DNA of 57,072 nt from an uncultured Bacilli bacterium. GTDB lineage: Bacteria > Bacillota_I > Bacilli_A > RF39 > UBA660. The notes under the pieces were generated by a model, which worked only from the letters and a program-made list of their open reading frames with translations, did not search any database and had not been told where the DNA came from. Both the position numbers and the translations under genes were made by a program. Shown here one piece after another: positions 1 through 57,072 of the stretch. How positions within the stretch are numbered: position 1 is the stretch's first letter; every line of letters starts with the position of its first letter. The stretch spans positions 1-57,072 of the forward strand of contig CANQIN010000001.1 in the NCBI GenBank assembly GCA_947623995.1, in the 5' to 3' direction.

Positions 1-49
1 TAAGGATATAAGCTGCAATACCTAAAATAATAATCATTTCCCCGCTCAT
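1..49 (-). CDS. 5' end (first 16 codons) of a membrane-protein gene that continues past the left window edge
   Basis: Reverse strand reads GGAGGGAAATT-ATG AGC GGG GAA ATG ATT ATT ATT TTA GGT... (MSGEMIIILGIAAYIL, hydrophobic). RBS complement at 55-60. Missing from the ORF track because it is truncated. Confidence 0.4.
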   Translation of the reverse strand, partial: MSGEMIIILGIAAYIL

Positions 50-132
50 AATTTCCCTCCTATCCTTAATAAACATTTTATCACATTTTGACATATTTAA
101 AAGAATAATTTGCAAATTTCATGAAAAAATAG

Positions 133-161
133 TTGCAGTCTAAAAAGAGTTTTGTTATAAT
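133..161 (+). promoter_or_regulatory. Sigma-A type promoter for tRNA-Met
   Basis: TTGCAG (133-138), 17-nt spacer ending in TGT, TATAAT (156-161), about 20 nt upstream of the tRNA 5' end. Confidence 0.5.
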
Positions 162-180
162 CAAATTGTTTTAAACAAAT

Positions 181-257
181 GGCGAGATAGCTCAGCTGGC
201 TAGAGCGATCGGTTCATACCCGATAGGTCGGGGGTTCGATCCCCTCTCTCGCTACCA
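181..257 (+). tRNA. tRNA with CAU anticodon (elongator Met, or Ile2 if lysidine-modified), CCA encoded
   Basis: 77-nt cloverleaf folded by hand: acceptor GGCGAGA/TCTCGCT, anticodon arm ATCGG-TTCATAC-CCGAT, T-loop TTCGATC, 3' ACCA. It lacks the three G-C pairs typical of an initiator anticodon stem. Confidence 0.9.
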
Positions 258-342
258 AAAAGATAGTTTACAAGTCCTTATTTATGAGAACTTGTTTTAA
301 TTATGTAGCTATCCTCAATTGCTACATAAAAAAAGAAGTAAA

Positions 343-1746
343 TTATTGTTTTACTTCAAAAAAACCTTCCCATGGGTCTTTTTTATTGATTCGTTTTATA
401 GCATCTTTCATTGTTATTTCATTTGGTTTTATCTTATCTAATTCATTCCATTTAATTGGCATTGAAACAGGAGCATTGTCTCTTAATCTAATTGAATAAG
501 GACAGACACTAGTAGAACCATAATTATTTCTAACCCAATCAATATAAATTTTATTTTTTCTTTTTTTCTTACTCATATTACTAACATATTTATCAGGCCA
601 CTTCATTTCCATTAATTTAGCAATATTCTTAGCTGTTAATCTAAAATCATCCCAATTTTTAATAGAATGAATCGGTACCACTACATGATAACCTTTTCCC
701 CCACTTGTTTTCAAAAAAGATTTTAAGGATAAACTATCTAAAATACTTTTTAAATCTTTAACCCCTTCTCTTAACTTTTTTAAACTAACATTTTCATCAG
801 GATCTAAATCAAAAACCATCATATCTGGTTTATTACTAGGCAAATGTCCACCCCAAATATGAAATTCATAACTATTCATCTCCACTTCACTAATCAAACC
901 ACTTATTGTTTCAATATAATAGTAATCTTCTTTATGATTAAGGGAAGGAATAATAACCTTTTTAATACCATCTCTTTTCTTTTCTAAATGTTTTTTAAAA
1001 AATTTATCACCATTCATCCCATTAGGACATCTAATCGTACTAATTAATCTTTTATCTAAATATGTTAACATTCTTTTAGCAACTTTTTGATAATATTTAA
1101 CAATATCTAGTTTAGTAATCTTAGGTTTATTATAAATTACTTTATTAGGATTAGTTATTTCAATTGTTTCAATATAAGTTTTATCATTATCTTTAACAAA
1201 AGTTTTATTTTTTAAAATTTCTTTCATGGTTCTACCAGTTTTAACACTAGTTTTATATTTAGATATATCCATATAATTAGCGTATAGATCTTTTTCTTTT
1301 ATAAGTAACCAATTATTTTCTTTTAAACGAATTAAAGACCATGAACCTTTTAATCTTTGTCCATCTAATTTAAATTTAATTATTCCTTTTTTAAATGAAG
1401 TATTAGGATTACCATAACATTCCCAATAACCTTCATCAAAAATCATTACAGTTCCTCCACCATATTCCCCTTTAGGAATAATTCCTTCAAAATTACGATA
1501 AGAATAAGGATGGTCTTCTACCATAACGGCTAAACGTTTTTCTCCTACTTTATAACTTGGGCCTTTTGGAACAGCAAAACTTTTTAAAGTACCATTAAGT
1601 TCTAATCTTAAATCATAATGGTCATGACTAGCTAAATGATGCTGAACTACAAATCTTTTTCTTTGATGTTTAACTTTACTTTTTCCTACTGGTTCACTAG
1701 TTTTATTAAAATTTCTTTTATTATTATATTTTTTTAAATTACTCAT
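343..1746 (-). CDS. LigD-like NHEJ protein: 3'-phosphoesterase (PE) domain fused to primase-polymerase (Pol) domain, with no ligase domain
   Basis: N-terminus has FVVQHHLASHDHYDLRLE...LKSFAVPKGPS...EDHPYSYRNFEGIIPKGEYGGGTV (LigD PE signature). C-terminus has FDLDPDE...KTSGGKGYHVVVPI...IDWVRNNYGSTSVCPYSIR (LigD Pol signature). Confidence 0.85.
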   Translation of the reverse strand: MSNLKKYNNKRNFNKTSEPVGKSKVKHQRKRFVVQHHLASHDHYDLRLELNGTLKSFAVPKGPSYKVGEKRLAVMVEDHPYSYRNFEGIIPKGEYGGGTVMIFDEGYWECYGNPNTSFKKGIIKFKLDGQRLKGSWSLIRLKENNWLLIKEKDLYANYMDISKYKTSVKTGRTMKEILKNKTFVKDNDKTYIETIEITNPNKVIYNKPKITKLDIVKYYQKVAKRMLTYLDKRLISTIRCPNGMNGDKFFKKHLEKKRDGIKKVIIPSLNHKEDYYYIETISGLISEVEMNSYEFHIWGGHLPSNKPDMMVFDLDPDENVSLKKLREGVKDLKSILDSLSLKSFLKTSGGKGYHVVVPIHSIKNWDDFRLTAKNIAKLMEMKWPDKYVSNMSKKKRKNKIYIDWVRNNYGSTSVCPYSIRLRDNAPVSMPIKWNELDKIKPNEITMKDAIKRINKKDPWEGFFEVKQ

Positions 1747-1815
1747 AACAAATACCTCATAATTATTTTGGTATTTAAATTAAAATATATGTAAAAAAAG
1801 ATAACTATCAATTAA

Positions 1816-2034
1816 CTAGTTATCTAAAATACTTGTACATGAAAATTCAACATCACTAACAAATTTTTTTAAATCATCAGTTGAAATATTTTCTTCGCAT
1901 TCAATATAAGCTTCATTCTTTTCTAAACTAACAGTTGCTTTAATAATTCCATCTTGATTATTTAAATAATTTTCTAAACGATTTTTACATCCTTCACATT
2001 TCATTCCTTCAATTTTTAAAACATAATTTTTCAT
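1816..2034 (-). CDS. Heavy-metal-associated (HMA, CopZ-like) domain protein
   Basis: MKCEGCKNRLE metal-binding CxxC motif in a ~70-aa ferredoxin-like protein. Start moved to the internal ATG at 2034, which is preceded by AAAGGA and removes the overlap with the upstream ORF. Confidence 0.7.
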   Translation of the reverse strand: MKNYVLKIEGMKCEGCKNRLENYLNNQDGIIKATVSLEKNEAYIECEENISTDDLKKFVSDVEFSCTSILDN

Positions 2035-2050
2035 TTTTAATTTTCCTTTC

Positions 2051-2395
2051 TTATCTATTTTCAAGAACTCTTTTAATTCCATCTAGATTATTTTGATTAT
2101 AATTTTGTTCGACATCATACAATATTAAAATATCATCATTAGTTTTTAATTCAAAAAATTTTTTTAATTCATCATTTAAAGTTATATTTATATTTAAAAT
2201 TTGTTGTTTAATAAACCATATTTGCATTTCATCATAATTCATAGCATTTTTTAAAAAAGTAATTAGTTCATTATAATTCATTGATTTTTGTCTTTTTTCT
2301 TCGATAAGATTTTTTAAAGAACATAACTTACATATAATATCATCTTGTAAATTATATTTGCATTTTAACTCTTCAATATCTAAATTATTTTCCAT
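2051..2395 (-). CDS. Hypothetical protein
   Basis: Complete 114-aa ORF co-oriented and tightly packed with its neighbours. No recognisable motif. Confidence 0.45.
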   Translation of the reverse strand: MENNLDIEELKCKYNLQDDIICKLCSLKNLIEEKRQKSMNYNELITFLKNAMNYDEMQIWFIKQQILNINITLNDELKKFFELKTNDDILILYDVEQNYNQNNLDGIKRVLENR

Positions 2396-2428
2396 CTTTT
2401 TGAACTCCTTTCAACTAACCATATCTTA

Positions 2429-3433
2429 TCATTCATTTAAAACTTTTTCTACTTCAATAATTAATTCTTCTTTTTTTGGAATATAATATGTGTAAGTTGA
2501 CGCAAAAACATTATTAGAAAGTCCACCTAAAGCATAATCAATAGCAATATTTTTTTTACTTTTACACAAAATAATGCCAATTGGTTTATTATCATCTTTA
2601 TCATTAATTTCTTCATTATAATAATTTAAATACATATTCATTTGACCTGCATATTCAGCCTTCATTTGACCAATTTTTAAATCAATTAAAACATAACATT
2701 TTAAAATTTTATTGTAGAAAACCATATCCACATAGTAATGAATATTTCCCAAAGTTATTCTTTGTTGTGTTCCAACAAACATAAAACCTTTTCCTAGCTC
2801 AAGTAAAAATTCTTCAATATGCTTTACTAATTTTTGTTCTAAATTTTTTTCTAAAATAGGTTTATTTTCTTTAACTCCTAAAAATTCAAATACATATGGT
2901 TCTTTTAAAACATCTAAAGGAGTATTTAAAGTTTGCCCAACTTTTGATAATTCATAAACTTTTTCTTTATTCTTTTTACCATCAGAAAGTAATAATCGTT
3001 CAAATAAAGATGTTTCTAATTGTCTTTTTAATTCTCTTACACTCCAATTAGAATTAATACATTCCTTTTCATAAAAGTTACGTTCATCAATATTTTCAAT
3101 ACTTAATAGTTCACAATAATGTGACCAACTCAATTTAACAGACAGTGTCTGTTGTTTTGGATATTCTAAATAAAATCTTCTCATATACTGTAAATTAGAA
3201 ACCGAAAATCCTGGTCCCAAAGTTTTTCTTAATTCTTTAGATAATTCTTTTAAAATTTGTTTACCATATTCAGCTTTAATATTACCATTTTGTTCATTTT
3301 CAACAATAATTTTTCCAACACTCCAATAAGCATATAACATAACATTATTAACTTCATATGATACTTTTTTTCTACTACTTAAAATAATTTTTTTAATTTC
3401 TTCTACCATTTCATAGTTATTATTATCTAGCAT
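2429..3433 (-). CDS. YhcG/DUF1016-family PD-(D/E)xK nuclease-like protein
   Basis: N-terminus is typical of DUF1016 (YWSVGKIIVENEQNG...AEYGKQILKELSKEL). C-terminal D...(D/E)xK-like core is YVDMVFYN...LIDLKIG. Start set at the ATG at 3433, preceded by AAAGGGGGA. Confidence 0.75.
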   Translation of the reverse strand: MLDNNNYEMVEEIKKIILSSRKKVSYEVNNVMLYAYWSVGKIIVENEQNGNIKAEYGKQILKELSKELRKTLGPGFSVSNLQYMRRFYLEYPKQQTLSVKLSWSHYCELLSIENIDERNFYEKECINSNWSVRELKRQLETSLFERLLLSDGKKNKEKVYELSKVGQTLNTPLDVLKEPYVFEFLGVKENKPILEKNLEQKLVKHIEEFLLELGKGFMFVGTQQRITLGNIHYYVDMVFYNKILKCYVLIDLKIGQMKAEYAGQMNMYLNYYNEEINDKDDNKPIGIILCKSKKNIAIDYALGGLSNNVFASTYTYYIPKKEELIIEVEKVLNE

Positions 3434-3588
3434 TTTAAATCCCCCTTTAAAATTATAATTTTCCATTAATATTATATCACAATATGCAACTTTCTTTGAT
3501 AAAAAATTACATTAATAAACGCAAAAAAGTTCATAATGTAAATATTACGAACTTTTATCTTATCGTACAATGTACGTTAAAAACATTC

Positions 3589-3665
3589 TGGGGCGAAATG
3601 TGGGATTCGAACCCACGCATGCCAGAGCCACAATCTGGTGTGTTAACCCCTTCACCAATTCCGCC
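3589..3665 (-). tRNA. tRNA-His (GUG), with encoded G-1 and CCA
   Basis: The reverse complement folds as a 77-nt cloverleaf: G-1 + GCGGAAT acceptor, anticodon loop TT-GTG-GC, T-loop TTCGAAT, G-1:C73 pair. Confidence 0.9.
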
Positions 3666-3678
3666 ATAAAACACATAT

Positions 3679-3707
3679 ATTGTAACAAATGATTGCTTGA
3701 ATTTCAA
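3679..3707 (-). promoter_or_regulatory. Promoter for tRNA-His
   Basis: Minus strand reads TTGAAA, 17 nt (ending TGT), TACAAT, about 13 nt before the tRNA 5' end. Confidence 0.45.
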
Positions 3708-3741
3708 GTCTATTGTATAATGTTTTGAGGAAGTGATAAAA

Positions 3742-3933
3742 ATGCTATTATCAATTACGAATGATTTTATGTCTATTATAAGTAGTGTCAAACATTTTTT
3801 TATTAATATTTGGCAAAGTATTCAAGGTTTTTTTCTAAGATATGTATCAGAACAAACTTTTAATATTATTTTATTAGCCTTAATAGTTATTATCGTAATG
3901 TTTGTCTTATTAGCTATAATGAATAGGAATTAA
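3742..3933 (+). CDS. Small membrane protein (hypothetical)
   Basis: The ORF has a C-terminal hydrophobic helix (FNIILLALIVIIVMFVLLAIM). GAGGAAG RBS lies 9 nt before the ATG at 3742. The ORF-track start at 3733 is a GTG inside the RBS region. Confidence 0.45.
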   Translation: MLLSITNDFMSIISSVKHFFINIWQSIQGFFLRYVSEQTFNIILLALIVIIVMFVLLAIMNRN

Positions 3934-3935
3934 AT

Positions 3936-4169
3936 ATGGAACAAGAATTTAATAATATTATTAACGAAAACAAAATAAATAAGATAAATGAGCATATTTA
4001 TCTTACTAATAAACAAATTGAAGTTTTAAATAATCATCAAATTAATTATCAAGATTGTCATGATTTAAAAGAATTATTATTTTTAATAGATGATATCGAT
4101 GATGAAGAAATTGATGAAATAGCTATTGATATAAGTGAATTAAATTATTATCAATACACTAATAAATAA
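3936..4169 (+). CDS. Hypothetical acidic protein
   Basis: 77-aa ORF starting 2 nt after the preceding stop (coupled). No recognisable motif. Confidence 0.4.
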   Translation: MEQEFNNIINENKINKINEHIYLTNKQIEVLNNHQINYQDCHDLKELLFLIDDIDDEEIDEIAIDISELNYYQYTNK

Positions 4170-5591
4170 CTAATTATTAATGCTATGTTCAACTCTTGGA
4201 CTATCCATTGTAAGTGGCAAGAAATTATAACCATTTTCTAATCCATATTTAATAATTTCTTCAACAGCATTAATACTAAAATCTTTAGTATCATGTTGTA
4301 ATACCACTGATGAAGTACTTTTTAAACTACTTGTTACGTTTTTAATGATTTTCTTAGTATCTGTTGTTTCACCAGCATCACCGCTTAAAACATTCCAATC
4401 AAAATAACGATATCCTTTAGCAGTTAACATTTTAGCTAAATTACTCATGATATGAGATCCACCATCATAATTTTTACTAATGGTATTTGAACTACCTCCT
4501 GGAAATCTTACAATCATTGACTTATAACCAGTTAAATTATATATTTTATTTTGCATATTAGTTAAATCTTCAAAATAATTATCAACACTAGTATAAATAT
4601 AACTATAAGAATGGGTATAACTATGAATACCTATTGTATGTCCCTCATCATATGCTCTTTTAATCATGTCATCATACCCTTTAGTAGTATTTTGACTTGT
4701 TACAAAAAATGTTGCTTTAACATTATATTTTTTTAAAACATCTAATAGTTTAGAAGTATAAGCACTTGGTCCATCATCAAAAGTTAAATAAACATTTTTA
4801 GAACCATTTTCATTTACCTCAGCTTTTTTATAAACATAAACCATTCTTTTAACATTATTTTCTAATCCAGATGAATCTTTAATCTTATAATTTATTTCAT
4901 ATTCACCAGGTTCTTTATTATTTAATGAACTTTCAATTTCAATTTTATCAGTTATATCTCCATCACAATTATCAGAAGCACTAGCCCCTTGTTCAGTGTA
5001 TTCCCCATCAACTGGTAAATATATTTTATCATCACCATTTAAAGTAATTGTAGGTGATTCATCATCAATTTTTTTAGCATCTTTAAATATTTTGGTTTCA
5101 TTCCCAGAAGAATCACTTACCGAAAATAATAACTTTTCACCGTCAGCTTCTACTTTAACATTTCCTGATATATCTCCATCATAATCATCAATAGCACTTA
5201 CTTCATAACTTGGAATATTACCATTAGGACAATATTTAAAATTATCTACCTTAACATCTAAAGTAGGAGCTTTATTATCAATTACTTTAACTACTTGATT
5301 TTTTTCTTCAATATTGCCATTATAATTAAAAACATATTTAATATTATATTCTCCTATTTTAGAAGTATCAACATCTCCTTCTTCACTAACTTCTACTTTC
5401 TCACAAGAAAAGAAATTACCATAACATACTCCATCATATTTATTAAAAGTTTCATTTAAAGGTATTTCGATTTCACTTTGAAAATCTTTTTCCATAAATC
5501 TTGGATATACAAGAAAAATAGTTATACTACTAAGTATCACTATTCCAATTATAATAATCGCAATTTTCCACTTCATAACTATTTCTCTCAT
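4170..5591 (-). CDS. Membrane-anchored polysaccharide deacetylase (NodB/CE4 family) with Ig-like repeats
   Basis: N-terminal TM helix. Two repeats of the ...DD(Y/N)DGDI(S/T)... type (bacterial Ig-like/DUF5011-like). C-terminal NodB motifs VYLTFDDGPS and HSYTH. Confidence 0.85.
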   Translation of the reverse strand: MREIVMKWKIAIIIIGIVILSSITIFLVYPRFMEKDFQSEIEIPLNETFNKYDGVCYGNFFSCEKVEVSEEGDVDTSKIGEYNIKYVFNYNGNIEEKNQVVKVIDNKAPTLDVKVDNFKYCPNGNIPSYEVSAIDDYDGDISGNVKVEADGEKLLFSVSDSSGNETKIFKDAKKIDDESPTITLNGDDKIYLPVDGEYTEQGASASDNCDGDITDKIEIESSLNNKEPGEYEINYKIKDSSGLENNVKRMVYVYKKAEVNENGSKNVYLTFDDGPSAYTSKLLDVLKKYNVKATFFVTSQNTTKGYDDMIKRAYDEGHTIGIHSYTHSYSYIYTSVDNYFEDLTNMQNKIYNLTGYKSMIVRFPGGSSNTISKNYDGGSHIMSNLAKMLTAKGYRYFDWNVLSGDAGETTDTKKIIKNVTSSLKSTSSVVLQHDTKDFSINAVEEIIKYGLENGYNFLPLTMDSPRVEHSINN

Positions 5592-5611
5592 ATAACCTCA
5601 CACTTTTTTAT

Positions 5612-6673
5612 TTAAAAGTTTTTTACAATATAATGTGGTTCATTCATTTCACTAGTCGAAACAAAACCAGCTCTTGCTTTAATAACATCAGGAATTCGAT
5701 TAACAATATCAGCACAGGTAAGTAAAACGGTATCAGGTTTATCATTAACCATTTTAGTAGTCGGTTCACCAAAAATTGTCCATTCATTTATATCATATTC
5801 ATCTTTAGTATAAACTTTGCCTATACACTCTACTTCAAAAACAATACCTTCTTCACAAAGTGCCGTTACTACAGCATTCATACCTCTTACCATGCCTTTA
5901 TCTAAAGTAAGATTTAAAGTCGTTGAATGAAGTTCTTCATCCATTAATATTGGTAAACATTCTTGTTTAATATTAGTAATATGTAAACCTAATTTATCAT
6001 TTAACCAACCAACAACATTCCACATATAACTTGGAAAGAATTCATTATTAGCCATTCTTCTTTCTCTTTCTTCATCACTCATATTATTATCTTTACCAAT
6101 TGTTTTAGCAAATTCTTCTTCACTTAAACCAGCTCCATGAGCTTTAGCTAAAGCTATTCCATAATCTTCAACATTATATGAAGATAAACCTTTAATTTTA
6201 GTAATTTTATTTGTTGATGCACAAAGGTTAGTAACTAAACTTCCCCAAAAAACATCTTGATAACCACAACCAGTAATTGTACAATTATTAGCTTTTGCTA
6301 AAGTATCTAATTCTTTAAAAACATTAGGATTGGAATTAGAACCATAAAAAGCTTCTTCACAAGTTGTTATAACATTTACACCATGCTTTAAACAAATACG
6401 ACATACTTCTTCAATGTCATTTAAAGTACTCATTGTAGTTACAACAGCAATATCAGGATTAACATCATTTATTAAATCACTTAAATTAGTAACATCACTA
6501 ATTTTAACATCTTTAACATCACTTTCCATAACTTCACTAATATCTTTACCTATTAAATCAGGATTAATATCTACTGCTCCAACAACAATTCCACCTTTAT
6601 CATAGACAAAGCGCATGATATATTTACTCATCTTTCCACAGCCAACTTGTAAAACTTTTACCTTTTCATTCAT
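5612..6673 (-). CDS. NAD(P)-binding oxidoreductase, DapB-N / amine-dehydrogenase (Ord-like) family
   Basis: N-terminal Rossmann motif VLQVGCGKMSKY in a ~350-aa protein. The overall layout resembles 2,4-diaminopentanoate dehydrogenase-type enzymes. Assignment is by eye only. Confidence 0.55.
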   Translation of the reverse strand: MNEKVKVLQVGCGKMSKYIMRFVYDKGGIVVGAVDINPDLIGKDISEVMESDVKDVKISDVTNLSDLINDVNPDIAVVTTMSTLNDIEEVCRICLKHGVNVITTCEEAFYGSNSNPNVFKELDTLAKANNCTITGCGYQDVFWGSLVTNLCASTNKITKIKGLSSYNVEDYGIALAKAHGAGLSEEEFAKTIGKDNNMSDEERERRMANNEFFPSYMWNVVGWLNDKLGLHITNIKQECLPILMDEELHSTTLNLTLDKGMVRGMNAVVTALCEEGIVFEVECIGKVYTKDEYDINEWTIFGEPTTKMVNDKPDTVLLTCADIVNRIPDVIKARAGFVSTSEMNEPHYIVKNF

Positions 6674-6678
6674 TTATT

Positions 6679-7611
6679 TTACCCTCTTTCTTCTAAATTA
6701 ACATTCTCTTCTTTTATTATATCACTAAATTCAATTTTAAATCTTTCAATTTCTTTTTTCTTAACATCTTCATAAATATTTTTAGCATTACATATAGCTT
6801 GATAAAAATGTTTTATTTTAACAGTAGATTCATTATCATAAAGCGCATAACTAAAAGCATTAGATACAATTGCAAGACAAATATCAGGATAACGACTAGC
6901 AACTTCATATACTCTTTTATATTCATCAGTCATTTCTACAATAAAACTCATAATTTTTTCTTTAACAAAATCAGTATATTCTAATTTCACCCCAATTTGT
7001 TTTTCTAATTTAGGAATGGTACCCATTAATATTCTAACTGTTGCCGGTTTATCAGTTTCCATAACATCAACTTTTTGAAAACGTCTTAAAAAAGCCCGGT
7101 CTCTTAAAATATAAGCTTCATACTCTTCAGTTGTGGTTGCCCCAATCATTTTAATACTACCACGGTCTAAACCAGCCTTTAACATATTAGCAAAATCAAT
7201 ACCTGAATTTTCATTAGTATTTTTATTAACTAAAACATGCGTTTCATCAATAAATAAAATTGTCTTTTGCTTTTCATCTAATTCTTTAACAAGCATGGCA
7301 ATCCTGCTTTCACTTTGACCTTCTGTATTAACATATCCAAGTAAAGAAGTAATATGGATTTTAATAATTTCCCAACCCTTTAAGGCATCAGGTACTAAAT
7401 TTTTTTGTATACGATAAGCAAGACCTTCCACAATAGCTGTTTTACCTATACCAGGCTTACCAACTAATAAAGCACTTTTCTCAGGCGTAAGTAAAGTTAA
7501 AATACATTGCTTTATTTCATCTTCTCTCGCAATAGCAGGGTCGGTAATATATTCGTTTTTAGTTAAGTTTTCTCCGTAGCGTTCTAACATGCTAACACTT
7601 TCATAATTCAT
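6679..7611 (-). CDS. Stand-alone AAA+ ATPase resembling the first nucleotide-binding domain of ClpA/B/C
   Basis: LERYGENLT...[20 protein letters not shown]...[20 protein letters not shown] matches the Clp NBD1 N-terminal signature. Walker B is ILFIDETH. At only 310 aa it has no second AAA module. Confidence 0.75.
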
Positions 7612-7672
7612 ATCATCATCTCTATTAGTAGTTTACCATAAAAAAAAGAAAAATTACAATAATTTTTCTAAT

Positions 7673-9244
7673 TTACTCATTACTTAATTGGAAAGGATTA
7701 TCTATAGTTCCATATTCTTGTTCAAGATGAGGATTTGAAGTTATTTTAACTGATGATTTTAGATATAGAGTTGGCCAAATTTTATATGAAGTTATTGATG
7801 ACGCAGGTCTTAATCCATATGAGGTAAAATATAAAGCTTCACTACTATCTTCCATGCTAAGAGCTAAAATCCATATTTCTTCACTGAAATTAAGCCAGTT
7901 ATTTATATAGCAATAATCTTGAAAATAATCATCAAAACTTTTTTCAAAACAAACATTTCTTTCTAAAACATTTGTAGCATACCCTAAATCACTTGGATAT
8001 ATTAAACCTATTCCATTAAATTTACCCCCAACATCAGTTGTATCGCTCCATTCTGATGGATACTTATAAACATTTTCTGCACTTGTTCCCCGTTCACTTT
8101 CATAAACAATATTAACATTTTTATGGTAAAAATCATTAATTCCTCCAACATTCCAAACTACTTTTTTATCTATCATATTTTGAGCAGTTGCATCTAATCC
8201 TTTTGGCAAATTTTCTTCTGAATTAAAATCACACGTTGACTGACTAGGTTCATCATGAATCTCTCCAGTATAGCATTCTCCTGTTCCGCTTTCATAATAT
8301 ATTCCATTTAACATATTTTTCAAAGAAGATCCCGCCCAATTTGCTCCATTATTAACATTCCACGCATAATTGCCAAAATCTTTTTGTTCTCCTATTCCAT
8401 CTGTTCTAACTATTTTTATTCTTTGCTCTACGTTATCACCATTTTTAACATTTACTAAACCTATTACTCGCCAAATTTCATTATTAAATGACACATAATT
8501 GTTTGGATTAGACCCTGCATAACGGTATTCCGTTTTATTCCAATCTTCACTTATTTCACTTACATCATGACTTACAGCATATAAGCCATCGCCACTTTCT
8601 ACAACTGGTACTTTTAATCCATTCAAATTAGCAATTGGTTCTTCTTTATAACTTGCGCTTAATGTTATTTTGCCTTTCCATGTTGCATTCATATTTGCAG
8701 TTACCATTGGTGTATCTGGATCCATATAAAGTAATAGATTAAAACTTTTTGTTTCTCCTTTTTGTAAAACAAAATTGTATAACTGGTATGCATGTAGTGA
8801 ATTACTTATTACTTTATTTTCATCATTATACATACTTGCACTTAATTTCTTTATACTATTTAAATTATTATGATAATCTGTTTCATAAAGTATTGCATCT
8901 ATATATTCATCATTTAATTGTTTTTCTACTCCAGCATCTAAACTTTCTAAGTTAATTGTAGCATTTGCCAAATCATCACAAGTATTTTCTATTGTAAAAT
9001 GATATGGCGTTGCTTTACTTAAAAATTTCTCTAATTGTTCATTATTCATTGGATATGCTTTATCTAAATTAATATCATTTTCTCCGGTAAAATTAATATT
9101 TAAACAAGCTGAATTAACTACATTTTCTCCTGTTTGCTGTTTTGTTAGAATCCAATATGCATAAGTAAGTCCTAAGGTTATTAATGCTAATGTTAATACG
9201 CCAACAAAAGTAAATATTAATATCTTATCTTTTTTATCTTCCAT
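7673..9244 (-). CDS. Large exported protein of unknown function
   Basis: N-terminal hydrophobic segment ILIFTFVGVLTLALITLGLTYAYW. The remainder is Asn/Trp/Tyr-rich and extracellular-looking. Confidence 0.6.
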   Translation of the reverse strand: MEDKKDKILIFTFVGVLTLALITLGLTYAYWILTKQQTGENVVNSACLNINFTGENDINLDKAYPMNNEQLEKFLSKATPYHFTIENTCDDLANATINLESLDAGVEKQLNDEYIDAILYETDYHNNLNSIKKLSASMYNDENKVISNSLHAYQLYNFVLQKGETKSFNLLLYMDPDTPMVTANMNATWKGKITLSASYKEEPIANLNGLKVPVVESGDGLYAVSHDVSEISEDWNKTEYRYAGSNPNNYVSFNNEIWRVIGLVNVKNGDNVEQRIKIVRTDGIGEQKDFGNYAWNVNNGANWAGSSLKNMLNGIYYESGTGECYTGEIHDEPSQSTCDFNSEENLPKGLDATAQNMIDKKVVWNVGGINDFYHKNVNIVYESERGTSAENVYKYPSEWSDTTDVGGKFNGIGLIYPSDLGYATNVLERNVCFEKSFDDYFQDYCYINNWLNFSEEIWILALSMEDSSEALYFTSYGLRPASSITSYKIWPTLYLKSSVKITSNPHLEQEYGTIDNPFQLSNE

Positions 9245-9329
9245 AGTTACCCTACCTTCTATTATTATCTTAACATTTTTTATTTTAATTTTACAAAAAA
9301 AAGAAATAGCTTTACACTACTCTTTACAA

Positions 9330-10937
9330 TCAATAAAATACTCGACAACTATTATCATTTATTTGTTCACTTGGTAATTTATCTGTTTTAGTTACTCTAA
9401 TAACATTTGAATCTTTAAAAACATCATCTATATCAGTATCAATATAAGATTGATAGGTTTGAAAAGTAAATTCATAATAATTATCTACTAATAAATTATT
9501 GATTAAATTATTTTTTATCTTAGCTGTATAAATCTCATCATCAAGAAAACTACTTAAAGTTACATAAGAATAATCTTCTTTACTTCCCTTTATAATATCT
9601 AATACTTTATAAGTTCTTACAAATTCACAAGTTAAATATTCTTTATTATTATGATAATATTTTTGTCTATTCTTTTTAATAATATTAATATTTTCTTCAT
9701 TACTTTTAACTATTATTTGAGGTTCTAAATAATAGTTATATATTTTCTTTTCTTTTAAATCTAATAACATTTGATTTATTAATTCTTTAGTTATTTTAAA
9801 TTCATCATATTTATAATTTAAATATACTTCATTTTCTTCTTTAGTAATTTTTGTACTCATTTTTGTCCCAATTGGATAATAATTATACATAATAACTATA
9901 TTATTTAAATTATTATCAATAACATAATCACTAATATTACCAACTAAAATAATATTATTTGTAAATGGTATTTCTTCATTTAAAGTTTCCATTTCTAAAT
10001 TAGGAGGATTTTGATTTATAAAAGACGTACTTGCTACTTCACTTGTGGCAAGAGCACAGCCAAAACCTAAAAAGACAAAACAAGTTACTAAAGAAACTAA
10101 TATTTTACTTCCCCTAAATTTACGATCTAAAACAAAATCAAATAATAATTTAAAGAAAATTATTCCCAGAATAAAAAGTGATACCATAACTAAATATAAT
10201 CCAAAATAAGTTACCCCATGAATAATTAAATAAAGACATATTCCTAAAATCAAACCCATTCCCATTAAATACATACTAATTCCAAATAAAACAATAATAG
10301 CTAAAAATTTAAAAAATATTACTCCTAATTTAATTAATGATAAACCAAGATTATTTTCATATTCTTTTAATTCTTTTGACTTTTTTTCTTTTATTTCTTT
10401 TTCAGGAATATCTTCATTAAAGTAACGTCTACCAATAAATTTACCAAAAGCAAGAATTGATAAAGCAAGATAAGCAAGTTCTAAAACAACTTTCCATATT
10501 ACATAAAAAACATGATTTACGGGACTAGATAAAATATAAAAAACTGATTTACCTAATTCTTCTAATATTGCTACAGGTATATGACATAAACTAATTAAAA
10601 AAATAACTATTAAAATTTCAATTAAAATTCCAATTAATTCTTTAGTATCTTTCTGACTTAAAAATTCTAAAAATCTTTCTCCATAATTTAATACTTTTTT
10701 ACTAAAATTACCAATAATATCATTTTCTTTATGATTATTTTTTTCATAATCTCTAATTAGACCATTAGCTAATTCTTCTACATTACCAAAATCTTTAACA
10801 GCTTCTTTTTCTTTTTTTCCTGATTTAATTTTTTCATCTATTAATTCTTCATATTCTTTTAAAATTCTTTCTTGTTCTTCAAGATTTAAACTTTCTATAT
10901 TTTCTTTTAGTTTTTTTAAAAATTGTTTCTTTGTCAT
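9330..10937 (-). CDS. DUF1700-family multi-pass membrane protein
   Basis: MTKKQFLKKLKENIESLNLEEQERILKEYEELIDEKI is the classic DUF1700 N-terminus, followed by about 6 TM helices and a soluble C-terminal domain. Start moved to the ATG at 10937 (MTKKQ). Confidence 0.7.
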   Translation of the reverse strand: MTKKQFLKKLKENIESLNLEEQERILKEYEELIDEKIKSGKKEKEAVKDFGNVEELANGLIRDYEKNNHKENDIIGNFSKKVLNYGERFLEFLSQKDTKELIGILIEILIVIFLISLCHIPVAILEELGKSVFYILSSPVNHVFYVIWKVVLELAYLALSILAFGKFIGRRYFNEDIPEKEIKEKKSKELKEYENNLGLSLIKLGVIFFKFLAIIVLFGISMYLMGMGLILGICLYLIIHGVTYFGLYLVMVSLFILGIIFFKLLFDFVLDRKFRGSKILVSLVTCFVFLGFGCALATSEVASTSFINQNPPNLEMETLNEEIPFTNNIILVGNISDYVIDNNLNNIVIMYNYYPIGTKMSTKITKEENEVYLNYKYDEFKITKELINQMLLDLKEKKIYNYYLEPQIIVKSNEENINIIKKNRQKYYHNNKEYLTCEFVRTYKVLDIIKGSKEDYSYVTLSSFLDDEIYTAKIKNNLINNLLVDNYYEFTFQTYQSYIDTDIDDVFKDSNVIRVTKTDKLPSEQINDNSCRVFY

Positions 10938-11187
10938 AAACAACCCTTCTTTAATAAAAATATATATTATTTCCATCAAAAAAGCAACCATAATTGGTTG
11001 CTTAGCAAATTTCTTAAATTGATAGAAGTGTGTTGTTAATAGGGTAGTTTTTATGTATGATTTAAGAATAATTTTTTTTAAGAAACTTGCTTCTCAAAAA
11101 GGTTTTCCCTTTCTGATGTGCTTTACTATACATTCGTTAATCCAAAGTTTCAAGAAAACATTTTGACAAGTTTTGGCACATTTTGTC

Positions 11188-13482
11188 TTATTCTGTCCGT
11201 AAAGCAATTACTGGATCTTTTTTACTAGCAATCTTAGCTGGAATCCAACCACCTATTAAAGTTAAGATTACACTTACAGTTATAAGAATTATAGCATGAA
11301 GTGGATTCATAACTGCCACATTTTCTAACTCGGTTAACTCAAACAAAATTGAATTAATTGGAAAAAGAAGTAACCAAGTAATAAAAATACCAATTAATCC
11401 AGAGGTCAAACCAATAATAAAGATTTCAGCATTAAAGACTCTCGTAATATCTTTTTTACGAGCTCCAAGACTTCTTAAAATACCAATCTCTTTAGTTCTT
11501 TCTAAAACGGAAATATACATAATAATCCCAATCATAATACAAGATACAATTAATGATATTGAACTAAACGCCACTAAAACAAATGTAATCGCATCCATAA
11601 TATTATTTGACAAGGAACTCATTAATTTAGCTTGGTCAACATAAAAAATTTTATCATCTTCATTTTTATCTTCATTATATTCATCTAAATATTTAACAAT
11701 CTTTTCTTTACTTGAAAAATCTTTAGGATGAATTTCAATCATCGATGGTTCTATATCATCACCTAAATAACCTAAAATATTTTCTTTTAAATCTTTACCT
11801 TCTTTAGTTGTTAAATCAAATTTCTCTCCACTCATCACGTTATAATCAGCATCTTTCTGAGCTTTTACTATATCAGATTCTTTATTCATCTTAATTAAAT
11901 AATTTTGTAAATCATTACTATAATATATTCCAGGCTCTGTCATACTAGGATAATCATCTTTTAATCTTACAATCCCCACTACATTTAAAATCAGATTATC
12001 TTTATTTTTATATAAGCTATCTAAATCTTGTTTAGGAACATAATAATTACCAAGCCTTTGATAATAATCTTTATTTAATACTAAAGTAATTTGGCTATTT
12101 AAAATATCATTAAAATTAATATTATTATCAGTTGTAAAGCCTAAGACTTCTAATAAATTTTTCGATACTTGATTTTTACTATCAACTTCTAAAATTACTT
12201 CTTCTTTACTAGTAGGCATTCGACCAGCAAGAATATCAAAGCGTTCTTCAATAACACTTTTCTTACCTTCTAATGAATGAGGATAAGTTGTGATATTTAA
12301 GTTTGTTGTGGGAATTTGTTTAACTTTTCCATCTACTTTTTGTAAGATATTTAATCCCATTGGATAGATATAATTAATTCCCATAACATCATCTTTGTTT
12401 ATTTTATCAAGATAATTTACATAATCTTTCGTTAAAACATTATTATGAACATCTTTTTCTTCAATATTCTTAATTGGAATAACGTAATCAATATTGGGAT
12501 AAGAATCATTTATACTCGTTTCTTCTTGCCTTGCCATAATATCTTCATCTAAATTCATACTTTGTTTACTAATCGTAATTGGTAAAGCACTTAATGTATT
12601 TTTTTCAAAAAGATCTATTTGTTCATCAAAACCATTTGCTAAGCTAAGAATTAAAGCAATTCCAATAATACCAATTGATGAAGCAAAAGCCGTAAGTAAA
12701 GTTCTCCCTTTTTTAGTCCTAATATTATTAAGTGATAAATGAAGTGCCGTAAAAAAGTTCATTCTAGTTTTTCTAATTTGATAAACATCTTTTTCTTCCT
12801 TTTCTTTAAGAGGATTTGAATCACTTATAATCTCGCCATCTTTCATTTCAATTACCCGGTTAGCATAAGTATTAGCTAAATCAGAATTATGAGTTACCAT
12901 AATAACTAATTTATCTTTAGCGATTTCTTTAATTAAATCCATAATTTGCATACTAGTTTTAGAATCTAAAGCTCCAGTTGGTTCATCAGCCAAAATAATA
13001 TCTGGGTCATTTGCTAAGGCTCTTGCAATAGCAACCCTTTGCATTTGACCACCCGATAATTGATTTGGTCTTTTATGCATGTGCTCTTTTAAACCAACTT
13101 TTTTTAAAACTAGAATTGCTTTTTGTTTTCTTTTCTTAGCTGAAATACCTGATAAAGTCATACCCATTTCGACATTAGATAAAATATCCATATGATTAAT
13201 TAAATTATAACTTTGAAAAATAAAACCAATACAATTATTTCGATATGAATCCCAATCCCTATCTTTAAAATATTTAGTCGATTTTTGATTGATAATTAAA
13301 TTACCATCATCGTAACGATCTAGTCCCCCAATAATATTTAAAAGAGTTGTTTTTCCAGAACCACTAGGTCCTAAAACAGCTACAAATTCATTTTTACGAA
13401 ACTTAAGATTTATCCCTTTTAAAGCATGTTGAATAAAGTCACCAGTCTTATAACTTTTTTTAATATTTTTTAATTCTAGCAT
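11188..13482 (-). CDS. Fused ABC transporter ATP-binding/permease protein (MacB/FtsX type)
   Basis: Walker A GPSGSGKTT, signature LSGGQMQRVAIARAL, Walker B ILADEPTGALD. C-terminal FtsX-like permease with a large extracytoplasmic loop. Confidence 0.9.
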   Translation of the reverse strand: MLELKNIKKSYKTGDFIQHALKGINLKFRKNEFVAVLGPSGSGKTTLLNIIGGLDRYDDGNLIINQKSTKYFKDRDWDSYRNNCIGFIFQSYNLINHMDILSNVEMGMTLSGISAKKRKQKAILVLKKVGLKEHMHKRPNQLSGGQMQRVAIARALANDPDIILADEPTGALDSKTSMQIMDLIKEIAKDKLVIMVTHNSDLANTYANRVIEMKDGEIISDSNPLKEKEEKDVYQIRKTRMNFFTALHLSLNNIRTKKGRTLLTAFASSIGIIGIALILSLANGFDEQIDLFEKNTLSALPITISKQSMNLDEDIMARQEETSINDSYPNIDYVIPIKNIEEKDVHNNVLTKDYVNYLDKINKDDVMGINYIYPMGLNILQKVDGKVKQIPTTNLNITTYPHSLEGKKSVIEERFDILAGRMPTSKEEVILEVDSKNQVSKNLLEVLGFTTDNNINFNDILNSQITLVLNKDYYQRLGNYYVPKQDLDSLYKNKDNLILNVVGIVRLKDDYPSMTEPGIYYSNDLQNYLIKMNKESDIVKAQKDADYNVMSGEKFDLTTKEGKDLKENILGYLGDDIEPSMIEIHPKDFSSKEKIVKYLDEYNEDKNEDDKIFYVDQAKLMSSLSNNIMDAITFVLVAFSSISLIVSCIMIGIIMYISVLERTKEIGILRSLGARKKDITRVFNAEIFIIGLTSGLIGIFITWLLLFPINSILFELTELENVAVMNPLHAIILITVSVILTLIGGWIPAKIASKKDPVIALRTE

Positions 13483-13628
13483 AATTTTTTTCCTTTCTTA
13501 AATTTTTAAAAAATATATGTTTTTAAACAGTTATAACACTTTCTCACCACAAGTTTATATTATAATAATCACTTGTTATCTAGTCAAACGCTTCGCAAAA
13601 ATTTTACAAAAAAATTGGTATATTTTTG

Positions 13629-13657
13629 TTGACAAAGAATAAAAATATATATATAAT
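13629..13657 (+). promoter_or_regulatory. Consensus sigma-A promoter for tRNA-Asn
   Basis: TTGACA (13629-13634), 17-nt spacer, TATAAT (13652-13657), 11 nt before the tRNA. Confidence 0.65.
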
Positions 13658-13668
13658 CTAAATGTACT

Positions 13669-13744
13669 GCTTGATTAGCTCAGTCGGTAGAGCAAACGGC
13701 TGTTAACCGTTGGGTCGTAGGTTCGAGTCCTACATCAAGCGCCA
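13669..13744 (+). tRNA. tRNA-Asn (GUU), CCA encoded
   Basis: 76-nt cloverleaf: acceptor GCTTGAT/ATCAAGC, anticodon arm AACGG-CTGTTAA-CCGTT, T-arm GTAGG-TTCGAGT-CCTAC. Confidence 0.9.
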
Positions 13745-13755
13745 TGAAGAATATT

Positions 13756-13789
13756 AACAAACCCTTTTACTTAGGGTTTGTTCTTATTT
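13756..13789 (+). terminator. Intrinsic terminator after tRNA-Asn
   Basis: AACAAACCC-ttttactta-GGGTTTGTT followed by CTTATTT. Confidence 0.6.
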
Positions 13790-13866
13790 AAAGCAATTTA
13801 ATTTGCTTGGGGTTCGTGGTATTTCGCGGACGATAAGAACTGGTTTATCCATTTCTTATTTTTTTA

Positions 13867-13900
13867 ACGAAAAAACGAAGCCATAAAGGACTCCTTTAAA
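13867..13900. repeat. Degenerate copy (C) of the terminator-containing repeat module
   Basis: acgaaaaaacgaagccataaaggactcctttaaaaaa aligns with copy B (acacaaaaatggagccataaaaggctccttcaggggg) at roughly 26 of 36 positions by hand alignment. Confidence 0.4.
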
Positions 13901-14088
13901 AAATGAATTATTTTAAATATTTTATGTGTATAGCATAAACACCATTTTTTTAATTGCTTCTTTATAACCATCTAAACTATTAATAGATTATATTTCTTCT
14001 CAATAATCATCAGTAGAAGATAATGTATAAAATCAGAAAAAAACTTTCTAACTCTTTATGTCACTTTTTGTCACTATTTGATAGTAGC

Positions 14089-15018
14089 CTAATTACTTTG
14101 TTCATTAATATAGTTTTTGAAAATATCTCTCATTTTTATGACAAGTTTAATTGTTTTAGCAATAAGTTCATCATAATTTGAATGATCATCAAAATTTAAT
14201 CCTTTTATTTTATAACTAATTCTACTAACATCATCTGATGCTTCTCTTACCCATTCAAGCTTCATGCCTAATTTTTCTTCAATTTGTTGCTTACTTTCAA
14301 ACAATTTATCAAACAAATTTCTATCATTTGTTGAATACAATCCAACTCTTATGTAACTCTCTTTATTAACTAGTTCAATCGCAATATGTGTAGATCTAAT
14401 TCCAAGTGCAACATCATACCATGCTCTAATTGAAGGTTTTCTACTGTTAAATGGCTTACCAGCTTCAATCAACTTTTCATTAAATTTATTCCAAAATTCC
14501 AGCCTTTCTGATTCGGATCTAGAAATACTATTAGATGAATTATTAAATTTAATAAATCCATTAGGTTGTTCAATTACAACAAATTGTGGTGCTGGCAATG
14601 AATCTCCTATTTTATATGCACGTAACTCCAATAAAAAGAAATTTATTTTTTCATTTGTGTTATTATTTAACCACTCAATAGCACTTCTATGTTCTTCTCT
14701 TGCATGTTTTACTATCCAAACTGCTACTTGAGCATCTAAACCAGCAGCATAAGTTATTAATTTTCCTAAATGTTCATGATTGGATTGTTCTAATTGATTT
14801 TCAATAACAACTTTCATTCCAGAAGTTTCATCCGTAGCAAATATATCGCATTGAAATCCTCCCACATTTGTTTCCGTTAAAATGTCAGTTAAATTTAAGC
14901 CCAGTATTTCATTAAGATTATCAATATTTTCTTTTTTAGATAACCAATCCGAAAAATTATATTGCTCATGTTTCCATAATTCTCTTAATGCAACTTCTTC
15001 TAATTTTCCTATATTCAT
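14089..15018 (-). CDS. DUF4268-type protein with N-terminal PD-(D/E)xK (NucS-like) nuclease-fold module
   Basis: The N-terminus (LRELWKHEQYNFSDWL...GGFQCDIFATDETSGMKVVIENQLEQSNHEHLGKLITYAAG) is the typical DUF4268-associated endonuclease-like module. C-terminal half has RLEFWNKFNEKL. Confidence 0.65.
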   Translation of the reverse strand: MNIGKLEEVALRELWKHEQYNFSDWLSKKENIDNLNEILGLNLTDILTETNVGGFQCDIFATDETSGMKVVIENQLEQSNHEHLGKLITYAAGLDAQVAVWIVKHAREEHRSAIEWLNNNTNEKINFFLLELRAYKIGDSLPAPQFVVIEQPNGFIKFNNSSNSISRSESERLEFWNKFNEKLIEAGKPFNSRKPSIRAWYDVALGIRSTHIAIELVNKESYIRVGLYSTNDRNLFDKLFESKQQIEEKLGMKLEWVREASDDVSRISYKIKGLNFDDHSNYDELIAKTIKLVIKMRDIFKNYINEQSN

Positions 15019-15125
15019 ATTTCCTCCTAAAATTATATAATTTTTCTATATTTAGACTATCATATATTAATAAATAAAACAATCTTTTTGATTGCTTTGA
15101 AAACTGTAAATAGTAATATAGAATT

Positions 15126-15180
15126 ATACAAAAATGGAGTCTTTCGGCTCCTTCAGGGGGCGGTTAGTATTCACGCACTT
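15126..15180. repeat. Copy A of the ~55-nt terminator-containing repeat module
   Basis: acaaaaatggag + hairpin (GGAGTC-tttc-GGCTCC) + ctccttcaggggg + ..gtattcac.c.c. The 12-nt and 13-nt cores are identical to copy B. On the minus strand the hairpin is followed by ATTTTTG. Confidence 0.7.
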
Positions 15181-15274
15181 CTAAGTTTATTTGAATACTT
15201 TTACATTTATTTTAAATCATTCAAAATTAGTTATTTAAAATAATAATTAAAAAAATTTAAAATTTGGGTAGTTG

Positions 15275-15309
15275 AAAAGGTAGTTAGAATTTACTTAAAA
15301 CTACCTTTT
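15275..15309 (-). terminator. Intrinsic (bidirectional-looking) terminator just after the primase-helicase gene
   Basis: 11-bp perfect stem AAAAGGTAGTT/AACTACCTTTT with a 13-nt loop and T-rich flanks, 25 nt downstream of the stop codon at 15334. Confidence 0.65.
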
Positions 15310-15333
15310 TATAAATAGATGTTGAAATATTAA

Positions 15334-17703
15334 TTATATCTTTATTATTTGTTGTTCGTTATCTTCCACTATTTCATAACCCAATTTTTCATATGTCTTT
15401 TTTCTTTTCAAAAACATATTACGAGTTTTAGCAAAATTATCATCAACATAATCATAAATTAATATTTCTTTTTTATTATCATCTTTCCTATGTAATCTTC
15501 CTGCATATTGTGTAACTCTAGTTTGTCCAGAAATAGGCATAGTCAAGAATAATACATCAAGCTTTGAATCATCGAATCCCTCACCGATATAAGAACCTGT
15601 AGCAACTATAATTTTATTACTACCAATCTCATTTATTTGATTAATTAATTCTTCATAATTTTTAAGTAATGTTTTACCTATTCCACCATAATATTTGAAA
15701 ATATTATTTGTATATTTAGATAATTTATCATAAACATAATTCATAAGTTCTAATCGTTCAGTTAAGACTAAAATATTTTTTCCATTTTCATATTCTTTTT
15801 TTATATCTTTAATAATATTTTCACTACGTATTACATCTTTTGCTATTAAATCATTAATTTCATTTAATTCATAATTATCAACATTAGGATTAGTAAAATT
15901 TAAATGACTTTTCTTCACAATTACTTTCATTGGTATATTAAGTTCTTTATTAAATTTTAAACTATCTACTTTATATCTAATATCACCGCATTGCATTTTT
16001 ATGATAGGAGTATGCCCATTTTCTCTTTCAGGCGTAGCAGAAATTCCGTAAACATATCTAGCATTTCCCGTATTTATCGCTTGTTCAAAAGTATATGCTG
16101 CTGTATGATGACACTCATCGATAATAATCAGCCCATAATTTTTTGCAATATCTAGTACTTCACCATTATTCCATAATGACTTTATACTAGCTACATCAAT
16201 CACATTAGTAATATTCTTTTTTTTACTACTTATTTCTCCAACTTCTTCTACATTTAAAAATTCTTTTATTCTATCTTTCCATTGATTAAGTAGTTGCAAT
16301 TTATTTACTAAAATTAAAGTATTAACTTTACGTTCTTCTATTATTTTACACCCTATAACAGTTTTACCAAATCCTGTGGGTGCACATAATATCCCATTGT
16401 CATACTTTAGTAAATTATCAAGTGCTAGTTGTTGTTCATCCCTTAATCTTCCATTAAAAACAATATCAATTTTATTTCCTTTAAAACGCTTATCTGTCTT
16501 TATTATTTTAACATTATTCTTTTTGCATAAACTTTCTAAATATTCATATGTTCCTCTTGGCAATTTCAAATATTTATCATCTTCTTTACTGCAATCAATT
16601 ACCATTGGAATATTATATACTGACATTCTTAACTTTTGTTTTTTGTAAAACTCAGGATTGGCAAAAGTAGCAAGTCTTCTAAAACTGTTTTTAACAACTC
16701 CACTAAGATTAGCTTTATCAATGTATACCATATCATTTAAAATTACCTTAATACTTTTAGGGTATTCTATATTATTTTTGCATTTTGCTATTACTTCTTT
16801 TTTCATATCAACTACTTCATGACCTATATCGATAGTTTCATTAGATAGTTTTTCAATTTTTTCAAAAATTTCTTTTTCAGTTAATTTATGAATAGAATTT
16901 AAATACTGTATTTGATTATCAATCTTAATAAAATTTCTATCAACAAATAATGTATTTCCATATTTAGACGGTTCATTTTGAAATGGTAATGCGATTAGAT
17001 TTCCATACCCACCTTTTGGTAAGGTATCTTGATTAGGAAACATTCTATCAAATGATGAAATAGAAATATTCGATATTTCCATCGTTTTAGATAATAATAA
17101 ACTACCTAATTTTCGTGCTGTTAATGCTTTAATATTTATATCAAAAAAAATCCAAATATGAATTCCATTTCCTGATCTACTGCGTTCTATAGCAATTGGT
17201 ATTTCATATTCATCACAGATACTAGCGAATGCTAATACGTCACTTTTAATATCATTATTAGTATTTTTATTATCAAAATCTAAAGATAGAAAGTAGCAAG
17301 TATCATTTTCTAGTAATGGATAAATTCCTATTGGATTATTTCCATACATGTGATTATAGATAACTTCCTTTGATAAAGGCTTATTTTCCCTGTACTGGCA
17401 ATTCTTACATTTTTTGCCCATCGTTTTATTGCATACACCTTGCTTCCACTCATTTACACATGCTGGGATATAATATTTAATTTTAGGATTATTTTTATCT
17501 ATTGATAAATATGGATAAACATCATCTCTACCTCTAAAGTAATTCATAAATACTTTGACTTTTTCTTCTCTAGTTAAAGATAATTCAGTGTCATTAATAA
17601 TTGGTTTATTCAACTTATCTTTTAATTCTTCAATTTCAATTTTCAATTTTTTTATTTCTAATTCTTTCTCATATATTAAATTTACAATTTCATTATTGTT
17701 CAT
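15334..17703 (-). CDS. Archaeo-eukaryotic primase (AEP/PrimPol-like) domain fused to an SF2 (DEAD/DEAH, DECH) helicase
   Basis: N-terminal coiled coil. AEP motifs: LDFD (D142/D144), SGNGIHIW (H182), SFDR (D219), and a Cys cluster CVNEW..C..(7)..C..C. Helicase motifs: APTGFGKT (~441), DECHH (~529), SATP, GRLHR. The N-terminal REEKVKVFMNYFRGRDDVY pattern resembles what I recall being called the TOTE conflict-system AEP domain. Confidence 0.8.
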   Translation of the reverse strand: MNNNEIVNLIYEKELEIKKLKIEIEELKDKLNKPIINDTELSLTREEKVKVFMNYFRGRDDVYPYLSIDKNNPKIKYYIPACVNEWKQGVCNKTMGKKCKNCQYRENKPLSKEVIYNHMYGNNPIGIYPLLENDTCYFLSLDFDNKNTNNDIKSDVLAFASICDEYEIPIAIERSRSGNGIHIWIFFDINIKALTARKLGSLLLSKTMEISNISISSFDRMFPNQDTLPKGGYGNLIALPFQNEPSKYGNTLFVDRNFIKIDNQIQYLNSIHKLTEKEIFEKIEKLSNETIDIGHEVVDMKKEVIAKCKNNIEYPKSIKVILNDMVYIDKANLSGVVKNSFRRLATFANPEFYKKQKLRMSVYNIPMVIDCSKEDDKYLKLPRGTYEYLESLCKKNNVKIIKTDKRFKGNKIDIVFNGRLRDEQQLALDNLLKYDNGILCAPTGFGKTVIGCKIIEERKVNTLILVNKLQLLNQWKDRIKEFLNVEEVGEISSKKKNITNVIDVASIKSLWNNGEVLDIAKNYGLIIIDECHHTAAYTFEQAINTGNARYVYGISATPERENGHTPIIKMQCGDIRYKVDSLKFNKELNIPMKVIVKKSHLNFTNPNVDNYELNEINDLIAKDVIRSENIIKDIKKEYENGKNILVLTERLELMNYVYDKLSKYTNNIFKYYGGIGKTLLKNYEELINQINEIGSNKIIVATGSYIGEGFDDSKLDVLFLTMPISGQTRVTQYAGRLHRKDDNKKEILIYDYVDDNFAKTRNMFLKRKKTYEKLGYEIVEDNEQQIIKI

Positions 17704-17706
17704 GAG

Positions 17707-18522
17707 TTATACCTCAACTAATTCTAATGATGAAATAAATCTCAATATATAGGTTACAACCTCTTCAATTGGTATCTCAAGCCAGTTATTTTTAGCCATA
17801 TTAATCATAGATTTAAATCTCTTATCATTAAATATAAATTCTAAACTATTTTTTACGTCAACTATATTATTTTCATCTATTAAATCATCCTTAAATACTA
17901 ATTTGTCTAAGTATTGTAAAAACCGTTTATTTTCAAAATTATTTGTATGAAATAAATAGTAAATATCAAAAATATCTTTATATCTTGTTGATGTTATGCC
18001 AAACTTTAATAGAGACTTTATTTTTTCTGAACATATTTGCTCTTTAGAATTAGCAAGTAATATAATTCTTTTAGAAAAATTGCCTGTATCAAAACACAAT
18101 TCATCTTGTTTTATGTCCATATCCTTATGAACACCAATATCTAATTTGGCAGGAAAAGAACTTCCAAAATTATCAGATATTTCAATAAATACTCTTTTTC
18201 CATCATAATCTTGATGATGAAGCTTTTTTATAGGTGCTGTTATTTTTACTTTAATATCTTTATCATTTAATTTTTCTATAAATGTTTCTATAGCTTTATC
18301 ATCTAAAGAATACCTAATAAAATCAATATCTAAATCTTGCGTTGTTCTTCTTTTATCTTTAGAAATAGCCATCATTACTACTCCACCTTTGATTGTTATA
18401 TTTTGATTAAAATTTGTGCGATTTATTTGAAACAGTATAACATCTTGACAGACTCTGGAAATAGCATTAGCATTAGAATAACCATTATCTAAATAATCTT
18501 CAAGCATTGAATTTAAATTCAT
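17707..18522 (-). CDS. abiEii: AbiEii/AbiGii-family nucleotidyltransferase toxin (type IV TA)
   Basis: ITIKGGVVMM...RRTTQDLDIDF matches the AbiEii KGG...R.T.DLD NTase motifs. About 270 aa. Start overlaps the abiEi stop (TAATG). Confidence 0.75.
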   Translation of the reverse strand: MNLNSMLEDYLDNGYSNANAISRVCQDVILFQINRTNFNQNITIKGGVVMMAISKDKRRTTQDLDIDFIRYSLDDKAIETFIEKLNDKDIKVKITAPIKKLHHQDYDGKRVFIEISDNFGSSFPAKLDIGVHKDMDIKQDELCFDTGNFSKRIILLANSKEQICSEKIKSLLKFGITSTRYKDIFDIYYLFHTNNFENKRFLQYLDKLVFKDDLIDENNIVDVKNSLEFIFNDKRFKSMINMAKNNWLEIPIEEVVTYILRFISSLELVEV

Positions 18523-19073
18523 TAAAACACCTCTTTCATGATAACATCATATAAATAATCTCCTATTTCATACTTGCTAATATATTGAGCTATTTTTTTT
18601 GTATTTAAAGAATCTTTAATTTCTCGATAATTTCCAATAATTTCTTTATAATAATCAAAGCCAATTGTATTTCTATTTCTTATTAGTTCTATTAACATTC
18701 TCTCTTTATCATATATTTGAATTTCAACACCATTTATTTTTAAAGTTGATTTACCAATTTCAAAAAATTTATCTTGATAGTATGTAACTTTAATTCTACT
18801 ATCTCTAATTTTAGTACTATTTCTTCTTAGTGCTAGATATTCCTTTTCTGGAATAACATCTGTTAAATTATGGTAATAAAAAGCACTATCCATTGTAAAT
18901 ATTGCATTAGGATATTTTTTAGTAAGTACTTCTAAATAATTTACATTTTTTTGATCACTATAAATGCCTTTTTCTATCTTAAATATCTTTCCAATTTTAA
19001 TTAACTTTTTAATTTCATAATCACTTTTATATTGTTTGATAAGTTCTTTGTAAAGTAATATCAATTCAATCAC
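18522..19073 (-). CDS. abiEi: AbiEi-family antitoxin / transcriptional regulator
   Basis: N-terminal wHTH-like LIKIGKIFKIEKGIYSD (the AbiEi_4 G.l.ri.rGiY motif), followed by a C-terminal domain. About 180 aa, immediately upstream of abiEii. The start is uncertain: GTG at 19073 lies inside AAGAGGTG, and TTG at 19064 is an alternative. Confidence 0.7.
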   Translation of the reverse strand: MIELILLYKELIKQYKSDYEIKKLIKIGKIFKIEKGIYSDQKNVNYLEVLTKKYPNAIFTMDSAFYYHNLTDVIPEKEYLALRRNSTKIRDSRIKVTYYQDKFFEIGKSTLKINGVEIQIYDKERMLIELIRNRNTIGFDYYKEIIGNYREIKDSLNTKKIAQYISKYEIGDYLYDVIMKEVF

Positions 19074-19083
19074 CTCTTGATAT

Positions 19084-19140
19084 AATTTTAAAGTAAATTA
19101 CCACAATAGTCAATCGAATGTGGCAATTTACTTTAAAATT
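19084..19140 (-). promoter_or_regulatory. abiE operon promoter overlapped by a 22-bp inverted repeat (candidate AbiEi operator)
   Basis: AATTTTAAAGTAAATTACCACA (19084-19105) and its inverted copy TGTGGCAATTTACTTTAAAATT (19119-19140) differ at 1 position and are separated by 13 nt. Minus strand reads TTGACT (19113-19108), 17 nt, TAAAAT (19090-19085). Confidence 0.6.
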
Positions 19141-19236
19141 GTTATACTTTAATCCTAAAAAATTAGAAATTTTTCTAAACTAACATAAACTTTTCTAAAT
19201 ATTAATAGATTTTAATTAAACTATTATAAATTAAAA

Positions 19237-19292
19237 TACACAAAAATGGAGCCATAAAAGGCTCCTTCAGGGGGTTTGTCGATTCACTCTCA
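19237..19292. repeat. Copy B of the terminator-containing repeat module (likely the native recG terminator)
   Basis: acaaaaatggag + GGAGCC-ataaaa-GGCTCC hairpin + ctccttcaggggg + ..gattcac.c.c. On the minus strand the hairpin is followed by ATTTTTG, about 100 nt downstream of the recG stop. Confidence 0.7.
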
Positions 19293-19369
19293 TTTAAAGG
19301 TCGTGATCATGAATCAGCGTAGCGTTTATATCTACGCTATAAACAGATTAATATATTCTAAAGATTTTG

Positions 19370-21355
19370 TCAATTATTAAATTTTAATTCTTCAATAATT
19401 TTTACATAACTTGTCACTTTTAAATATTCTTCACTATCAATCCATTCTTTAACATCATCTAATGCTTTTAATAAGACATCATAATTTTTTCTTAAATCGG
19501 CAATTTTAAACGTCATATCACCACTTTGTCTTTCTCCAAATAAATCGCCTTCACCTCTAAATTCAAAGTCTTTTTCACTAATATAAAAACCATCATTACT
19601 TTCTTCTAAAACCTTTAAACGTTTGACATCTTCATTACATATCAAGTAACAATAACTTTGCATATCATTCCGGCCAACACGGCCTCTTAACTGATGAAGT
19701 GTAGCAAGTCCAAAACGTTCAGCATTAAAAATAATCATCATTGTTGCTAATGGCACATCAACTCCCACTTCAATAACCGTAGTTGAAATTAATATTTTCG
19801 TTTGACCATTTTTAAAGTTATTCATAATTTCATCTTTTTCTTTAGCTTTTAATTTACCATGTAAAACTTCTGTTGGCACTTTACCATGAAAAGCTGAATC
19901 AAACTTTTCTTTTAAACTTAAAACGTTTTCTAAAGGCATATCTTCATTTTCCAATATCATTGGGGCCACAACATAAATTTGATGATTTAATTTTATTTCT
20001 TCTAAAACTTTATATAAAACATCCTTTAATTCACTTTCTTTTTTAACATATGTAATAATATCTTTTCTACCATTTGGTTTTTCTTTAATTATTGAAGTAT
20101 CCATATCACCATAAATAGTTAAAGCATAAGTTCTAGGAATAGGTGTTGCACTCATAAACAAAACATCTGGTTTAACACCTTTTTCTTGTAAAATATTTCT
20201 TTGATTAACTCCAAAACGATGTTGTTCATCAGTAATAACAAAACCTAAATTAGCAAAACTTAAATTTTCATTTAAGATCGCATGAGTTCCAATTAAAATA
20301 TCAACTTCATTATTGCTAACTTTTTTCATGATATCATTTTTATTTTTTTTAGTCATACTCCCAATTAATAATTCAACTTTAAGACCTAATTTTTCTAAAA
20401 GTTTTTTAATCAATTCATAATGTTGGGTTGCCAAAAGTTCTGTTGGAGCCATAAAAGCCCCTTGATAACCAGCTAGAAAATTTGCATAAAGTAAAACTGT
20501 GGCCACAATGGTTTTACCACTTCCAACATCACCTAATAATAACCTATTCATTCTTTTTTTAGAAGTAAAATCATCTAATCCTTCATTAATACTTTTTAAC
20601 TGATCATTTGTTAATTTAAAAGGTAAATTATTTATAAAATCATTTATTAAATTCTTATCAATCTTTTTAACAATCGTTTCTTCATTAACTTTTATTTTCT
20701 TTAAATATTGAACTTTAAATAAGAATAAAAATAATTCTTCATATATTAATCTATTTCTAGCAATATTTAATAATTCTTCATTATTAGGTTGATGAACTAC
20801 CTTCATAGCTTCATCTTTATTAATAAAATGATATTTTTCTAAGTATTTTTGAGGTAAATAATCTTCTAAATCAAGAGCTTCTTTTAAACCTTCTTTAATT
20901 ATTTTTTCTAAAACCGCATTTTTAATATTTTTAATACTATGATATACCGGAATAATTTGTTTTTCTAATAATTCACCAAATTTCAAATTACTCGCGGTGA
21001 ATAAGTTTTTGTGCACATCATATTTACCTGTGGCAATTATTTTTTGCCCAATCTTTAAATTAGGTCTTAAATAAGCTCGATTATAAATAACTAAAGATAT
21101 TAATTTACCATTAGTTATAACTTTCATTCTTAAAACATTTAATTTTTTTTTAATATACGCTACTCGACTAATATCACTTACAATAGCATTAATAACAACT
21201 GTATCATCACTAATTTTATTATCTAAAACTGTAGGAATAAGAATTTGATAACGATAAGGATAATATGTTAATAAGTCATCTAATGTATAAATATTTGCTT
21301 CATAAAATGATAAAAGTGTTTTATCTCCTACTCCTTTTAAATTTTGTAAATTCAT
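19370..21355 (-). CDS. recG: ATP-dependent DNA helicase RecG
   Basis: Wedge-domain N-terminus. Helicase motifs: LLGDVGSGKT, DEQHRFG, SATPIPRT, QLRGRVGR. About 660 aa. Confidence 0.93.
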   Translation of the reverse strand: MNLQNLKGVGDKTLLSFYEANIYTLDDLLTYYPYRYQILIPTVLDNKISDDTVVINAIVSDISRVAYIKKKLNVLRMKVITNGKLISLVIYNRAYLRPNLKIGQKIIATGKYDVHKNLFTASNLKFGELLEKQIIPVYHSIKNIKNAVLEKIIKEGLKEALDLEDYLPQKYLEKYHFINKDEAMKVVHQPNNEELLNIARNRLIYEELFLFLFKVQYLKKIKVNEETIVKKIDKNLINDFINNLPFKLTNDQLKSINEGLDDFTSKKRMNRLLLGDVGSGKTIVATVLLYANFLAGYQGAFMAPTELLATQHYELIKKLLEKLGLKVELLIGSMTKKNKNDIMKKVSNNEVDILIGTHAILNENLSFANLGFVITDEQHRFGVNQRNILQEKGVKPDVLFMSATPIPRTYALTIYGDMDTSIIKEKPNGRKDIITYVKKESELKDVLYKVLEEIKLNHQIYVVAPMILENEDMPLENVLSLKEKFDSAFHGKVPTEVLHGKLKAKEKDEIMNNFKNGQTKILISTTVIEVGVDVPLATMMIIFNAERFGLATLHQLRGRVGRNDMQSYCYLICNEDVKRLKVLEESNDGFYISEKDFEFRGEGDLFGERQSGDMTFKIADLRKNYDVLLKALDDVKEWIDSEEYLKVTSYVKIIEELKFNN

Positions 21356-21750
21356 ATCATCAACCTCAATGTTAAATTTTTAGATTTTATAATGTCTTCA
21401 AAATTAATAAACTCTAAACTATTATCTACTTCTACTCTATTACAAAAAAAGATTCTTCCTTTGCCATCTAAATTACCAATTAAAAAACCAATATTATCTA
21501 CTCTAATTTTATAAACAATATTATCATCTATATAAAATGGTTTAATATTATTTTCTTTAGCATACTTAGCTATTTCATAATAAAGTAAACATAAATTTTC
21601 CGCATTATTACAATCTATTTCCGTATTATTATTTCTAAATAGTAAAAAATAGTCATCAGAAAAAATTGGATACTTACTAGTAAAATTAATTAGCCATTTA
21701 AGATATTCAATATTATCATATAAATATTCTTCTTTTACTACTTCATTCAT
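21352..21750 (-). CDS. Hypothetical protein (4-nt overlap with recG start)
   Basis: 132-aa ORF translationally coupled to recG. No recognised motif. Confidence 0.5.
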   Translation of the reverse strand: MNEVVKEEYLYDNIEYLKWLINFTSKYPIFSDDYFLLFRNNNTEIDCNNAENLCLLYYEIAKYAKENNIKPFYIDDNIVYKIRVDNIGFLIGNLDGKGRIFFCNRVEVDNSLEFINFEDIIKSKNLTLRLMI

Positions 21751-21869
21751 TATAATAACACCTACTAAAAGTATATCATGTAAATTATTTAATTTAAACT
21801 AAATTTATAGGTTTTTGCCCTATACAAAAAATAGACGAAAGACATAACTTACAAATGAGGAGGGTAAAT

Positions 21870-22316
21870 ATGTTATTTGATAATACTGATTTTAATTTTG
21901 ATGTTGGTTTTTTTAAAATTCCTGGTAGTGATTTTAATATTGAAACCAGAACTGATAAATTTTTAACGCCAGAAGAAGGTTTTATGAGAGGAAACTTAGA
22001 AAAAGGAAGTTTTATTCCATATAAACAATATACTTATTTTGAATTAAAAGCTGAAAATGAACAAGAAAGAATGCTTTTAAGATTAATGGCCTTATCATTT
22101 GCTATAAATGATTTAAATTTATATTTAGATTTACATCCAGAAGATATGGAAAACTTTCAATTATTTAAAAAATACGCTAATGAATTAAATAATTTAGAAT
22201 TAGATTATGTTAAAAAATATGGTCCTATTGTAGTTAATGAAACTGACGGTGAAATGTTTAATTGGGTGAAAAATCCTTGGCCATGGGATGATAAAGGAGG
22301 TAGTATGTATGTTTAA
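21870..22316 (+). CDS. cotJB: Spore coat protein CotJB with an N-terminal CotJA-like extension
   Basis: LLRLMALSFAINDLNLYLDLHPED...YVKKYGPI...WVKNPWPWD is the CotJB signature. The N-terminal LTPEEGFMRGNLEKGSFIPYKQY resembles the CotJA C-terminal motif. Start set at the ATG at 21870, after GAGGAGGG. Confidence 0.75.
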   Translation: MLFDNTDFNFDVGFFKIPGSDFNIETRTDKFLTPEEGFMRGNLEKGSFIPYKQYTYFELKAENEQERMLLRLMALSFAINDLNLYLDLHPEDMENFQLFKKYANELNNLELDYVKKYGPIVVNETDGEMFNWVKNPWPWDDKGGSMYV

Positions 22317-22866
22317 ATATGTTAAGCACTTAAATTATCCAATCAATATTAAAAAGAAAGATTTAAAAATGGCTAAATGTTTAATTACACAATTTGGTGG
22401 TTCTAATGGCGAGCTTGCTGCCAGTCTAAGATATTTTTCCCAAAAATTTTCAATGCCTGATGAAAAAGGAAAAGCCTTATTAAATGATATTGCAACTGAA
22501 GAATTAGGTCATTGTGAAATGATTTGTACAATGGTTAGTCAGTTAACTAAAGACGCTACTGTAGCTGAATTAAAAGCTGCGGGATTAGAAAATATTTATG
22601 CTGAACATGGTAAAGGAATTTATCCAACAGATGCTTCAGGTGTACCTTTTACCGCAACTTATTTTGCTGTTACCGGAGATGTCATAGCTGACCTTTATGA
22701 AGATATGGCTGCTGAACAAAAAGCTAGAGCTGTCTATGAAAACTTAATTGACTTAACTAATGATGAAGATGTCTTAGGTGTCTTGTTATTTTTAAGACAA
22801 AGAGAAGTTGTTCACTTTAATCGTTTCAAAGAATTAAAAGATTACTATAAGAAAAAAGGCTATTAG
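22309..22866 (+). CDS. cotJC: Spore coat protein CotJC (manganese-catalase family)
   Basis: KHLNYPINIKKKDLKMAKCLITQFGGSNGELAASLRYFSQ...ELGHCEMI is the typical CotJC/Mn-catalase pattern. Start at the ATG at 22309, 9 nt after AAAGGAGG. 8-nt overlap with cotJB. Confidence 0.88.
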   Translation: MFKYVKHLNYPINIKKKDLKMAKCLITQFGGSNGELAASLRYFSQKFSMPDEKGKALLNDIATEELGHCEMICTMVSQLTKDATVAELKAAGLENIYAEHGKGIYPTDASGVPFTATYFAVTGDVIADLYEDMAAEQKARAVYENLIDLTNDEDVLGVLLFLRQREVVHFNRFKELKDYYKKKGY

Positions 22867-22873
22867 GCCTTTT

Positions 22874-23419
22874 TTATAATTTAAAATCAAAAATATCATT
22901 ATCAGTCATATCTTTACCATCAAAAAATGTTTTAACTTTAACCCCATGAATCTTCGCAATTATATTATTAGGAAATTTGCGAAGATAATTATTTAAAACT
23001 GAAGTATTCTTATTATAATAAGTAATCCCTGCCATTAATTTTTCATTAACTTTTTTTAATTCACTAAATATTTTTTTAAAATTATTTTTTTTCTCTAATT
23101 CTTCATGATCATAATAAATATTTTCTAATAAACTTTCTGCTTCAGTTAACTTTCTTTGCATTTCAAAATTACTAACTTTAGCTTTTTTTAATTCTTTTAA
23201 ATCTTTTACATAATCATTTTTATCTTTTAAAGCATCTTTAATAGCTTTATCAAGTTTTAATAATAAATCATATTTTTCTCTTAAAACTTCATCAACCATT
23301 CCTTCAACATTTTCTATTTTAGTTAAATAAAATTGCATTTTATTATAAATCATAATATGTATTATGGCATAAAGTGCACTAAAAGCTAGAATAATTAAAA
23401 TTAAACCAAATGTTCCCAT
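22874..23419 (-). CDS. lemA: LemA family protein
   Basis: N-terminal TM helix, coiled region, and C-terminal YYNKNTSVLNNYLRKFPNNIIA (LemA signature). Confidence 0.8.
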   Translation of the reverse strand: MGTFGLILIILAFSALYAIIHIMIYNKMQFYLTKIENVEGMVDEVLREKYDLLLKLDKAIKDALKDKNDYVKDLKELKKAKVSNFEMQRKLTEAESLLENIYYDHEELEKKNNFKKIFSELKKVNEKLMAGITYYNKNTSVLNNYLRKFPNNIIAKIHGVKVKTFFDGKDMTDNDIFDFKL

Positions 23420-23480
23420 ATCATTACCTCTATTCTTAAAAAATTATAACATGACTCAAGAAAAAACAAAACTATTAGTT

Positions 23481-24809
23481 TTATTTTTGGTTATCAATTA
23501 TTAATCCTTTATAATATTTCCAAGCTAATATTTTTCTAGCATGAGCATCAATTTCATCTTCAGTTAAACTTTTATTTTCTAAAGCTTCTTTTATATCATT
23601 TATTTGAGATGCATAATCAGTTGTAATTATTAAATCATTCCCGGCTAAGATAGCTTTTACAATCACATCTTTAATACCCGCAACAGCACCCATATCTAAA
23701 TTATCAGAAATTACAACCCCACTAAAGTTTAAATCATCAGTTAACAAATTATTTACTTTTTTAGATAAAGAAGCCGGAGTATCTTCAATACTTTTAACCG
23801 TATTATGACTTATTAAAACTGCTTCAGCACCAGCTTCTATTCCCCTTTTAAAAGGAACAATATCTTTTTCCATTATTTCTTCTAAAGTTCTAGTATCAAT
23901 TGAACTATCTAAATGAGTATCACTATTACTTCCATAACCGGGAAAATGTTTTAAGGTATAAGATACACCTTTATTTTTACTTGCTTCTATTACCGTTTTA
24001 GCAAAAATAGCTGTATCATCAGCATCTAAGCCAATTGACCTATCATACATATAATCTGATGAACTTGTCGCAATATCGACTACAGGCGCTAAATTAAGAT
24101 TAATTCCCAAATTATATAATACTTTACTCTTATTAACCGTATCTTCTTTAATTAAATCAAAACCACCCTCTTTATATAAATCTCTTGGCGATTTAAAAGG
24201 TTCTTTAACTAACTTGTCATTATTACTAATTCTAATTATCTTACCACCTTCTTCATCAACAGCCGTTAAAAGTGGTATTTTACTATTACTCTGTAAATCA
24301 TTAATCATTTTCTTAACTTCATCAGAATCTTTATCTTTAAAATCTTTGGAAAAGAAAACAAATCCCCCAAAATTATATTTCTTTAAATCAGCAATTTGAT
24401 TTTCATCTGGATATCTTACTAATAATATTTGCCCAATTTTTTCATCAAGACTCATAGTACTTAATTTTTTATCAGCTAAATCATAATAATCTTTAAATAA
24501 ATCATTATTTTCTTCTAACTCAACAACCGTATAATTATCTATTACAACATCTTGAATATCTTTATTTTTATTTAACTCTCCAGTATAAGTCAAATTAATT
24601 TCATTACCTACTTCTCCATCAATTTCACTTTTAAAAGTATACATATCATTATTATTATCTTTAATAGTTACTAAATCACTTTCTAAATTAACAATTGTTC
24701 CTTCAATAGTTGAAGATTTTTTTAATTGACTTTTATCTTTCAAAGTAAACATTACTACCCCAAATAAAAATACTAAAAATATACTACATAAAATTATATT
24801 TTTCTTCAT
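23481..24809 (-). CDS. Glycoside hydrolase family 3 N-terminal-domain protein (NagZ-like beta-N-acetylhexosaminidase), membrane-anchored or exported
   Basis: Signal/anchor at the N-terminus. Motifs LSLDEKIGQILLV, AVDEEGG, KHFPGYG, VISDNLDMGA. Confidence 0.85.
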   Translation of the reverse strand: MKKNIILCSIFLVFLFGVVMFTLKDKSQLKKSSTIEGTIVNLESDLVTIKDNNNDMYTFKSEIDGEVGNEINLTYTGELNKNKDIQDVVIDNYTVVELEENNDLFKDYYDLADKKLSTMSLDEKIGQILLVRYPDENQIADLKKYNFGGFVFFSKDFKDKDSDEVKKMINDLQSNSKIPLLTAVDEEGGKIIRISNNDKLVKEPFKSPRDLYKEGGFDLIKEDTVNKSKVLYNLGINLNLAPVVDIATSSSDYMYDRSIGLDADDTAIFAKTVIEASKNKGVSYTLKHFPGYGSNSDTHLDSSIDTRTLEEIMEKDIVPFKRGIEAGAEAVLISHNTVKSIEDTPASLSKKVNNLLTDDLNFSGVVISDNLDMGAVAGIKDVIVKAILAGNDLIITTDYASQINDIKEALENKSLTEDEIDAHARKILAWKYYKGLIIDNQK

Positions 24810-24949
24810 AATCTTTCTCCTATAAATATTATATTATTTTTAAAGTTATTTTATTATAAAATTATTTTATTAATGTCCAATAATGTTAAGTAAAAAAGGC
24901 CCTTTCTTTATTAAAAAAAATATGTTACAATTTTAATAGTAAAGGATGG

Positions 24950-25615
24950 ATGAAAAAAATGGCTAATGAACCAAAAAAGAAAACAAGTAGTACAGCTAAA
25001 AAAACTGCTACTAAAAAGAAAACAACAACTGGAACAACTGCAAAAAAACAAACTACTACTAAAAAGGTAGCACCAAAAAAAGAAGAAACAGTAATTAAAG
25101 AAGAGGAAAAAGTTACAGAACCAAAATTAGACTACAAGATGATTTTAATAATTATTTTAGCATTATTAATAGTTGTTATTGGAATTGCTAAAATTGGTGG
25201 TGTTTTTGAAAATAAGGATTATACTAAAAGTTATTTATTAAATAATAAAGTTATTACTAACGAACTTAAGAAAGAAGATATTAGTAGTACCTTACAAAAT
25301 AAGGAAACATTTATCTTTATAACTTCTCTAAATCAAGATGAAGAATATAATGAAGAAGAATATAATTTAGAAAAAGATTTAAAAAAAGTTATTAAAGATA
25401 ATGATTTAAAAGATAATTTTTATATTTATTTAAAAGATGACAATACTAATCTAAGAGAATTATTTGGTATTGAAGAAAATACTAAAACACCAACTATTCT
25501 ATATTTTAAAAATGGTAGCTTAATAGATAAAGTTGAAAGACTAGATGAAAAAATGATGGAAGCCGGAGATTTTACTAAGTTATTAGATATGTATGAATTA
25601 TCAAAAGAAGAATAA
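24950..25615 (+). CDS. Membrane protein with a Lys/Thr-rich cytoplasmic tail and a thioredoxin-fold-like outer domain (hypothetical)
   Basis: KKTxT-rich N-terminus, one TM helix (MILIIILALLIVVIGIAKIGG), C-terminal TPTILYFKNGSLIDKVE. No CxxC motif. Confidence 0.6.
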   Translation: MKKMANEPKKKTSSTAKKTATKKKTTTGTTAKKQTTTKKVAPKKEETVIKEEEKVTEPKLDYKMILIIILALLIVVIGIAKIGGVFENKDYTKSYLLNNKVITNELKKEDISSTLQNKETFIFITSLNQDEEYNEEEYNLEKDLKKVIKDNDLKDNFYIYLKDDNTNLRELFGIEENTKTPTILYFKNGSLIDKVERLDEKMMEAGDFTKLLDMYELSKEE

Positions 25616-25643
25616 AATCTTCTTTTTTAAAAGGAGTTAAAAA

Positions 25644-26165
25644 ATGTTAAACATTGTTTTATATGAACCAGAGATTCCTACTAATACAGGAAATATTATG
25701 AGAACTTGTGTGGCTACTCACACTACTCTTCATTTAATTGAACCTTTAGGTTTTAAATTAGATGAAAAAAGTATTAAAAGAAGTGGCGTTAATTATATAG
25801 AAAATTGTCATTATATAGTTTATAAAAATTGGGAAGATTTTTTAAGTAAAAATCAAGGTACTTTTTATTTTTATACCAGATATGGTCATAAACCTCATTC
25901 AGATTTTGATTATCAGAATCAAAATGAAAATATTTATCTTGTTTTTGGCAAAGAAAGTACAGGTATTCCAAGAAGTATTTTAAAACCTAATTTAGATAAA
26001 TGTGCAAGAATTCCTATGACAAATCAAGTAAGAGCTTTAAATCTATCTAATTCCGTAGCCATTGTTTTATATGAAGCTTTAAGACAACAAAACTATATTG
26101 ATTTATTAAAAGATGAACCTCATAAAAGCCAAAATTTTATTGAAGAATTTGAAGGTGATGATTAA
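25644..26165 (+). CDS. trmL: tRNA (cytidine/uridine-2'-O-)-methyltransferase TrmL (SpoU/TrmH family)
   Basis: LYEPEIPTNTGNIMRTC...LHLIEPLGF...YLVFGKESTGIP...IPM...RALNLSNSVAIVLYEALRQ. Confidence 0.9.
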   Translation: MLNIVLYEPEIPTNTGNIMRTCVATHTTLHLIEPLGFKLDEKSIKRSGVNYIENCHYIVYKNWEDFLSKNQGTFYFYTRYGHKPHSDFDYQNQNENIYLVFGKESTGIPRSILKPNLDKCARIPMTNQVRALNLSNSVAIVLYEALRQQNYIDLLKDEPHKSQNFIEEFEGDD

Positions 26166-26434
26166 TGCATTGTAAAAAGTGTGGAAAAGCTATTGGAACT
26201 GATCGAGGCATTTGTCCTTTTTGTGGAGCGATGCTTAGTAAAGAACAATATAGCGAATATCAAGAAATTAAAAAAAGTAATAATAAACCAGAATTATTGA
26301 CTGAAAAATATGGGGAGAAACCAATAATTTATGAAAAAAGAAAAGAAGTAAATTCTAAAATGTATTTAATAATTATTGTTTTAGGAATTATTGTTTTAGG
26401 TTTAGTTATTGCTTTAATATTAATAAGTCTATAA
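26165..26434 (+). CDS. Zinc-ribbon membrane protein
   Basis: CKKCGK...(12)...CPFCGA zinc ribbon plus a C-terminal TM helix. Start overlaps the trmL stop (ATGA-type coupling). Confidence 0.6.
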   Translation: MHCKKCGKAIGTDRGICPFCGAMLSKEQYSEYQEIKKSNNKPELLTEKYGEKPIIYEKRKEVNSKMYLIIIVLGIIVLGLVIALILISL

Positions 26435-26448
26435 AGACTTTTTTTATT

Positions 26449-28167
26449 TTAAAAAGCGAGAACGAGACGAAAGCTGAAGGTGCTCGACGCATGACCTTTT
26501 TCGTAATCGAAATAGAACAGACCAGCACCTGTACCATATGTGCAAAAGCCGCCACGAACGACCCATGGAGCGCTCGAAGCGACAAGCCATGCTTCATCGT
26601 TATACCAACTTCCTACATTTCTTGATTGAGTTAAATATTTCATACTTTGAAATGGTCCCATTTCTTTTGTTGCATCTCCTAAGAAACCTCGATTGTATGT
26701 TGCACTACTTGTACTATATTCGTATTTATCAAAGAACCTTTCATCAGTTGGTAAGTCTATTCCTTCCGTTACTTCTAAAATATCAGGATTTACTCCAACA
26801 TCTCCAAGACTACAAGATGAACATACTAATTTTCCATTAAATCCTGAATTAGCAGCATTATTACGTCCAGACGACAAATTTCCTGTTTTTCCATCGCCAG
26901 TTGAATTATCATCTAATCCAGCCATCATATATTCCCATACACCACCTGACATATCATAGATTCCTGTAAAATTACTTGTGGTGCTGGCTACCACACTTGC
27001 TTTATTAAAATAATTAGTATTATACGTTCCATCATCTCCAGGTTTAGTTACTCCTCCATATTCATTACAAGCTTCTGGGGTATTACTGCATAAAACATTT
27101 GTAGATGTATATCCTGTGGTTGGTTCATTAACTGCGGCATAGCCTGTTAAATAATTGGAATTATTATTTATTCTCACACTTTCATGACTTCCATATTTAC
27201 TATGTTGTAAGTATGCTACAGCTCCCCATTCCGTGTTTTTCATCATATGACTATTTAAAGATTCTTCATAATGTAAACCAACCGTGTATGCTTTTGCTAC
27301 TTGAATACTTCGCCATGAATAAACATTTGGCTTTATTATTACTTTATCTGCTGCTTCGATTGAGGCTGCTTCATCTGCTGGATTTACTTGGGCAGCTCCT
27401 GTACTTCCAGCTCCATCATATCCGGTTTCAAATTTACCAACCCAAATACCGTTAGTATCAAATGAGGTAAATGCTGGATGTGTTAACCATTGGCCTACTG
27501 AATTTCCAGTTTGAGCTTCTGCATCTTTTGTTTCAAATATTACATTTATTATTTTTTCTTTATTTGTTTTTGTTGTTAAACCATTATAATTGGCTTCATC
27601 AAATATTTGATATCTGTATCTAGGTATCCATACAAAATAACTTTCAATATCAGCTTCATCTATTGACTCGTTCTCTCCTGGGTCACTTTTTCCTTCTCTT
27701 AAGATTACGGCATTTGCCCATTGTTGGTTTTCATAGTCATACCATTTTTCTTTTTCACTCGCTCTTGTAACTTTACCATTTTCTTCATTTATTACGATTG
27801 GTATTAGCTTACTTCCTAATACTGGATCTGCTCCATTTAATTCTCTATCTATATATTTATTATTAAAATATAAAGTACATTTAGTCTTACTTTTACTTAA
27901 ATTATTTATTAATGGTGCCCATTCTTCTTTATTCCATATTATACTTGCTCCATTATCACATTCACCATCTATATATACTAATCCTTCACTATTTTCTTTA
28001 CTTGGCATTTCTTCTACTTTTTCATTTCCTTTATAAAATGCTATATCTAAATTTTCATTACTTTTTCCATTTATTAATTTTTTTTCATAGTTTGTAAATG
28101 TTAATATATTTAAAACACTTATCAAAATTATAATACTTATTAACAATATACTTAATCTTTTTTTCAT
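26449..28167 (-). CDS. Large exported protein with a C-terminal FGE-sulfatase (SUMF1/formylglycine-generating-enzyme-like) fold domain
   Basis: N-terminal signal/anchor. Motifs W(L)THPAFT, MSGGVWEYM, VVRGG..., and terminal FSFRLVLAF are spaced like the FGE-sulfatase domain. The N-terminal module has the C..G....W......W.......C.LYF pattern. Confidence 0.6.
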   Translation of the reverse strand: MKKRLSILLISIIILISVLNILTFTNYEKKLINGKSNENLDIAFYKGNEKVEEMPSKENSEGLVYIDGECDNGASIIWNKEEWAPLINNLSKSKTKCTLYFNNKYIDRELNGADPVLGSKLIPIVINEENGKVTRASEKEKWYDYENQQWANAVILREGKSDPGENESIDEADIESYFVWIPRYRYQIFDEANYNGLTTKTNKEKIINVIFETKDAEAQTGNSVGQWLTHPAFTSFDTNGIWVGKFETGYDGAGSTGAAQVNPADEAASIEAADKVIIKPNVYSWRSIQVAKAYTVGLHYEESLNSHMMKNTEWGAVAYLQHSKYGSHESVRINNNSNYLTGYAAVNEPTTGYTSTNVLCSNTPEACNEYGGVTKPGDDGTYNTNYFNKASVVASTTSNFTGIYDMSGGVWEYMMAGLDDNSTGDGKTGNLSSGRNNAANSGFNGKLVCSSCSLGDVGVNPDILEVTEGIDLPTDERFFDKYEYSTSSATYNRGFLGDATKEMGPFQSMKYLTQSRNVGSWYNDEAWLVASSAPWVVRGGFCTYGTGAGLFYFDYEKGHASSTFSFRLVLAF

Positions 28168-28193
28168 CTATAATCACTCTATTCTATAGAGTA

Positions 28194-28225
28194 ATTATAA
28201 CCCTTGACCCCCCCCCCTATGTCAA
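28194..28225 (-). promoter_or_regulatory. Promoter of the 572-aa exported protein, with a G10 tract inside the -35/-10 spacer
   Basis: Minus strand reads TTGACA (28225-28220), 20-nt spacer TA-GGGGGGGGGG-TCAAGGGT, TATAAT (28199-28194), 26 nt before the ATG at 28167. Confidence 0.55.
28208..28217. repeat. Homopolymeric C10/G10 tract
   Basis: Ten consecutive C on the plus strand, counted directly. Flanked by the inverted hexamers CTTGAC/GTCAAG. Confidence 0.95.
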
Positions 28226-28263
28226 GTAATTGCTATTATTTTAGACCACATTTCGTATAAAAT

Positions 28264-30849
28264 TTATACTCCTAATCTTATATGTTTCTTCTTTAAAATA
28301 ATCTTTCTTAAAAAATCAATTGGCACAACGGAAATACTTAATAAAATTACTAAAGTTAATTCAAATGGTGTTAAACCAAAAGTTCTAAATACTACCCCAC
28401 CTTTATAAATCAAAAATATTTGAACACTTGCTATAAAAATAATCGTTATAACAAATACAATATTTTTTCTTAAATGGGCAAATAAATTTAGGCGATAAGT
28501 TCTTGAATTAAAAGCATTGCCAAGACCGATAAAAATAAATAAAGCAAAATATGCAGTCATTAAATATTTATCTTCAATATCAAATCTAATTAAAGATTTA
28601 ATCCAAGGTGATTTTAAGAAAAAGATACACAAAGTGGCCGAGTAAATACTATTCCAGATAATTTGAGAATACATGTATTTATTTATAATTGGTTCATTTT
28701 TATCTTTAGGTGCTTCTTCCATTGTTTCATCTAGAGCTGGTTCAAATGAAAAAGCAAGTCCCGCAAAAGTGTCCATTATCATATTTATCCATAACATTTG
28801 AATAATTGTTATTGGGGTATTTACTCCTATAAAAGGACCAACTATTGATAAAAATAACGCACAAAAGTTACAAGTTAATTGATAAATAATAAATTTTCTA
28901 ATACTTTTAAAAATAGTTCTTCCATATAAAATTGCTTTACTAATTGATAAAATATTATCATCTAAAATAACAATATCAGCAGAAGCTTTAGCAACCTCAG
29001 TCCCACTACCCATGGCAAAACCAACATTTGCTTTTTTTAATGCTGGTGCGTCATTCACGCCATCACCAGTCATTCCCACAATTAAATCTTTATTCTCTGC
29101 TATTTTAACTAATCTACTTTTATCTTTAGGTAAGGCTCTTGCAATAACTTTAATATTTGGTAACATTTTCTCTAACTCAAAATCATCATAAGCATTTAAT
29201 TCATCACTTGTTAAAACTAAATCATTTGATGAAGTAACAATACCTACTTCCTTAGCAATAGAACTAGCTGTTTCTTTAGCATCACCTGTTATCATTACAA
29301 CTTGAATACCTGCTTTTTTAATTTGCTCTACGCCTCTTTTAGCTTCAGGTCTTAGCTCATCTTTAATCGTTACAAAACCAATAAAAATTAAATCATCAAT
29401 ATTATTAGTATTACTATATGCAAGACTTATTACTCGACATCCTTTATTAGTTAAATTTCTAATTTGATTTTGAATAGCTTTTTTATTAATAAAAAGTTTT
29501 TCTTCACCATTTTTCATTAACATTTTACTACATTTAGAAATTATCTTCTCACTAGCTCCTTTAATATATAATATCTTTTTATTATCTAATAAAACACTCG
29601 CCGAAGAATATTTTAAATTACTATTAAAAGGTGTTTTATCTAATACTTTACAATTTGTATTTATTTTTCTATTTAAAAAATTTAATAATGAGCGGTCTGT
29701 CGCATTACCCCCAATAACTTTATCATTTGAAAAAATACTACTATTATTATAATAAAGATTATTATTTAAATGATTTGCTAAAGCTTGATATTTTAAAACA
29801 TCCCTACAATTTTTAAAAGAAGTTAATTCTCCACAAGTAAAGTTTATAACTTCTAATTTTCCTTTAGTTAATGTTCCTGTTTTATCAGTAAATAAAATAT
29901 TTAATGAACCTGTTGTTTCAATTCCCACTAATCTTCTAACTAAAACATTATCTTTTAACATTTTTTTCATATTACTTGATAAAACTAAAGTAATCATCAT
30001 AGGTAATCCTTCTGGTACGGCTACAACGATAATTGTTACCGATAAAGTTAAAGAATAAATTAAGTAATCAGCCATTTGATGAACATTTGTAAGTGTATTT
30101 ATAATTTCAGTCATATTAAAATGATTATTTATAACTATAACTGAAAATAAATATGAAAGTGTAACCAACACAGCCCCTATATAACCAATTTTACTTATAG
30201 TTTTAGCTAACCCCCGAAGTCGTAATTTTAAAGGACTTATTGGTTCAGCATCTTGAATTTCTTTAGCTAAAGATCCATAAACGGTTTTATCACCTACTAA
30301 TGTAACTTTCATTTTAGCATTACCTTCATAAACAACTGAACCTCTTAAAACTTTATCATTAAGATTTTTCTTAGCTTCTTTTGATTCCCCATTTAAACGA
30401 GATTCATCAACAGATAAGTTTCCTTCTATTAAAATACCATCAGCTGGAATAGCATCACCTGATGAAAGTAGGACAACATCTCCTACAACAACTTCTTCTA
30501 ATGTAATTTCCACTATTTTATTATTTCTAATTACTTTAACATAAATTTTTTCACTTTCTTCTTGTAATCTTTTAAAAGCTTCTTCACTTCCATATTCACT
30601 AATAGTCGAAATAAAAGAAGATAGAAAGATGGCAATTAAAATTCCTAAAGTTTCAAACCAATCAAAATCTCTAAATAAAAAAACGATTTTAATTGCTAAA
30701 GCGATTAACAATATTTTAATAATTGGATCTCCTAAAGATTCAATTAATAATCTCATAAAACCTTTAGACTTAATTTCGGTTAAAGCATTACTACCATTTT
30801 TCTTACGACTTTCATCTACTTCTTTGTCTGTTAATCCCGTCCATTTCAT
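28264..30849 (-). CDS. Calcium-translocating (PMCA/type IIB-like) P-type ATPase
   Basis: DKTGTLT phosphorylation site, TGDA, GDGVNDAPALKKA, about 10 TM helices. N-terminal LTDKEV...NGSNAL is typical of Ca-ATPases. Confidence 0.85.
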   Translation of the reverse strand: MKWTGLTDKEVDESRKKNGSNALTEIKSKGFMRLLIESLGDPIIKILLIALAIKIVFLFRDFDWFETLGILIAIFLSSFISTISEYGSEEAFKRLQEESEKIYVKVIRNNKIVEITLEEVVVGDVVLLSSGDAIPADGILIEGNLSVDESRLNGESKEAKKNLNDKVLRGSVVYEGNAKMKVTLVGDKTVYGSLAKEIQDAEPISPLKLRLRGLAKTISKIGYIGAVLVTLSYLFSVIVINNHFNMTEIINTLTNVHQMADYLIYSLTLSVTIIVVAVPEGLPMMITLVLSSNMKKMLKDNVLVRRLVGIETTGSLNILFTDKTGTLTKGKLEVINFTCGELTSFKNCRDVLKYQALANHLNNNLYYNNSSIFSNDKVIGGNATDRSLLNFLNRKINTNCKVLDKTPFNSNLKYSSASVLLDNKKILYIKGASEKIISKCSKMLMKNGEEKLFINKKAIQNQIRNLTNKGCRVISLAYSNTNNIDDLIFIGFVTIKDELRPEAKRGVEQIKKAGIQVVMITGDAKETASSIAKEVGIVTSSNDLVLTSDELNAYDDFELEKMLPNIKVIARALPKDKSRLVKIAENKDLIVGMTGDGVNDAPALKKANVGFAMGSGTEVAKASADIVILDDNILSISKAILYGRTIFKSIRKFIIYQLTCNFCALFLSIVGPFIGVNTPITIIQMLWINMIMDTFAGLAFSFEPALDETMEEAPKDKNEPIINKYMYSQIIWNSIYSATLCIFFLKSPWIKSLIRFDIEDKYLMTAYFALFIFIGLGNAFNSRTYRLNLFAHLRKNIVFVITIIFIASVQIFLIYKGGVVFRTFGLTPFELTLVILLSISVVPIDFLRKIILKKKHIRLGV

Positions 30850-30912
30850 TACCAGTAAGTCCTCCTAGAAAATGATATGCCAAAATATTTATTTTATGAA
30901 AAAAAAGATAGA

Positions 30913-32391
30913 TTATTTTCTATCTTTCATTGTTGGAAATAAGATTACATCTCGAATTGAATCACTTTCGGTAAATAACATACACAACCTGTCTATTCCA
31001 TAACCAATACCACCAGCTGGAGGCATTCCATATTCTAAGGCTTCAATGAAATCACGGTCAATATCATTAGCTTCATCATTACCTAAATCTTTTTCTTTTA
31101 ATTGTTGTTCAAATCTTTCTAATTGATCATCTGGGTCATTTAATTCTGTATAAGCATTAGCAAATTCTTTACCACCTATAAATAATTCAAAACGATCAAC
31201 AAATCTTGGATCATCTTGATTTTTTTTTGTTAATGGTGATATTTCAATTGGATGTCCATATAAGAAAGTTGGTTGAATTAAAGTTTCTTCAACATATTTT
31301 TCAAAGAATAAATTAATAATATGGCCTACACTTTCTTGATGTTTTAAAACTGGTATATCATGTTCATTTGCTAATTTTAAAGCTTCTTCAATACTCATTT
31401 CTTTTTTAAAATCTATTCCTGTAACATTTTTAATAGCATCTACCATACTAATTCTTTTCCATTTACCACTTAAATCAATATCATTTTCTCCCCAATGATA
31501 AATCATTTTACCATATACTTTTTCAGCAATATTTTTAAATAAATTTTCCGTTAAATCCATCATACCTTCTAAATCAGAATATGCTAAATAAGCTTCCATT
31601 AAAGTAAATTCGGGATTATGTTTAGGATCCATTCCTTCATTTCTAAAAACTCTTCCGATTTCATAAACAGCTTCCATCCCACCAACTAATAGTTTTTTTA
31701 AAGGAACTTCAAGCGCAATTCTAAGATACATATCCATATCTTGTGTATTATGATGTGTTACAAAAGGTCTTGCTGCCGCGCCACTAAGTAAAGTTGTTAA
31801 TACTGGTGTTTCAACTTCTGTAAATCCTTCATTATCCATAAAATCTCTAATTGAACGAATAATTTTAGGTCTTTCAAAAGCAATTTTCTTAGCGTCTTCA
31901 TTCATTATTAAATCAACATAACGTCTACGATAACGTTCTTCAATATCAGTTAGGCCATGAAACTTTTCAGGTAAAGGTCTTAAAGCTTTTACTAAATGAG
32001 TATATTCTAAACACTTTAACGTAACTTCTCCTGTTTGGGTTTTCATAACTTTTCCTTTTACCCCAACAATATCACCAATATCAGCAGTTTTAAATAAAGC
32101 ATAAGCATCTTCTCCAACATCATTAATAGAGATATAAATTTGAATCTTACCTAGCTTATCTTGAATAGAGAAAAATGAAGCTTTCCCCATTTTTCTAATA
32201 AACATAATTCTTCCTGCAACAGTATAAACGTCATTAATACTTTCAAATTCATCATGAGGAATATCTTGATACTTTTCTTTAATTTCTAAACTATAAGCAT
32301 CTTTATCAAAACGATGACCAAAAGGATCAATTCCCTTACTTACTAATTCATCTTTCTTTCCTCTTCTAACTAATTCTTGTTCACTTTTCAT
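30913..32391 (-). CDS. lysS: Lysine--tRNA ligase, class II
   Basis: OB-fold N-terminus, class II motifs (FRNEG, ...GGIGYGIDRL). Start placed at the ATG at 32391; the ORF-track TTG at 32400 is also possible. Confidence 0.93.
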   Translation of the reverse strand: MKSEQELVRRGKKDELVSKGIDPFGHRFDKDAYSLEIKEKYQDIPHDEFESINDVYTVAGRIMFIRKMGKASFFSIQDKLGKIQIYISINDVGEDAYALFKTADIGDIVGVKGKVMKTQTGEVTLKCLEYTHLVKALRPLPEKFHGLTDIEERYRRRYVDLIMNEDAKKIAFERPKIIRSIRDFMDNEGFTEVETPVLTTLLSGAAARPFVTHHNTQDMDMYLRIALEVPLKKLLVGGMEAVYEIGRVFRNEGMDPKHNPEFTLMEAYLAYSDLEGMMDLTENLFKNIAEKVYGKMIYHWGENDIDLSGKWKRISMVDAIKNVTGIDFKKEMSIEEALKLANEHDIPVLKHQESVGHIINLFFEKYVEETLIQPTFLYGHPIEISPLTKKNQDDPRFVDRFELFIGGKEFANAYTELNDPDDQLERFEQQLKEKDLGNDEANDIDRDFIEALEYGMPPAGGIGYGIDRLCMLFTESDSIRDVILFPTMKDRK

Positions 32392-32410
32392 TTTTACCAA
32401 ACCTTTCTAT

Positions 32411-32624
32411 AAAAAAAGAGGTATCATCCACAAAGGACGAACTACCTCTTTAAAGTCCGCGGTACCACCTTAATTCATAATAAATATGCCCTTTAAAGTT
32501 ATAAGGTTACTAACCATAACACTCCAATATCTTTATTCATTATAACTTCTTTAATAAGTTCCACCAAACCTTATCTCTCTATAAAAGAACTTTATAACTA
32601 CTCATATCTTCAACGTGTTTCATT
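32411..32624 (-). promoter_or_regulatory. T-box riboswitch leader of lysS
   Basis: Minus strand carries AGAGAG early in stem I. The T-box sequence AATTAAGGTGGTACCGCG lies at 32475-32458. A terminator follows: AAAGAGGTA...TACCTCTTT + TTTTTT (32451-32411). The candidate Lys specifier AAA/AAG sits in GAATAAAGAT (about 32531-32534), near the 3' base of stem I. Confidence 0.8.
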
Positions 32625-32630
32625 GCCATT

Positions 32631-32659
32631 AATATACGAGTTTTTTTAGATTTTGTCAA
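32631..32659 (-). promoter_or_regulatory. lysS promoter
   Basis: Minus strand reads TTGACA (32659-32654), 17 nt, TATATT (32636-32631). Confidence 0.55.
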
Positions 32660-32684
32660 GAAAAGAATAACTTTACATTATTCT

Positions 32685-34352
32685 TTACAATTCTTCTACT
32701 AATTTTAATTCATTACCAACAAATACTACTAAATATTTTAAAGGATCGCCAAGTCTTTCATCTTTACTATAATTTTCTAATTGAGTTTTTCCTTCTTCTA
32801 TTTTTTCTTCTAATAATTCTTCATTATAATCTTTTTTCTTGATATATTTTAATTCTATTATTATATTTTTTAATATTGTATTTTTTCTATCTAAATATAT
32901 ATCTATATATCCATTATTACATGGATATTCACTATAGACATTAAAGTTTTTATTATTTATTAAATATGCAAATAATAAATATTTTAAACTTTTTTCTTCT
33001 AATTTTATAAAATCTCTATTATCTAATTTTTTTAATACATCATTTACATAATTACATAATCTATCTATTTTCCCTCTTTTTAATTCTTCATTTATTTCAC
33101 TAAATATTAAACTATCATATCCTAAATCTTTTTCATTTAATTTTTTTAAAAAATAATTACCATATAATACTTTCATTACTTCATTTGGCACTTTAAAATA
33201 ATAATCACCATATTCATCTGTTTCAATAGTTAAATAACCAAAATAATATAAAATACTTATTATATCATCACGGTTAAAATCAACTAATAAATCAAACTTT
33301 ATTTTTAAAATCCCTTTTACTTTTTCATTGATTATTATTTCATTTAATAATTCTTTATAGAAACTATTATTTTTTAATTCAATTAAATTATCTATTTTTC
33401 CAGAATTAAAAGCAATATTACTATCCATTAAATTTTTAGGAATACTTTTATATTTTTGATAAAAATCTAATAAATACATTACTAATGTTGCATTAAACAC
33501 TTTTTCTTTAGCTTCTTCATTAAATAAATAACCATCATAATTTTCAATCATAATATTTTTTATTTCTTCACGCTCATTTTCTTCTACTACTTCATTTAAT
33601 AAATTATCTACTTCCTCATGAGTTAATCCTATCATACTATTAAATTCTTCATAATTTGATATATTTGTTGCTATATTAAATCCTGTTGTCATACTATCTA
33701 ATGTTATTGGACATATTCCTGTTGCAAAAAATCTTCCAACTACTCCTAAACCAATATACTCTTTTATTACAGCATAAAATGCTTTAATGAACCCTTCATT
33801 TCCAACAATATTTTTAAAACGCTCTGCATTACCTTCTAAAATAGCATTAGTAAAATTATCATATTCATCTATTATAATATATAATTTGCAGTCTAAATCT
33901 AATGATCTAAATTCACGTAAAAAATTCATTATTATTTGATTTGTATTTACTCCTTTTATTTCAATATTTGTTTTATAATAATCATTAAAATTTTCAATTC
34001 CATCAATAACTTTATTATTAAATTCTTCTTCTAACTGTTTTTCATTTTTATTTGCAGATGTCAATCCTGAAAAATCAAACTTTAAAACATAATAACTATT
34101 TCTTTTTTCAGTTGGATATTGATGAATATATAATCCATTAAATAATTTATCAAATAAATCTTTACTATTTATATCATAATAATAATACATCATACTAGTA
34201 AATAAACTTTTGCCAAATCTTCCTGGTCTTAAATAAAATAATGTTTTACCTGCATTTTCTAATTTTTCTAAGTACATTGTTTTATCTATATATATATAAT
34301 ATTCTAATATTAAATCTTTATAATTTATAATGCCATATGGTATCTTTTTCAT
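32685..34352 (-). CDS. Predicted AAA-ATPase (PF09820-like) with C-terminal PD-(D/E)xK nuclease (PDDEXK_9-like) domain
   Basis: MKKIPYGIINYKDLI...YIDKTMYLEKLEN...YLRPGRFGKSLF is the hallmark N-terminus of this family. C-terminal YIDIYLD...IIELKYIKK is a D-ExK core. Confidence 0.75.
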   Translation of the reverse strand: MKKIPYGIINYKDLILEYYIYIDKTMYLEKLENAGKTLFYLRPGRFGKSLFTSMMYYYYDINSKDLFDKLFNGLYIHQYPTEKRNSYYVLKFDFSGLTSANKNEKQLEEEFNNKVIDGIENFNDYYKTNIEIKGVNTNQIIMNFLREFRSLDLDCKLYIIIDEYDNFTNAILEGNAERFKNIVGNEGFIKAFYAVIKEYIGLGVVGRFFATGICPITLDSMTTGFNIATNISNYEEFNSMIGLTHEEVDNLLNEVVEENEREEIKNIMIENYDGYLFNEEAKEKVFNATLVMYLLDFYQKYKSIPKNLMDSNIAFNSGKIDNLIELKNNSFYKELLNEIIINEKVKGILKIKFDLLVDFNRDDIISILYYFGYLTIETDEYGDYYFKVPNEVMKVLYGNYFLKKLNEKDLGYDSLIFSEINEELKRGKIDRLCNYVNDVLKKLDNRDFIKLEEKSLKYLLFAYLINNKNFNVYSEYPCNNGYIDIYLDRKNTILKNIIIELKYIKKKDYNEELLEEKIEEGKTQLENYSKDERLGDPLKYLVVFVGNELKLVEEL

Positions 34353-34451
34353 TACTTAGACCCTCCTTCTTTAAATTAATTTTATCAAATATTTATTTAA
34401 AAGTCACTAAGTATTCTTCATTATCAAAAAAAGAATAGCATACACTATTCA

Positions 34452-36473
<2,022 letters not shown>

Positions 36474-37382
36474 CTATTTCCATAAATGTTTAGGATAACT
36501 CCCTTCTTCTTTCAATTTTAAAATTTTTTTGTTTACTATCGGTAAATCTTCTTTGTAAGTCATCCCTATCCATTCACTACTAACTGGTTTACAAACTATT
36601 TCTATTTTACCATTTTCTAAATTATTTTCTAAACAATCTGGTAATAATATTTCATTACTCAAAATTATTTTTTTATCTTGTTTAAAATAATTTTCCATAT
36701 CTTTTTTCAATAATTCATAAAAATCATTTTTAAAACCAAACATATTCATACTTACTAAAGTATTTTCTTTTATTTCAAAAGGTTCTCTTCCATCTAAAGG
36801 TGTTGCAATTATTTTATCATTATCTCTCATAATACTACATTCAATAATTTTCTTTAATTTTCCATCTATTATTTCACATACTCCTCTTTTAACTGCCCCA
36901 CAATCACTAGCAGTTTTAGAATATTCATAAGGAATTGCCACATAATTATAATCTTGTTTATCATTCTTCAAAAAATCAGCTACTTCTTTAAAAGCATTAT
37001 ACCCATAAAAATCATCAGCATTTATAACCGCAAAACTTTCTTTAACATAATCTTTACTACAATAAATTGCTTGAGTAGTTCCCCAAGGTTTACTTCTTTT
37101 TTTAATAATATTTAAATCATAATAAGGAATATCTTCTAACTTCTGAAAAGCATATTCTACTTTAATTTTATTATTTAATCTTTTACCAACTGTATTTTTA
37201 AAATCATCTAATAACTCTTCTTTAATTACAAATACCACTTTATTAAAACCAACTTTAATAGCATCATAAACAGAATAATCTAATAAAAAATTACCATCAT
37301 CATCTACAGGTTCTAATTGTTTTAATCCCCCAAAACGACTCCCCATACCCGCAGCCATAACAACTAATGTTAAATCTTGCAT
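36474..37382 (-). CDS. Sugar-phosphate nucleotidyltransferase family protein
   Basis: N-terminal VVMAAGMGSRFGGLKQLEPV (G-x-G-x-R NTP-transferase loop). Confidence 0.7.
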   Translation of the reverse strand: MQDLTLVVMAAGMGSRFGGLKQLEPVDDDGNFLLDYSVYDAIKVGFNKVVFVIKEELLDDFKNTVGKRLNNKIKVEYAFQKLEDIPYYDLNIIKKRSKPWGTTQAIYCSKDYVKESFAVINADDFYGYNAFKEVADFLKNDKQDYNYVAIPYEYSKTASDCGAVKRGVCEIIDGKLKKIIECSIMRDNDKIIATPLDGREPFEIKENTLVSMNMFGFKNDFYELLKKDMENYFKQDKKIILSNEILLPDCLENNLENGKIEIVCKPVSSEWIGMTYKEDLPIVNKKILKLKEEGSYPKHLWK

Positions 37383-37406
37383 TTATCTTTCCTCCTATTT
37401 TTTCAA

Positions 37407-37766
37407 TTATCTATTGTTTTTCTTTTTATTTATAATTCTTATAAATTCTAAACCAATATCTTGACTTAATTTATCTAAACAATTTTGTAAACTAAAACCC
37501 TCTACTTTTTTTAAGTTTTCATTTTCACTTTCATTATAAAAACCATAATTATTTTTTATAATAAAACTTTGATATCTTTTTAAAATTGGATTAAAATTTA
37601 TACATAACATATTATTATCTTTAATAATATTTAAAATATTATTATATTTTCTTAACCAAAAACTAATATCATCTGATTTACAAATAAAATTTCCTTCATT
37701 ATCATATATTAACCCAACTAAAATATCATTTTCATAATATATAACCAATTGATAATTATTTCTCAT
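37407..37766 (-). CDS. Hypothetical protein
   Basis: 119-aa ORF between pcrA and the nucleotidyltransferase gene. No motif recognised. Confidence 0.45.
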   Translation of the reverse strand: MRNNYQLVIYYENDILVGLIYDNEGNFICKSDDISFWLRKYNNILNIIKDNNMLCINFNPILKRYQSFIIKNNYGFYNESENENLKKVEGFSLQNCLDKLSQDIGLEFIRIINKKKNNR

Positions 37767-37801
37767 AATTTAACCCCCTAACAATGTAAAATACTAACAT
37801 A

Positions 37802-39889
37802 TTATGATATTTTTTTCAAACTTTTATGATTTTTCATTAATTTTCTAATTCCAAAATTTTTATTAAAAGCAATCGTTACAATTGATTTTTCTACACCTAC
37901 TACTACTCCTTTACCATAGATAGTATGCATTACATTATCACCAATATTATAATCGGTATCTTCATCATTATACATATCTTCAATAACAAAATTATCATTT
38001 TTATTATTAATTATTTTTTCATCTACTTCTAATAAATTATTATCTATTTCATCAATAAAACGACTAGGTAAATTCATATTTTCATGACCATATAACATTC
38101 TTTTTTTTGCATTTAATAAATATAATCTTTTTTTAGCTCTCGTAATACCAACATAACATAAACGTCTTTCTTCTTCTAAACCGCCTTCTTCAATAAAGGA
38201 ATTTTGATGAGGAAATATGCCATCTTCCATACCTATTAAGAACACTACTTCAAATTCTAGACCTTTTGCACTATGAAGAGTCATTAAAGTTACAACATCA
38301 TCATCTTCTTTATGCTCAGAAATATCCGCTACTAAACTTATTTCTTCTAAAAAATCTTGTAAATTAACTGAACCAGTTTGTTCTTCATAACTAGCAGTTA
38401 TACTTCTAAATTCCATTAAGTTATCAAGTCTTAATTCATCTTCTAAACTCTCACTATTAAGTGATGCTTTAATACCACTTTTATCTAAAATATCATCAAC
38501 TAATTCTGTTAAACTTAAAGAATCACTATCCATAATTAACTCTTCAATTAAATTTTTAAACGCTAATTCCTTACCACTAGTAATAGCATCAAACATACTA
38601 CAATTATTAATTCTAGATAATTCTTCTAATTTATTTATAGAAGTTATTCCAATACCTCTTTTAGGAACATTAATAACTCTTCTTAAAGAAATATCATCAT
38701 GAGGATTTAATATTAAACGCATATAACAAATTAAATCTTTAATCTCTTTACGATTATAAAAATAAAAACTTCCTACAACTTTATAAGGCATATTAGCTTT
38801 TAAAAATTGTTCTTCAGCTACTCTTGCTTGAGCATTAGTCCGATAAAAAACAGCTATATCTTTTTTCTTAAAACCTTCATCTAATAAACGATATATTTCA
38901 TCAATAACTAACTTTATTTCATGACGTTCATCATAAGCTCTCATATACTTAATTTTAAAACCAACACCATTATGAGATATTAAATCTTTATCTTTACGAT
39001 CTTTATTATTTTTAATAACCGAATTAGCAGCATCTAAAATCATCTTAGTACTTCGATAATTATCAGTTAATGGTATAACTCTAGCATTAAAAAAATCTTT
39101 TTCAAAATTTAAAATATTCTTATAATTAGCCCCTCTAAACATATAAATAGATTGATCAGGATCTCCAACTGCAAAAATATTTTGATATTTTTTAGACAAT
39201 AATTTAACTAATTTATACTGTACTTCATTAGTATCTTGATATTCATCTATTAAGATATATTTAAAACGATTTTGATAATGCTCTAATACTTCACTATTAG
39301 ATAAAAATAATTTAACAGGTAAAACAAGTAAATCATCAAAATCAACTGAATTATTCTTTTTAATTCTTAATTGATATTCTTTATATATTTCATAAGCAAT
39401 CTTTTCAACATCAGTATTAAAAAATTTTTCAATATCCATTTCACTTAACATTTCATTTTTAATAAAACTAATTCGGTTACGTATATAAGAAGGAGATATT
39501 TCTTTAATATCATATCCTTTATCTTTAAGAATTTTTTTAATTAAACTTAAAACATCATCACTGTCTAATATGGTAAAATTACGATCCATCCCTAACTTTA
39601 AAGCATTTTCTCTAATAACTCTTAAACCAAAAGAATGAAACGTTCCAACTAAAGCATCATTTCCGGGTACTAATAATTCTAAACGTTCTTTCATTTCTTT
39701 AGCAGCTTTATTAGTAAAAGTTATAGCAAGGATTTGATAATCAGGTATACCATTTAATATTAAATTAGCAATACGAGTTGTTAAAACTTTTGTTTTACCA
39801 GAACCAGCCCCAGCAATAACTAGGCAAGGACCATCTTCATGCATTACAGCTTCTTTTTGTCTTTCATTTAATTCATCATAATTTATCAT
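37802..39889 (-). CDS. pcrA: ATP-dependent DNA helicase PcrA (UvrD/Rep family)
   Basis: LNERQKEAV...GPCLVIAGAGSGKTKVLT, DEYQDTN, TLHSAKGLEF, VGITRAK. The pcrA-ligA neighbourhood is conserved in Bacillota. Confidence 0.93.
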   Translation of the reverse strand: MINYDELNERQKEAVMHEDGPCLVIAGAGSGKTKVLTTRIANLILNGIPDYQILAITFTNKAAKEMKERLELLVPGNDALVGTFHSFGLRVIRENALKLGMDRNFTILDSDDVLSLIKKILKDKGYDIKEISPSYIRNRISFIKNEMLSEMDIEKFFNTDVEKIAYEIYKEYQLRIKKNNSVDFDDLLVLPVKLFLSNSEVLEHYQNRFKYILIDEYQDTNEVQYKLVKLLSKKYQNIFAVGDPDQSIYMFRGANYKNILNFEKDFFNARVIPLTDNYRSTKMILDAANSVIKNNKDRKDKDLISHNGVGFKIKYMRAYDERHEIKLVIDEIYRLLDEGFKKKDIAVFYRTNAQARVAEEQFLKANMPYKVVGSFYFYNRKEIKDLICYMRLILNPHDDISLRRVINVPKRGIGITSINKLEELSRINNCSMFDAITSGKELAFKNLIEELIMDSDSLSLTELVDDILDKSGIKASLNSESLEDELRLDNLMEFRSITASYEEQTGSVNLQDFLEEISLVADISEHKEDDDVVTLMTLHSAKGLEFEVVFLIGMEDGIFPHQNSFIEEGGLEEERRLCYVGITRAKKRLYLLNAKKRMLYGHENMNLPSRFIDEIDNNLLEVDEKIINNKNDNFVIEDMYNDEDTDYNIGDNVMHTIYGKGVVVGVEKSIVTIAFNKNFGIRKLMKNHKSLKKIS

Positions 39890-40058
39890 GTTAACACAAC
39901 CTTCTCTTTTAATTATATCATGAGATTAAAAAAACTTTATGAAAAATATCCAAAAAGTTTACTATTTTATTCTGCAATAAATGGTGTTCTTTTTTTTCCT
40001 TTGTCCATTCTATTGGGTACACAGTTCATCACTTAATTATTGAACAGCCTCTTTTTAA

Positions 40059-41081
40059 TTATTTAAAGATATTAAATAATTTACCATTTTTATCATTATC
40101 TTCTTTATTAAATCCCATTTTTTGTAATAAATATTCTAATTCTACATGATTATCCAATTTATCATCTAAATAAGGAATATTAAAATATACTTTACTATTA
40201 GATTCATTTTCAAAATCTTCAACATCATTATTATCTAATACACTTCTATTTAAAATAATTTTATTGCCTTTTAATTTATCAAATATTTGAGGATCTTTTC
40301 TAATTAATTTATTTAACTTAATTAAACCCGGTTCAATTAAATACAAAACATCAGTACAATAATCAATTGCCCCTTCTTCATTTAAATCAATTAATATTAC
40401 ATCACAATTATAATGAGTTGAAATAAATTTTTGCAATTCAAAATGATTAGTATTCATTAAAGTTCGATCATTTAAATAAATAAAATCATTATTATCAACT
40501 TCAACTGCAACGACTTTATAGTTTTTTTCTAATTGTTTTTTTAATAAATATGTTAATGTCGTACTACCAGCATGCTCAGTAACATTTTTTAAACCAATTA
40601 TTTTTACAGAATTAGTTCCAACATAATTTTTTTCTTCTTTAACTTTTTTTTCTTTTTTAGTTGAATGAATATTTTCTTCACTAGCTGTACCCATCATCAT
40701 ATTTAATTGATGATACTGGGCAACATCTTTATAAGTATTAGGATTATCAATTAAAAACTTAACCGCATCTATATTTCTTGTAAAATTATAAATTCCCATT
40801 GATACCAAAGCAGATAAATACTTAGGATCATTTACTAATTCAGAATCATCTAATAATATAATTACTTTACTCATATCCATATTAACAGATAATTCTTGAA
40901 TTACAGAAATATTTTCATAATCTTTAATAGCAGTAATATCTAAAATCATTTTATTATAAAAGAAATTATTAAATTGCGCTATTAATTCTTCAGGTGTATA
41001 TACACCTGAAATACTTTTAATAATATCTATATCAATATTATTTAATAATGATTCGTACTTATTCACAACTTTAACATTCAT
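40059..41081 (-). CDS. TadZ/CpaE-like protein: receiver-like N-domain plus ParA/MinD-fold domain with a degenerate P-loop
   Basis: N-terminal ~125 aa has a CheY-like alternation (KVIILLDD...). The C-terminal VKIIGLKNVTEHAGSTTLTYLLKKQL...VVAVEVD...VILIDLN follows the ParA layout but lacks GKT. Start at the ATG at 41081, 8 nt after AAGGAG. Confidence 0.45.
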   Translation of the reverse strand: MNVKVVNKYESLLNNIDIDIIKSISGVYTPEELIAQFNNFFYNKMILDITAIKDYENISVIQELSVNMDMSKVIILLDDSELVNDPKYLSALVSMGIYNFTRNIDAVKFLIDNPNTYKDVAQYHQLNMMMGTASEENIHSTKKEKKVKEEKNYVGTNSVKIIGLKNVTEHAGSTTLTYLLKKQLEKNYKVVAVEVDNNDFIYLNDRTLMNTNHFELQKFISTHYNCDVILIDLNEEGAIDYCTDVLYLIEPGLIKLNKLIRKDPQIFDKLKGNKIILNRSVLDNNDVEDFENESNSKVYFNIPYLDDKLDNHVELEYLLQKMGFNKEDNDKNGKLFNIFK

Positions 41082-41093
41082 TATATTCACTCC

Positions 41094-41582
41094 TTATTGT
41101 AATTTATATTCTAATCTATCAACCGGAAAATTAATATCAATAGTTTCACCAGTAACTTCAAATGTTAAAATTTCTCCTATAACTGGTAAATTAAATTTGT
41201 AAAAAAATTTAACTGAATACTTCGTACGATTAGTTAAATTACCTTGTCTAGTACTTTTTTTACTAATACAATAGTAATATTTTTCCCTTTTATTTACTAC
41301 TTTTTCTAATGTAAATGAAGATAAATTCCTAGAACCATAATCTCCTTCTTGACAATAATGCATAGTATTATAATTATTATATGATAAATAATTATTTATC
41401 AATTGAATTGAACCATTATTTCCATCTTTTAATCCTTCATATTTTTCTATAAAAGTTAAAGCTTCATTTTTAATTTTAAAAACTTTATTGTAACTTATTG
41501 TTAAAGATAAGAAAGACACAAAAATTAACATAAATGTTACAACTAATCCAATTAACCATACACTACCAGTTGACGTTCTCAT
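41094..41582 (-). CDS. Pseudopilin (TadE/TadF-like minor pilin) candidate
   Basis: MRTSTGSVWLIGLVVTFMLIFVSFLSL: a short polar leader ending in G, then a ~22-aa hydrophobic helix, then a ~130-aa globular part. Confidence 0.45.
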   Translation of the reverse strand: MRTSTGSVWLIGLVVTFMLIFVSFLSLTISYNKVFKIKNEALTFIEKYEGLKDGNNGSIQLINNYLSYNNYNTMHYCQEGDYGSRNLSSFTLEKVVNKREKYYYCISKKSTRQGNLTNRTKYSVKFFYKFNLPVIGEILTFEVTGETIDINFPVDRLEYKLQ

Positions 41583-41588
41583 CCTTAA

Positions 41589-42098
41589 TCACCCCTTATT
41601 TGTATAGATAGGTTTAGTATCTCCTTTAATTCTAAAATTAAATAAATCATGAAATATTGGCAAATCTAATTGATAAAATACCACAACTCTATAATATGCT
41701 ACTGAAGGTAATTCACTAGCAAAATCACCATTTGATCCTATACCTCCACTATCAATTTTAGCAATACAAAATGCAGCATTTTTTTGATTTACCTTACCAT
41801 CTCTACTAAAACCATAATACGTATAATTATCTTCTAAACTTAATACATCACAATTACCAGTAGTTCGATATGCACTATCTATTAAATAAGATGAAATAGC
41901 ACATAATGTTCCTGTAGTATCACTTCCACATTCTGCAGTTAAATTTATTCCGTTATTACTTTGAATCGTTTGAATTATTCTATCTTTAACATTAAATGCT
42001 TTGGACTGATTAATAGTTAAACACATAAAACCAGCAAAGAGTAATACAAAAACAATTACAATTTGAAATAACCATGTACCCCCTATTGCTTCTCTCAT
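41589..42098 (-). CDS. Pseudopilin (TadE/TadF-like minor pilin) candidate
   Basis: MREAIGGTWLFQIVIVFVLLFAGFMCL has the same leader architecture. The globular part contains 4 Cys. Confidence 0.45.
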   Translation of the reverse strand: MREAIGGTWLFQIVIVFVLLFAGFMCLTINQSKAFNVKDRIIQTIQSNNGINLTAECGSDTTGTLCAISSYLIDSAYRTTGNCDVLSLEDNYTYYGFSRDGKVNQKNAAFCIAKIDSGGIGSNGDFASELPSVAYYRVVVFYQLDLPIFHDLFNFRIKGDTKPIYTNKG

Positions 42099-42116
42099 TT
42101 AAATACCCCTTTTCTA

Positions 42117-42347
42117 TTAACCTTTCCAAACGCATTTAAAATAAGTATTTTGACCTGGCATATGACAGTCAACCTCTTGACAATTATTTGTCTCACACTT
42201 ATTACAAATTGCTTTTGAACAATTAGTATTTTGATTCATATTATTTCTAATCATTGGCCAGATAGTAAAATAGAAAAAGGCAGCTAAGCCTGCTATAGCC
42301 ACAAGTACGACTACTGACATATTTAATTCTCCAGTTGCCTCTTTCAC
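42117..42347 (-). CDS. Short Flp-like pilin paralogue 3 (76 aa, GTG start)
   Basis: (GTG)MKEATGELNMSVVVLVAIAGLAAFFYFTIWP followed by a 6-Cys C-terminal tail. AAGGAGG RBS lies 6-7 nt upstream. Confidence 0.6.
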   Translation of the reverse strand: MKEATGELNMSVVVLVAIAGLAAFFYFTIWPMIRNNMNQNTNCSKAICNKCETNNCQEVDCHMPGQNTYFKCVWKG

Positions 42348-42362
42348 ACTTTTACCTCCTTT

Positions 42363-42599
42363 TTATTTTGTCTCTACATTAGTTCCTTCACAATTTATAG
42401 TAGTTTCATTTCCATTTTGATCTAAAGCCTTACATACTGTACGTTCTTTATTACATTGATACGCTGAAGCACATAATGTTTGACGATTCAAATTATTTTT
42501 AATTGCTGGCCAAATAAACGCATAAAAGAATGCTGCTATTGCTGCTATTGCCACAACAGTTATTACTGTAATATTTAATTCACCTGTCGCTTCTTTCAT
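42363..42599 (-). CDS. Short Flp-like pilin paralogue 2 (78 aa)
   Basis: MKEATGELNITVITVVAIAAIAAFFYAFIWPAIKNNLNRQTLCASAY followed by a divergent 4-Cys tail. Start moved to the ATG at 42599; the ORF-track extension reads through the paralogue-1 stop region. Confidence 0.6.
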   Translation of the reverse strand: MKEATGELNITVITVVAIAAIAAFFYAFIWPAIKNNLNRQTLCASAYQCNKERTVCKALDQNGNETTINCEGTNVETK

Positions 42600-42843
42600 A
42601 ATTAGTTTCCCCTTACTTAACTCCTGTATCTTGTGGCGTGCACTGAACAGAAGTTGGATTTCCATTTTGATCTAAAGCATCACATAAGGTCCCATTACAG
42701 TGATAAGCAGATGCACATAATGTTTGACGATTTAAATTATTTTTAATTGCTGGCCAAATAAATGCATAAAAGAATGCTGCTATTGCTGCTATTGCTACTA
42801 CAGTTATTACCGTAATATTTAATTCACCTGTAGCTTCCTTCAT
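42456..42843. repeat. Tandem duplication (period 244 nt) covering the 5' halves of pilin paralogues 1 and 2
   Basis: 42700-42843 aligns with 42456-42599 with roughly ten substitutions by hand alignment. All are synonymous, since the encoded 47-48 aa are identical. Confidence 0.85.
42613..42843 (-). CDS. Short Flp-like pilin paralogue 1 (76 aa)
   Basis: The first 47 aa are identical to paralogue 2, followed by a divergent 4-Cys tail. ATG at 42843 lies 7 nt after AAGGAGG. Confidence 0.6.
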   Translation of the reverse strand: MKEATGELNITVITVVAIAAIAAFFYAFIWPAIKNNLNRQTLCASAYHCNGTLCDALDQNGNPTSVQCTPQDTGVK

Positions 42844-42877
42844 TATTTTTACCTCCTTTAATCTTCTTACAATTATT

Positions 42878-42906
42878 ATTATAACTTTTTTAAATAAAAT
42901 TATCAA
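42878..42906 (-). promoter_or_regulatory. Strong promoter in front of the pilin genes
   Basis: Minus strand reads TTGATA (42906-42901), 17 nt, TATAAT (42883-42878), about 35 nt before the paralogue-1 ATG. Confidence 0.55.
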
Positions 42907-42938
42907 CTATTTAAGATTATTTAGTTTAAAATTAGACA

Positions 42939-45455
42939 TTATTGACGTTTAATAATTTTTCTATAGTATAAAATGAAAAGCAAAAAACTTATAATTGATA
43001 TAATAATTCCAAATTTTAAGCCTTTTATATGATACTTTAACTCTATTTTATGATTACCATCATCTACTGGAATAGAAATTATACCATTTAATATTTTATC
43101 ATAATTTACTTTTTTATTATCTATATTTATTTCAAAACTATTATCATATGGTACTGTAATTATTAATAAATCATTATCATTTGCTGTAAAATCACCAGTA
43201 AATCCAGTTGATAATATTCTAAGATTTTCAATTTTTTTAGTGTTTAATTCACTAATTAAATTTTTGAAATCATTTTCTTTAACATATTCTAAAGCTTCAT
43301 TACCTTTTTCACTATATATTGCATTAAAATCGGGAGTTAAATTTATTTCTATCTTAAATTTATCGCCTTTTTTTAAATTATATATACTATCAACTTTTTC
43401 TTCGTTAACCATTAAATTATAGATTTCTTCTCCACTTTTCTTTTTAATTATTACATTGTTTTCTACTTCAAAGAAAAAGTTTTCCACATTCATATTAATT
43501 TTAGCAACAATATCATTTGGTATATCATAAGTAAATATTACTTTACCAGGTAAACTTTTATCATGAAGAACATATGTATTTTCTTTTTCGTCAATATTTT
43601 CAAAACTTTTTTGAGGATTTAAATATTTAATTTGCAAATCATATTTTTTATTAGTTAACAGATTTAATATATCAATAATATCATTATCACTATATTTTAA
43701 TTGTTCTTCATTTTGATTATTAACAATAAATCCCAAACTTTTAATATAATATTTATTTTCTAAAAAGGATATTTTTGATGAATTAAAAGTATAATTTCTA
43801 ATTACATATTTTAAACCTAATAGGGCATCCATTAAAAAATTATTAGAATAACTTATAACAGAATTATGATGATATTCTGGTCTATAATCTTTTAAAAAAG
43901 TAGTCAAATTATTATTATATATTGATGCAAATCTATTAACTCCATAATAATCGAATAATAATCCATCATTATTAGTTACCTTAGAATTCATTCTAAAAAA
44001 ATTATCATCTTCTTTAAGAACGTTAATTAAATTATCAATATTTTTTATATTTTGTTGATATTCACCAACTGATACATAATTATAATTACTTCCTTGATAA
44101 TTAATATTGATATCCATTATTAAATTAATAGATAACTCAATAATAACTAAAAAATAAGTAATTAAATCAAATTTTGATTTGTGATAAGTAAAAATATAAT
44201 AAATTAAAAAGCAATTACTCAATACTAATAACCAAATATATATTTTTTCAAAGCTAAAACTTAAATAAATATAATTTTTGTATGTAAAAAAAGCTAAAAA
44301 ATATACTATTAATGCAACTAATATTATTATTTTGTTTTTTAACTTAATATTAATTTTTTCAATATCAAAATTATAAGCAATTAAAATCCAAAATGCATTA
44401 AAGCAAAAAACAAAGCGGCCTGGAAATCCAATTGGCTTTTGAAAAAGGTGCCAAGTGTAATAACCAATATTAGTTATTAATGATAATAAATAAATTACTC
44501 CAATAATATATATTGATTTTTTTAATTTTAAATTTTTTTTCTTATCACTTAAATGTAATAAAATAATTACTAAAACAAATAAAGATAAGTATATTGGCGC
44601 GCTGCAATTTGTAGTAACACTCTCACTAGCATAATTACTACCAATAATAAAATTGTATAAAGATCCAATTCCATCTTTATTAAAACCCAAATAATTCATA
44701 CTATTATAATAAATTATTCTTCCAGAAAAAAGACTATTAATAGTTGGTATTAATATAACAGCTGAACTTAATCCACATAATAAACTAGTTAAAAAAAATC
44801 TTATAGTTCTTTGCTTTTTTTCTTTTTTATTTAATGTTGAATTATATAATAAAAAGAAAAAATAAATTACTGAAAATAAACATATCATGTAAGCCGTGTA
44901 ATAATGAATAAATATCATATATGTTAAAGTGATAAAATACATTAAATTTTTATTATCATTAACTATTTTATCTATAGCAATCATTACTAGCGGTAACATA
45001 TAAACAGAATCTAAAAATTGATAATTATGATAATATAAGCTAACAAATCCAGATAAAGCATAAATTGTTGAAAAAATTATCGTTTTACTATTTATGCATT
45101 TTTTATAGTTTAATAATATATTCATTGTTAAACCTGAAAAACCAATTTTAATAAAAAGCAAAATGACATAAAATAAATCAAAGTTTTCCTTTTTAAATAG
45201 AAAATAAAGTAAATTTAAAGGATTGCACAAATATGTTGTAAAAATCGGATAAAAATTTTCTCCTAAGCCAATATTAAAAGTAAAAATATTAAAGTTTTTT
45301 AAACCTTCAAAAAAAGCTGGATACTGTGAAAATGAATCCGATGTTCTAATAGAAAGATTACCAAATGGATAAACATTCATGCTATACATTGCAAAACAAA
45401 ATATCAAAATTGGCAAAATAAAAGCAATTAAATAATGAATTATATTTTTTTTCAT
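42939..45455 (-). CDS. yfhO: YfhO-family polytopic membrane glycosyltransferase
   Basis: 838 aa. The N-terminus (VYPFGNLSIRTSDSFSQYPAFFEGL...LCNPLNLLYFLF) is typical of YfhO. More than 12 TM helices plus a large C-terminal extracytoplasmic domain and a terminal TM helix. Confidence 0.8.
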   Translation of the reverse strand: MKKNIIHYLIAFILPILIFCFAMYSMNVYPFGNLSIRTSDSFSQYPAFFEGLKNFNIFTFNIGLGENFYPIFTTYLCNPLNLLYFLFKKENFDLFYVILLFIKIGFSGLTMNILLNYKKCINSKTIIFSTIYALSGFVSLYYHNYQFLDSVYMLPLVMIAIDKIVNDNKNLMYFITLTYMIFIHYYTAYMICLFSVIYFFFLLYNSTLNKKEKKQRTIRFFLTSLLCGLSSAVILIPTINSLFSGRIIYYNSMNYLGFNKDGIGSLYNFIIGSNYASESVTTNCSAPIYLSLFVLVIILLHLSDKKKNLKLKKSIYIIGVIYLLSLITNIGYYTWHLFQKPIGFPGRFVFCFNAFWILIAYNFDIEKINIKLKNKIIILVALIVYFLAFFTYKNYIYLSFSFEKIYIWLLVLSNCFLIYYIFTYHKSKFDLITYFLVIIELSINLIMDININYQGSNYNYVSVGEYQQNIKNIDNLINVLKEDDNFFRMNSKVTNNDGLLFDYYGVNRFASIYNNNLTTFLKDYRPEYHHNSVISYSNNFLMDALLGLKYVIRNYTFNSSKISFLENKYYIKSLGFIVNNQNEEQLKYSDNDIIDILNLLTNKKYDLQIKYLNPQKSFENIDEKENTYVLHDKSLPGKVIFTYDIPNDIVAKINMNVENFFFEVENNVIIKKKSGEEIYNLMVNEEKVDSIYNLKKGDKFKIEINLTPDFNAIYSEKGNEALEYVKENDFKNLISELNTKKIENLRILSTGFTGDFTANDNDLLIITVPYDNSFEINIDNKKVNYDKILNGIISIPVDDGNHKIELKYHIKGLKFGIIISIISFLLFILYYRKIIKRQ

Positions 45456-46417
45456 AATTTATCAGCTTCTTTCTCGTCTATATCACTTTCTTTTACAATA
45501 TATAATGGTCTATTTTTAGTTTCTAAATATATTTTAGAAATATATGCTGAACAAATACCTAAACAAAATAATTGAATACCAGAAACAAAGAAAATAATAC
45601 ACACCAATGATGGCCAACCACTTACTGGATCACCAAATATTATAGTTTTAAATATTATAACTAAAATTAGTATAAATGATATAAAACAAAATAATATTCC
45701 TAAAAATGTTGATATCATTAATGGCACCGTAGAAAATCCAATTATTGCATCGAAAGCATATAATAATAATTTCCCAAAACTCCATTTAGTTTCTCCAGCA
45801 ACTCTTTTAACATTATCAAATGATATCCATTTAGTTTTAAATCCTAAATAACTAAACAATCCTTTAGAATAACGATTATATTCTGGCATTGATAATATAG
45901 CATCCACTACTTGCCTAGTCATTAATCGAAAATCTCTTTCTCTAGAATCAACTTTAACTTTACTAATTTTAGTAATTAATTTATAAAACATTTCAGCAAA
46001 AAAACTTTTAATTACAGGTTCTCCTTTCCTGTTTTTTCTTCTAGCAATAACAATATCATAATTGGTTTCTTTAATTTCATTATACATGTCAATTAATAAT
46101 TTCGGAGGATGTTGTAAATCAGCATCCATTAAAGCTACTAAATCACCACTTGCTTTTTTTAGTCCAGCATATATTGCAGCTTCTTTACCAAAATTTTTAG
46201 AAAAAGATATATAATGAATAAAATTATTATTATTTTTTATTTTTTTTATTACATTTAATGTATTATCATTACTCCCATCATCAACAAATATTAATTCAAG
46301 ATTTATATTTTCTTTTAAAAATATTTCTTGAATGTTATTTATCTCTTTATAAAATAAAGGTAAGCATTCTTCTTCATTTAAACATGGTACTATAATTGAT
46401 AAAACTTTCTTTTTCAT
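45452..46417 (-). CDS. GT2 polyprenyl-phosphate glycosyltransferase (GtrB/CsbB/ArnC-like)
   Basis: LSIIVPCLNEE, VDDGSNDNT, FGKEAAIYAGL, LMDADLQHPP, two C-terminal TM helices. 4-nt overlap with the yfhO start. Confidence 0.85.
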   Translation of the reverse strand: MKKKVLSIIVPCLNEEECLPLFYKEINNIQEIFLKENINLELIFVDDGSNDNTLNVIKKIKNNNNFIHYISFSKNFGKEAAIYAGLKKASGDLVALMDADLQHPPKLLIDMYNEIKETNYDIVIARRKNRKGEPVIKSFFAEMFYKLITKISKVKVDSRERDFRLMTRQVVDAILSMPEYNRYSKGLFSYLGFKTKWISFDNVKRVAGETKWSFGKLLLYAFDAIIGFSTVPLMISTFLGILFCFISFILILVIIFKTIIFGDPVSGWPSLVCIIFFVSGIQLFCLGICSAYISKIYLETKNRPLYIVKESDIDEKEADKL

Positions 46418-46463
46418 AAATACTCCTAACTATTTATATTCTATCAAATATTTATAAGAAATT

Positions 46464-46490
46464 AAATAAAAAAGATAACCTAAGTTATCT
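46464..46490 (-). terminator. Intrinsic terminator immediately after the TadC-like gene
   Basis: Minus strand reads tAGATAAC-ttag-GTTATCT followed by TTTTTATTT. The stem begins inside the TAG stop codon. Confidence 0.55.
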
Positions 46491-47277
46491 ACATATTCAT
46501 CATCATTAATAATGCAAAAATTAATAATACCATTACTCCTAATCCTGTTGCTATTAACATTTGCATTGTTTTCTTTTCCATTTTCTCTAAACGTTCTTTA
46601 TATTTTAACTCTCTTGCTTTTTGTTGCAAATTAGATATTGTTTTAGAAAACGCTAATAATTGTTCTTGTTTATGTTCTTGTCTACCTAATGATAAACGAT
46701 ATAATAAACGCATCATTCTCATTGAATCTCTTACTGGATATGTTTTAGCAAATGTCATATATGGATTTATTGAACTATCACCAGCATTAACTTCATCAAT
46801 TAATTGTTGTAAACCTTCTTTAAAAATACTAGGTGCATCATTAATTGATTTACCTAAAGCTACAGGAACAGTATAATGTTGAATTAATATTTCTAAACTT
46901 TTTAAGTAATGAGGTAACATTGCATCAATATCATGTAAATGTCTTTTATAATAATTCTTAATATTCATATAATCTAATTTAAATACTAAAAAACCAGCTA
47001 TAAAAGCAAATAATACGGTAATATATGTTAAATTTGAAATAAAGAAACAAAGCATAATCACAATAATTATTAAACCATTTTTAATTCTTTTATTAAATAG
47101 AAAATCGGCATTAGCTGAATCTCCATATTTAGCTTTTACATAAAAATCCCAATCATTTTCTTTTAATCTTTGAAATAAAGTTTCATTATCTGAAACAAAA
47201 CGACTAACACTTATTCTTCCCGTATAATTAAGAACAAATAATATTATAAGTGCTAAGGCAATAATCTCGAAATACAT
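46489..47277 (-). CDS. TadC-like platform protein (single T2SS-F domain)
   Basis: N-terminal TM helix, two central TM helices, a cytoplasmic helical domain (LPHYLKSLEILIQHYTVPVALGKSI...IFKEGLQQLIDEVNAGDS...) and a C-terminal TM helix. This is GspF/TadC-type topology. Confidence 0.55.
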   Translation of the reverse strand: MYFEIIALALIILFVLNYTGRISVSRFVSDNETLFQRLKENDWDFYVKAKYGDSANADFLFNKRIKNGLIIIVIMLCFFISNLTYITVLFAFIAGFLVFKLDYMNIKNYYKRHLHDIDAMLPHYLKSLEILIQHYTVPVALGKSINDAPSIFKEGLQQLIDEVNAGDSSINPYMTFAKTYPVRDSMRMMRLLYRLSLGRQEHKQEQLLAFSKTISNLQQKARELKYKERLEKMEKKTMQMLIATGLGVMVLLIFALLMMMNM

Positions 47278-48173
47278 TATTCCACCCCCACATCTTCATA
47301 ATAGAATCTTTCACCTTTATAAAGAAAGAAACAATTTATCCAAATTATACAATGAAGTATTAATTGAACATACCACATATCTAATAATTTAATATATGAA
47401 TCTGTACCTAGCAAAAATTGCATAGCCATAACTAATAAGAACAATGCTAAACCAAATGTAATAAATCTTTTATGAAAATCTGCTCTATCTATTTGATCAC
47501 GATAAACACCTTCAACTAAAGAATCTATATCCATAGCCATATTTTCTAAAGCTTCGCCTGAATCTTTAGCACCTTCTTTAGTTATTTGTAAAAATAATTG
47601 ATGCATATTTTTAACCATATAATATGGATACTTTTCATTAAAAAATTCAATAGATTCATCAATTGTACCATTTTGATAAGACATATCTATCATAGTTCTT
47701 AAATCTGTCAAAACTGGATCTTCAATAATTCCTGAATCTCTAACTCCTTCTAAGGATTTAACAAAACTTTGAGTTGTATTAAATTCCATTATAACATTAG
47801 TTGTATATGTTTGTATTTGTTCAAAAATATACTCAGAATAAGCTTTTTGACATCTTAAATACGCTAAAAATGGAATAAATAAAACCGCAACTCCAGCATA
47901 TATTACAGTAATTATAATGTTATAGAAATATAAATACGATATACCGCCTGCAACACCTGCAAATAGCACAACTTGTGTTATATATTGTCTTGGAGTATAT
48001 TCTTGCCCTAATTCTTTAACTTTTTCTCTAACTTGTTTGAAACTGTAAGGAGCATATTTATCATATGCATTTGCTACACTTTTAGCAAAAAAGTTATAAA
48101 CATTCTCGCCATTATTCATATAATATGAAATTGCAAAGATAGCAAGTACAATTAATATTACTAACTCAATCAT
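47277..48173 (-). CDS. TadB-like platform protein (single T2SS-F domain)
   Basis: Same topology class as the previous gene. 1-nt overlap with the downstream gene. It follows the secretion ATPase directly, as in tadA-tadB-tadC. Confidence 0.5.
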   Translation of the reverse strand: MIELVILIVLAIFAISYYMNNGENVYNFFAKSVANAYDKYAPYSFKQVREKVKELGQEYTPRQYITQVVLFAGVAGGISYLYFYNIIITVIYAGVAVLFIPFLAYLRCQKAYSEYIFEQIQTYTTNVIMEFNTTQSFVKSLEGVRDSGIIEDPVLTDLRTMIDMSYQNGTIDESIEFFNEKYPYYMVKNMHQLFLQITKEGAKDSGEALENMAMDIDSLVEGVYRDQIDRADFHKRFITFGLALFLLVMAMQFLLGTDSYIKLLDMWYVQLILHCIIWINCFFLYKGERFYYEDVGVE

Positions 48174-48187
48174 ATTCTCCCTTCTTT

Positions 48188-49309
48188 CTACAATGTTTCT
48201 ACTAAATTTGAATTATTACTTACTACTTGATTAGGAGTATTATTCAAATTCTTATTTGGATCAAATATATCTTCTGGTAAAGTAACACCTGAAATACTTA
48301 AATATTCTCTTAGATGATTAGTAGGATTATTCATCGTAATCTCACCAGTCAAAGTTTTTTGAAATATTGTATTTACTTGTGGCTTATTTTGCTCATCAAC
48401 AAAAAATTCACAAATTTCCATAATTTCACGTTGAAATCTACCTAATTCTTTACTCATATAACCTTTAACATATATACCTAACTGAACATAACGATGAATA
48501 GTTGATAAAAATTGTTCAACATCAACATTACTTTCAATTAAAGCAAACATACGCATCGGTATTAAACTTGCTTTATCAGAGTGAATAGTTGATAAAATAT
48601 GGTGCCCAGAAGATATAGAGTTACGAACAGCCATAACAGCCTCTGCACTACGGACCTCGGAAAGTAATATCCATATTGGATTTTGTCGCATACATGTTAC
48701 CAATACATCACTATAACTAGCGATATTATTAGTTTTCATCGCAATTATATCACGATGAGGAAAAATACGATCTAAATGAAGTTCTAGTGTATCCTCAATA
48801 GTTATTATTTTTTCATTTTCTTTTGTATGAGACGCTAAATACTTAACTAACTCTGTTTTACCTGAACCGGTTTCTCCACTAACAATAATATTAGCATGAC
48901 CTTCTACACATTTAAGCAAAAAATCAAGTAAATTTGCCGAAATATATTGTTCATTAATAAGTTTTTCACGATTTAACCTAATTTTAGCTGGTGTCTTTCT
49001 TATTTGACATGCTATACCGTTAGTGGCAATCGAATCATGAACAAAATTTAAACGTAACTCTGCACTCTCAGCATCCAAAAAGGGATGAGCCATATTAAAT
49101 GTCTTTCCCATAACATTAGCACATTGGAATGCCAATTTTTCTAGCAAAGCATTGTTTATATCCGGTCTATCTACTTGATATACACCTTTATCTAAAGATT
49201 TTAACCACACTTGTCCATTATTACATATTGAAATATCGGTAACATTTTCTTCTCTTAAGAATTCATCAATAGGCCCAAAATCAAGTTGAGAAAATATTGC
49301 ATCATTCAT
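48188..49309 (-). CDS. TadA/CpaF-family secretion ATPase (VirB11-like, type II/IV secretion system protein E superfamily)
   Basis: Walker A IIVSGETGSGKTE, Asp box ITIEDTLEL, Walker B WILLSEVR, His box STIHS. About 370 aa with no N-terminal GspE N1 domain. Confidence 0.8.
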   Translation of the reverse strand: MNDAIFSQLDFGPIDEFLREENVTDISICNNGQVWLKSLDKGVYQVDRPDINNALLEKLAFQCANVMGKTFNMAHPFLDAESAELRLNFVHDSIATNGIACQIRKTPAKIRLNREKLINEQYISANLLDFLLKCVEGHANIIVSGETGSGKTELVKYLASHTKENEKIITIEDTLELHLDRIFPHRDIIAMKTNNIASYSDVLVTCMRQNPIWILLSEVRSAEAVMAVRNSISSGHHILSTIHSDKASLIPMRMFALIESNVDVEQFLSTIHRYVQLGIYVKGYMSKELGRFQREIMEICEFFVDEQNKPQVNTIFQKTLTGEITMNNPTNHLREYLSISGVTLPEDIFDPNKNLNNTPNQVVSNNSNLVETL

Positions 49310-49338
49310 GAATTCACCCCAATTCTCTTATTCTTTTT

Positions 49339-50208
<870 letters not shown>

Positions 50209-50227
50209 TTTTATTCCTCCTTAAATT

Positions 50228-50632
50228 TTAATTAGAATCAAGTTCTAACATTGCATCTACTCTATTAACTATATCAAATGTTTCTGCTCCAGAATTTAAT
50301 TGATATGTATTACTCTTAGTTGTTACTTGGACACTTGCCTTTGGTGGAGATTCATATATTCCATAAAAATCTACTTGATAGGTACTTAATGAAACATTTT
50401 CGGCAAATCGTCTTAAAAAATTCTCTACAAATTTTTCACGATTTATTCTTAACTCTCCACTTTCTCGGTAGTAACCATAGTCGACTGCATCGACCATGGC
50501 TGCCTCCGAAATTTCCTTTAATATGTAATAATCTTGAGTATTTGTTGCTGATACATTTGATATTAACATCATTACTACTATTACAAATACTCCTAATGCT
50601 ATTAACCAATATCCCCAATATGCTTCTTTCAT
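50228..50632 (-). CDS. Pseudopilin-like membrane-anchored protein
   Basis: MKEAYWGYWLIALGVFVIVVMMLISNV has the same M-K-E-A leader class as the pilins, followed by a ~100-aa globular part. Confidence 0.4.
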   Translation of the reverse strand: MKEAYWGYWLIALGVFVIVVMMLISNVSATNTQDYYILKEISEAAMVDAVDYGYYRESGELRINREKFVENFLRRFAENVSLSTYQVDFYGIYESPPKASVQVTTKSNTYQLNSGAETFDIVNRVDAMLELDSN

Positions 50633-50644
50633 TTTTTTATCCTC

Positions 50645-53600
50645 CTACTTCCATGATGGCCCTATTCCATCTTCACGACTTAAAACACAATTACCATTAG
50701 TAATACAATATGACGAATCTAACCATAAAGTAAATTTTGTAGTTTCTTCTCTTGGTTTTAATGAAGTAAAATACTTATTAGTTGTATTATTTAAGAAGGT
50801 ACTTATACATTTTACACTATACGTAATACCATTATAAGTTACTTGTTCACATTGTAATGCATTATTACTATTTAATTCGCCATTACCAAATTCATAACTT
50901 TCAGGCATTGTAGTATTAGAATATGATCCAGCATCCTTATTAAATTGTCTTATAGCACTTAATTGAGCAGGCGTTAATGTATATGAATATTCTGCATTTT
51001 CATATATTGTATCTCCAGCATCCTCAATTTGAGATTTAGTATATTCTGCTTTAACTGTACTCCAATTATACCCCTCTTTACGACAATCAATTGAATTTCC
51101 ATCTTCACATAAATTAGGGAATAGACTATTTAATGAAACAGTACGATATTTAAATGAAGTATTTTCTCCATCAAATATACAATTCTTACAAGTATCTGCA
51201 TCTTTAGTAATAATACAATCATCACCATTACATGATACATCACACTCAGGACAATTATTTACATAAGCACATACATATCCCGTATCTTGACTTAATATAC
51301 CATTATTTTCATTATATTTAGTACATTTTTTTCCATCAGGTAATTTATCATACTCAGTTAAAACACTTACCTGATCTTTTACACCAACTAAACGTCCTAA
51401 TTCACCAGTTTGATTAGACTGTCCAATTTTACTAAATTTCAAAGTAAATGGAAATGCCCCTTTACCAGTTTTAAGCTCTACTGGTAAAGCAGTATCTGGA
51501 AGTCTAGTCCATAAGCAGTCTTTATAAGTAGGATCATTAGAATTCTCACATATAGTTCCAGTTTTAACAGTTCCATATTGATGATATGTGCTAAAGTTTT
51601 GACTTGGAGTATAATAAGCATCTTTTGTTACTGTTTTTTGAATCCATTTAGCTAAACTTAATTTAAATGTATTTGCACTACACCCAGTATTGTTACATGT
51701 AACCGATACAGCATTTTTAAATATATTATCAGGTAATGTATTCTCATTAACTTCAAATTTTTTACTACTATCAACACAATTATATTGTTCATCAGTCTCG
51801 CCTAAACAATAAATATTATCTATTTTAGTATTTACATCACCGACTCTTGAAAATTTACCAGTACCAGATTCTCCATTAAGAAGTTCACTGTAATTATTAT
51901 ATTCAAAACTTATTTCTGGATCAAAATTCATATTATTTTCCCATGTTGAACATTTCTTAAAGGCAGCAACAGAATCAATTACTTGTTGATTAGTTTTTTG
52001 ATATTCTTCTAAGAATTTATTTTTAAATCCTTCAATCTCAGTCTTAGAGATATTAGCTTCAACAGTTTCAGTTGATGTAGTATTTTTAGAATAATCATAA
52101 ACTACATATGTCCAAGTAAATGCTTTTTTAACATTATTTTCTTCATTTGAAATACTTTTAACTGCACTACTTTCAAATAATGTATTCCATTTATTCCATT
52201 CATTCCAATCAGCTGCTAAATCACGATTTAAACTATTTAATTCAGATTCAAATCCTTCAACATCAATTGGTTTATCTGGATTAGTTGCTGAGCTAATATA
52301 ACAATTTCTTGTTCCCGTAATTTTAGTTGATAATGTAAAGTATCCACCACTCATTGAATATCTTGCCGTTGGTACAACAAATTGATAATTTTCATCACAC
52401 CATACTTTACAATATTTATTATTATTAATTTCTGTAGTTGCCTCATATGAAGCATTAGTTTGATCTACTGAATCAATAACGCATCTCTTAACTGGATTAA
52501 CACTACTATTACAATCAGTTTTTTCTAAGTTTATGTCACTAATCGAACCATCCACATTATTATTAGTATCAAAATCATTACATGTACCAGGAACCGAAAC
52601 ACTAGCATTACAATTTGGACATTTTTCTTCATATTCATCACACGCTGGATCATCAGGATCTTCTTCACATGTTTCTTTTAATGTAGGACAATAACATTCA
52701 TCTAAATATTCACTTTCACTACATTCTTCTCCACCTTTATTAGGTTCTTTTTCTTTACAATAATATTTATTTTCATCATTTTCTTCAGGTGTTTCACATA
52801 TATGTAAACATTCTTTATGATATTTATCTTCATTACATACTTCACCATCCTGGCAATAATAAGTTGGTTTACCAGTATTATCATAATCGATATCACAAGA
52901 AGAATTTGCATTTTCACATTTATCTGGGCATTTTAATTCTATTACCCTTGGATCATCTTTTTTAATAATTTGTGAAGTGGTTACATCGTCTACAGTTTCA
53001 TAATAAATATAATCTCCAGTAAATTTTCCGTCTTTTTCTTCACATAAACATTGATCAGATTCATAATTGACAGGAATTTCAGTTTGAATAATATATGAAT
53101 TATTAAAATCTTTAACCAATAACATTTTTTGATGATATGATTGACCAATACTTGGTGTCAATAACATTAAATATGCAGCTGGATTTCTTTGATCAACATA
53201 AGCAGTAGTTACTTTTAATCCATATTTTTGATTTTTTGTTTTACTTGATTCACCATTTGATGTATCTATTTCAACAACATAACGACCTCTATTATCAGAT
53301 ACTTTCTTTTTTGATAAAACGTTACAAGTAAAGCCATACTCACATGTTATATCAAATTTTTTCCATTTTACACTTTCTGGTGCTTTACCAACTTTAGGAG
53401 TTACGTCAAATTTCAAAGTAACAATATTTCCTTCAACTTTGCTGTTAACTAAAATGAAATCCCATTCATCAGTCCATATTGTACCATCATTAACCAAATC
53501 TTCATAAGTTGCAGTTTTATTTTGTATTTTATTTCCATATTTTACAGCATTTGTTGAAATTCTTTGCGCAGCTCTAACATATCTATTATTTTGATTCCAA

Positions 53601-54142
53601 TAAGAAGAATTTTTACGATTATCTTTAGTACTTGTATAAACATATGGATAATTTAATGACGTTACCCCACCAGTATCAAGTTTACCGTAATAATACTCTA
53701 ACCATCTAAAAGTCAAAATACCTACAACTCTACTTTCAGTTGTTGGATTAGCTTTAATTATACCTTCATTTACCATTTGTTGATATGCAACTGTAGCTGC
53801 AACATCAAAAGCTTGATTTGAGCCTTTCTTTTGAGGTGTAATAGTCCTTTCACATATATGAGTTCCATTATTTCTATATGCATTTTTACCAGGAGACATA
53901 CAGAATGTTTGACCATAAGCATTTCTTGTAGTTTTAGATGTAAAAACATCATAAAAGTTTATTCCTCTTCCAGTTTCATTATTGCTACCCACATATCTCA
54001 AATAAAATGTTCCAACGGGACACTTATTGCCTGAACCATTACTAGCCTTAGTAACATTAAAATAAACATCAGCAGCACTAGCATTAATGCTAAGTACTGT
54101 AAATAATATTAAAGCAAACAATATTTTTTTCATTTTTTTCAT
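50645..54142 (-). CDS. 1165-aa secreted Cys-rich protein (candidate pilus-associated adhesin)
   Basis: Sec signal MKKMKKILFALILFTVLSINASA/AD. The central ~200 aa contain roughly 25 Cys in an acidic CxxC/CxC-rich stretch, and there is a second Cys cluster near the C-terminus. No LPxTG motif and no C-terminal TM helix. Confidence 0.6.
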   Translation of the reverse strand: MKKMKKILFALILFTVLSINASAADVYFNVTKASNGSGNKCPVGTFYLRYVGSNNETGRGINFYDVFTSKTTRNAYGQTFCMSPGKNAYRNNGTHICERTITPQKKGSNQAFDVAATVAYQQMVNEGIIKANPTTESRVVGILTFRWLEYYYGKLDTGGVTSLNYPYVYTSTKDNRKNSSYWNQNNRYVRAAQRISTNAVKYGNKIQNKTATYEDLVNDGTIWTDEWDFILVNSKVEGNIVTLKFDVTPKVGKAPESVKWKKFDITCEYGFTCNVLSKKKVSDNRGRYVVEIDTSNGESSKTKNQKYGLKVTTAYVDQRNPAAYLMLLTPSIGQSYHQKMLLVKDFNNSYIIQTEIPVNYESDQCLCEEKDGKFTGDYIYYETVDDVTTSQIIKKDDPRVIELKCPDKCENANSSCDIDYDNTGKPTYYCQDGEVCNEDKYHKECLHICETPEENDENKYYCKEKEPNKGGEECSESEYLDECYCPTLKETCEEDPDDPACDEYEEKCPNCNASVSVPGTCNDFDTNNNVDGSISDINLEKTDCNSSVNPVKRCVIDSVDQTNASYEATTEINNNKYCKVWCDENYQFVVPTARYSMSGGYFTLSTKITGTRNCYISSATNPDKPIDVEGFESELNSLNRDLAADWNEWNKWNTLFESSAVKSISNEENNVKKAFTWTYVVYDYSKNTTSTETVEANISKTEIEGFKNKFLEEYQKTNQQVIDSVAAFKKCSTWENNMNFDPEISFEYNNYSELLNGESGTGKFSRVGDVNTKIDNIYCLGETDEQYNCVDSSKKFEVNENTLPDNIFKNAVSVTCNNTGCSANTFKLSLAKWIQKTVTKDAYYTPSQNFSTYHQYGTVKTGTICENSNDPTYKDCLWTRLPDTALPVELKTGKGAFPFTLKFSKIGQSNQTGELGRLVGVKDQVSVLTEYDKLPDGKKCTKYNENNGILSQDTGYVCAYVNNCPECDVSCNGDDCIITKDADTCKNCIFDGENTSFKYRTVSLNSLFPNLCEDGNSIDCRKEGYNWSTVKAEYTKSQIEDAGDTIYENAEYSYTLTPAQLSAIRQFNKDAGSYSNTTMPESYEFGNGELNSNNALQCEQVTYNGITYSVKCISTFLNNTTNKYFTSLKPREETTKFTLWLDSSYCITNGNCVLSREDGIGPSWK

Positions 54143-54147
54143 TTTAA

Positions 54148-54888
54148 TTACCCCCTAATTTGTTTAATGTCATCGTTTCTTTGCTTTTTTTTGACAATTA
54201 ATATTGTAATTGCAACAATAATTATAATTACAATGATAATTCCAACAGTAAATAACACAAAACTTTGACTATTATTTTCATTTAATTCCAAATCATTGTT
54301 TTTATCATCATTATTTACGTTATTATTTAAATCTAACTCATCTTCATTAATAGGAGTTGTAATATATCTTTGACAATAATATGAATCATTATTATTACAC
54401 ACAGTTTGATCAGCTAGACTATTATACATTGGAGTTGTAACATTAATCGTTCTTAATTCTTGATTACCACATTCTGAAACATCTGAATAAATTGTTAAAG
54501 TATAATTTCTTATAGTGCTTAAATCCGGAACTTCGTAAGTAAAAGAACCATTTTTTAAATCTTGAAAATGATATTCTTTGTTAATACCATCATCATTATT
54601 ATAAAAAACAACATAAACTTTATCTGATACATTATTAACATTTATGATTGCCTTATCAATTAAACCATATTCTCCAAGTTCAGATAATTCAACATCTTCA
54701 GGCGCAATTTCAGGATGTATATTTCCATATGTATCAACCACTGAAGTTTCCAATGTATAATTCATTGTAACATTAGACGAAGCTGCATTAATTTCAAGTT
54801 GTGACTTATTATCACATTCTGCATTAACTTTGTCAAGAGAAAAAATCAAACTCAAAACAATAAATACATACATTTTAGCCTTTTTCAT
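54148..54888 (-). CDS. Type-I membrane protein (signal peptide + ~190-aa ectodomain + C-terminal TM anchor)
   Basis: MKKAKMYVFIVLSLIFSLDKVNA/E. C-terminal FVLFTVGIIIVIIIIVAITILIVKKKQR. It is the first gene of the locus, 5 nt upstream of the 1165-aa gene. Confidence 0.55.
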   Translation of the reverse strand: MKKAKMYVFIVLSLIFSLDKVNAECDNKSQLEINAASSNVTMNYTLETSVVDTYGNIHPEIAPEDVELSELGEYGLIDKAIINVNNVSDKVYVVFYNNDDGINKEYHFQDLKNGSFTYEVPDLSTIRNYTLTIYSDVSECGNQELRTINVTTPMYNSLADQTVCNNNDSYYCQRYITTPINEDELDLNNNVNNDDKNNDLELNENNSQSFVLFTVGIIIVIIIIVAITILIVKKKQRNDDIKQIRG

Positions 54889-54913
54889 TTTTCACCAACC
54901 CATTCGCAACTCT

Positions 54914-54942
54914 ATTGTATCAAAAATGATTTGTATTTTCAA
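54914..54942 (-). promoter_or_regulatory. Candidate promoter of the Tad-like locus
   Basis: Minus strand reads TTGAAA (54942-54937), 17 nt ending TGA, TACAAT (54919-54914), about 25 nt before the ATG at 54888. Confidence 0.45.
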
Positions 54943-55191
54943 TATCAAATCCTATATCCTAAAAATAAAATTGAAAGTTCCCGTATTTTTAAATATGGGA
55001 AGTAAGCTATTCAAAAATCGAAAATTAAAGTCTACAAAAAATAGAACAATAATATAAATATTAATATACTAATTTTTAAAATACTCTTAAAAATCAATTT
55101 ATTCATTTTAATTGCTCACATTATTAGCAATTATTTAAATTATGTTCTTTAACGGTTTAAAAAAATTTATCAAAAAAAATGCTCTTTTTAG

Positions 55192-55220
55192 TTGAAATAA
55201 TAAACCTTTTTTGATATTAT
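55192..55220 (+). promoter_or_regulatory. Promoter for tRNA-Gly
   Basis: TTGAAA (55192-55197), 17 nt ending TGA, TATTAT (55215-55220), 8 nt before the tRNA. Confidence 0.45.
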
Positions 55221-55228
55221 TGGATTAT

Positions 55229-55303
55229 GCAGGTGTGGTTCAGTGGCTAGAATGCGACCTTGCCAAGGTTGAGACGGGAGTTCGATTCTCCTCACTTGCT
55301 CCA
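55229..55303 (+). tRNA. tRNA-Gly (GCC), CCA encoded
   Basis: 75-nt cloverleaf: acceptor GCAGGTG/CACTTGC, anticodon arm CGACC-TTGCCAA-GGTTG, 4-nt variable loop, T-loop TTCGATT. Confidence 0.9.
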
Positions 55304-55343
55304 ATGACGAATCTGTTCGAACTTTTCGGACATTGATATATAG

Positions 55344-55369
55344 AAATCAATCGAAAGATTGATTTTTTT
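55344..55369 (+). terminator. Intrinsic terminator after tRNA-Gly
   Basis: AAATCAATC-gaaa-GATTGATTT followed by TTTT. Confidence 0.65.
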
Positions 55370-55437
55370 GTGTTCTAACCCACGTTAATAGCTTGGAAGA
55401 CATACAAAGAAATCATCCTAAAGGAAGGATGGTGTTT

Positions 55438-55713
55438 ATGATTAAGATACTTAAGCAGGAAATACCCTTTGAAAAGTCTTTAAAACAAAGATTAGAATTT
55501 ATTTGTGAGTTTTGTAAGACGACTCCTACTTTTATTAACGGCAGTATTAGAAAAATTGATAAATCTAATCTTAATTATGTAGAACCTCATAGAATTATTA
55601 TCAAAGGTATAACATTTCTTGCATTTAATTATTCTACTGTTATTTATATTAAAAATTTGAAAAATAAAATTGAGTTATCAGATTTAGAAGAATATATCAA
55701 TAAAATCAAGTAA
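55438..55713 (+). CDS. Hypothetical small protein
   Basis: ORF with AAAGGAAGG 9 nt before the ATG at 55438; the ORF-track TTG at 55393 is less likely. No motif recognised. Possibly cargo of the adjacent element. Confidence 0.35.
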   Translation: MIKILKQEIPFEKSLKQRLEFICEFCKTTPTFINGSIRKIDKSNLNYVEPHRIIIKGITFLAFNYSTVIYIKNLKNKIELSDLEEYINKIK

Positions 55714-55807
55714 TACACCACTTCCTAGACAATGGACTTTTTACGACAAATGTTGTATAATTAATATAGATGGTAACCTAGTTACCAAGAGTCTTACAAT
55801 GTAGTTT

Positions 55808-55856
55808 AGAGAAGTGAAAGTATTATTTTATAGTAGTACCTTTACTTCTCTTTTTT
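55808..55856 (+). terminator. Long hairpin plus T-run
   Basis: AGAGAAGTGAAAG...CTTTACTTCTCT (one bulge) followed by TTTTT, ending 32 nt before the recombinase start. Confidence 0.55.
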
Positions 55857-55888
55857 GAATTTAAAATAAGAAAAGGAGATGATTTTAG

Positions 55889-57072
<1,184 letters not shown>

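What the first reader, a model, noticed from the sequence alone, without database searches (positions are those of the whole stretch)
15334..19073. Three-gene operon: AbiEi antitoxin, AbiEii nucleotidyltransferase and an AEP-primase::SF2-helicase fusion (candidate new defence module)
**Seen in the sequence:**
- abiEi and abiEii overlap by one base (TAATG).
- The abiEii stop is separated from the ATG of the 789-aa gene by only 3 nt (TAA-CTC-ATG), and a GAGGTA RBS sits inside the abiEii 3' end.
- A single promoter/operator lies upstream (19084-19140) and a strong terminator lies downstream (15275-15309).
- The 789-aa protein has intact AEP catalytic motifs (DxD at about 142-144, SGNGIH at about 177-182, a third acidic motif at about 219, and a Cys cluster) followed by an SF2 helicase with APTGFGKT and DECH.

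**Established:** AbiE is normally a self-contained two-gene type IV toxin-antitoxin abortive-infection system. AEP-helicase fusions occur in conflict systems and mobile-element replication modules.

**Inference:** The translational coupling suggests the primase-helicase is a functional third component, such as a sensor or effector acting on phage replication intermediates, and not merely a neighbour. I am not aware of a characterised AbiE variant with such a partner.
Basis: partly seen in the sequence, partly recalled or inferred. Interest (0 to 1): 0.8.

Follow-up and report, generated by a model that had tools for sequence, protein, structure and literature searches.

The report
AbiE toxin-antitoxin operon carrying an IEE-type polymerase-helicase

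Summary
**Observation:** confirmed. Three tightly packed genes lie on the minus strand. They sit behind one promoter overlapped by a 22-nt inverted repeat, and a hairpin follows the last gene.

**Identity of the 789-aa protein:** it is not a novel fusion. It aligns end to end with E. coli O157 IEE (38% identity, 558 bits). It belongs to the large Z1568-like / Pfam "AEP-TOTE" family, and all catalytic motifs are intact.

**The AbiE link is real:**
- 9 (+1) of 70 species-level IEE loci have AbiEi+AbiEii directly upstream on the same strand.
- These cases fall in at least 5 separate tree positions and use three AbiEi types.
- An Arcobacter plasmid has the same arrangement.
- The whole cassette is 93% identical in a different genomic site.

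**The link is facultative:**
- 51 of 59 close AbiEii relatives have no IEE.
- Three relatives carry independent IEE truncations with AbiE intact.
- Most IEE genes lack AbiE. Other toxin modules (HepT/MNT, PIN, HigBA, Fic, NYN) take the same upstream slot.

**Best reading:** autonomous AbiE plus an autonomous IEE-type DNA enzyme, co-transcribed under AbiEi control and moving as one unit.

**Novelty and interest:** a new variant of a known kind; interest is moderate.

The parts
19245..19279 (-). GC-rich hairpin element (CCCCCTGAAGGAGCC-loop-GGCTCC-ATTTTTG). It is terminator-like. It marks the upstream end of the DNA segment shared with a copy of the cassette at another genomic site.
   Evidence: The terminator scan finds a stem at 19265-19248. 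Homology with L003 starts at 19274. The element is conserved, with compensatory stem changes, upstream of abiEi in L001, L003, L010, L172, L173, L177 and L178.
19084..19140 (-). Promoter (-35 TTGACT at 19113-19108, -10 TAAAAT at 19090-19085) bracketed by a 22-nt inverted repeat. This is the probable AbiEi operator.
   Evidence: The architecture is conserved in AbiE relatives with and without IEE. That AbiEi autorepresses by binding inverted repeats in its promoter is established for S. agalactiae AbiE (summarised in PMC13064643). Binding here is inferred.
18522..19064 (-). abiEi antitoxin / transcriptional repressor. It is 180 aa from the TTG start; the longest ORF starts at the GTG at 19073.
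   Evidence: PADLOC AbiEi PDLC02238 at 1.3e-67, full length. PDB 6y8q and 9hlo_A (AbiGI) at 2e-10. There is no Pfam hit.
17707..18522 (-). abiEii nucleotidyltransferase toxin, 271 aa.
   Evidence: PF08843 at 6e-16 and PADLOC AbiEii at 1.7e-97. PDB 9hlo_B (AbiGII) at 2.6e-5. The nucleotidyltransferase residues G46, D63, D65, E161, K167, R180, D183 and D186 are invariant across 8 diverse AbiEii sequences.
15334..17703 (-). IEE-family protein, 789 aa. It has an N-terminal coiled coil, a Z1568-like/'AEP-TOTE' primase-polymerase domain with a 4-Cys cluster, and an XPB-like SF2 ATPase.
   Evidence: PF22548 at 3e-82 plus ResIII/DEAD. BLASTP against E. coli O157 IEE gives 38% identity over the full length, 558 bits. 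The AlphaFold model has pLDDT 89.4 and pTM 0.83. Foldseek matches XPB/TFIIH at 1e-21 and the CAPP Prim-Pol domain with target-normalised TM-score 0.75-0.80.
15275..15309 (-). Hairpin after the IEE stop codon, a probable terminator. It marks the downstream end of the shared cassette.
   Evidence: Fold energy -11.8 kcal/mol, z = -3.77. Homology with L003 and L004 ends at 15278.
15127..15161 (-). Second copy of the GC-rich hairpin element, so the cassette is flanked by direct copies.
   Evidence: Only two copies of CCCCTGAAGGA occur in 57 kb; 0.14 are expected by chance. L010 also has copies on both sides of its triad.

Best explanation
The locus is a roughly 4.0-kb mobile cassette (window 19274-15278). 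It joins two modules, each of which can stand alone.

**Module 1: a canonical AbiE type IV toxin-antitoxin / abortive-infection pair.**
- AbiEi most likely binds the inverted repeat over the promoter and represses the operon.
- AbiEii is a GTP/NTP nucleotidyltransferase that arrests growth, probably by modifying tRNA.

**Module 2: an IEE-family enzyme.**
- It combines a CAPP-like primase-polymerase domain with an XPB-like dsDNA-tracking ATPase.
- By homology with E. coli IEE, it most likely acts as a Mn2+-dependent, error-prone DNA polymerase.
- It would synapse and extend 3' overhangs (microhomology-mediated end joining) on broken, excising or replicating mobile DNA.

**How they are coupled.** The IEE gene starts 3 nt after the abiEii stop. 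It has its own Shine-Dalgarno sequence but no promoter of its own. It is therefore made only from the AbiEi-controlled, stress- or infection-responsive promoter. The coupling is at the level of co-expression and co-mobility, not an obligate three-protein mechanism.

**Shown:** gene identities, intact motifs, operon layout, recurrence and optionality of the pairing, and cassette mobility.

**Inferred:** the single transcript, AbiEi binding to the repeat, the enzymatic activities, and any role in defence.
For: **Identity**
- establish the three protein identities.
- The IEE activities are taken from PMC9943667.

**Operon layout**
-.

**Recurrence of the pairing**
- AbiEi+AbiEii lie directly upstream on the same strand in L009, L010, L039, L048, L069, L070, L071, L079 and L080. 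In L087 they lie one gene further away. That is 9 (+1) of 70 GTDB species loci with enough upstream DNA.
- These cases fall in at least 5 separate positions of a neighbour-joining tree.
- They involve three AbiEi types.
- Of the 12 AbiEii hits in these neighbourhoods, 9 sit immediately upstream on the same strand and a tenth sits one gene further. The binomial probability, at an assumed 1/12 chance per position, is about 3e-8.
- An Arcobacter plasmid has the same triad with a 6-nt gap.
- Close relatives carry the triad in different neighbourhoods.
- One 3,997-bp block at 93.4% identity is shared with L003.
- The same AbiE type (72% identity) is joined to two IEE lineages, at 85% and 61% identity.

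**Autonomy of each module**
- Of 59 AbiEii relatives with at least 2 kb of downstream DNA, 51 lack IEE, 6 have it and 2 have remnants.
- L170, L171 and L172 lose homology about 80, 475 and 190 nt into IEE respectively, with AbiE intact.
- E. coli IEE has no AbiE.
- The AbiE promoter/operator is the same in IEE-less relatives.

**Stress-linked IEE expression elsewhere**
- iee is upregulated on starvation in Aureispira (bioRxiv 10.1101/2024.01.29.577165).
Against: - No experiment shows a single transcript, AbiEi binding, or any phenotype.
- Repeated independent assembly of the same gene order with near-zero spacing is more than co-regulation strictly requires. It could reflect a direct functional interaction.
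- The toxins found upstream of IEE homologues (AbiEii, HepT, PIN, HigB, NYN, Fic) are mostly translation- or RNA-directed.
- No AbiE-linked IEE is of the nuclease-fused long form: 0 of 10 against 20 of 70. This is a trend only (Fisher p = 0.059). It hints that toxins might substitute for a fused effector.
- The tree is a crude neighbour-joining tree without support values.
- The 80 surveyed loci are the best-scoring of at least 591 matches, not a random sample.
Confidence: 0.55

Rival explanations
1. This is a true three-component system. The IEE-type PrimPol/XPB-like translocase senses or processes foreign DNA (phage replication intermediates, excising elements). The upstream toxin (AbiEii here; HepT, PIN, HigB, NYN or Fic elsewhere) is its trans-acting growth-arrest effector. 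It plays the role that fused PLD or Vsr-like nucleases play in long family members.
For: - The pairing recurs with tight spacing across phyla.
- Several unrelated toxin modules sit in the same upstream slot.
- Long family members carry C-terminal PLDc_2 or DUF559/Vsr-like nucleases, or an N-terminal PNP_UDP_1 domain.
- AbiE-linked members are all of the short form, 0 of 10.
- Pfam and RefSeq file the AEP domain under a conflict system.
Against: - AbiE pairs of the same subfamily are mostly stand-alone, and they survive IEE truncation intact.
- AbiE is experimentally self-sufficient elsewhere.
- E. coli IEE works without any toxin partner (PMC9943667).
- The short-form trend is not significant (p = 0.059 and 0.17).
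Confidence: 0.22
2. This is selfish hitch-hiking only. The toxin-antitoxin pair acts as an addiction module that stabilises whatever cassette it lies in. IEE is cargo with an unrelated role (IS excision or end joining), and being in one operon has no regulatory meaning.
For: - Toxin-antitoxin modules of many types neighbour IEE.
- The cassette is mobile and sits in an island between tRNA-Asn and recG, with another defence candidate next to it.
- AbiE stabilises plasmids.
Against: - AbiEii is concentrated in the immediately upstream, same-strand position, not scattered through the neighbourhood.
- The 3-15 nt spacing is kept across phyla.
- The AbiE pair did not prevent loss of IEE alone in L170-L172, so stabilisation of IEE specifically is weak.
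Confidence: 0.15
3. The adjacency of two unrelated genes in a defence island is coincidental.
For: - The locus lies in a variable island.
- Neighbours of IEE homologues are very diverse.
Against: - 9-10 of 70 loci, in at least 5 tree positions, with three AbiEi types, have the same order and orientation.
- The positional enrichment has P of about 3e-8.
- The cassette is conserved as a block at another site.
Confidence: 0.04
4. The primase-helicase is the replication module of a plasmid, phage or integrative element.
For: - AEP-helicase fusions often replicate mobile elements (PMC5862659).
- Homologues occur on plasmids: 98 full-length hits.
Against: - The ATPase is XPB-like SF2, not a replicative SF3, DnaB or MCM type.
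- There are no integrase, Rep, partition or phage genes in the cassette or its flanks.
- GC content is uniform.
- Only about 19 full-length homologues appear among the best 80 hits from 2.9 million viral contigs, and none has AbiE.
- Plasmid copies lie in cargo regions of large plasmids.
- E. coli IEE is not a replicase (PMC9943667).
Confidence: 0.03

Closest known systems
E. coli O157:H7 IS-excision enhancer IEE (WP_000233452.1; Z1568-like AEP family)
   Same: - The two proteins have nearly the same length (789 against 786 aa) and a collinear architecture.
- They share 38% identity end to end.
- The catalytic residues match. D142/D144, H182 (IEE H178), D219 (IEE D216) and K447 (IEE K451) are present, as are the DExH motif and conserved arginines in the region of the IEE arginine finger.
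- E. coli IEE nests inside the same tree, next to an AbiE-linked member.
   Different: - E. coli iee sits in an integrase-bearing island behind an inovirus-Gp2-like gene. It has no toxin-antitoxin pair.
- IEE's known partner, an IS3-family transposase, is not present in this 57-kb window.
- IS-excision activity has not been tested for this protein.
AbiE (AbiEi/AbiEii; also named AbiGI/AbiGII) type IV toxin-antitoxin abortive-infection system of Streptococcus agalactiae and Lactococcus
   Same: - Gene order and the 1-nt overlap are the same.
- AbiEi and AbiEii match full-length PADLOC profiles and the solved structures 6y8q and 9hlo.
- An inverted repeat lies over the promoter.
- The nucleotidyltransferase motifs are intact.
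   Different: The classical system has two genes. Here a third, 789-aa gene is appended 3 nt after abiEii within the same promoter-to-hairpin unit.
TOTE conflict systems (TPR, OB, TBP, Effector; Aravind, Iyer & Burroughs 2022, as cited in PMC12458937)
   Same: The AEP domain matches Pfam PF22548 'AEP-TOTE' at 3e-82. RefSeq names the E. coli homologue accordingly.
   Different: None of the flanking genes scanned, from 6679 to 24809, encodes a TPR, cold-shock/OB or TATA-binding protein. Only the domain family is shared. The primary review could not be read.
CRISPR-associated Prim-Pol (CAPP, Marinitoga; PDB 7nqd-7nqf, 7p9j) and archaeal/eukaryotic XPB (PDB 5tnu, 6p4o, TFIIH)
   Same: - These are the closest solved folds for the two halves.
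- CAPP gives a target-normalised TM-score of 0.75-0.80 and a sequence E-value of 4e-16.
- XPB gives a Foldseek E-value of 1e-21 and a sequence E-value of 7e-21.
   Different: - There are no CRISPR-Cas genes nearby.
- No Bax1-like nuclease partner is present.
- The two folds are fused in one chain.

Membership tests
IEE / Z1568-like AEP-SF2 family | N-terminal AEP domain with motif A (hDhD), motif B (sxH) and motif C (hD) | tested here: met
   D142, D144, H182 and D219 are invariant or near-invariant. PF22548 matches at 3e-82. The fold matches the CAPP Prim-Pol domain.
IEE / Z1568-like AEP-SF2 family | C-terminal SF2 ATPase with motif I lysine, DExH and an arginine finger | tested here: met
   G446-K447-T448, D529-E530-C531-H532 and R736/R739 are conserved. 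ResIII/DEAD Pfam hits are present. The fold is XPB-like.
IEE / Z1568-like AEP-SF2 family | Full-length collinear similarity to E. coli O157 IEE | tested here: met
   BLASTP gives 38% identity over residues 2-787 against 6-786, 558 bits.
IEE / Z1568-like AEP-SF2 family | Promotes transposase-dependent excision of IS3-family elements; Mn2+-dependent polymerase and end-joining activity | not testable with these tools
   These are biochemical and genetic properties (PMC9943667). No IS3-family transposase is found in the window, but the rest of the genome is unknown.
AbiE type IV toxin-antitoxin / abortive infection | AbiEi (winged helix-turn-helix plus C-terminal antitoxin domain) immediately upstream of AbiEii (DUF1814 nucleotidyltransferase) in one operon | tested here: met
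   PADLOC gives 1.3e-67 and 1.7e-97. PF08843 matches. PDB 6y8q and 9hlo match. The two genes overlap by 1 nt.
AbiE type IV toxin-antitoxin / abortive infection | Conserved nucleotidyltransferase catalytic motifs in AbiEii | tested here: met
   G46, D63, D65, E161, K167, R180, D183 and D186 are invariant in alignment A2.
AbiE type IV toxin-antitoxin / abortive infection | Negative autoregulation through inverted repeats in the promoter | tested here: inconclusive
   A 22-nt inverted repeat overlaps the -10 and flanks the -35, and it is conserved. Binding has not been shown.
AbiE type IV toxin-antitoxin / abortive infection | Toxicity neutralised by AbiEi; phage resistance | not testable with these tools
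   This requires expression and plaque assays.
TOTE conflict system | Operon with a TPR protein, an OB/cold-shock-domain protein and a TATA-binding-protein homologue alongside the effector | tested here: not met
   The neighbours are AbiEi, AbiEii, DUF4268, RecG and an ABC transporter (among others). No TPR, CSD or TBP hits were found.
Mobile-element replication primase-helicase | AEP fused to a replicative helicase (SF3/D5, DnaB, MCM) next to integrase, Rep or partition genes on an element | tested here: not met
   The ATPase is XPB-like SF2. There are no element genes in or next to the cassette. The family is rare in viral contigs.

The most novel reading that the evidence does not exclude
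IEE-family PrimPol/XPB-like proteins may be the constant DNA-sensing core of a widespread, unrecognised class of defence or anti-mobile-element systems. Their effector arm would be interchangeable: either a fused nuclease (PLD, Vsr-like) or a growth-arrest toxin-antitoxin module encoded immediately upstream (AbiE, HepT/MNT, PIN, HigBA, NYN, Fic). On this reading the AbiE-IEE triad is a true three-component system. The E. coli 'IS-excision enhancer' phenotype would then be a by-product of an immune function.
Probability: 0.2. Interest if true: 0.8.

Novelty: new variant of a known kind. Interest (0 to 1): 0.5.

Why it matters
**What is already known.** AbiE is one of the most widespread defence and toxin-antitoxin modules, and it is annotated everywhere as a two-gene system. 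IEE is present in roughly a sixth of complete E. coli genomes here (876 of 5,426). It drives IS excision and genome rearrangement in pathogenic E. coli, yet its natural role and regulation are unclear.

**What this locus adds.**
- IEE-type genes are repeatedly placed behind toxin-antitoxin promoters, in Bacillota, Acidobacteriota, Pseudomonadota and Campylobacterota.
- This gives a concrete, testable handle on how IEE is regulated: through toxin-antitoxin autorepression and stress.
- It also makes testable whether the family is an immune or anti-transposon effector.
- It flags a three-gene AbiE variant that current defence finders report as plain AbiE.

**If the link is only co-regulation.** The finding is still a useful annotation correction: the 'new primase-helicase' is IEE.

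Tried and rejected
**Literature**
- Searches for TOTE plus primase/AEP/helicase found nothing. The defining review (Aravind 2022) is not held, so TOTE features come second-hand from PMC12458937.
- Searches for AbiE together with primase, PrimPol or helicase found no description of this triad.
- The Kusumoto 2011 IEE paper is not held.

**Look-ups that gave nothing**
- An exact-sequence look-up of the window protein found no record.
- Rfam has no family for the boundary hairpin. The operator repeat gives only spurious sub-threshold miRNA hits.
- PHROGs shows only generic helicase and primase families and nothing for AbiE.

**Upstream genes that stayed unidentified**
- The 317-aa and 247-aa genes upstream of the 64%-identical IEE in L012 have no Pfam or PADLOC hit. 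They are not AbiEii-like by profile comparison.
- Several other upstream ORFs (L016, L024, L052, L060, L086) also have no hit.

**Other points**
- The idea that toxin-linked IEE genes specifically lack nuclease domains is only a non-significant trend.
- The first tree script timed out. The tree used is a simple neighbour-joining tree on corrected p-distances, without bootstrap.
- ORF calls in high-GC loci are my own longest-ORF calls, so negative spacings (such as -17 or -91) are probably start-codon artefacts.

Full report
**1. What is in the sequence**

Three ORFs lie head to tail on the minus strand: 18522..19073, 17707..18522 and 15334..17703.
- The first two share one base (TAATG).
- The third starts 3 nt after the abiEii stop (TAA-CTC-ATG), with GAGGTA 6 nt upstream of its ATG.

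Upstream, a 22-nt inverted repeat (19084-19105 / 19119-19140, 95% complementary) brackets the best promoter-like site in the region: -35 TTGACT, 17 nt, -10 TAAAAT. Promoter-like hits as a whole are no more frequent than in shuffled sequence. What singles this site out is its position and conservation. The CCACA-N13-TGTGG core around TTGACT recurs in eight relatives.

Downstream, an 11-bp hairpin (15309-15275) folds at -11.8 kcal/mol, z = -3.8. It has no separate U tail and was not called by the terminator scan. 'Strong terminator' is therefore an overstatement.

The AbiEi start is more likely the TTG at 19064, giving 180 aa. This matches the gene calls in relatives and the PADLOC profile alignment.

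**2. What the genes are**

AbiEi and AbiEii are ordinary AbiE proteins.
- They match full-length PADLOC profiles at 1.3e-67 and 1.7e-97.
- AbiEii matches PF08843.
- Both match the solved S. agalactiae-type structures 6y8q and 9hlo.
- The AbiEii nucleotidyltransferase residues are intact.

The 789-aa protein is not an uncharacterised fusion.
- Its N-terminal domain matches Pfam PF22548 'AEP-TOTE' at 3e-82, and its C-terminal part matches ResIII/DEAD.
- A text search led to the E. coli O157 IS-excision enhancer IEE. IEE is 786 aa, with a Z1568-like AEP domain (residues 1-290) fused to an SF2 helicase-like domain. Its key residues are D142, D144, D216, H178, K451 and R735 (PMC9943667).
- I retrieved the O157 gene (WP_000233452.1). 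It aligns with the window protein end to end at 38% identity, 558 bits.
- In a 40-sequence alignment of homologues sharing 31-66% identity with the window protein, D142, D144, H182, D219, the Cys82/91/99/102 cluster, GKT446-448 and DECH529-532 are invariant or nearly so.
- An AlphaFold model (pLDDT 89.4, pTM 0.83) matches XPB/TFIIH and archaeal XPB over the C-terminal two-thirds (E = 1e-21). It matches the CRISPR-associated Prim-Pol domain over the N-terminal part, with target-normalised TM-score 0.75-0.80.
- The family is large. It has 1,840 50%-identity clusters at E <= 1e-30. It has 98 full-length plasmid hits and occurs in 876 of 5,426 complete E. coli genomes.

**3. Is the AbiE-IEE adjacency meaningful?**

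Close relatives (85% and 94% identical IEE) keep the triad in different neighbourhoods.

DNA comparison shows a single 3,997-bp block, window 19274..15278, at 93.4% identity in L003, where both flanks are unrelated to the window's. Promoter, three genes and hairpin therefore move as one unit.

I surveyed 80 species-level loci from many phyla.
- 70 have at least 900 bp of upstream DNA.
- AbiEi+AbiEii lie directly upstream on the same strand in nine of them: L009, L010, L039, L048, L069, L070, L071, L079 and L080. In L087 they lie one ORF further away.
- The linked IEE proteins are only 37-39% identical to the window's. They occupy at least five separate places in a neighbour-joining tree, next to unlinked relatives.
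- The AbiEi partners are of three types: the 180-223-aa type seen here, AbiEi_4 (203 aa) and AbiEi_1 (272 aa).
- Of the 12 AbiEii hits anywhere in these neighbourhoods, 9 sit immediately upstream on the same strand and a tenth one gene further. The binomial probability, at an assumed 1/12 chance per position, is about 3e-8.

An Arcobacter plasmid shows the same triad with a 6-nt gap in its GenBank annotation. Within gut Bacilli, the same AbiE type (72% identical) is joined to two IEE lineages at 85% and 61% identity. The architecture is thus kept while the parts are exchanged. Chance adjacency is effectively excluded.

**4. Is IEE a required third component?**

The evidence says no.
- I examined 80 metagenomic loci encoding AbiEii proteins 46-78% identical to this one. 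Of these, 59 have at least 2 kb of downstream DNA. Six carry a full-length IEE directly downstream, two carry remnants and 51 carry none.
- In L170, L172 and L171, homology with the window stops about 80, 190 and 475 nt into the IEE gene respectively. AbiEi and AbiEii remain intact. These are three independent truncations.
- Two species-representative MAGs have a nonsense codon (L009) or a 1-nt deletion at an A6 run (L010) in IEE. Assembly error cannot be excluded.
- IEE-less AbiE relatives (L179, L180) use the same promoter/operator, so the promoter belongs to AbiE and IEE is appended to it.
- Conversely, most IEE homologues have no AbiE.
- The upstream slot also holds other toxin modules. 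These are MNT+HepT (L038, 28-nt gap), PIN_3 with a 95-aa partner (L063), RhuM-Fic and Fic (L064, L084), HigB plus a helix-turn-helix protein (Acinetobacter plasmid) and NYN (Aeromonas plasmid).
- It can also hold unrelated genes: an XhoI restriction-modification pair, a DUF4143 ATPase, DUF3800, or an integrase.

**5. Mechanism**

The best-supported reading is two autonomous modules fused into one transcription and mobility unit.

By analogy with studied AbiE systems (summarised in PMC13064643):
- AbiEi represses the promoter through the inverted repeat and neutralises AbiEii.
- AbiEii is a nucleotidyltransferase that arrests growth, probably by way of tRNA.

By homology with E. coli IEE (PMC9943667):
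- The third protein is a Mn2+-dependent, error-prone polymerase.
- Its SF2 domain grips duplex DNA and allows synapsis and extension of 3' overhangs.
- The XPB-like fold fits a dsDNA-tracking ATPase better than a classical unwinding helicase. This agrees with the reported lack of unwinding by IEE.

The scan found no promoter-like site just upstream of the IEE start. IEE would therefore be expressed only when the AbiE promoter fires. Starvation-induced iee transcription in Aureispira shows that stress-linked control of IEE exists elsewhere. Everything in this section beyond identity and layout is inference.

**6. The more interesting alternative**

Long members of the family carry C-terminal PLD-like or DUF559/Vsr-like nucleases, or N-terminal PNP_UDP_1 or FMN-reductase domains. 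That is a pattern typical of conflict-system proteins.
- None of the 10 AbiE-linked IEE proteins is a long form, against 20 of 70 others (p = 0.059).
- The upstream toxins are mostly translation- or RNA-directed.

This is compatible with an 'interchangeable effector' model, in which the toxin module is the trans-acting arm of an IEE-type DNA sensor. I give it about 0.2.

**7. What it is not**
- It is not a TOTE system. None of the flanking genes scanned, from 6679 to 24809, encodes a TPR, OB/cold-shock or TBP protein.
- It is not a replication module. The ATPase is XPB-like SF2. No integrase, Rep or partition genes are present. GC content is uniform. Only about 19 full-length homologues appear among the top 80 hits from 2.9 million viral contigs, and none has AbiE.

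**8. Context**

The cassette lies in a small variable island between recG (19370-21355) and tRNA-Asn (13669-13744). A DUF4268 / PADLOC PDC-S11 candidate defence gene is also in this island. The host is a roughly 25% GC gut Bacillota lineage that reads TGA as a stop codon.

**9. Verdict**

- **Novelty:** a new variant of a known kind. It is an AbiE operon extended by an IEE-family gene. The arrangement recurs, and I could not find it described in the library searched.
- **Interest:** moderate, 0.5.

Noticed in passing
window 19245-19279 and 15127-15161 (minus strand); also L010:4438 and L010:8550, and L001, L003, L172, L173, L177, L178 upstream of abiEi: A roughly 35-nt GC-rich hairpin element (CCCCCTGAAGGAGCC-loop-GGCTCC-ATTTTTG) flanks the cassette as a direct repeat, both in this window and in L010. 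The stems differ by compensatory changes (GGAGCC/GGCTCC against GGACCTC/GAGGTCC). Only 2 copies occur in 57 kb, where 0.14 are expected. There is no Rfam match. It may be a terminator or insulator that also serves as a junction for cassette exchange.
   Followed up: partly
window 14089-15018 (minus strand): A DUF4268 protein (PF14088 at 3.9e-28) matches the PADLOC candidate defence family PDC-S11 at 6e-108 and phrog_27742. It lies just downstream of the cassette and is preceded by the second hairpin element. The same gene lies elsewhere in the island in L001.
   Followed up: partly
window 13669-13744 (plus strand): A tRNA-Asn(GTT) gene borders the variable island (DUF4268 gene plus AbiE-IEE cassette). 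The other border is recG. This looks like a tRNA-adjacent integration hot spot. In the relative L001 the same place holds NERD, DUF4268 and AbiE-IEE genes, a type I restriction-modification system and an integrase fragment.
   Followed up: partly
L050, L018, L015, L032 (PLDc_2); L059, L046 (DUF559/MTES_1575); P0148 (PNP_UDP_1); P0142 (FMN_red): About a quarter of IEE-family proteins are long forms. They carry a fused C-terminal PLD-like or Vsr-like nuclease, or an N-terminal phosphorylase or flavin-reductase domain. This points to a conflict-system role for the family as a whole.
   Followed up: partly
L170:~4900, L172:~5010, L171:~5300; L009:6001-8370; L010:~6288: IEE decays repeatedly while AbiE stays intact. 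There are three different truncation points, one in-frame TGA (at a position where the window protein has glycine) and one 1-nt deletion at an A6 run. The last two could be assembly errors.
   Followed up: partly
L003:12428-12516 and L003:19857-21337: Right after the IEE hairpin, L003 has a sequence resembling the abiEi ribosome-binding site and start (TATATCAAAAGGTGATTGAATTGATA). This may be a remnant of a tandem cassette. The same contig also carries a second, IEE-less AbiE pair (AbiEi_4 plus AbiEii).
   Followed up: no
L035, L038, L066, L071, L073, L074, L076 downstream of IEE; L027, L036, L052 upstream: A recurrent pair of unknown genes sits next to IEE homologues in 7-8 loci. One is a 120-170-aa protein with a weak CcbP-like Pfam hit. 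The other is a 380-440-aa protein with no Pfam hit. This is the second most frequent neighbour after AbiE.
   Followed up: partly
L012:59-1833: The closest AbiE-less relative of this IEE (64% identical, gut Bacilli) has two upstream same-strand genes (247 and 317 aa). They have no Pfam or PADLOC hit and no AbiEii-like profile signal. This may be an unrecognised partner module.
   Followed up: partly
window 19280-19360 (minus strand) and L010:4330-4440: The roughly 100 nt between the recG stop and the hairpin element contain a further stem-loop and a conserved stretch. Both are shared with L010, with compensatory stem changes. In L010 a promoter-like site precedes this region. It may be a small RNA or a leader. 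There is no Rfam hit.
   Followed up: no
window 32430-32622 (minus strand); 21855-22866 (plus strand): There is a T-box leader (Rfam score 94.9 bits). A CotJB gene and a Mn-catalase (CotJC-like) gene form a spore-coat pair. Spore genes sit oddly with the 'uncultured Tenericutes' label carried by the closest genome records.
   Followed up: no

Follow-up and report, generated by a model that had tools for sequence, protein, structure and literature searches.

A run of ten G residues lies between the two hexamers of a consensus promoter on the minus strand of the 57,072-nt window (the whole stretch of DNA that was analysed here), immediately upstream of a gene encoding a 572-aa protein. We consider it likely that this G10 tract is a slippage-driven expression switch, housed in the promoter spacer, for a protein predicted to be membrane-anchored and surface-exposed. 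The case is built on the architecture itself, its conservation across a large gene family, a preference for 17-nt spacers in related DNA, and length polymorphism of the tract at identical paralogous loci. The promoter consists of the following elements.

28225-28220, minus strand: -35 hexamer TTGACA, a perfect consensus, with TTGAC invariant in an alignment of 17 cassettes.
28219-28218, minus strand: TA dinucleotide between the -35 hexamer and the tract, read from the sequence.
28217-28208, minus strand: the G10 tract (GGGGGGGGGG) in the promoter spacer; homologous tracts of paralogs run from G9 to G13.
28207-28200, minus strand: TCAAGGGT, the part of the spacer 3' of G10, read from the sequence.
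28199-28194, minus strand: -10 hexamer TATAAT, a perfect consensus without TGn; a TAnAAT-type hexamer is kept in related cassettes.
28193-28168, minus strand: the 26 nt from the -10 hexamer to the start codon, with the ATG at 28167, read from the sequence.

The whole layout on the minus strand is TTGACA-TA-GGGGGGGGGG-TCAAGGGT-TATAAT, with a spacer of 20 nt (28200-28219), and both hexamers match the sigma-70/sigma-A consensus perfectly. The preliminary description of this DNA had given the same arrangement of hexamers, spacer and distance to the ATG, and it proved accurate throughout. A TGn extension of the -10 hexamer was looked for in the window copy and is absent (positions -15/-14 are GG). 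On inspection, there is also no TTGACA-like hexamer 16-18 nt upstream of the -10 hexamer in the G10 state. Because no alternative -35 or TGn offsets the 20-nt spacer, the window promoter is probably weak, and its present G10 state low or off. A consensus promoter scan of the window does not list it, because the scan was limited to spacers of 16-18 nt and allowed nothing longer.

The tract reads as C10 on the plus strand (28208-28217), and no other G or C run in the window reaches 6, confirming the earlier statement that it is the only one of its type there. The next-longest G/C runs are 5, and the window has a GC content of 25.7%. Under a model of independent and identically distributed bases, about 7e-4 such runs are expected per 57 kb, and extrapolation of the observed decay in run length gives about 0.02. 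By either estimate the tract is unexpected in DNA this AT-rich, as had been claimed. G10 is unexpected by itself; the decisive evidence is the comparison with relatives.

The presumed target of the promoter is the following gene.

26449..28167, minus strand: 572-aa ORF, predicted to have a hydrophobic anchor at its N terminus and an ectodomain rich in beta structure.

The protein starts with MKKRLSILLISIIILISVLNILTF, in which a positive KKR tip is followed by a hydrophobic helix of about 20 residues, without a lipobox. It is on this helix that the predicted export of the protein rests. The AlphaFold2 model (pLDDT 69, pTM 0.71) places a helix at residues 2-24 and then a beta-rich body, with the C-terminal 85 residues below pLDDT 50 and unreliable. 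The family ectodomain has invariant cysteines. The predicted helix, the modelled beta-rich body and these cysteines fit exposure at the cell surface. The label 'FGE-like' that the protein had been given did not hold up beyond a weak resemblance. Its match to the Pfam family FGE-sulfatase (PF03781) scores 18.7 bits against a cut-off of 23.3 and covers residues 375-419 only, and just 10 of 37 homologs match at E <= 0.01. PDB sequence and profile searches returned nothing significant (PvdO reached E = 0.62 with the family profile), a Foldseek search of the AlphaFold2 model against the PDB gave noise only (best E = 0.19), and an NCBIfam search of the 572-aa protein found nothing significant. Separately, RGG and SFR motifs in the protein resemble the FGE-sulfatase / SUMF1-EgtB-PvdO family by eye only.

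The family is very large, with at least 6303 proteins at E <= 0.001 among the 8000 candidates scored, often several per contig. Its genome matches are all uncultured gut metagenome-assembled genomes (MAGs) labelled Bacilli, Tenericutes or Erysipelotrichaceae, with a few Clostridia or Lachnospiraceae labels, and they come from rabbit ('Lapin'), Hadza and other human, chicken and mouse (MGBC-labelled) sources. Tandem arrays of paralogs occur in many related MAGs; the window has a single copy. The closest relative, P0006 at locus L096, shares 79% protein identity. Comparison of neighbouring genes with 80 related loci gave no orthologous context for the window.

To compare upstream regions, we used these 80 related genome loci, which amount to 463 kb. 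They hold 38 runs of seven or more G, all on the coding strand of a family gene, and no corresponding run of C. An inverton with poly-G/poly-C inverted repeats was considered and rejected, since no C tract occurs in these loci. A tract is found at the 5' end of 28 of the 84 family genes for which upstream sequence was available. Promoter-type tracts number 22 with the window copy included, and they conform to the pattern TTGAC[A/T/C/G], 1-3 nt, G9-13, 7-9 nt, TAnAAT. G10 with a 20-nt spacer is the mode (18/22). The part of the spacer that is not G amounts to 10 nt in 20 of the 22, after a regular-expression mis-call at L012 was corrected by eye, and it is split 1+9, 2+8 or 3+7 according to lineage. 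That the sum stays constant despite the different splits implies that the spacing between -35 and -10 is under selection, as expected if the two hexamers function jointly in a promoter.

In the alignment of 17 cassettes, the invariant blocks are TTGAC, the tract and the -10 hexamer. The order of elements is an upstream box, TTGACA, the G tract, the -10 hexamer, a palindrome and the ATG, and the same cassette is found behind many unrelated upstream genes. The promoter of L096 reads TTGACA-TA-G10-TTAAGAGT-TATAAT. Spacer lengths in the cassettes span 16 to 22 nt. One paralog with a decayed tract, L007, has TTGACA-TAGGGGAAAGATCAAGTGT-TATAAT and a spacer of 19 nt. Many paralogs, unlike the window copy, carry a TGn extended -10, which would give them basal activity independent of the -35 hexamer.

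The spacing that ordinary promoters of this lineage prefer was determined by counting exact TTGACA followed by a near-consensus -10 hexamer at spacings of 12-25 nt in the window and the 80 loci, with G-tract spacers excluded. The counts rise sharply at 17 nt, to 21 cases where the background is mostly 1-7, and the peak stays when one mismatch is allowed in the -35 hexamer (144 versus roughly 60-110). Promoters with a G tract peak separately, at 20 nt. With an optimum of 17 nt, G10 makes the distance between the two perfect hexamers 3 nt too long, and both the sequence read and the peak in related DNA agree with the earlier remark that the spacer exceeds the optimum by this amount.

To follow the tract at single loci, identical family proteins were looked up in other assemblies, yielding the same loci from different samples. 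The lengths compared below come from consensus metagenome assemblies at 7-26x coverage and represent the majority length per sample, not single cells.

P0025: L091 has G10 and L092 has G9; one G is the sole difference over 4782 nt.
P0032: L093 has G10, L094 G9 and L095 G10; between L093 and L094 the G indel is the sole difference over 2410 nt.
Next paralog downstream of P0032: L093 has G10 and L095 has G9.
P0047: L103 and L105 have G10 and L104 has G7; L103 and L104 differ by five SNPs and a GGGT deletion at the tract.
P0040: both assemblies have G10, with no difference across the 120-nt upstream stretch compared.

No other position at the compared loci varies nearly as much as the tract, whose lengths extend from G7 to G13. 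At P0047, the promoter of L103 and L105 is TTGACA-TA-G10-TTAATTGC-TATAAT with a 20-nt spacer. In L104 it is TTGACA-TA-G7-TAATTGC-TATAAT, where the neighbouring T is also lost, leaving a 16-nt spacer and a TGn extended -10. Thus, a near-optimal allele exists in nature, although it is the only short allele among about 30 promoter-type tracts. The comparison of tract lengths across strains that had been proposed for this locus therefore gave a divided result. Paralogous loci vary (G10/G9 and G10/G7), and exact-protein look-ups with the 572-aa protein and the SpoU gene turned up no second assembly of the locus in the window. A metagenome scan with the locus pattern TTGACATA-N4-20-TCAAGGGTTATAAT retrieved only six unrelated chance matches. 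Because no second copy of the window locus was retrieved, we infer variation there from the paralogs.

More distantly related paralogs have the tract inside the gene, a few codons downstream of the start. Four of them, in L015, L035 (position 1419) and L070 (two copies), yield a truncated product of 11-22 aa at G10; with G9 the frame is restored to 526-997 aa or, for one L070 copy, to 130 aa at the end of its contig. L043 has G9 and is in frame. The frame test was clear-cut in 5 of 11 intragenic cases; the other six are ambiguous because a second start codon beside the tract leaves a further frame open. Promoter-type and intragenic tracts alike are most often G10, a length that is truncating (OFF) in those intragenic cases that gave a clear answer. 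The data point to G10 as a mutational equilibrium, with the majority of copies kept in a low or off state. The intragenic tracts are the translational form of the same strategy that the promoter tracts serve.

Three further features surround the promoter in the window.

28238..28249, minus strand: conserved upstream box GTGGTCTAAAAT, starting 24 nt before the -35 hexamer and 32 nt before the tract.
28168..28200, minus strand: near-perfect palindrome or hairpin of 33 nt, spanning from the -10 hexamer to the base preceding the ATG.
28264..30849, minus strand: P-type cation ATPase gene, upstream of the 572-aa ORF and co-oriented with it.

The box GTGGTCTAAAAT has one match in the window, where 0.09 is expected by chance, and is present in 13 of 96 fetched loci. 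In the eight sites compared, the box GTGGTYYAAART begins 32-33 nt before the tract. It is possibly a factor-binding or UP-like element, and we regard it as a candidate for either. We also considered the box as an alternative -10 hexamer (TAAAAT) and rejected it, since the first T is not kept (CCAAAAT, TCAAAGT in L004) and no -35 hexamer lies 17 nt upstream. The palindrome has a 15-bp stem (z = -3.96 by RNA folding), and its 3' arm holds a Shine-Dalgarno-like GAGTGAT at 28173-28179. It is kept in 12 close paralogs, where the changes are C-G/U-G only and true covariation is scarce. A scan found no terminator-like site between the ATPase gene and the promoter (28168-28263). Because no intrinsic terminator intervenes, read-through from the ATPase gene is possible and could contribute to transcription of the 572-aa ORF, a point that counts against the promoter switch.

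We propose that slipped-strand mispairing during replication would add or remove G residues in the spacer of a sigma-A (sigma-70-type) promoter, each G gained or lost altering the distance between -35 and -10. At G10, the spacer of 20 nt would be 3 nt past the optimum of the lineage and would permit little or no transcription. Contraction to G8-G7, giving 18-17 nt, would restore a strong promoter. Paralogs would switch independently and yield a population of mixed surface types, so that the copies of the cassette would act as a set of contingency loci, most of them in the long (low) state at any moment. The preliminary description had likewise suggested that a slippage-prone G tract tunes the promoter, with G10 too long and about G7 optimal, and the paralog cassettes, the 17-nt peak and the length changes at single loci support this. 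From these data and by analogy with known systems, we infer that the hexamers form a functional promoter, that it is low or off at G10 and on at G7-8, and that the window copy varies.

Several features do not sit easily with this switch. G10 with 20 nt is overwhelmingly modal, and the single short allele, G7, has lost a T as well. A switch whose ON state lies three steps away from the mode is awkward, and a graded rheostat or a factor-dependent 20-nt promoter is possible. The conserved box at a fixed distance hints at a factor. The extended -10 of many paralogs argues against a simple switch there, although not in the window copy, which lacks it.

It is conceivable but unlikely that the 20-nt G10 arrangement is instead the selected, functional state of a factor-dependent promoter. 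A protein bound to the GTGGTYYAAART box or to the tract would realign the -35 and -10 hexamers, and the length changes would be occasional loss-of-function noise. The predominance of G10, the spacer total of 20 nt that is kept despite differing flank splits and the box at its fixed 32-nt distance are in keeping with this, as is the 19-nt spacer that L007 retains despite its decayed tract. Such a promoter would work in the manner of Bordetella fim promoters or of those of the MerR type, which are known with long spacers of 19-20 bp. The 20-nt length would fit the MerR type. However, no dyad operator is conserved in the spacers of the cassette alignment, and the CTTGAC/GTCAAG dyad is specific to the window. 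The intragenic tracts are also modally G10, where that length truncates, so the mode looks mutational rather than functional. Moreover, a G7 allele with a 16-nt spacer exists, and samples that differ across kilobases at the tract alone are what hypermutable contingency tracts typically produce.

An elaboration of the proposed switch, which we hold to be improbable as a whole, would make the cassette a two-layer variation module. The tract would serve both as a slippage rheostat and as a crossover or integration point for upstream promoter halves, which would be exchanged or displaced there by DNA bearing a tyrosine recombinase. The palindrome would insulate the copies from read-through, in that only transcripts starting inside it would leave the Shine-Dalgarno sequence free. 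If true, this would be an unrecognised, Mycoplasma-like form of antigenic variation across a large family in abundant uncultured gut Bacilli.

Quite improbable, in our estimate, is that the tract is mainly a recombination or integration junction, either an att-like target of a tyrosine recombinase or a site of cassette exchange between paralogs, with its promoter position secondary. This possibility arises from two proteins, P0037 and P0020, identical copies of which have upstream sequences that diverge exactly at the tract. For P0037, L088 has the normal box, TTGACT and G10, while L087, L089 and L090 have two ATGTATACATAA repeats, then GG only and the same -10 hexamer. In L089, the sole contig reaching further upstream, the 3' end of a tyrosine-recombinase gene and a terminator precede the repeats, and a different paralog, in L003, shows this junction of terminator, two repeats and GG as well. 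For P0020, L102 is normal and L101 reads ...GGTACGCTCT-G12 without a -35 hexamer. Against such a role, the window lacks both a recombinase homolog and the ATGTATACATAA site, and most copies have an intact promoter. Contigs also often break inside tracts (L006, L094), making mis-joins possible, and a junction leaves the -35/-10 geometry and the polymorphism of +/-1 G unexplained. Signs of recombinase-driven shuffling of the Mycoplasma vsa / vpma type are thus absent from the window, and a recombinase-linked junction is found at the paralogous loci L087, L089, L090 and L003.

The preliminary description had offered as an alternative that the CTTGAC/GTCAAG inverted hexamers form a hairpin. That such a hairpin terminates or pauses ATPase transcripts, the promoter matches being coincidental, is very improbable. 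The minimum-free-energy fold does contain the 6-bp stem with a 12-nt loop, but no U-run follows and the terminator scan calls none there. The 3' arm is not kept even in the closest relative (GTTAAG in L096; unrelated in others), whereas TTGAC and the -10 hexamer are invariant, and the cassette recurs behind many unrelated upstream genes. Finally, although homopolymers are error-prone and the tract occurs once in the window, the extremely improbable reading that it is chance, neutral or an artefact of sequencing or assembly (two-colour poly-G, for instance) is refuted by the conserved tracts in relatives. Dozens of assemblies made independently from rabbit, human, chicken and mouse samples show the tract at the same promoter position, invariably on the coding strand, and a circular long-read MAG assembled with metaFlye (L071) has one in intragenic position.

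Simple-sequence contingency loci are, to our knowledge, known almost entirely from cultured pathogens of the genera Neisseria, Haemophilus, Campylobacter, Helicobacter, Treponema and Mycoplasma. The promoter-spacer switch proposed here would place the same contingency logic in uncultured, very low-GC commensal Bacilli of rabbit, human, chicken and mouse guts. In our literature searches, the protein family was nowhere described, nor was phase variation through simple sequences reported for these uncultured Bacilli. If confirmed, the switch would mark the family as a variable surface coat, or possibly as a set of antigens exposed to phage or IgA. It would provide the cassette pattern (TTGAC, 1-3 nt, G9-13, 7-9 nt, TAnAAT) as a signature for metagenome searches, and it would mean that consensus MAGs conceal population heterogeneity at these tracts. 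Because the mechanism is textbook, the conceptual advance is modest. Nevertheless, a family-wide cassette in abundant uncultured gut bacteria merits attention, as do its odd 20-nt mode and the junctions seen at the tract.

Among known systems, Mycoplasma hyorhinis vlp genes have poly-A in the promoter spacer, and Vmm of Mycoplasma mycoides has TA repeats there. Spacer repeats of the vlp type switch each copy ON and OFF independently. The family described here is similar in being a multigene, membrane-anchored surface family in a low-GC, Mollicutes-like host, with a spacer-repeat promoter for each copy. It differs in having poly-G instead of poly-A or TA, unrelated proteins without a lipobox, and a modal spacer of 20 nt. 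In Campylobacter and Helicobacter, tracts of G8-G11 are the only long G/C runs in an AT-rich genome. The poly-G contingency loci of Campylobacter jejuni and Helicobacter are many per genome and both intragenic and intergenic (PMC8355987). Campylobacter tracts are mostly intragenic, whereas here the spacer cassette predominates in the closest paralogs.

Poly-G between the -35 and -10 hexamers, with a 17-nt optimum, is described for porA of N. meningitidis and tp0126 of T. pallidum, and shortening the 17-nt spacing of porA abolishes transcription (PMC7864442). The likeness lies in a G homopolymer within a sigma-70-type spacer, ahead of a gene for a surface or outer-membrane protein, whose length changes by slipped-strand mispairing. 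In contrast to porA and tp0126, the present case concerns an uncultured gut commensal of 26% GC (Bacilli/'Tenericutes'-like), its modal spacer is 3 nt too long, and the cassette is replicated before many paralogs. The tpr genes of T. pallidum are also surface-protein paralogs each with a promoter poly-G, and most cells there have a non-optimal length. For the poly-G promoters of tprE/G/J and tprL, 8 G or fewer are permissive and longer tracts silent (PMC7864442). A modal, non-optimal G10 fits the pattern at tprL, where most cells carry G9 and the G8 promoter is more active than that of G10 (PMC7864442). The tprL tract overlaps the -10 region, whereas ours lies inside the spacer, and the two gene families share no relationship; G tracts also stand out less in T. 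pallidum, whose DNA is GC-rich. Taken together, what sets the present system apart from those known is an uncultured, low-GC gut commensal as host, an unannotated family, transcriptional and translational tracts within that one family, and a mode three steps off the optimum. By analogy, the putative mechanism of the window promoter is of the porA/tp0126 type, and its biology most resembles that of Mycoplasma vlp and Treponema tpr.

The probable promoter of the 572-aa family gene is accompanied by two further conserved elements, one upstream of the -35 and one running from the -10 towards the ATG.
28238-28249, minus strand: conserved box GTGGTCTAAAAT, whose start precedes the -35 by 24 nt and the G tract by 32 nt.
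28168-28200, minus strand: 33-nt near-perfect palindrome, from the -10 hexamer up to the base preceding the ATG.
The box has a single match within the window and is found again in 13 related loci, with an equal distance to the tract at the eight sites compared. It may serve as an activator site or UP-like element. The palindrome has a 15-bp stem (z = -3.96), and a Shine-Dalgarno-like GAGTGAT sits within its 3' arm. Initiation about 7 nt past the -10 would give a transcript that lacks the 5' arm, and transcripts reading through from the P-type cation ATPase gene upstream would include it. Because the two transcripts would differ in this way, the palindrome may shield translation of the family gene from ATPase read-through. 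The palindrome is kept in close paralogs, with scant true covariation, and more distant ones (L037, L041, L057, L062, and L068) have a hairpin and T-run in its position.

Across the whole window, the plus strand has 9215 C vs 5435 G, and the minus strand carries 33 of the 37 ORFs of at least 150 aa. The G tract therefore lies on the G-rich, gene-coding strand, which is probably the leading strand. Among the other genes, a 789-aa protein (15334-17703, minus strand) combines a TOTE conflict-system archaeo-eukaryotic primase domain with a ResIII/DEAD helicase domain and is a candidate for anti-phage defence. An AAA-ATPase-like/PD-(D/E)XK protein is encoded at 32685-34352. A Pfam search of the 1165-aa ORF at 50645-54142 (minus strand) returned zero matches at E ≤ 0.001.

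Related loci from other assemblies carry paralogs of the 572-aa protein, and the sequence upstream of some of them departs from the usual cassette at the tract.
L101:564-760: divergent upstream region of the family protein P0020, compared with L102 and L093.
L087:1-77, L089:1-412, L090:1-77, and L003:1-100: alternative upstream context of family genes.
In L102, the identical P0020 protein has a normal TTGACA-TA-G10 promoter. In L101, the box and -35 are replaced by an unrelated 68-nt segment followed by G12, and the sequence farther upstream is 97% identical to the region upstream of a different paralog (L093). The L101 junction reflects either recombination with its breakpoint at the tract or a mis-join in assembly. 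In the second set, two direct repeats, AAAATGTA(T/C)ACATAA, stand in place of the box, -35, and G tract, and are followed by only GG and then the usual -10 region. A terminator precedes the repeats in L089 and L003, together with the 3' end of a tyrosine-recombinase gene in L089; the L087 and L090 contigs start immediately before the repeats. The protein encoded in L087, L089, and L090, P0037, also occurs unchanged in a different sample, L088, where its promoter is of the normal G10 form. The repeat-GG junction could have arisen by integration of an element or by an exchange of promoters at the tract.

Other family arrangements were also found. In L048:787-3158, two opposite-strand family-gene matches overlap in their 5' parts (plus strand from 1869, minus strand from 1887), which could mark an inversion breakpoint within family genes or an assembly chimera. 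Successive paralogs in L009 and L013 are separated by short, operon-like gaps. Two paralogs lack a tract: L007 (~3040-3100) has a decayed one, TTGACA-TAGGGGAAAGATCAAGTGT-TATAAT, with a fixed 19-nt spacer and TGn, and L005 (~800-893) has an ordinary promoter with a 17-nt spacer ahead of a frameshifted copy.

Still other paralogs carry the G tract a few codons past the ATG (L015:1443, L035:1419, L070:1167 and 3896, L043:177, L071:2549, and others). The L071 product runs on into a prepilin-like KGFTLIELLAV N-terminus. In the clear cases, G10 gives a truncated product and G9 restores the frame; judged from the reading frames, a tract placed shortly after the ATG is a predicted translational switch.

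Follow-up and report, generated by a model that had tools for sequence, protein, structure and literature searches.

The locus described here raises the question of whether a Tad (type IVc) pilus, as proposed in a sequence-only reading, or some other machine built from related parts is encoded in the window, i.e. the whole 57,072-nucleotide stretch of DNA analysed. Fifteen tightly packed, co-oriented open reading frames, g1 to g15, were confirmed on the minus strand from 54888 to 40059 (all gene coordinates given below are on that strand), with spacings of -4 to +92 nt, and the flanking pcrA (37802-39889) and tRNA-Gly (55229-55303) genes were found where they had been reported. The composition of the locus is that of a type IV filament (T4F) system: an ATPase of the PilB/VirB11 superfamily, two remote single-domain T2SSF-like paralogs, a CpaB/SAF-like protein, a TadZ fold with a dead P-loop and a set of pilin-like proteins. 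The Tad-like order that had been pointed out is also supported, with the CpaB-like protein followed by the ATPase, two half-size platform paralogs, small and then two larger pilin-like proteins, and the degenerate-P-loop TadZ fold. Profile searches recognised the ATPase, a DUF5411 protein, a GT2 glycosyltransferase and a YfhO protein, and left the CpaB-like protein subthreshold, but Pfam, NCBIfam and PDB sequence searches lent no support to the labels 'platform', 'pilin', 'pseudopilin' and 'TadZ-like', so that remote homology and fold evidence were needed for these.

The motor, g5 (48188..49309), is a hexameric-type secretion ATPase, 373 aa long and from the VirB11/CpaF/FlaI branch, in which a Walker A motif (GETGSGKT), an Asp box, a His box (GHHILSTIHS) and a Walker B (LLSEVR) can be read as claimed, the last being atypical. 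It matches T2SSE in Pfam at 2e-25, and every NCBIfam match falls far under its cutoff, the best being VirB11, which reaches 114 bits where 250 are required. VirB11, FlaI and CpaF are all matched in the PDB at about 1e-16, and comparisons with proteobacterial CpaF and with VirB11 gave 6e-18 and about 1e-17 to 1e-19, respectively. The nearest annotated ATPases are those of the Firmicutes 'CpaF/VirB11 family' (Priestia, 34% identity, 5e-50; gene 37 of pLS20, 31%). In a bootstrapped NJ tree of 15 taxa, none of them archaeal, whose deep nodes carry no resolution, g5 groups with Firmicutes plasmid ATPases, namely the "VirB11" of pLS20 (gene 37) and those of Enterococcus, Lactococcus and Priestia plasmids, and not with CpaF/TadA; support was 63% for the Firmicutes clade, 84% for CpaF/TadA, 100% for VirB11 and 9% for Firmicutes plus CpaF. 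As judged from these comparisons, g5 appears to belong neither to the CpaF/TadA nor to the VirB11 clade, but to one specific to Firmicutes.

The assignment of g6 (47277..48173, 298 aa, polytopic, TadB-like) and g7 (46489..47277, 262 aa, TadC-like) as candidate T2SSF-like platform subunits is remote, and draws on profile-profile scores and transitive links. No match to g6 was found in Pfam or the PDB; its profile matches a Priestia 'T2SS F family' protein (5.6e-15; hhalign 95.7%) that itself matches Pfam T2SSF at 3.4e-5, and its AF2 model is all-helical with low confidence (pLDDT 55). A diverse profile of the g7 family aligned with canonical TadB/TadC across the T2SSF domain (hhalign 86%, E = 4.9e-6), and T2SSF was the sole recurring weak Pfam match among distant g7 homologs. 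Gene 39 of pLS20 was matched by g7 at 8.5e-18 (hhalign 96.9%), and p38 of the same plasmid matches g7 at 76.9%. Alignment of the two families (57%, E = 1e-4) is consistent with g6 and g7 being paralogs. The 289-aa bitopic protein g4 (49339..50208), CpaB/RcpC-like of SAF type and with an acidic, low-complexity tail, shows subthreshold matches to RcpC (1.3e-4) and to TIGR03177 pilus_cpaB (3.3e-5), and its family profile matches a Priestia SAF-domain protein at 4e-32 (hhalign 99.6%). A CpaB-like protein in a monoderm had been considered unusual, a view not borne out, SAF/CpaB proteins being found in the Streptomyces and Priestia loci as well. Finally, g15 (40059..41090, 340-343 aa) has the TadZ architecture: a receiver-like domain at the N-terminus is joined through a disordered linker to a ParA/MinD fold with a degenerate Walker A (GLKNVTEHAGSTT). 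Pfam, NCBIfam and PDB sequences returned no match for it; with its AF2 model (pLDDT 75), Foldseek retrieved HypB, ParA, MinD and FlhG at E values of 4e-5 to 1e-3, and the TadZ of E. rectale (3fkq) at rank 25 (E = 2e-3) with both domains aligned. The modelled fold thus agrees with the TadZ-like protein with degenerate P-loop that had been proposed, and g15 is predicted to be catalytically dead.

Six pilin-like proteins of four families have in common a hydrophobic helix preceded by a short leader, M[KR]E[AS]xG (slashes below mark the end of the leader). The 134-aa g3 (50228..50632; MKEAYWG/YWLIALGV) matches PF17424 (DUF5411) at 5e-55, has an invariant WGYW at the N-terminus of its family, and counts among its homologs a Priestia DUF5411 protein and gene 36 of pLS20, whose product matches DUF5411 at 1.4e-5; it is the only pilin-like gene found in all related loci. 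A tandem triplication comprises g10 (42613..42846, 77 aa), g11 (42363..42602, 79 aa), a g10 paralog 90% identical over the 5' 165 nt, and g12 (42117..42347, 76 aa), of the subtype ending in ...C[VA]WKG, which is the most widespread of the small type. In g10, for which Pfam and NCBIfam hold no family, the N-terminus (MKEATG/ELN) precedes a hydrophobic helix of ~22 residues and a Cys-rich C-terminal domain of ~45 aa, and MKEA[TS]GELN is present in nearly all copies over 37 loci, one copy (L030) being divergent. The larger g13 (41589..42098, 169 aa, MREAIG/GTWLFQ, with REAIGGTW nearly invariant in its family) and g14 (41094..41582, 162 aa, MRTSTG/SVWLIG) are paralogs (hhalign 100%, 2e-45); weak similarity links g13 to DUF4320/pLS20 gene 40 (22%, 1e-3) and g14 to a DUF4320 set (40%, 3e-4). 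No homology of any of these proteins to Flp, TadE, TadF or TadG was found (hhalign <5% against TadE/F/G), the Flp G/XXXXEY motif is absent, as had been noted, and Glu+5 is missing. The lack of a prepilin peptidase in the window was equally borne out for A24-type enzymes: g6 and g7 are its only small polytopic ORFs, no GxGDxK-type motif was found in it, and tblastn with a candidate peptidase taken from a plasmid relative of the locus found no match in it. Nor was a prepilin peptidase found within 10 kb in 80 related loci. This absence had been called unusual, but a local peptidase is often missing from T4F loci (PMC6668835). With no Glu+5, no known-pilin homology and no peptidase nearby, the pilin-like proteins could be uncleaved membrane proteins.

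The small size, Cys content, tandem duplication and fast-evolving C-terminal domains of g10-g12, together with their lack of pilin homology, could also suggest bacteriocin-like or signalling peptides, membrane-anchored or released and not part of any filament, with the motor as their dedicated exporter. This we consider very improbable, given that bacteriocin-type leaders, immunity genes and ABC/peptidase exporters were not found, that the N-terminal motif is common to the 130-170 aa proteins g3, g13 and g14, that a short charged leader followed by a hydrophobic helix is the topology of pilins, and that g10-g12 occupy exactly the position of pilin genes in Tad operons. A competence-type pseudopilus for nutrient-DNA uptake in a reduced-genome gut bacterium would fit the 6-7 aa leader ending in Gly, nearer to Com/T4a-type pilins than to Flp, the match of g5 to ComGA (1e-20) and the role of T4F in DNA uptake in other reduced-genome bacteria (PMC8513845). 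It is nevertheless highly doubtful: the ComGA score is well under those of VirB11, TadA and FlaI, two half-size proteins make up the platform, which sets it apart from ComGB, there are no ComEA, ComEC or ComFA genes in or near the locus, and nothing in Com systems corresponds to the giant surface protein or to the CpaB-like and TadZ-like parts.

Accessory status had been proposed for the locus, and comparison with other genomes contradicts this. In a one-genome-per-species collection at least 554 stretches matched; the module has been kept in hundreds of gut Bacilli, all uncultured. Each of 80 related species-level loci contains the genes for the anchored, giant Cys-rich, DUF5411, CpaB-like, ATPase and two platform proteins (g1-g7), which thus form a core; gene order is the same in all 80 of these genomic loci and in some 80 loci from metagenomes, an arrangement far beyond chance. 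By contrast, about half of the loci lack g10-g15 beside the motor, which makes the filament make-up uncertain. The giant Cys-rich protein, seen earlier as an unusual embedded gene, is indeed there but was underrated, since both it and the anchored g1 are universal core parts. g1 (54148..54888, 246 aa) has a Sec signal peptide and an ectodomain of ~180 aa, then a linker rich in Asn and Asp, a TM anchor at the C-terminus and a basic tail, belongs to no Pfam or NCBIfam family, and has a homolog upstream of g2 in 68/80 loci (median identity 28%). g2 (50645..54142, 1165 aa), a secreted protein with a Sec signal peptide and a putative adhesin or cargo, has a variable N-terminal part of ~450 aa and a conserved C-terminal part of ~650 aa, with a GP[SA]W[KR] motif at the extreme C-terminus; its homologs (n=67) contain this motif and 25-70 Cys, and no Pfam domain was found in g2 or in seven diverse homologs. 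Identity is 74-96% for g5 over the 80 loci and 63-96% for the motor, against about 22-30% for g1 and g2; g2 is tied to the motor by gene position only.

The same motor module is found in pLS20-type and enterococcal conjugation operons and in Priestia and Lactococcus plasmids. It corresponds to genes 36-40 of pLS20, the 'VirB11' gene included, and synteny is full in the Priestia plasmid (DUF5411, SAF, ParA-like, ATPase, T2SSF, g7-like and DUF4320 proteins). A large surface protein accompanies it in every case, and in independent lineages: the Tie thioester adhesin in pLS20, a SpaA-like 1209-aa protein in E. faecium, Ig-like and SLH proteins in Priestia, a BspA LRR protein in Lactococcus and an internalin-like protein in Clostridia (PMC9523054). 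The kin of the locus would be a hitherto unexplained gene module of Gram-positive conjugative plasmids and not classical Tad pili.

A genuine, fast-evolving Tad pilus, with g10-g12 as Flp-type major pilins of long adhesive pili, g3, g13 and g14 as TadE/F-type minor ones, a TadV-type peptidase elsewhere and g1 and g2 unrelated or an extra adhesin, is favoured by gene content and order, the latter the same as in a Tad locus of the monoderm Streptomyces, by the Flp-like size of the small pilins, and by the Tad systems known in monoderms (PMC6668835; PMC12786226). Of the original proposal, T4F composition and Tad-like order stand; the Tad identity itself is unlikely, as the ATPase is equally far from CpaF, VirB11 and FlaI, the leader is short, g1 and g2 accompany the motor more universally than the small pilins do, and relatives are embedded in type IV secretion system (T4SS) operons. 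The motor had been expected to cluster with Tad ATPases, but both the NJ tree and the T4SS neighbours in sister lineages place it with conjugation-associated modules. Our analysis argues that the locus is not a bona fide Tad system and probably encodes a very divergent pilus-assembly-type motor.

These neighbours could instead indicate a functional part of a Gram-positive T4SS for DNA or protein transfer, without a filament, with g5 as the VirB11 of a VirB4/VirB6/VirB2-like channel encoded elsewhere and the pilin-like proteins as channel accessories. Besides the NCBIfam result, its nearest annotated homologs adjoin VirD4 and TrbC/VirB2 in the conjugation operons of pLS20 and E. faecium. In sister lineages VirB2-, VirB6- and VirB4-like genes adjoin the module directly (in L174 and L025, just downstream, T4SS_pilin-like genes, a pLS20_p028/Mbov_0396-type VirB6-like gene and a VirB4-like gene, 5e-103), and variant loci carry a VirB2-like 2-TM protein in place of g10-g15. 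However, neither VirB4, VirB6, VirD4, a relaxase nor any other T4SS gene was found in the 57-kb window, so that the T4SS link bears on the source genome only indirectly, many lineages have housekeeping genes (addAB, ackA, pcrA) directly after the motor module, and the motor is kept and highly conserved where T4SS genes are not adjacent. T2SSF-like platform proteins, like the CpaB-like and TadZ-like ones, belong to T4F systems and are not known from VirB/D4 machines. Such a role is quite unlikely.

We lean, by a modest preponderance of the evidence, towards a T4SS-affiliated machine that is encoded on the chromosome, is inherited vertically and belongs to a so far unclassified branch of the T4F superfamily specific to Firmicutes; it would deploy the giant adhesin. 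In this T4F branch, g5 would turn the g6/g7 platform, pulling the pilin-like proteins out of the membrane into a short filament or pseudopilus across the cell wall, their leader being cut after the conserved Gly, we assume, by a peptidase encoded elsewhere. g4 may form a collar that spans the wall and g15 may serve as a scaffold or in positioning, while Sec-exported g2 would be carried or pushed out by the filament, docking through its conserved C-terminal half and binding a target through its variable N-terminal part, with g1 as membrane-anchored partner; the outcome could be an organelle for adhesion or cell contact.

The glycosylation pair regarded earlier as an embedded part of the locus is no integral part of it. 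g8 (45452..46417), a GT2 polyprenyl-phosphate glycosyltransferase of PgfS/CsbB/GtrB type (PF00535, 1.6e-33; NCBIfam PgfS, 2.9e-91, under cutoff), and g9 (42939..45455), a PgfM1/M2-like GT-C glycosyltransferase of the YfhO family (PF09586, 6e-126; PgfM2, 1.5e-56, and PgfM1, 5e-54, both under cutoff), were found together in just three loci out of 81, namely the window, L003 and L035, and are therefore a recent, lineage-specific insertion, whose products may add sugars to wall polymers or to these surface proteins.

The gene list of the sequence-only reading, which had taken this region for an accessory Tad-like (type IVc) pilus locus, proved correct: all 15 ORFs, designated g1 to g15 in transcription order, were found on the minus strand from 54888 down to 40059, with intergenic spacings of -4 to +92 nt, between tRNA-Gly (55229-55303) on the upstream side and pcrA (37802-39889) downstream. 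Pfam and NCBIfam recognised the ATPase g5 (T2SSE, 2e-25), g3 (DUF5411, 5e-55), the GT2 glycosyltransferase g8 and the YfhO protein g9, and g4 weakly. No family of either library was found for the signal-anchored g1, the giant Cys-rich g2, g6 and g7, the small pilin-like g10-g12, the larger pilin-like g13 and g14, or g15. Profiles built from homologs of the unrecognised proteins retrieved nothing from the PDB sequence set, and profile searches with g4, g6, g7 and g15 against Pfam, NCBIfam and PDB gave no significant match. In this branch, the standard Tad and type IV filament (T4F) models of these libraries fail to detect the platform, the TadZ-like protein and the pilins, and the HMM check did not corroborate a Tad identity for the corresponding proteins of the window.

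The nature of the platform was approached through remote homology. A phmmer search with g7 returned 507 relatives; T2SSF was the sole recurring, weak Pfam match among 37 diverse full-length ones (3 members, best 0.003), and the N-terminal half of a fused relative of ~535 aa was also T2SSF-like (0.0019). A diverse g7 profile aligned over the T2SSF domain with canonical TadB/TadC proteins of Rhizobium and Streptomyces (hhalign 86%, E = 4.9e-6) and matched the g6 family (hhalign, E = 1e-4), while the g6 profile matched a Priestia plasmid protein annotated as 'type II secretion system F family' (5.6e-15; hhalign 95.7%), which itself scores T2SSF at 3.4e-5. These matches make g6 and g7 remote T2SSF-like paralogs in the split arrangement of Tad systems, and the two single-domain platform proteins proposed previously can be retained at this level of homology, as a putative GspF/PilC/TadB-family platform whose support is remote and partly transitive, with no direct Pfam match. 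An AF2 model of g6, derived from a shallow alignment (76-95% identity), reached a pLDDT of 55 and its Foldseek result was meaningless.

For the CpaB-like protein g4, subthreshold matches to RcpC (1.3e-4) and TIGR03177 CpaB (3.3e-5) were obtained, and g4 was linked to a Priestia protein that combines SAF and RcpC (4e-32; hhalign 99.6%); hhalign detected no similarity to the Streptomyces SAF protein. In the AF2 model of g15 (pLDDT 75), a disordered linker joins a receiver-like domain to a ParA/MinD-fold domain, and Foldseek related the model to HypB, ParA, MinD and FlhG and, with both domains aligned, to the TadZ structure 3fkq of E. rectale (E = 2e-3, rank 25). The Walker A motif of g15 is degenerate (GLKNVTEHAGSTT), and no sequence-level match was found in Pfam, NCBIfam, PDB sequences or by hhalign. 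The model thus places g15 as a predicted TadZ/CpaE-type protein (receiver-like plus atypical ParA/MinD domain) at the fold level only, and to that extent agrees with the earlier proposal of a TadZ-like protein with a degenerate P-loop.

Walker A and B motifs and the Asp and His boxes could be read in g5, which belongs to the PilB/GspE/VirB11 superfamily. Its ranking against NCBIfam was VirB11 (TIGR02788, 114 bits), TadA-conjugal (102), then TrbB, FlaI and ComGA, all of them far below cutoff (250 bits in the case of VirB11), and VirB11, FlaI and CpaF structures from PDB were all matched at ~1e-16. A DNA-uptake (competence) pseudopilus is an unlikely reading of the locus and was counted among the rejected hypotheses. 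The best matches of g5 among plasmids were Firmicutes 'CpaF/VirB11 family' proteins, from Priestia (34% identity, 5e-50), pLS20 (gene 37, 31%) and Enterococcus, Lactococcus and pXO1/pXO2-type plasmids; Proteobacterial CpaF was matched at 6e-18 and VirB11 at 1e-17 to 1e-19. In a coarse bootstrapped NJ tree (15 taxa, 311 columns, GspE as outgroup, no Archaea), g5 fell in a Firmicutes clade with 63% support, apart from the CpaF/TadA (84%) and VirB11 (100%) clades, and the branching order of the clades was without resolution (Firmicutes plus CpaF 9% bootstrap, Firmicutes plus VirB11 25%). A Tad-type ATPase, as initially claimed, is therefore not supported by this tree, where g5 stands outside the CpaF/TadA clade and alongside the Firmicutes plasmid ATPases.

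The pilin-like proteins share a peculiar N-terminus. The g10-g12 family begins with MKEATGELN in nearly all copies (MKEA[TS]GELN, with one divergent copy in the related locus L030), followed by a hydrophobic helix of ~22 residues and a Cys-rich domain of ~45 aa. In the window these genes are a tandem triplication (42117-42858, period 244-252 nt), and the 90% identity between the first 165 nt of g10 and g11 suggests a recent duplication or gene conversion. The larger proteins g13 and g14 are paralogous (hhalign 100%) and start with M[RK]EAIG/GTW and MR[QE][AS]xG/xxW, and the DUF5411 family of g3 with M[KRQ][ES][SA]YWG/YW. A short leader ending in Gly, placed directly before a hydrophobic helix, is common to the four pilin-like families and is the topology of class III signal peptides, judging from the sequences. 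Given small Cys-rich products such as g10-g12, a peptide (bacteriocin) exporter is another, unlikely reading of the locus, likewise counted among the rejected hypotheses. As side observations, a nearly conserved N-x-[ST] triplet (ELN[ITMA][TS]) directly follows the putative cleavage site of the small pilins, and a consensus-like promoter (TTGATA-17-TATAAT) is present at 42906-42878, just upstream of g10, in a window of 25% GC for which the overall promoter/terminator scan was near chance and uninformative (141 sites found, 131 expected).

Several findings speak against these proteins being pilins. Neither Glu+5 nor the Flp G/XXXXEY motif is present in them, there is no EY in g10-g12, and no Flp or pilin family was matched. 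Comparison of the g3, g13, g14 and small-pilin families with a TadE/TadF/TadG set gave hhalign probabilities of at most 4.4%, so that topology alone is analogous and the designation of these proteins as Flp-type pilins and TadE/F pseudopilins is not supported. In agreement with the sequence-only reading, inspection of the leaders confirmed the absence of G/XXXXEY, and no A24-type (TadV/CpaA) prepilin peptidase was found in the window, nor within 10 kb in 80 related loci. Upstream of Priestia-type modules, a conserved polytopic protein of ~175 aa (172 aa in Priestia) with a PGDTK motif is encoded (L081:1461-1979 and L093:2030-2578, two loci with such a module). The Priestia ORF has no Pfam match and no homolog in the window or the first 80 loci, and a similar ORF was found in L093; the protein could be a very divergent A24-like prepilin peptidase.

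The order of the genes resembles that of Tad systems such as Caulobacter Cpa, Aggregatibacter Tad and, among the monoderm Actinobacteria, the locus of a Streptomyces plasmid (L091): CpaB/SAF (in the window the CpaB-like candidate g4), (TadZ), ATPase, two single-domain T2SSF genes, small pilin(s) and larger pilin-like genes. A single ATPase and a TadZ-type receiver plus ParA/MinD-fold protein with an atypical P-loop are further points in common, and a plain divergent Tad pilus is a less likely reading of the locus. However, the window ATPase lies outside the CpaF/TadA clade, the leader is short and without G/XXXXEY, there is no homology to TadE/F/G and no TadV in the locus, and loci of this kind universally carry parts additional to Tad, namely DUF5411, the anchored g1 and the giant Cys-rich g2. 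The 15-gene locus is of T4F type by composition, yet it departs from Tad in several defining features: ATPase clade, Flp, TadE/F and TadV.

ATPase homologs 74-96% identical to g5 were found in MAGs of uncultured gut 'Bacilli', 'Tenericutes', 'Mycoplasma sp. CAG:776', Ca. Ventrenecus and Ca. Onthocola, and a metagenome scan with the ATPase alignment retrieved mostly the same gut clade. A homolog of g15 was also seen in a MAG labelled [Clostridium] spiroforme. At least 554 matching stretches were present in a one-genome-per-species collection, and the 15 proteins were mapped by tblastn and HMM onto the best 80 of these loci. In this set, g1-g7 were present in the same order wherever the contig allowed, and g10-g15 followed directly after g7 in 37 loci. 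Median identities were 83% for the ATPase, 76% for g6 and 74% for g7, and the exposed proteins diverged faster (~28% for g1 and g2, 53% for g4). The motor (g5 plus g6/g7) is among the most conserved features seen in this large, uncultured, host-associated group of Bacilli, with protein clusters at 90% identity numbering in the thousands. The conserved order of g1-g7 and the conservation of the motor indicate that the locus is a vertically inherited core feature, and the accessory status previously attributed to it, as an island at tRNA-Gly, is rejected in view of this synteny across the 80 related loci, with pcrA as a neighbour only in the closest relatives. Two additions were observed: in one relative, a second DUF5411, g1-like and g2-like (1218 aa) cassette downstream of g7, i.e. 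a duplicated adhesin cassette (L075:13188-18312), and in some relatives an extra surface protein of 221 aa upstream of g1, with a sortase-type signal formed by SPKTG, a TM segment and a basic tail (L049:3529-4194).

The adjacent GT2 and YfhO genes (42939-46417; PF00535 and PF09586 above cutoff) behaved differently from the rest of the locus. Of 81 loci, only 3 carry them (the window, L003 and L035), so that they represent a recent insertion separating g7 from the pilin genes. Their status as integral parts is thereby discarded, and the embedded glycosylation pair of the initial description is a lineage-specific addition. As in the S. mutans Pgf and the CsbB-YfhO systems, a GT2 polyprenyl-phosphate sugar synthase stands beside a YfhO GT-C transferase, and the pair has homologs among the Pgf-type enzymes of adhesin glycosylation and the CsbB/YfhO enzymes of teichoic-acid glycosylation alike, so that a wall polymer, a pilin or an adhesin may be its substrate; unlike in those systems, the scores of the best NCBIfam matches (S. 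mutans PgfS, PgfM2 and PgfM1) are all far below the equivalog cutoffs.

Homologs of the giant protein g2 are of 900-1500 aa, with a Sec signal peptide and 25-70 Cys, and Pfam detected no domain in eight diverse members. Their N-terminal ~450 aa are variable and the C-terminal ~650 aa conserved, with a GP[SA]W[KR] motif at the extreme C-terminus. Such a layout is what one would expect of a surface adhesin whose conserved part serves for docking, and g2 is here regarded as a putative adhesin.

A connection with type IV secretion emerged from sister lineages. In the related loci L025 and L174, a g15 homolog (63% identical) is directly followed by T4SS-type genes (L025:15481-20260; L174:11086-21020). 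These encode first a T4SS_pilin-like protein and several secreted proteins that terminate with a two-TM domain of T4SS_pilin-like type, next an 810-aa pLS20_p028/Mbov_0396-type (VirB6-like) protein and PrgI- and TraC-like pieces, and last a VirB4-like ATPase in three ORFs (Mbov_0397 family, 5e-103) and a SpoIID-domain protein. This downstream extension was present in ~17 genome loci and many metagenome loci. In ~26 loci, such as L049:12872-13258 and L034:12877-13299, g10-g15 are replaced by one two-TM protein of 115-147 aa with a Cys-rich tail and the motif IDLGKAVVASKDDEIKK, and addB/addA come next. The subthreshold matches of this protein to PF18895 T4SS_pilin (3.9e-5 to 1.9e-3) place a VirB2-like pilin gene right behind the T4F-type motor. 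A true T4SS subassembly is a less likely reading of the locus. The genes downstream in sister lineages are of the families known from Gram-positive/Mollicutes ICE-type T4SS (Mbov_0395-0397, CD1110 VirB4, pLS20_p028 VirB6-like). In contrast with those systems, the 15 genes of the window include no T4SS-defining component apart from the ambiguous ATPase: none matched the VirB4, VirB6, VirD4 or relaxase families, and the VirB4-, VirB6-, PrgI- and T4SS_pilin-like proteins of L174 have no homolog anywhere in the window.

Counterparts of the locus itself were found on Firmicutes plasmids. That of Priestia encodes, in order, an SLH protein, an Ig-like 993-aa protein, DUF5411, SAF/CpaB, a ParA-like protein, the ATPase, T2SSF, a g7-like protein and DUF4320. 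In pLS20 (L082, NC_015148.1; genes 36-40 at 8422-11947) the Tie thioester adhesin (gene 34) is followed by p36 (DUF5411-like, 1.4e-5), p37 'VirB11', p38, p39 (g7 profile, 8.5e-18) and p40 (DUF4320-like), and then by VirD4 and a VirB6-like protein. A conjugative plasmid of E. faecium (L084; genes equivalent to pLS20 36-40 at 6198-10056) carries a SpaA-like 1209-aa adhesin, a weakly DUF5411-like protein, the ATPase, two membrane proteins, DUF4320 and TrbC/VirB2. The window locus shares with these and the Lactococcus modules a homologous ATPase clade (29-35% identity to g5), a DUF5411-like protein upstream, two membrane proteins of ~250-300 aa that are homologs of g7 and g6, a pilin-like protein of DUF4320 type with weak similarity to g13/g14, and a large secreted or adhesin gene upstream or adjacent in each. 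However, the pLS20 and E. faecium modules are inside conjugation operons beside VirD4, whereas the window locus is chromosomal, core and without T4SS neighbour, and the adhesins are unrelated in sequence. DUF5411, a Firmicutes-clade ATPase, a g6/g7-type pair and an adjacent large surface protein are all present in the window, so it can be assigned to a DUF5411-associated CpaF/VirB11 module of Firmicutes, a descriptive grouping and not a curated family. Other members of the Firmicutes-specific branch to which the locus belongs lie within Gram-positive T4SS gene sets or directly beside them. A functional link of g2 to the motor is suggested by their universal adjacency and by the large adhesins, unrelated to one another, that occupy this position again in the plasmid modules.

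In the pLS20 literature, p37 is VirB11, p36 and p38-40 are listed as unknown, VirB4 and VirB6 homologs are also encoded by this plasmid family, and Gram-positive elements are stated to form no conjugative pili (PMC8557374). No link of pLS20 to Tad or T4F and no mention of DUF4320 were found in the literature searched. Homologs of g3, g5, g6/g7 and, weakly, g13/g14 are encoded by pLS20 genes 36-40 and by their enterococcal equivalents, which puts the plasmid 'VirB11' within a T4F-like module beside an adhesin gene. This affiliation of a T4F-superfamily system to Gram-positive conjugation machinery is unexpected; it suggests that the 'VirB11' of Gram-positive conjugation may work with a GspF-like platform and pilin-like proteins, which bears on how these conjugative elements make mating contacts without known pili, and the homology to genes 36-40 ties the locus to a tractable model, Bacillus subtilis.

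A predicted 'secretion-related' operon, so far computational only, has been described in Roseburia, Ruminococcus and Eubacterium by Miller et al. 2022 (PMC9523054). By its description, it resembles the window locus in a CpaF-type ATPase, a PilC/GspF-like protein, DUF5411, a large cell-invasion/adhesin-like protein and its occurrence in gut Firmicutes; it differs in belonging to the class Clostridia and in its cargo, which is internalin-like and not a Cys-rich giant, and small MKEATGELN pilins and a TadZ-like protein were not reported there (PMC9523054). The system is real and strongly conserved, with a parts list that is largely unannotated (all but the ATPase, DUF5411, GT2 and YfhO appear as 'hypothetical'), and had been noticed previously only computationally and in other taxa.

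The most likely function of the locus, we infer, is that of an adhesin-deploying filament or pseudopilus: a short structure would assemble from the pilin-like proteins and bring the giant adhesin g2 out across the wall, with g4 as a possible collar and g15 as a possible non-catalytic scaffold. As a machine of T4F type that has its own giant surface protein, the locus would be a candidate route of host or partner attachment in these reduced-genome gut bacteria. A broader reading, which we put forward tentatively and consider rather unlikely, is that the DUF5411/ATPase/two-T2SSF-like module could constitute a distinct, unclassified T4F family that arose within, or became fused to, Gram-positive T4SS. 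Its filament or pseudopilus would be built of non-canonical pilins (short M[KR]E[AS]xG leader, no Glu+5), processed by an unknown enzyme or by none, and would deploy large adhesins through the cell wall. If this were true, pLS20-type plasmids, with their 'VirB11' in the module, would, against prevailing opinion, be equipped with a mating device resembling a pilus, and uncultured gut Bacilli would have domesticated it as a core, stand-alone organelle for attachment to a host or partner, with a novel giant Cys-rich adhesin at the tip.

With respect to the organism, the window, which is an entire MAG contig of 57,072 bp, encodes a spore-coat pair, CotJB/CotJC (Mn-catalase family; 21855-22866), and a polysaccharide deacetylase, which together with YfhO indicate a walled, probably sporulating Firmicute; the CotJB/CotJC pair argues for such an organism even though MAGs of this lineage are often labelled Tenericutes or Mycoplasma. 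Elsewhere in the window, 7673-9244 and 26449-28167 encode two large proteins (523 and 572 aa) that are anchored N-terminally by a TM or signal segment and belong to no Pfam family; for the former, a suspected homology to a gene lying downstream of the L025 module was not borne out by tblastn. A LigD-like ORF (343-1746) combines 3'-phosphoesterase (PF13298, 6e-39) and primase-polymerase (PF21686, 1e-80) domains with no ligase domain in the same ORF. A probable defence islet is located at 14089-19073, beside tRNA-Asn (13669-13744), and comprises a DUF4268 protein, a TOTE conflict-system AEP-primase/helicase (PF22548, 3e-82) and an AbiEii toxin (6e-16) with an adjacent putative antitoxin of 183 aa.

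Follow-up and report, generated by a model that had tools for sequence, protein, structure and literature searches.

Genes and signals of the pilus locus

The analysed window, a 57,072-nucleotide stretch of DNA from an uncultured rabbit-gut bacterium, carries a pilus locus on the minus strand, and the coordinates given below for the genes and signals of this locus refer to that strand of the window. The upstream assembly genes (47277..50632), annotated in part from profile matches, encode a DUF5411 prepilin-like protein (PF17424, E=5e-55), an RcpC/CpaB-like protein (PF16976, E=1.3e-4, under the cut-off) with a C-terminal SSSSS-N9 stretch followed by an acidic tail, a T2SSE ATPase (PF00437, E=2.3e-25) and a TadB-like protein. 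The assembly module of ATPase, TadB-like and TadC-like genes is closed by a TadC-like polytopic protein (46489..47277), orthologues of which come directly after the TadA and TadB homologues at every locus examined. An earlier note on this DNA, made from the sequence alone, had labelled these as platform genes; the label stands by position and topology, although neither the TadB-like nor the TadC-like protein has any match in Pfam or NCBIfam even at E<=10, T2SSF included.

The pilin module comprises three short pilins, of which the first two are candidate acceptors of the glycosylation discussed below: pilin 1 (76 aa; 42613..42843), which has the leader MKEATG/ELN (cleavage after G), a four-Cys tail and orthologues in relatives; pilin 2 (78 aa; 42363..42599); and pilin 3 (76 aa; 42117..42347), which has a GTG start and a six-Cys tail. 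These are followed by two pseudopilin-like genes (169 and 162 aa; 41094..42098) with leaders of the same type as the pilins, and by a gene (40059..41090) for a 343-aa protein that has no family match in Pfam or NCBIfam and is the last of the pilin module in all relatives. The pilin leader does not contain the G/XXXXEY motif of Tad Flp pilins; with this leader, and in the absence of a T2SSF match, the locus is called only Tad-like. An A24 prepilin peptidase is encoded away from the locus (C22:11031-11363). With 209 of 251 genomes carrying it, the pilus locus belongs to the core of the family.

Between the TadC-like gene and the pilin module lie a gene for a GtrB/CsbB/PgfS-type family 2 glycosyltransferase (GT2, 321 aa; 45452..46417), a predicted polyprenyl-phosphate sugar synthase, and a gene for a YfhO-family GT-C glycosyltransferase (838 aa; 42939..45455). 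The two open reading frames share four nucleotides (ATGA, 45452-45455), as the earlier note had described, together with a DxD-type motif and two C-terminal transmembrane helices in the GT2. Its placement of the pair between a terminator and the pilin promoter was likewise confirmed. A hairpin (AGATAAC-TTAG-GTTATCT; 46464..46490) with a 7-bp stem and a 4-nt loop, followed by a T-run, starts within the TadC-like stop codon and resembles an intrinsic terminator; it is weak upon folding (-6.5 kcal/mol, z=-1.7) and was not called by a generic terminator scan. The pilin promoter (TTGATA-17-TATAAT; 42878..42906) agrees with the consensus at 11 of 12 positions and was the best promoter-like site in a scan of the region. 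Both signals are kept in the closest relative, G059, which lacks the pair (hairpin at L042 8553-8580). A candidate promoter of the pair itself (TTTAAT-17-TAGAAT; 46438..46466), which matches at the level of consensus only, may be read upstream of the GT2 gene, with TG before the -10 element and a TAGGAG ribosome-binding site after it. A foreign composition of the pair was considered and rejected: its overall GC content is low (19-24%), yet its GC3 (0.10-0.11) does not differ from that of the neighbouring genes, and the GC dip is therefore due to amino-acid composition, not to recent transfer.

Family assignments of the GT2 and YfhO proteins

The predicted enzymology of the pair, a GtrB-like lipid-sugar synthase acting with a YfhO-type GT-C enzyme, was borne out at the family level. 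The GT2 matches PF00535 (E=1.6e-33) in a profile search and aligns over its full length with Synechocystis GtrB (5EKP, E=6e-73; residues 6-310 against 28-328 of the chain), and its sequence contains the acidic motifs VDDGSND and MDADLQH (DAD at residues 98-100) and two hydrophobic C-terminal helices. Its best match in NCBIfam is PgfS (E=2.9e-91), at 306 bits against an equivalog cut-off of 500, while the only named families matched by the YfhO protein are PgfM1 (192 bits against 1500) and PgfM2 (184 against 1400). Judging from these scores, the two proteins are relatives, and not equivalogs, of PgfS and of PgfM1 and PgfM2, respectively.

The YfhO protein, which is the sole YfhO in this genome, covers the whole PF09586 profile (positions 1-835 of 835) with E=6.3e-126 and a score of 422 bits, the curated cut-off being 28.5. 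Its AF2 model (pLDDT 85) consists of a helical bundle (residues 2-454), a beta-rich domain (459-808) and a last helix (813-837), in agreement with the published description of YfhO as having about 13 transmembrane helices, the last two of which are separated by a large extracytoplasmic domain (PMC5836110). The sequence has no match to solved structures in the PDB. By Foldseek, the top matches of the model were AftD (E=1.5e-4, probability 1.0), EmbB and ArnT (probability 1.0), with ALG9 much lower (rank 30, E=0.63, probability 0.69); TM-scores were low (<=0.43). Residue D40, in the N-terminal outer loop, is invariant in alignments of 11 and 22 sequences and present in 98% of 59 sequences, and is presumably catalytic. 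The N-terminal 200 residues of YfhO are about 80% identical among congeners, but the remainder just 40-55%; the genes that flank the pair have 80-97% identity among relatives.

Distribution of YfhO and its linkage to pilin genes

The pair is accessory to the pilus locus. Any YfhO at all is present in only 10 of 47 congeners and absent from the other 37, among them the closest relative G059, of which the pilins are near-identical, and within the clade of the genus to which it belongs, the pair was lost on at least two to three occasions. The earlier note had specified in advance, as evidence against its reading, relatives with the same locus but no pair, or with the pair elsewhere; taken literally, both were found, as most relatives have no pair and in L040 it is located elsewhere in the locus. 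That most relatives have the same pilus locus but no pair implies only that the pilus can be made without it. A GT2 gene next to a gene for a 478-aa polytopic protein on contig C10 was considered as a second, housekeeping pair, and was found to be accessory as well (3 of 47 genomes).

The note had also proposed that linkage of the pair to tad genes be examined in related genomes, and this revealed a recurrent, clade-wise adjacency of YfhO and pilin genes across genera. Species with a YfhO gene 39-119 bp upstream of, and on the same strand as, the first pilin gene number at least 18, from at least seven genera. Within genus g1, the arrangement is present in G000, G010, G023, G006, G001 and the metagenome genomes of L073 and L074, and beyond it in G301, G233, G146, G111, G173 and G185 and at L195, L196, L200, L203 and L241; at L260, YfhO lies upstream of pseudopilin genes, and no short pilin was detected there. 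In a phylogenetic tree of 76 YfhO sequences, the linked copies fall into four well-supported clades with several genera in each, and the linked state changes 6 times compared to 17.7 in shuffles (none of 500 as low). Thus a trait of the TfpW type, a gene beside the pilins that is kept in relatives, is present in at least 18 species and four YfhO clades. By our own estimate, chance would yield about 0.16 neighbours upstream of pilins, given about 197 YfhO copies and roughly 1,200 genes per genome. Where tadABC and the pilin module are on separate contigs (G185 and G001), YfhO is on the pilin side, and in G002 the pair is found at the opposite end of the pilin module, within the locus.

The gap between the TadC-like and pilin genes is just about 50-130 bp in most of roughly 70 genera, and the commonest occupant of this slot, where it is filled, is YfhO. 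The slot of L200 contains two YfhO genes of different clades, that of L073 contains an extra GtrII-type enzyme, and that of G173, in another genus, contains a shortened YfhO on a long branch. Unrelated cargo of the slot elsewhere includes an amidoligase cluster, a PDDEXK transposase and a HAD hydrolase. A 501-aa protein in the slot of L099 was considered as another GT-C enzyme and rejected, having no Pfam match and no profile similarity to YfhO. In 60 further genera picked regardless of YfhO, no YfhO is present in the 7 kb that follow TadA. Across the family, the majority of YfhO genes are located in other parts of their genomes, several with a GT2 of their own.

Candidate acceptors and comparison with known systems

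We favour, with restrained confidence and by analogy with pilA-tfpW of Pseudomonas, the reading that the pair serves for O-glycosylation of the pilins with a sugar from undecaprenyl phosphate. For the broader proposal that several YfhO lineages are dedicated pilin glycosyltransferases of the Tad-like pilus in this family of uncultured small-genome gut Bacilli, the balance is even. By homology, the GT2 would charge undecaprenyl phosphate with one nucleotide-sugar-derived sugar on the cytoplasmic side of the membrane, a putative flippase would turn the lipid-linked sugar outward, and YfhO, by means of the conserved Asp40 in its first outer loop, would pass the sugar to Ser or Thr residues. As conserved gene linkage suggests, the acceptors would be the pilins encoded downstream, with sites in their variable, disulfide-bonded tails at the C-terminus, and transfer would occur on membrane-held pilins, ahead of assembly. 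The likely benefit would be strain-level variation of the pilus surface, for example to hide from pilus-binding phages or host antibodies.

The earlier note had named two possible acceptors. The pilins are partly supported by the recurrent adjacency of YfhO, set against the locus of most relatives, which has no pair; the 1165-aa Cys-rich protein is unsupported, as linkage tracks the pilin module rather than that gene (L173). No poly-Ser/Thr tracts occur in the pilin tails, which have 4 to 18 scattered Ser and Thr residues instead. The lack of such tracts counts against the pilins, as do these observations: the Ser/Thr content of the tails is equal in YfhO-linked and unlinked loci, the pilins of pair-less G059 are near-identical, and the pair is located 3' of a terminator-like hairpin and 5' of the pilin promoter. 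A conserved N-x-T just after the predicted leader cleavage site was rejected as the target; pilins have it whether or not YfhO is present, and its place is the helix end that faces the cytoplasm. Counter-selection against breaking of the cluster may alone be enough to hold a gene inside a conserved cluster.

The main alternative, which we regard as possible but rather unlikely, is that the pair is a classical CsbB-YfhO-type module in a slot that merely tolerates insertions, and that it adds a single sugar to lipoteichoic acid or to some other glycopolymer or glycolipid of the envelope. Its GT2-YfhO operon architecture is that of csbB-yfhO of B. subtilis, which is required for GlcNAc on lipoteichoic acid (PMC5836110). 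With an LtaS-like protein (about five transmembrane helices and a sulfatase domain) and only one YfhO encoded in the genome, the classical acceptor would be available, and with LtaS-like genes also in all five other slot-YfhO genomes tested, the attempt to rule out teichoic acid failed. The patchy, strain-level spread is typical of wall-polymer decorations, the slot takes unrelated cargo too, and the pair seems, from its flanking signals, to be transcribed as a separate unit. However, chance or tolerance does not explain why one family, from four separate YfhO clades, occupies the same slot, or why YfhO sides with the pilins in split loci. Searches of the 93%-complete genome for a GtrA/GtcA flippase (PF04138) and for a wall-teichoic-acid polymerase of the TagF type found neither, and the YfhO copies that lie elsewhere with a GT2 of their own are better candidates for polymer decoration.

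General protein O-glycosylation of the streptococcal GtrB/PgtC2 type, directed to Ser/Thr-rich disordered regions of several membrane proteins with the pilins as at most one target, would fit the Pgf families being the only named NCBIfam matches of YfhO and the top match of the GT2, as well as the presence of a membrane-anchored protein of 283 aa (C59:601-1452) whose long linker is rich in S/T/N/Q, a ComEA with a Ser/Thr-rich linker and the SSSSS-N9 end of the RcpC-like protein. Such candidate regions are few, however, all Pgf scores are far under the equivalog cut-offs, and tight, recurrent adjacency to pilins is not predicted, so that we consider this improbable. Least probable of all is that in this genome the pair is cargo in decay or without function: despite the two to three or more losses within its clade of the genus and the shortened, long-branched slot copy of G173, both open reading frames are intact and full-length against family models, invariant residues are retained, and the model of YfhO has a confident fold.

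If the pilins are the acceptor, they would join teichoic acids and streptococcal disordered regions among the known targets of YfhO, and this would be the first known case of enzymes that glycosylate a Tad-like pilus in a monoderm, offering a genetic handle on pilus surface variation in abundant uncultured gut bacteria. If the classical reading holds, the pair would be an ordinary wall-decoration module in an unusual location. The pair is small and self-contained. The earlier note's view that such glycosylation was undescribed holds for pilins, as none by YfhO was found in the literature searched, but not for proteins in general: YfhO-family enzymes O-glycosylate streptococcal proteins (GtrB/PgtC2, PgfS/PgfM1), and the pgf genes are clustered with those for their adhesin substrates (PMC12041528). 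In P. aeruginosa, the GT-C gene tfpW modifies pilin, and glycosylation of pilin blocks pilus-specific phages (bioRxiv 10.1101/2020.04.19.049825, 10.1101/150227).

The pair resembles the CsbB-GtcA-YfhO systems (B. subtilis lipoteichoic acid; Lmo1079 for Listeria wall teichoic acid) in its two-gene GT2-yfhO operon and its predicted topology, in which many transmembrane helices are accompanied by a large outer domain ahead of the final helix, but differs in that no GtcA/GtrA homologue was found in this 93%-complete genome and in its home in a pilus locus, with pilin adjacency kept across genera. With the streptococcal systems, GtrB/PgtC2 of S. pyogenes and S. pneumoniae and PgfS/PgfM1/PgfM2 of S. 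mutans, it shares the combination of a GT2 lipid-sugar synthase and a YfhO-family GT-C enzyme; their known substrates are poly-Ser/Thr disordered regions, which are absent from the pilins here, and in this case there is no PgfE epimerase and the scores are well under equivalog cut-offs. As in group IV pilA-tfpW (arabinosyltransferase) and group I pilA-tfpO of P. aeruginosa, where tfpW adjoins pilA, the gene of a membrane GT-C-type enzyme stands beside the major pilin gene, with use of a lipid-phosphate-linked sugar outside the cytoplasm (here predicted), a strain-variable spread and a proposed shielding of the pilus from phages in common. Unlike in pilA-tfpW, the enzyme is a YfhO (PF09586) encoded upstream of the pilins, and the host is a monoderm with a Tad-like system rather than a type IVa system.

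Organization of the pilus locus and the GT2-YfhO pair

The genome around the window is metagenome-assembled (1.47 Mb, 25% GC, 93% complete), and the public records closest to it come from uncultured Bacilli of the rabbit gut. All genes in the pilus-locus region are on the minus strand. First come an anchored protein of 246 aa and a Cys-rich secreted protein of 1165 aa, followed by a DUF5411 prepilin-like protein, an RcpC/CpaB-like protein, a T2SSE ATPase and, in the TadB and TadC positions, two polytopic proteins (46489-48173). Next are the GT2 (45452-46417), YfhO (42939-45455), three short pilins with the leader MKEATG/ELN (cleavage at the slash), two pseudopilins and a 343-aa protein (40059-41090), after which come PcrA and LigA. 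The TadB-like, TadC-like and 343-aa proteins match no Pfam or NCBIfam family and are conserved throughout the whole family. Gene order and family matches confirm that a GT2-YfhO pair lies between the platform-position and pilin genes, as the earlier note had observed, and the reported overlap of the two genes is present as ATGA. Most congeners (loci L045-L069) have two tandem RcpC/CpaB-like genes, but only one is found in the subclade to which the window belongs. Far from the pilus locus, at G000:C22:11031-11363, the genome encodes an A24 prepilin peptidase. In nearly every short pilin of the family, with or without a linked YfhO, an N-x-T/S triplet directly follows the predicted cleavage site, in the forms GELNITV, GELNMTV, GEANMTV and GNLNSTV (42613-42843, 42363-42599; pilins in L036-L203).

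Judging by its sequence, the GT2 is a GtrB-type enzyme, with a match to PF00535 (1.6e-33) and a full-length alignment to Synechocystis GtrB (5EKP, 6e-73). Its partner is a full-length YfhO (PF09586, 6.3e-126), for which an AlphaFold2 model (pLDDT 85, pTM 0.85) predicts a membrane domain of helices, an outer domain rich in beta structure and a final helix; the best structural matches of the model are AftD, EmbB and ArnT, which are lipid-phosphate-sugar GT-C enzymes. Asp40, located in the first loop, is invariant in YfhO alignments of 11 and 22 sequences and is kept in 98% of 59 sequences. Among congeners, the first 200 N-terminal residues are approximately 80% identical, the remainder only 40-55%. 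A second GtrB-like GT2 (G000:C10:3863-6223; L003 1489-3864), 31% identical to that of the pair, precedes a 478-aa polytopic membrane protein of no matching family; just 3 of 47 congeners have this arrangement.

Boundaries and distribution of the pair

The closest relative, G059 (PcrA and LigA 97%, ATPase 94% identical), lacks the pair, and its first pilin gene is 120 bp 3' of the TadC-like gene. This spacer contains both the window's hairpin and T-run after the TadC-like stop codon (a weak terminator, -6.5 kcal/mol) and an identical pilin promoter (TTGATA-17-TATAAT); the pair therefore sits exactly between the two, where the earlier note had placed it. The pair may have a weak promoter of its own. 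Its GC3 equals that of neighbouring genes and so does not point to recent acquisition from a foreign source.

The pilus locus is a core trait: of the 47 genomes of the genus, 35 carry an orthologue of the ATPase (14 of the 15 of high quality), as do 209 of 251 genomes, covering 94 of 110 genera, in an order-level sample. YfhO is patchy, being present in 10 of 47 congeners and in 134 of the 251 genomes, often in several copies. On one contig of a congener (G004:C35; L015, L023, L034) there are three tandem YfhO paralogues of about 840-890 aa, with two short frames containing stop codons between them. In a TadABC tree of the genus all pair-bearing genomes fall within one clade, of which G057, G007 and G059 lack the pair, suggesting that it was gained once and lost two or three times. 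The pair is therefore dispensable for pilus building.

Recurrence of YfhO beside pilin genes

Linkage in related genomes, a point raised in the earlier note, holds in part: YfhO adjoins pilins in several genera, but the pair is absent from close relatives including G059. In five other genera (G301, G233, G146, G111, G173), cross-matching of coordinates placed a YfhO gene immediately after the TadC-like gene and before the pilins; TadA is 67-74% identical in these genera and YfhO only 25-29%. A rough estimate, from about 197 YfhO copies and genomes of roughly 1,200 genes, puts the chance expectation at ~0.16 copies in that exact position. Six more species came from a scan of public genomes that used an alignment of linked YfhOs; one of them, a mouse gut genome (MGBC127997; L200 3637-8505), carries two YfhOs in tandem in the slot, from different YfhO clades. 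Of 40 YfhO loci retrieved as unlinked, one, in G185, has the order YfhO, pilins, pseudopilins, 343-aa protein apart from tadABC. G001 shows the same kind of split; in both genomes tadABC and the pilin module are on separate contigs (L173 on C12 and L085 on C3 in G185; L039 and L059 in G001), and the gene 3' of TadC is unrelated to pilins. In G002 the pair is 3' of the 343-aa gene, still within the pilus locus.

Across 60 genera picked irrespective of YfhO, none had YfhO within 7 kb of TadA, and the TadC-pilin gap was mostly only 50-130 bp. Other slot occupants are rare and unrelated. In G012 (L053 8364-11296) the slot has an amidoligase-like gene (PF12224) together with two further genes of no known family, one encoding a 533-aa membrane protein. 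In the nearest public relative (L073 7076-8814, rabbit gut) additional enzymes stand ahead of the pair: a 512-aa GtrII-type glucosyltransferase (PF14264, 1.9e-31) and a 61-aa remnant resembling the start of an acyltransferase-3 protein.

In a tree of 76 YfhO sequences rooted on Enterococcus and Fructilactobacillus, pilin-linked YfhOs group into four well-supported clades that are interspersed among unlinked ones; each of the four contains several genera. Six changes of linked state are needed, versus 17.7 in shuffles, the relatives in the tree not being independent. The pattern fits YfhO lineages long resident beside pilin genes, and the tree gives no direction of change.

Candidate acceptors of the sugar

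The best reading of the pair, to which we give somewhat better than an even chance, is O-glycosylation of the pilins, one of the acceptors proposed in the earlier note. Part of that proposal gains support from the recurrent YfhO-pilin linkage across genera and from the divergence of YfhO beyond its conserved N-terminal part. The mechanism would also suit pilins, which would be in the membrane, tails facing outward, before assembly. Counting against it, the pilins lack Ser/Thr tracts and those with and without a linked YfhO resemble each other, the pair appears from its sequence context to be a transcription unit apart from the pilins, and the genome has no other YfhO. The main rival, in which the acceptor is lipoteichoic acid or another envelope component, draws on the LtaS-like gene found here and in all five of the other slot-YfhO genomes tested, which likewise weighs against pilins; neither a GtrA/GtcA flippase nor a TagF-type enzyme was found in this 93% complete genome. 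A few other proteins with Ser/Thr-rich outer linkers could also be targets. A 283-aa membrane-anchored protein (G000:C59:601-1452) contains a Ser-, Thr-, Asn- and Gln-rich linker of ~110 residues, similar to the disordered regions that are glycosylated in streptococcal proteins.

No YfhO-pilin connection was found in the literature searched. Precedents nevertheless count in favour of the pilins: pilin glycosylation as such is known from tfpW and tfpO of P. aeruginosa, where it also blocks pilus phages (bioRxiv 10.1101/2020.04.19.049825, 10.1101/150227), streptococcal YfhO enzymes glycosylate proteins, and in S. mutans YfhO-type genes cluster with the genes of their substrates (PMC12041528).
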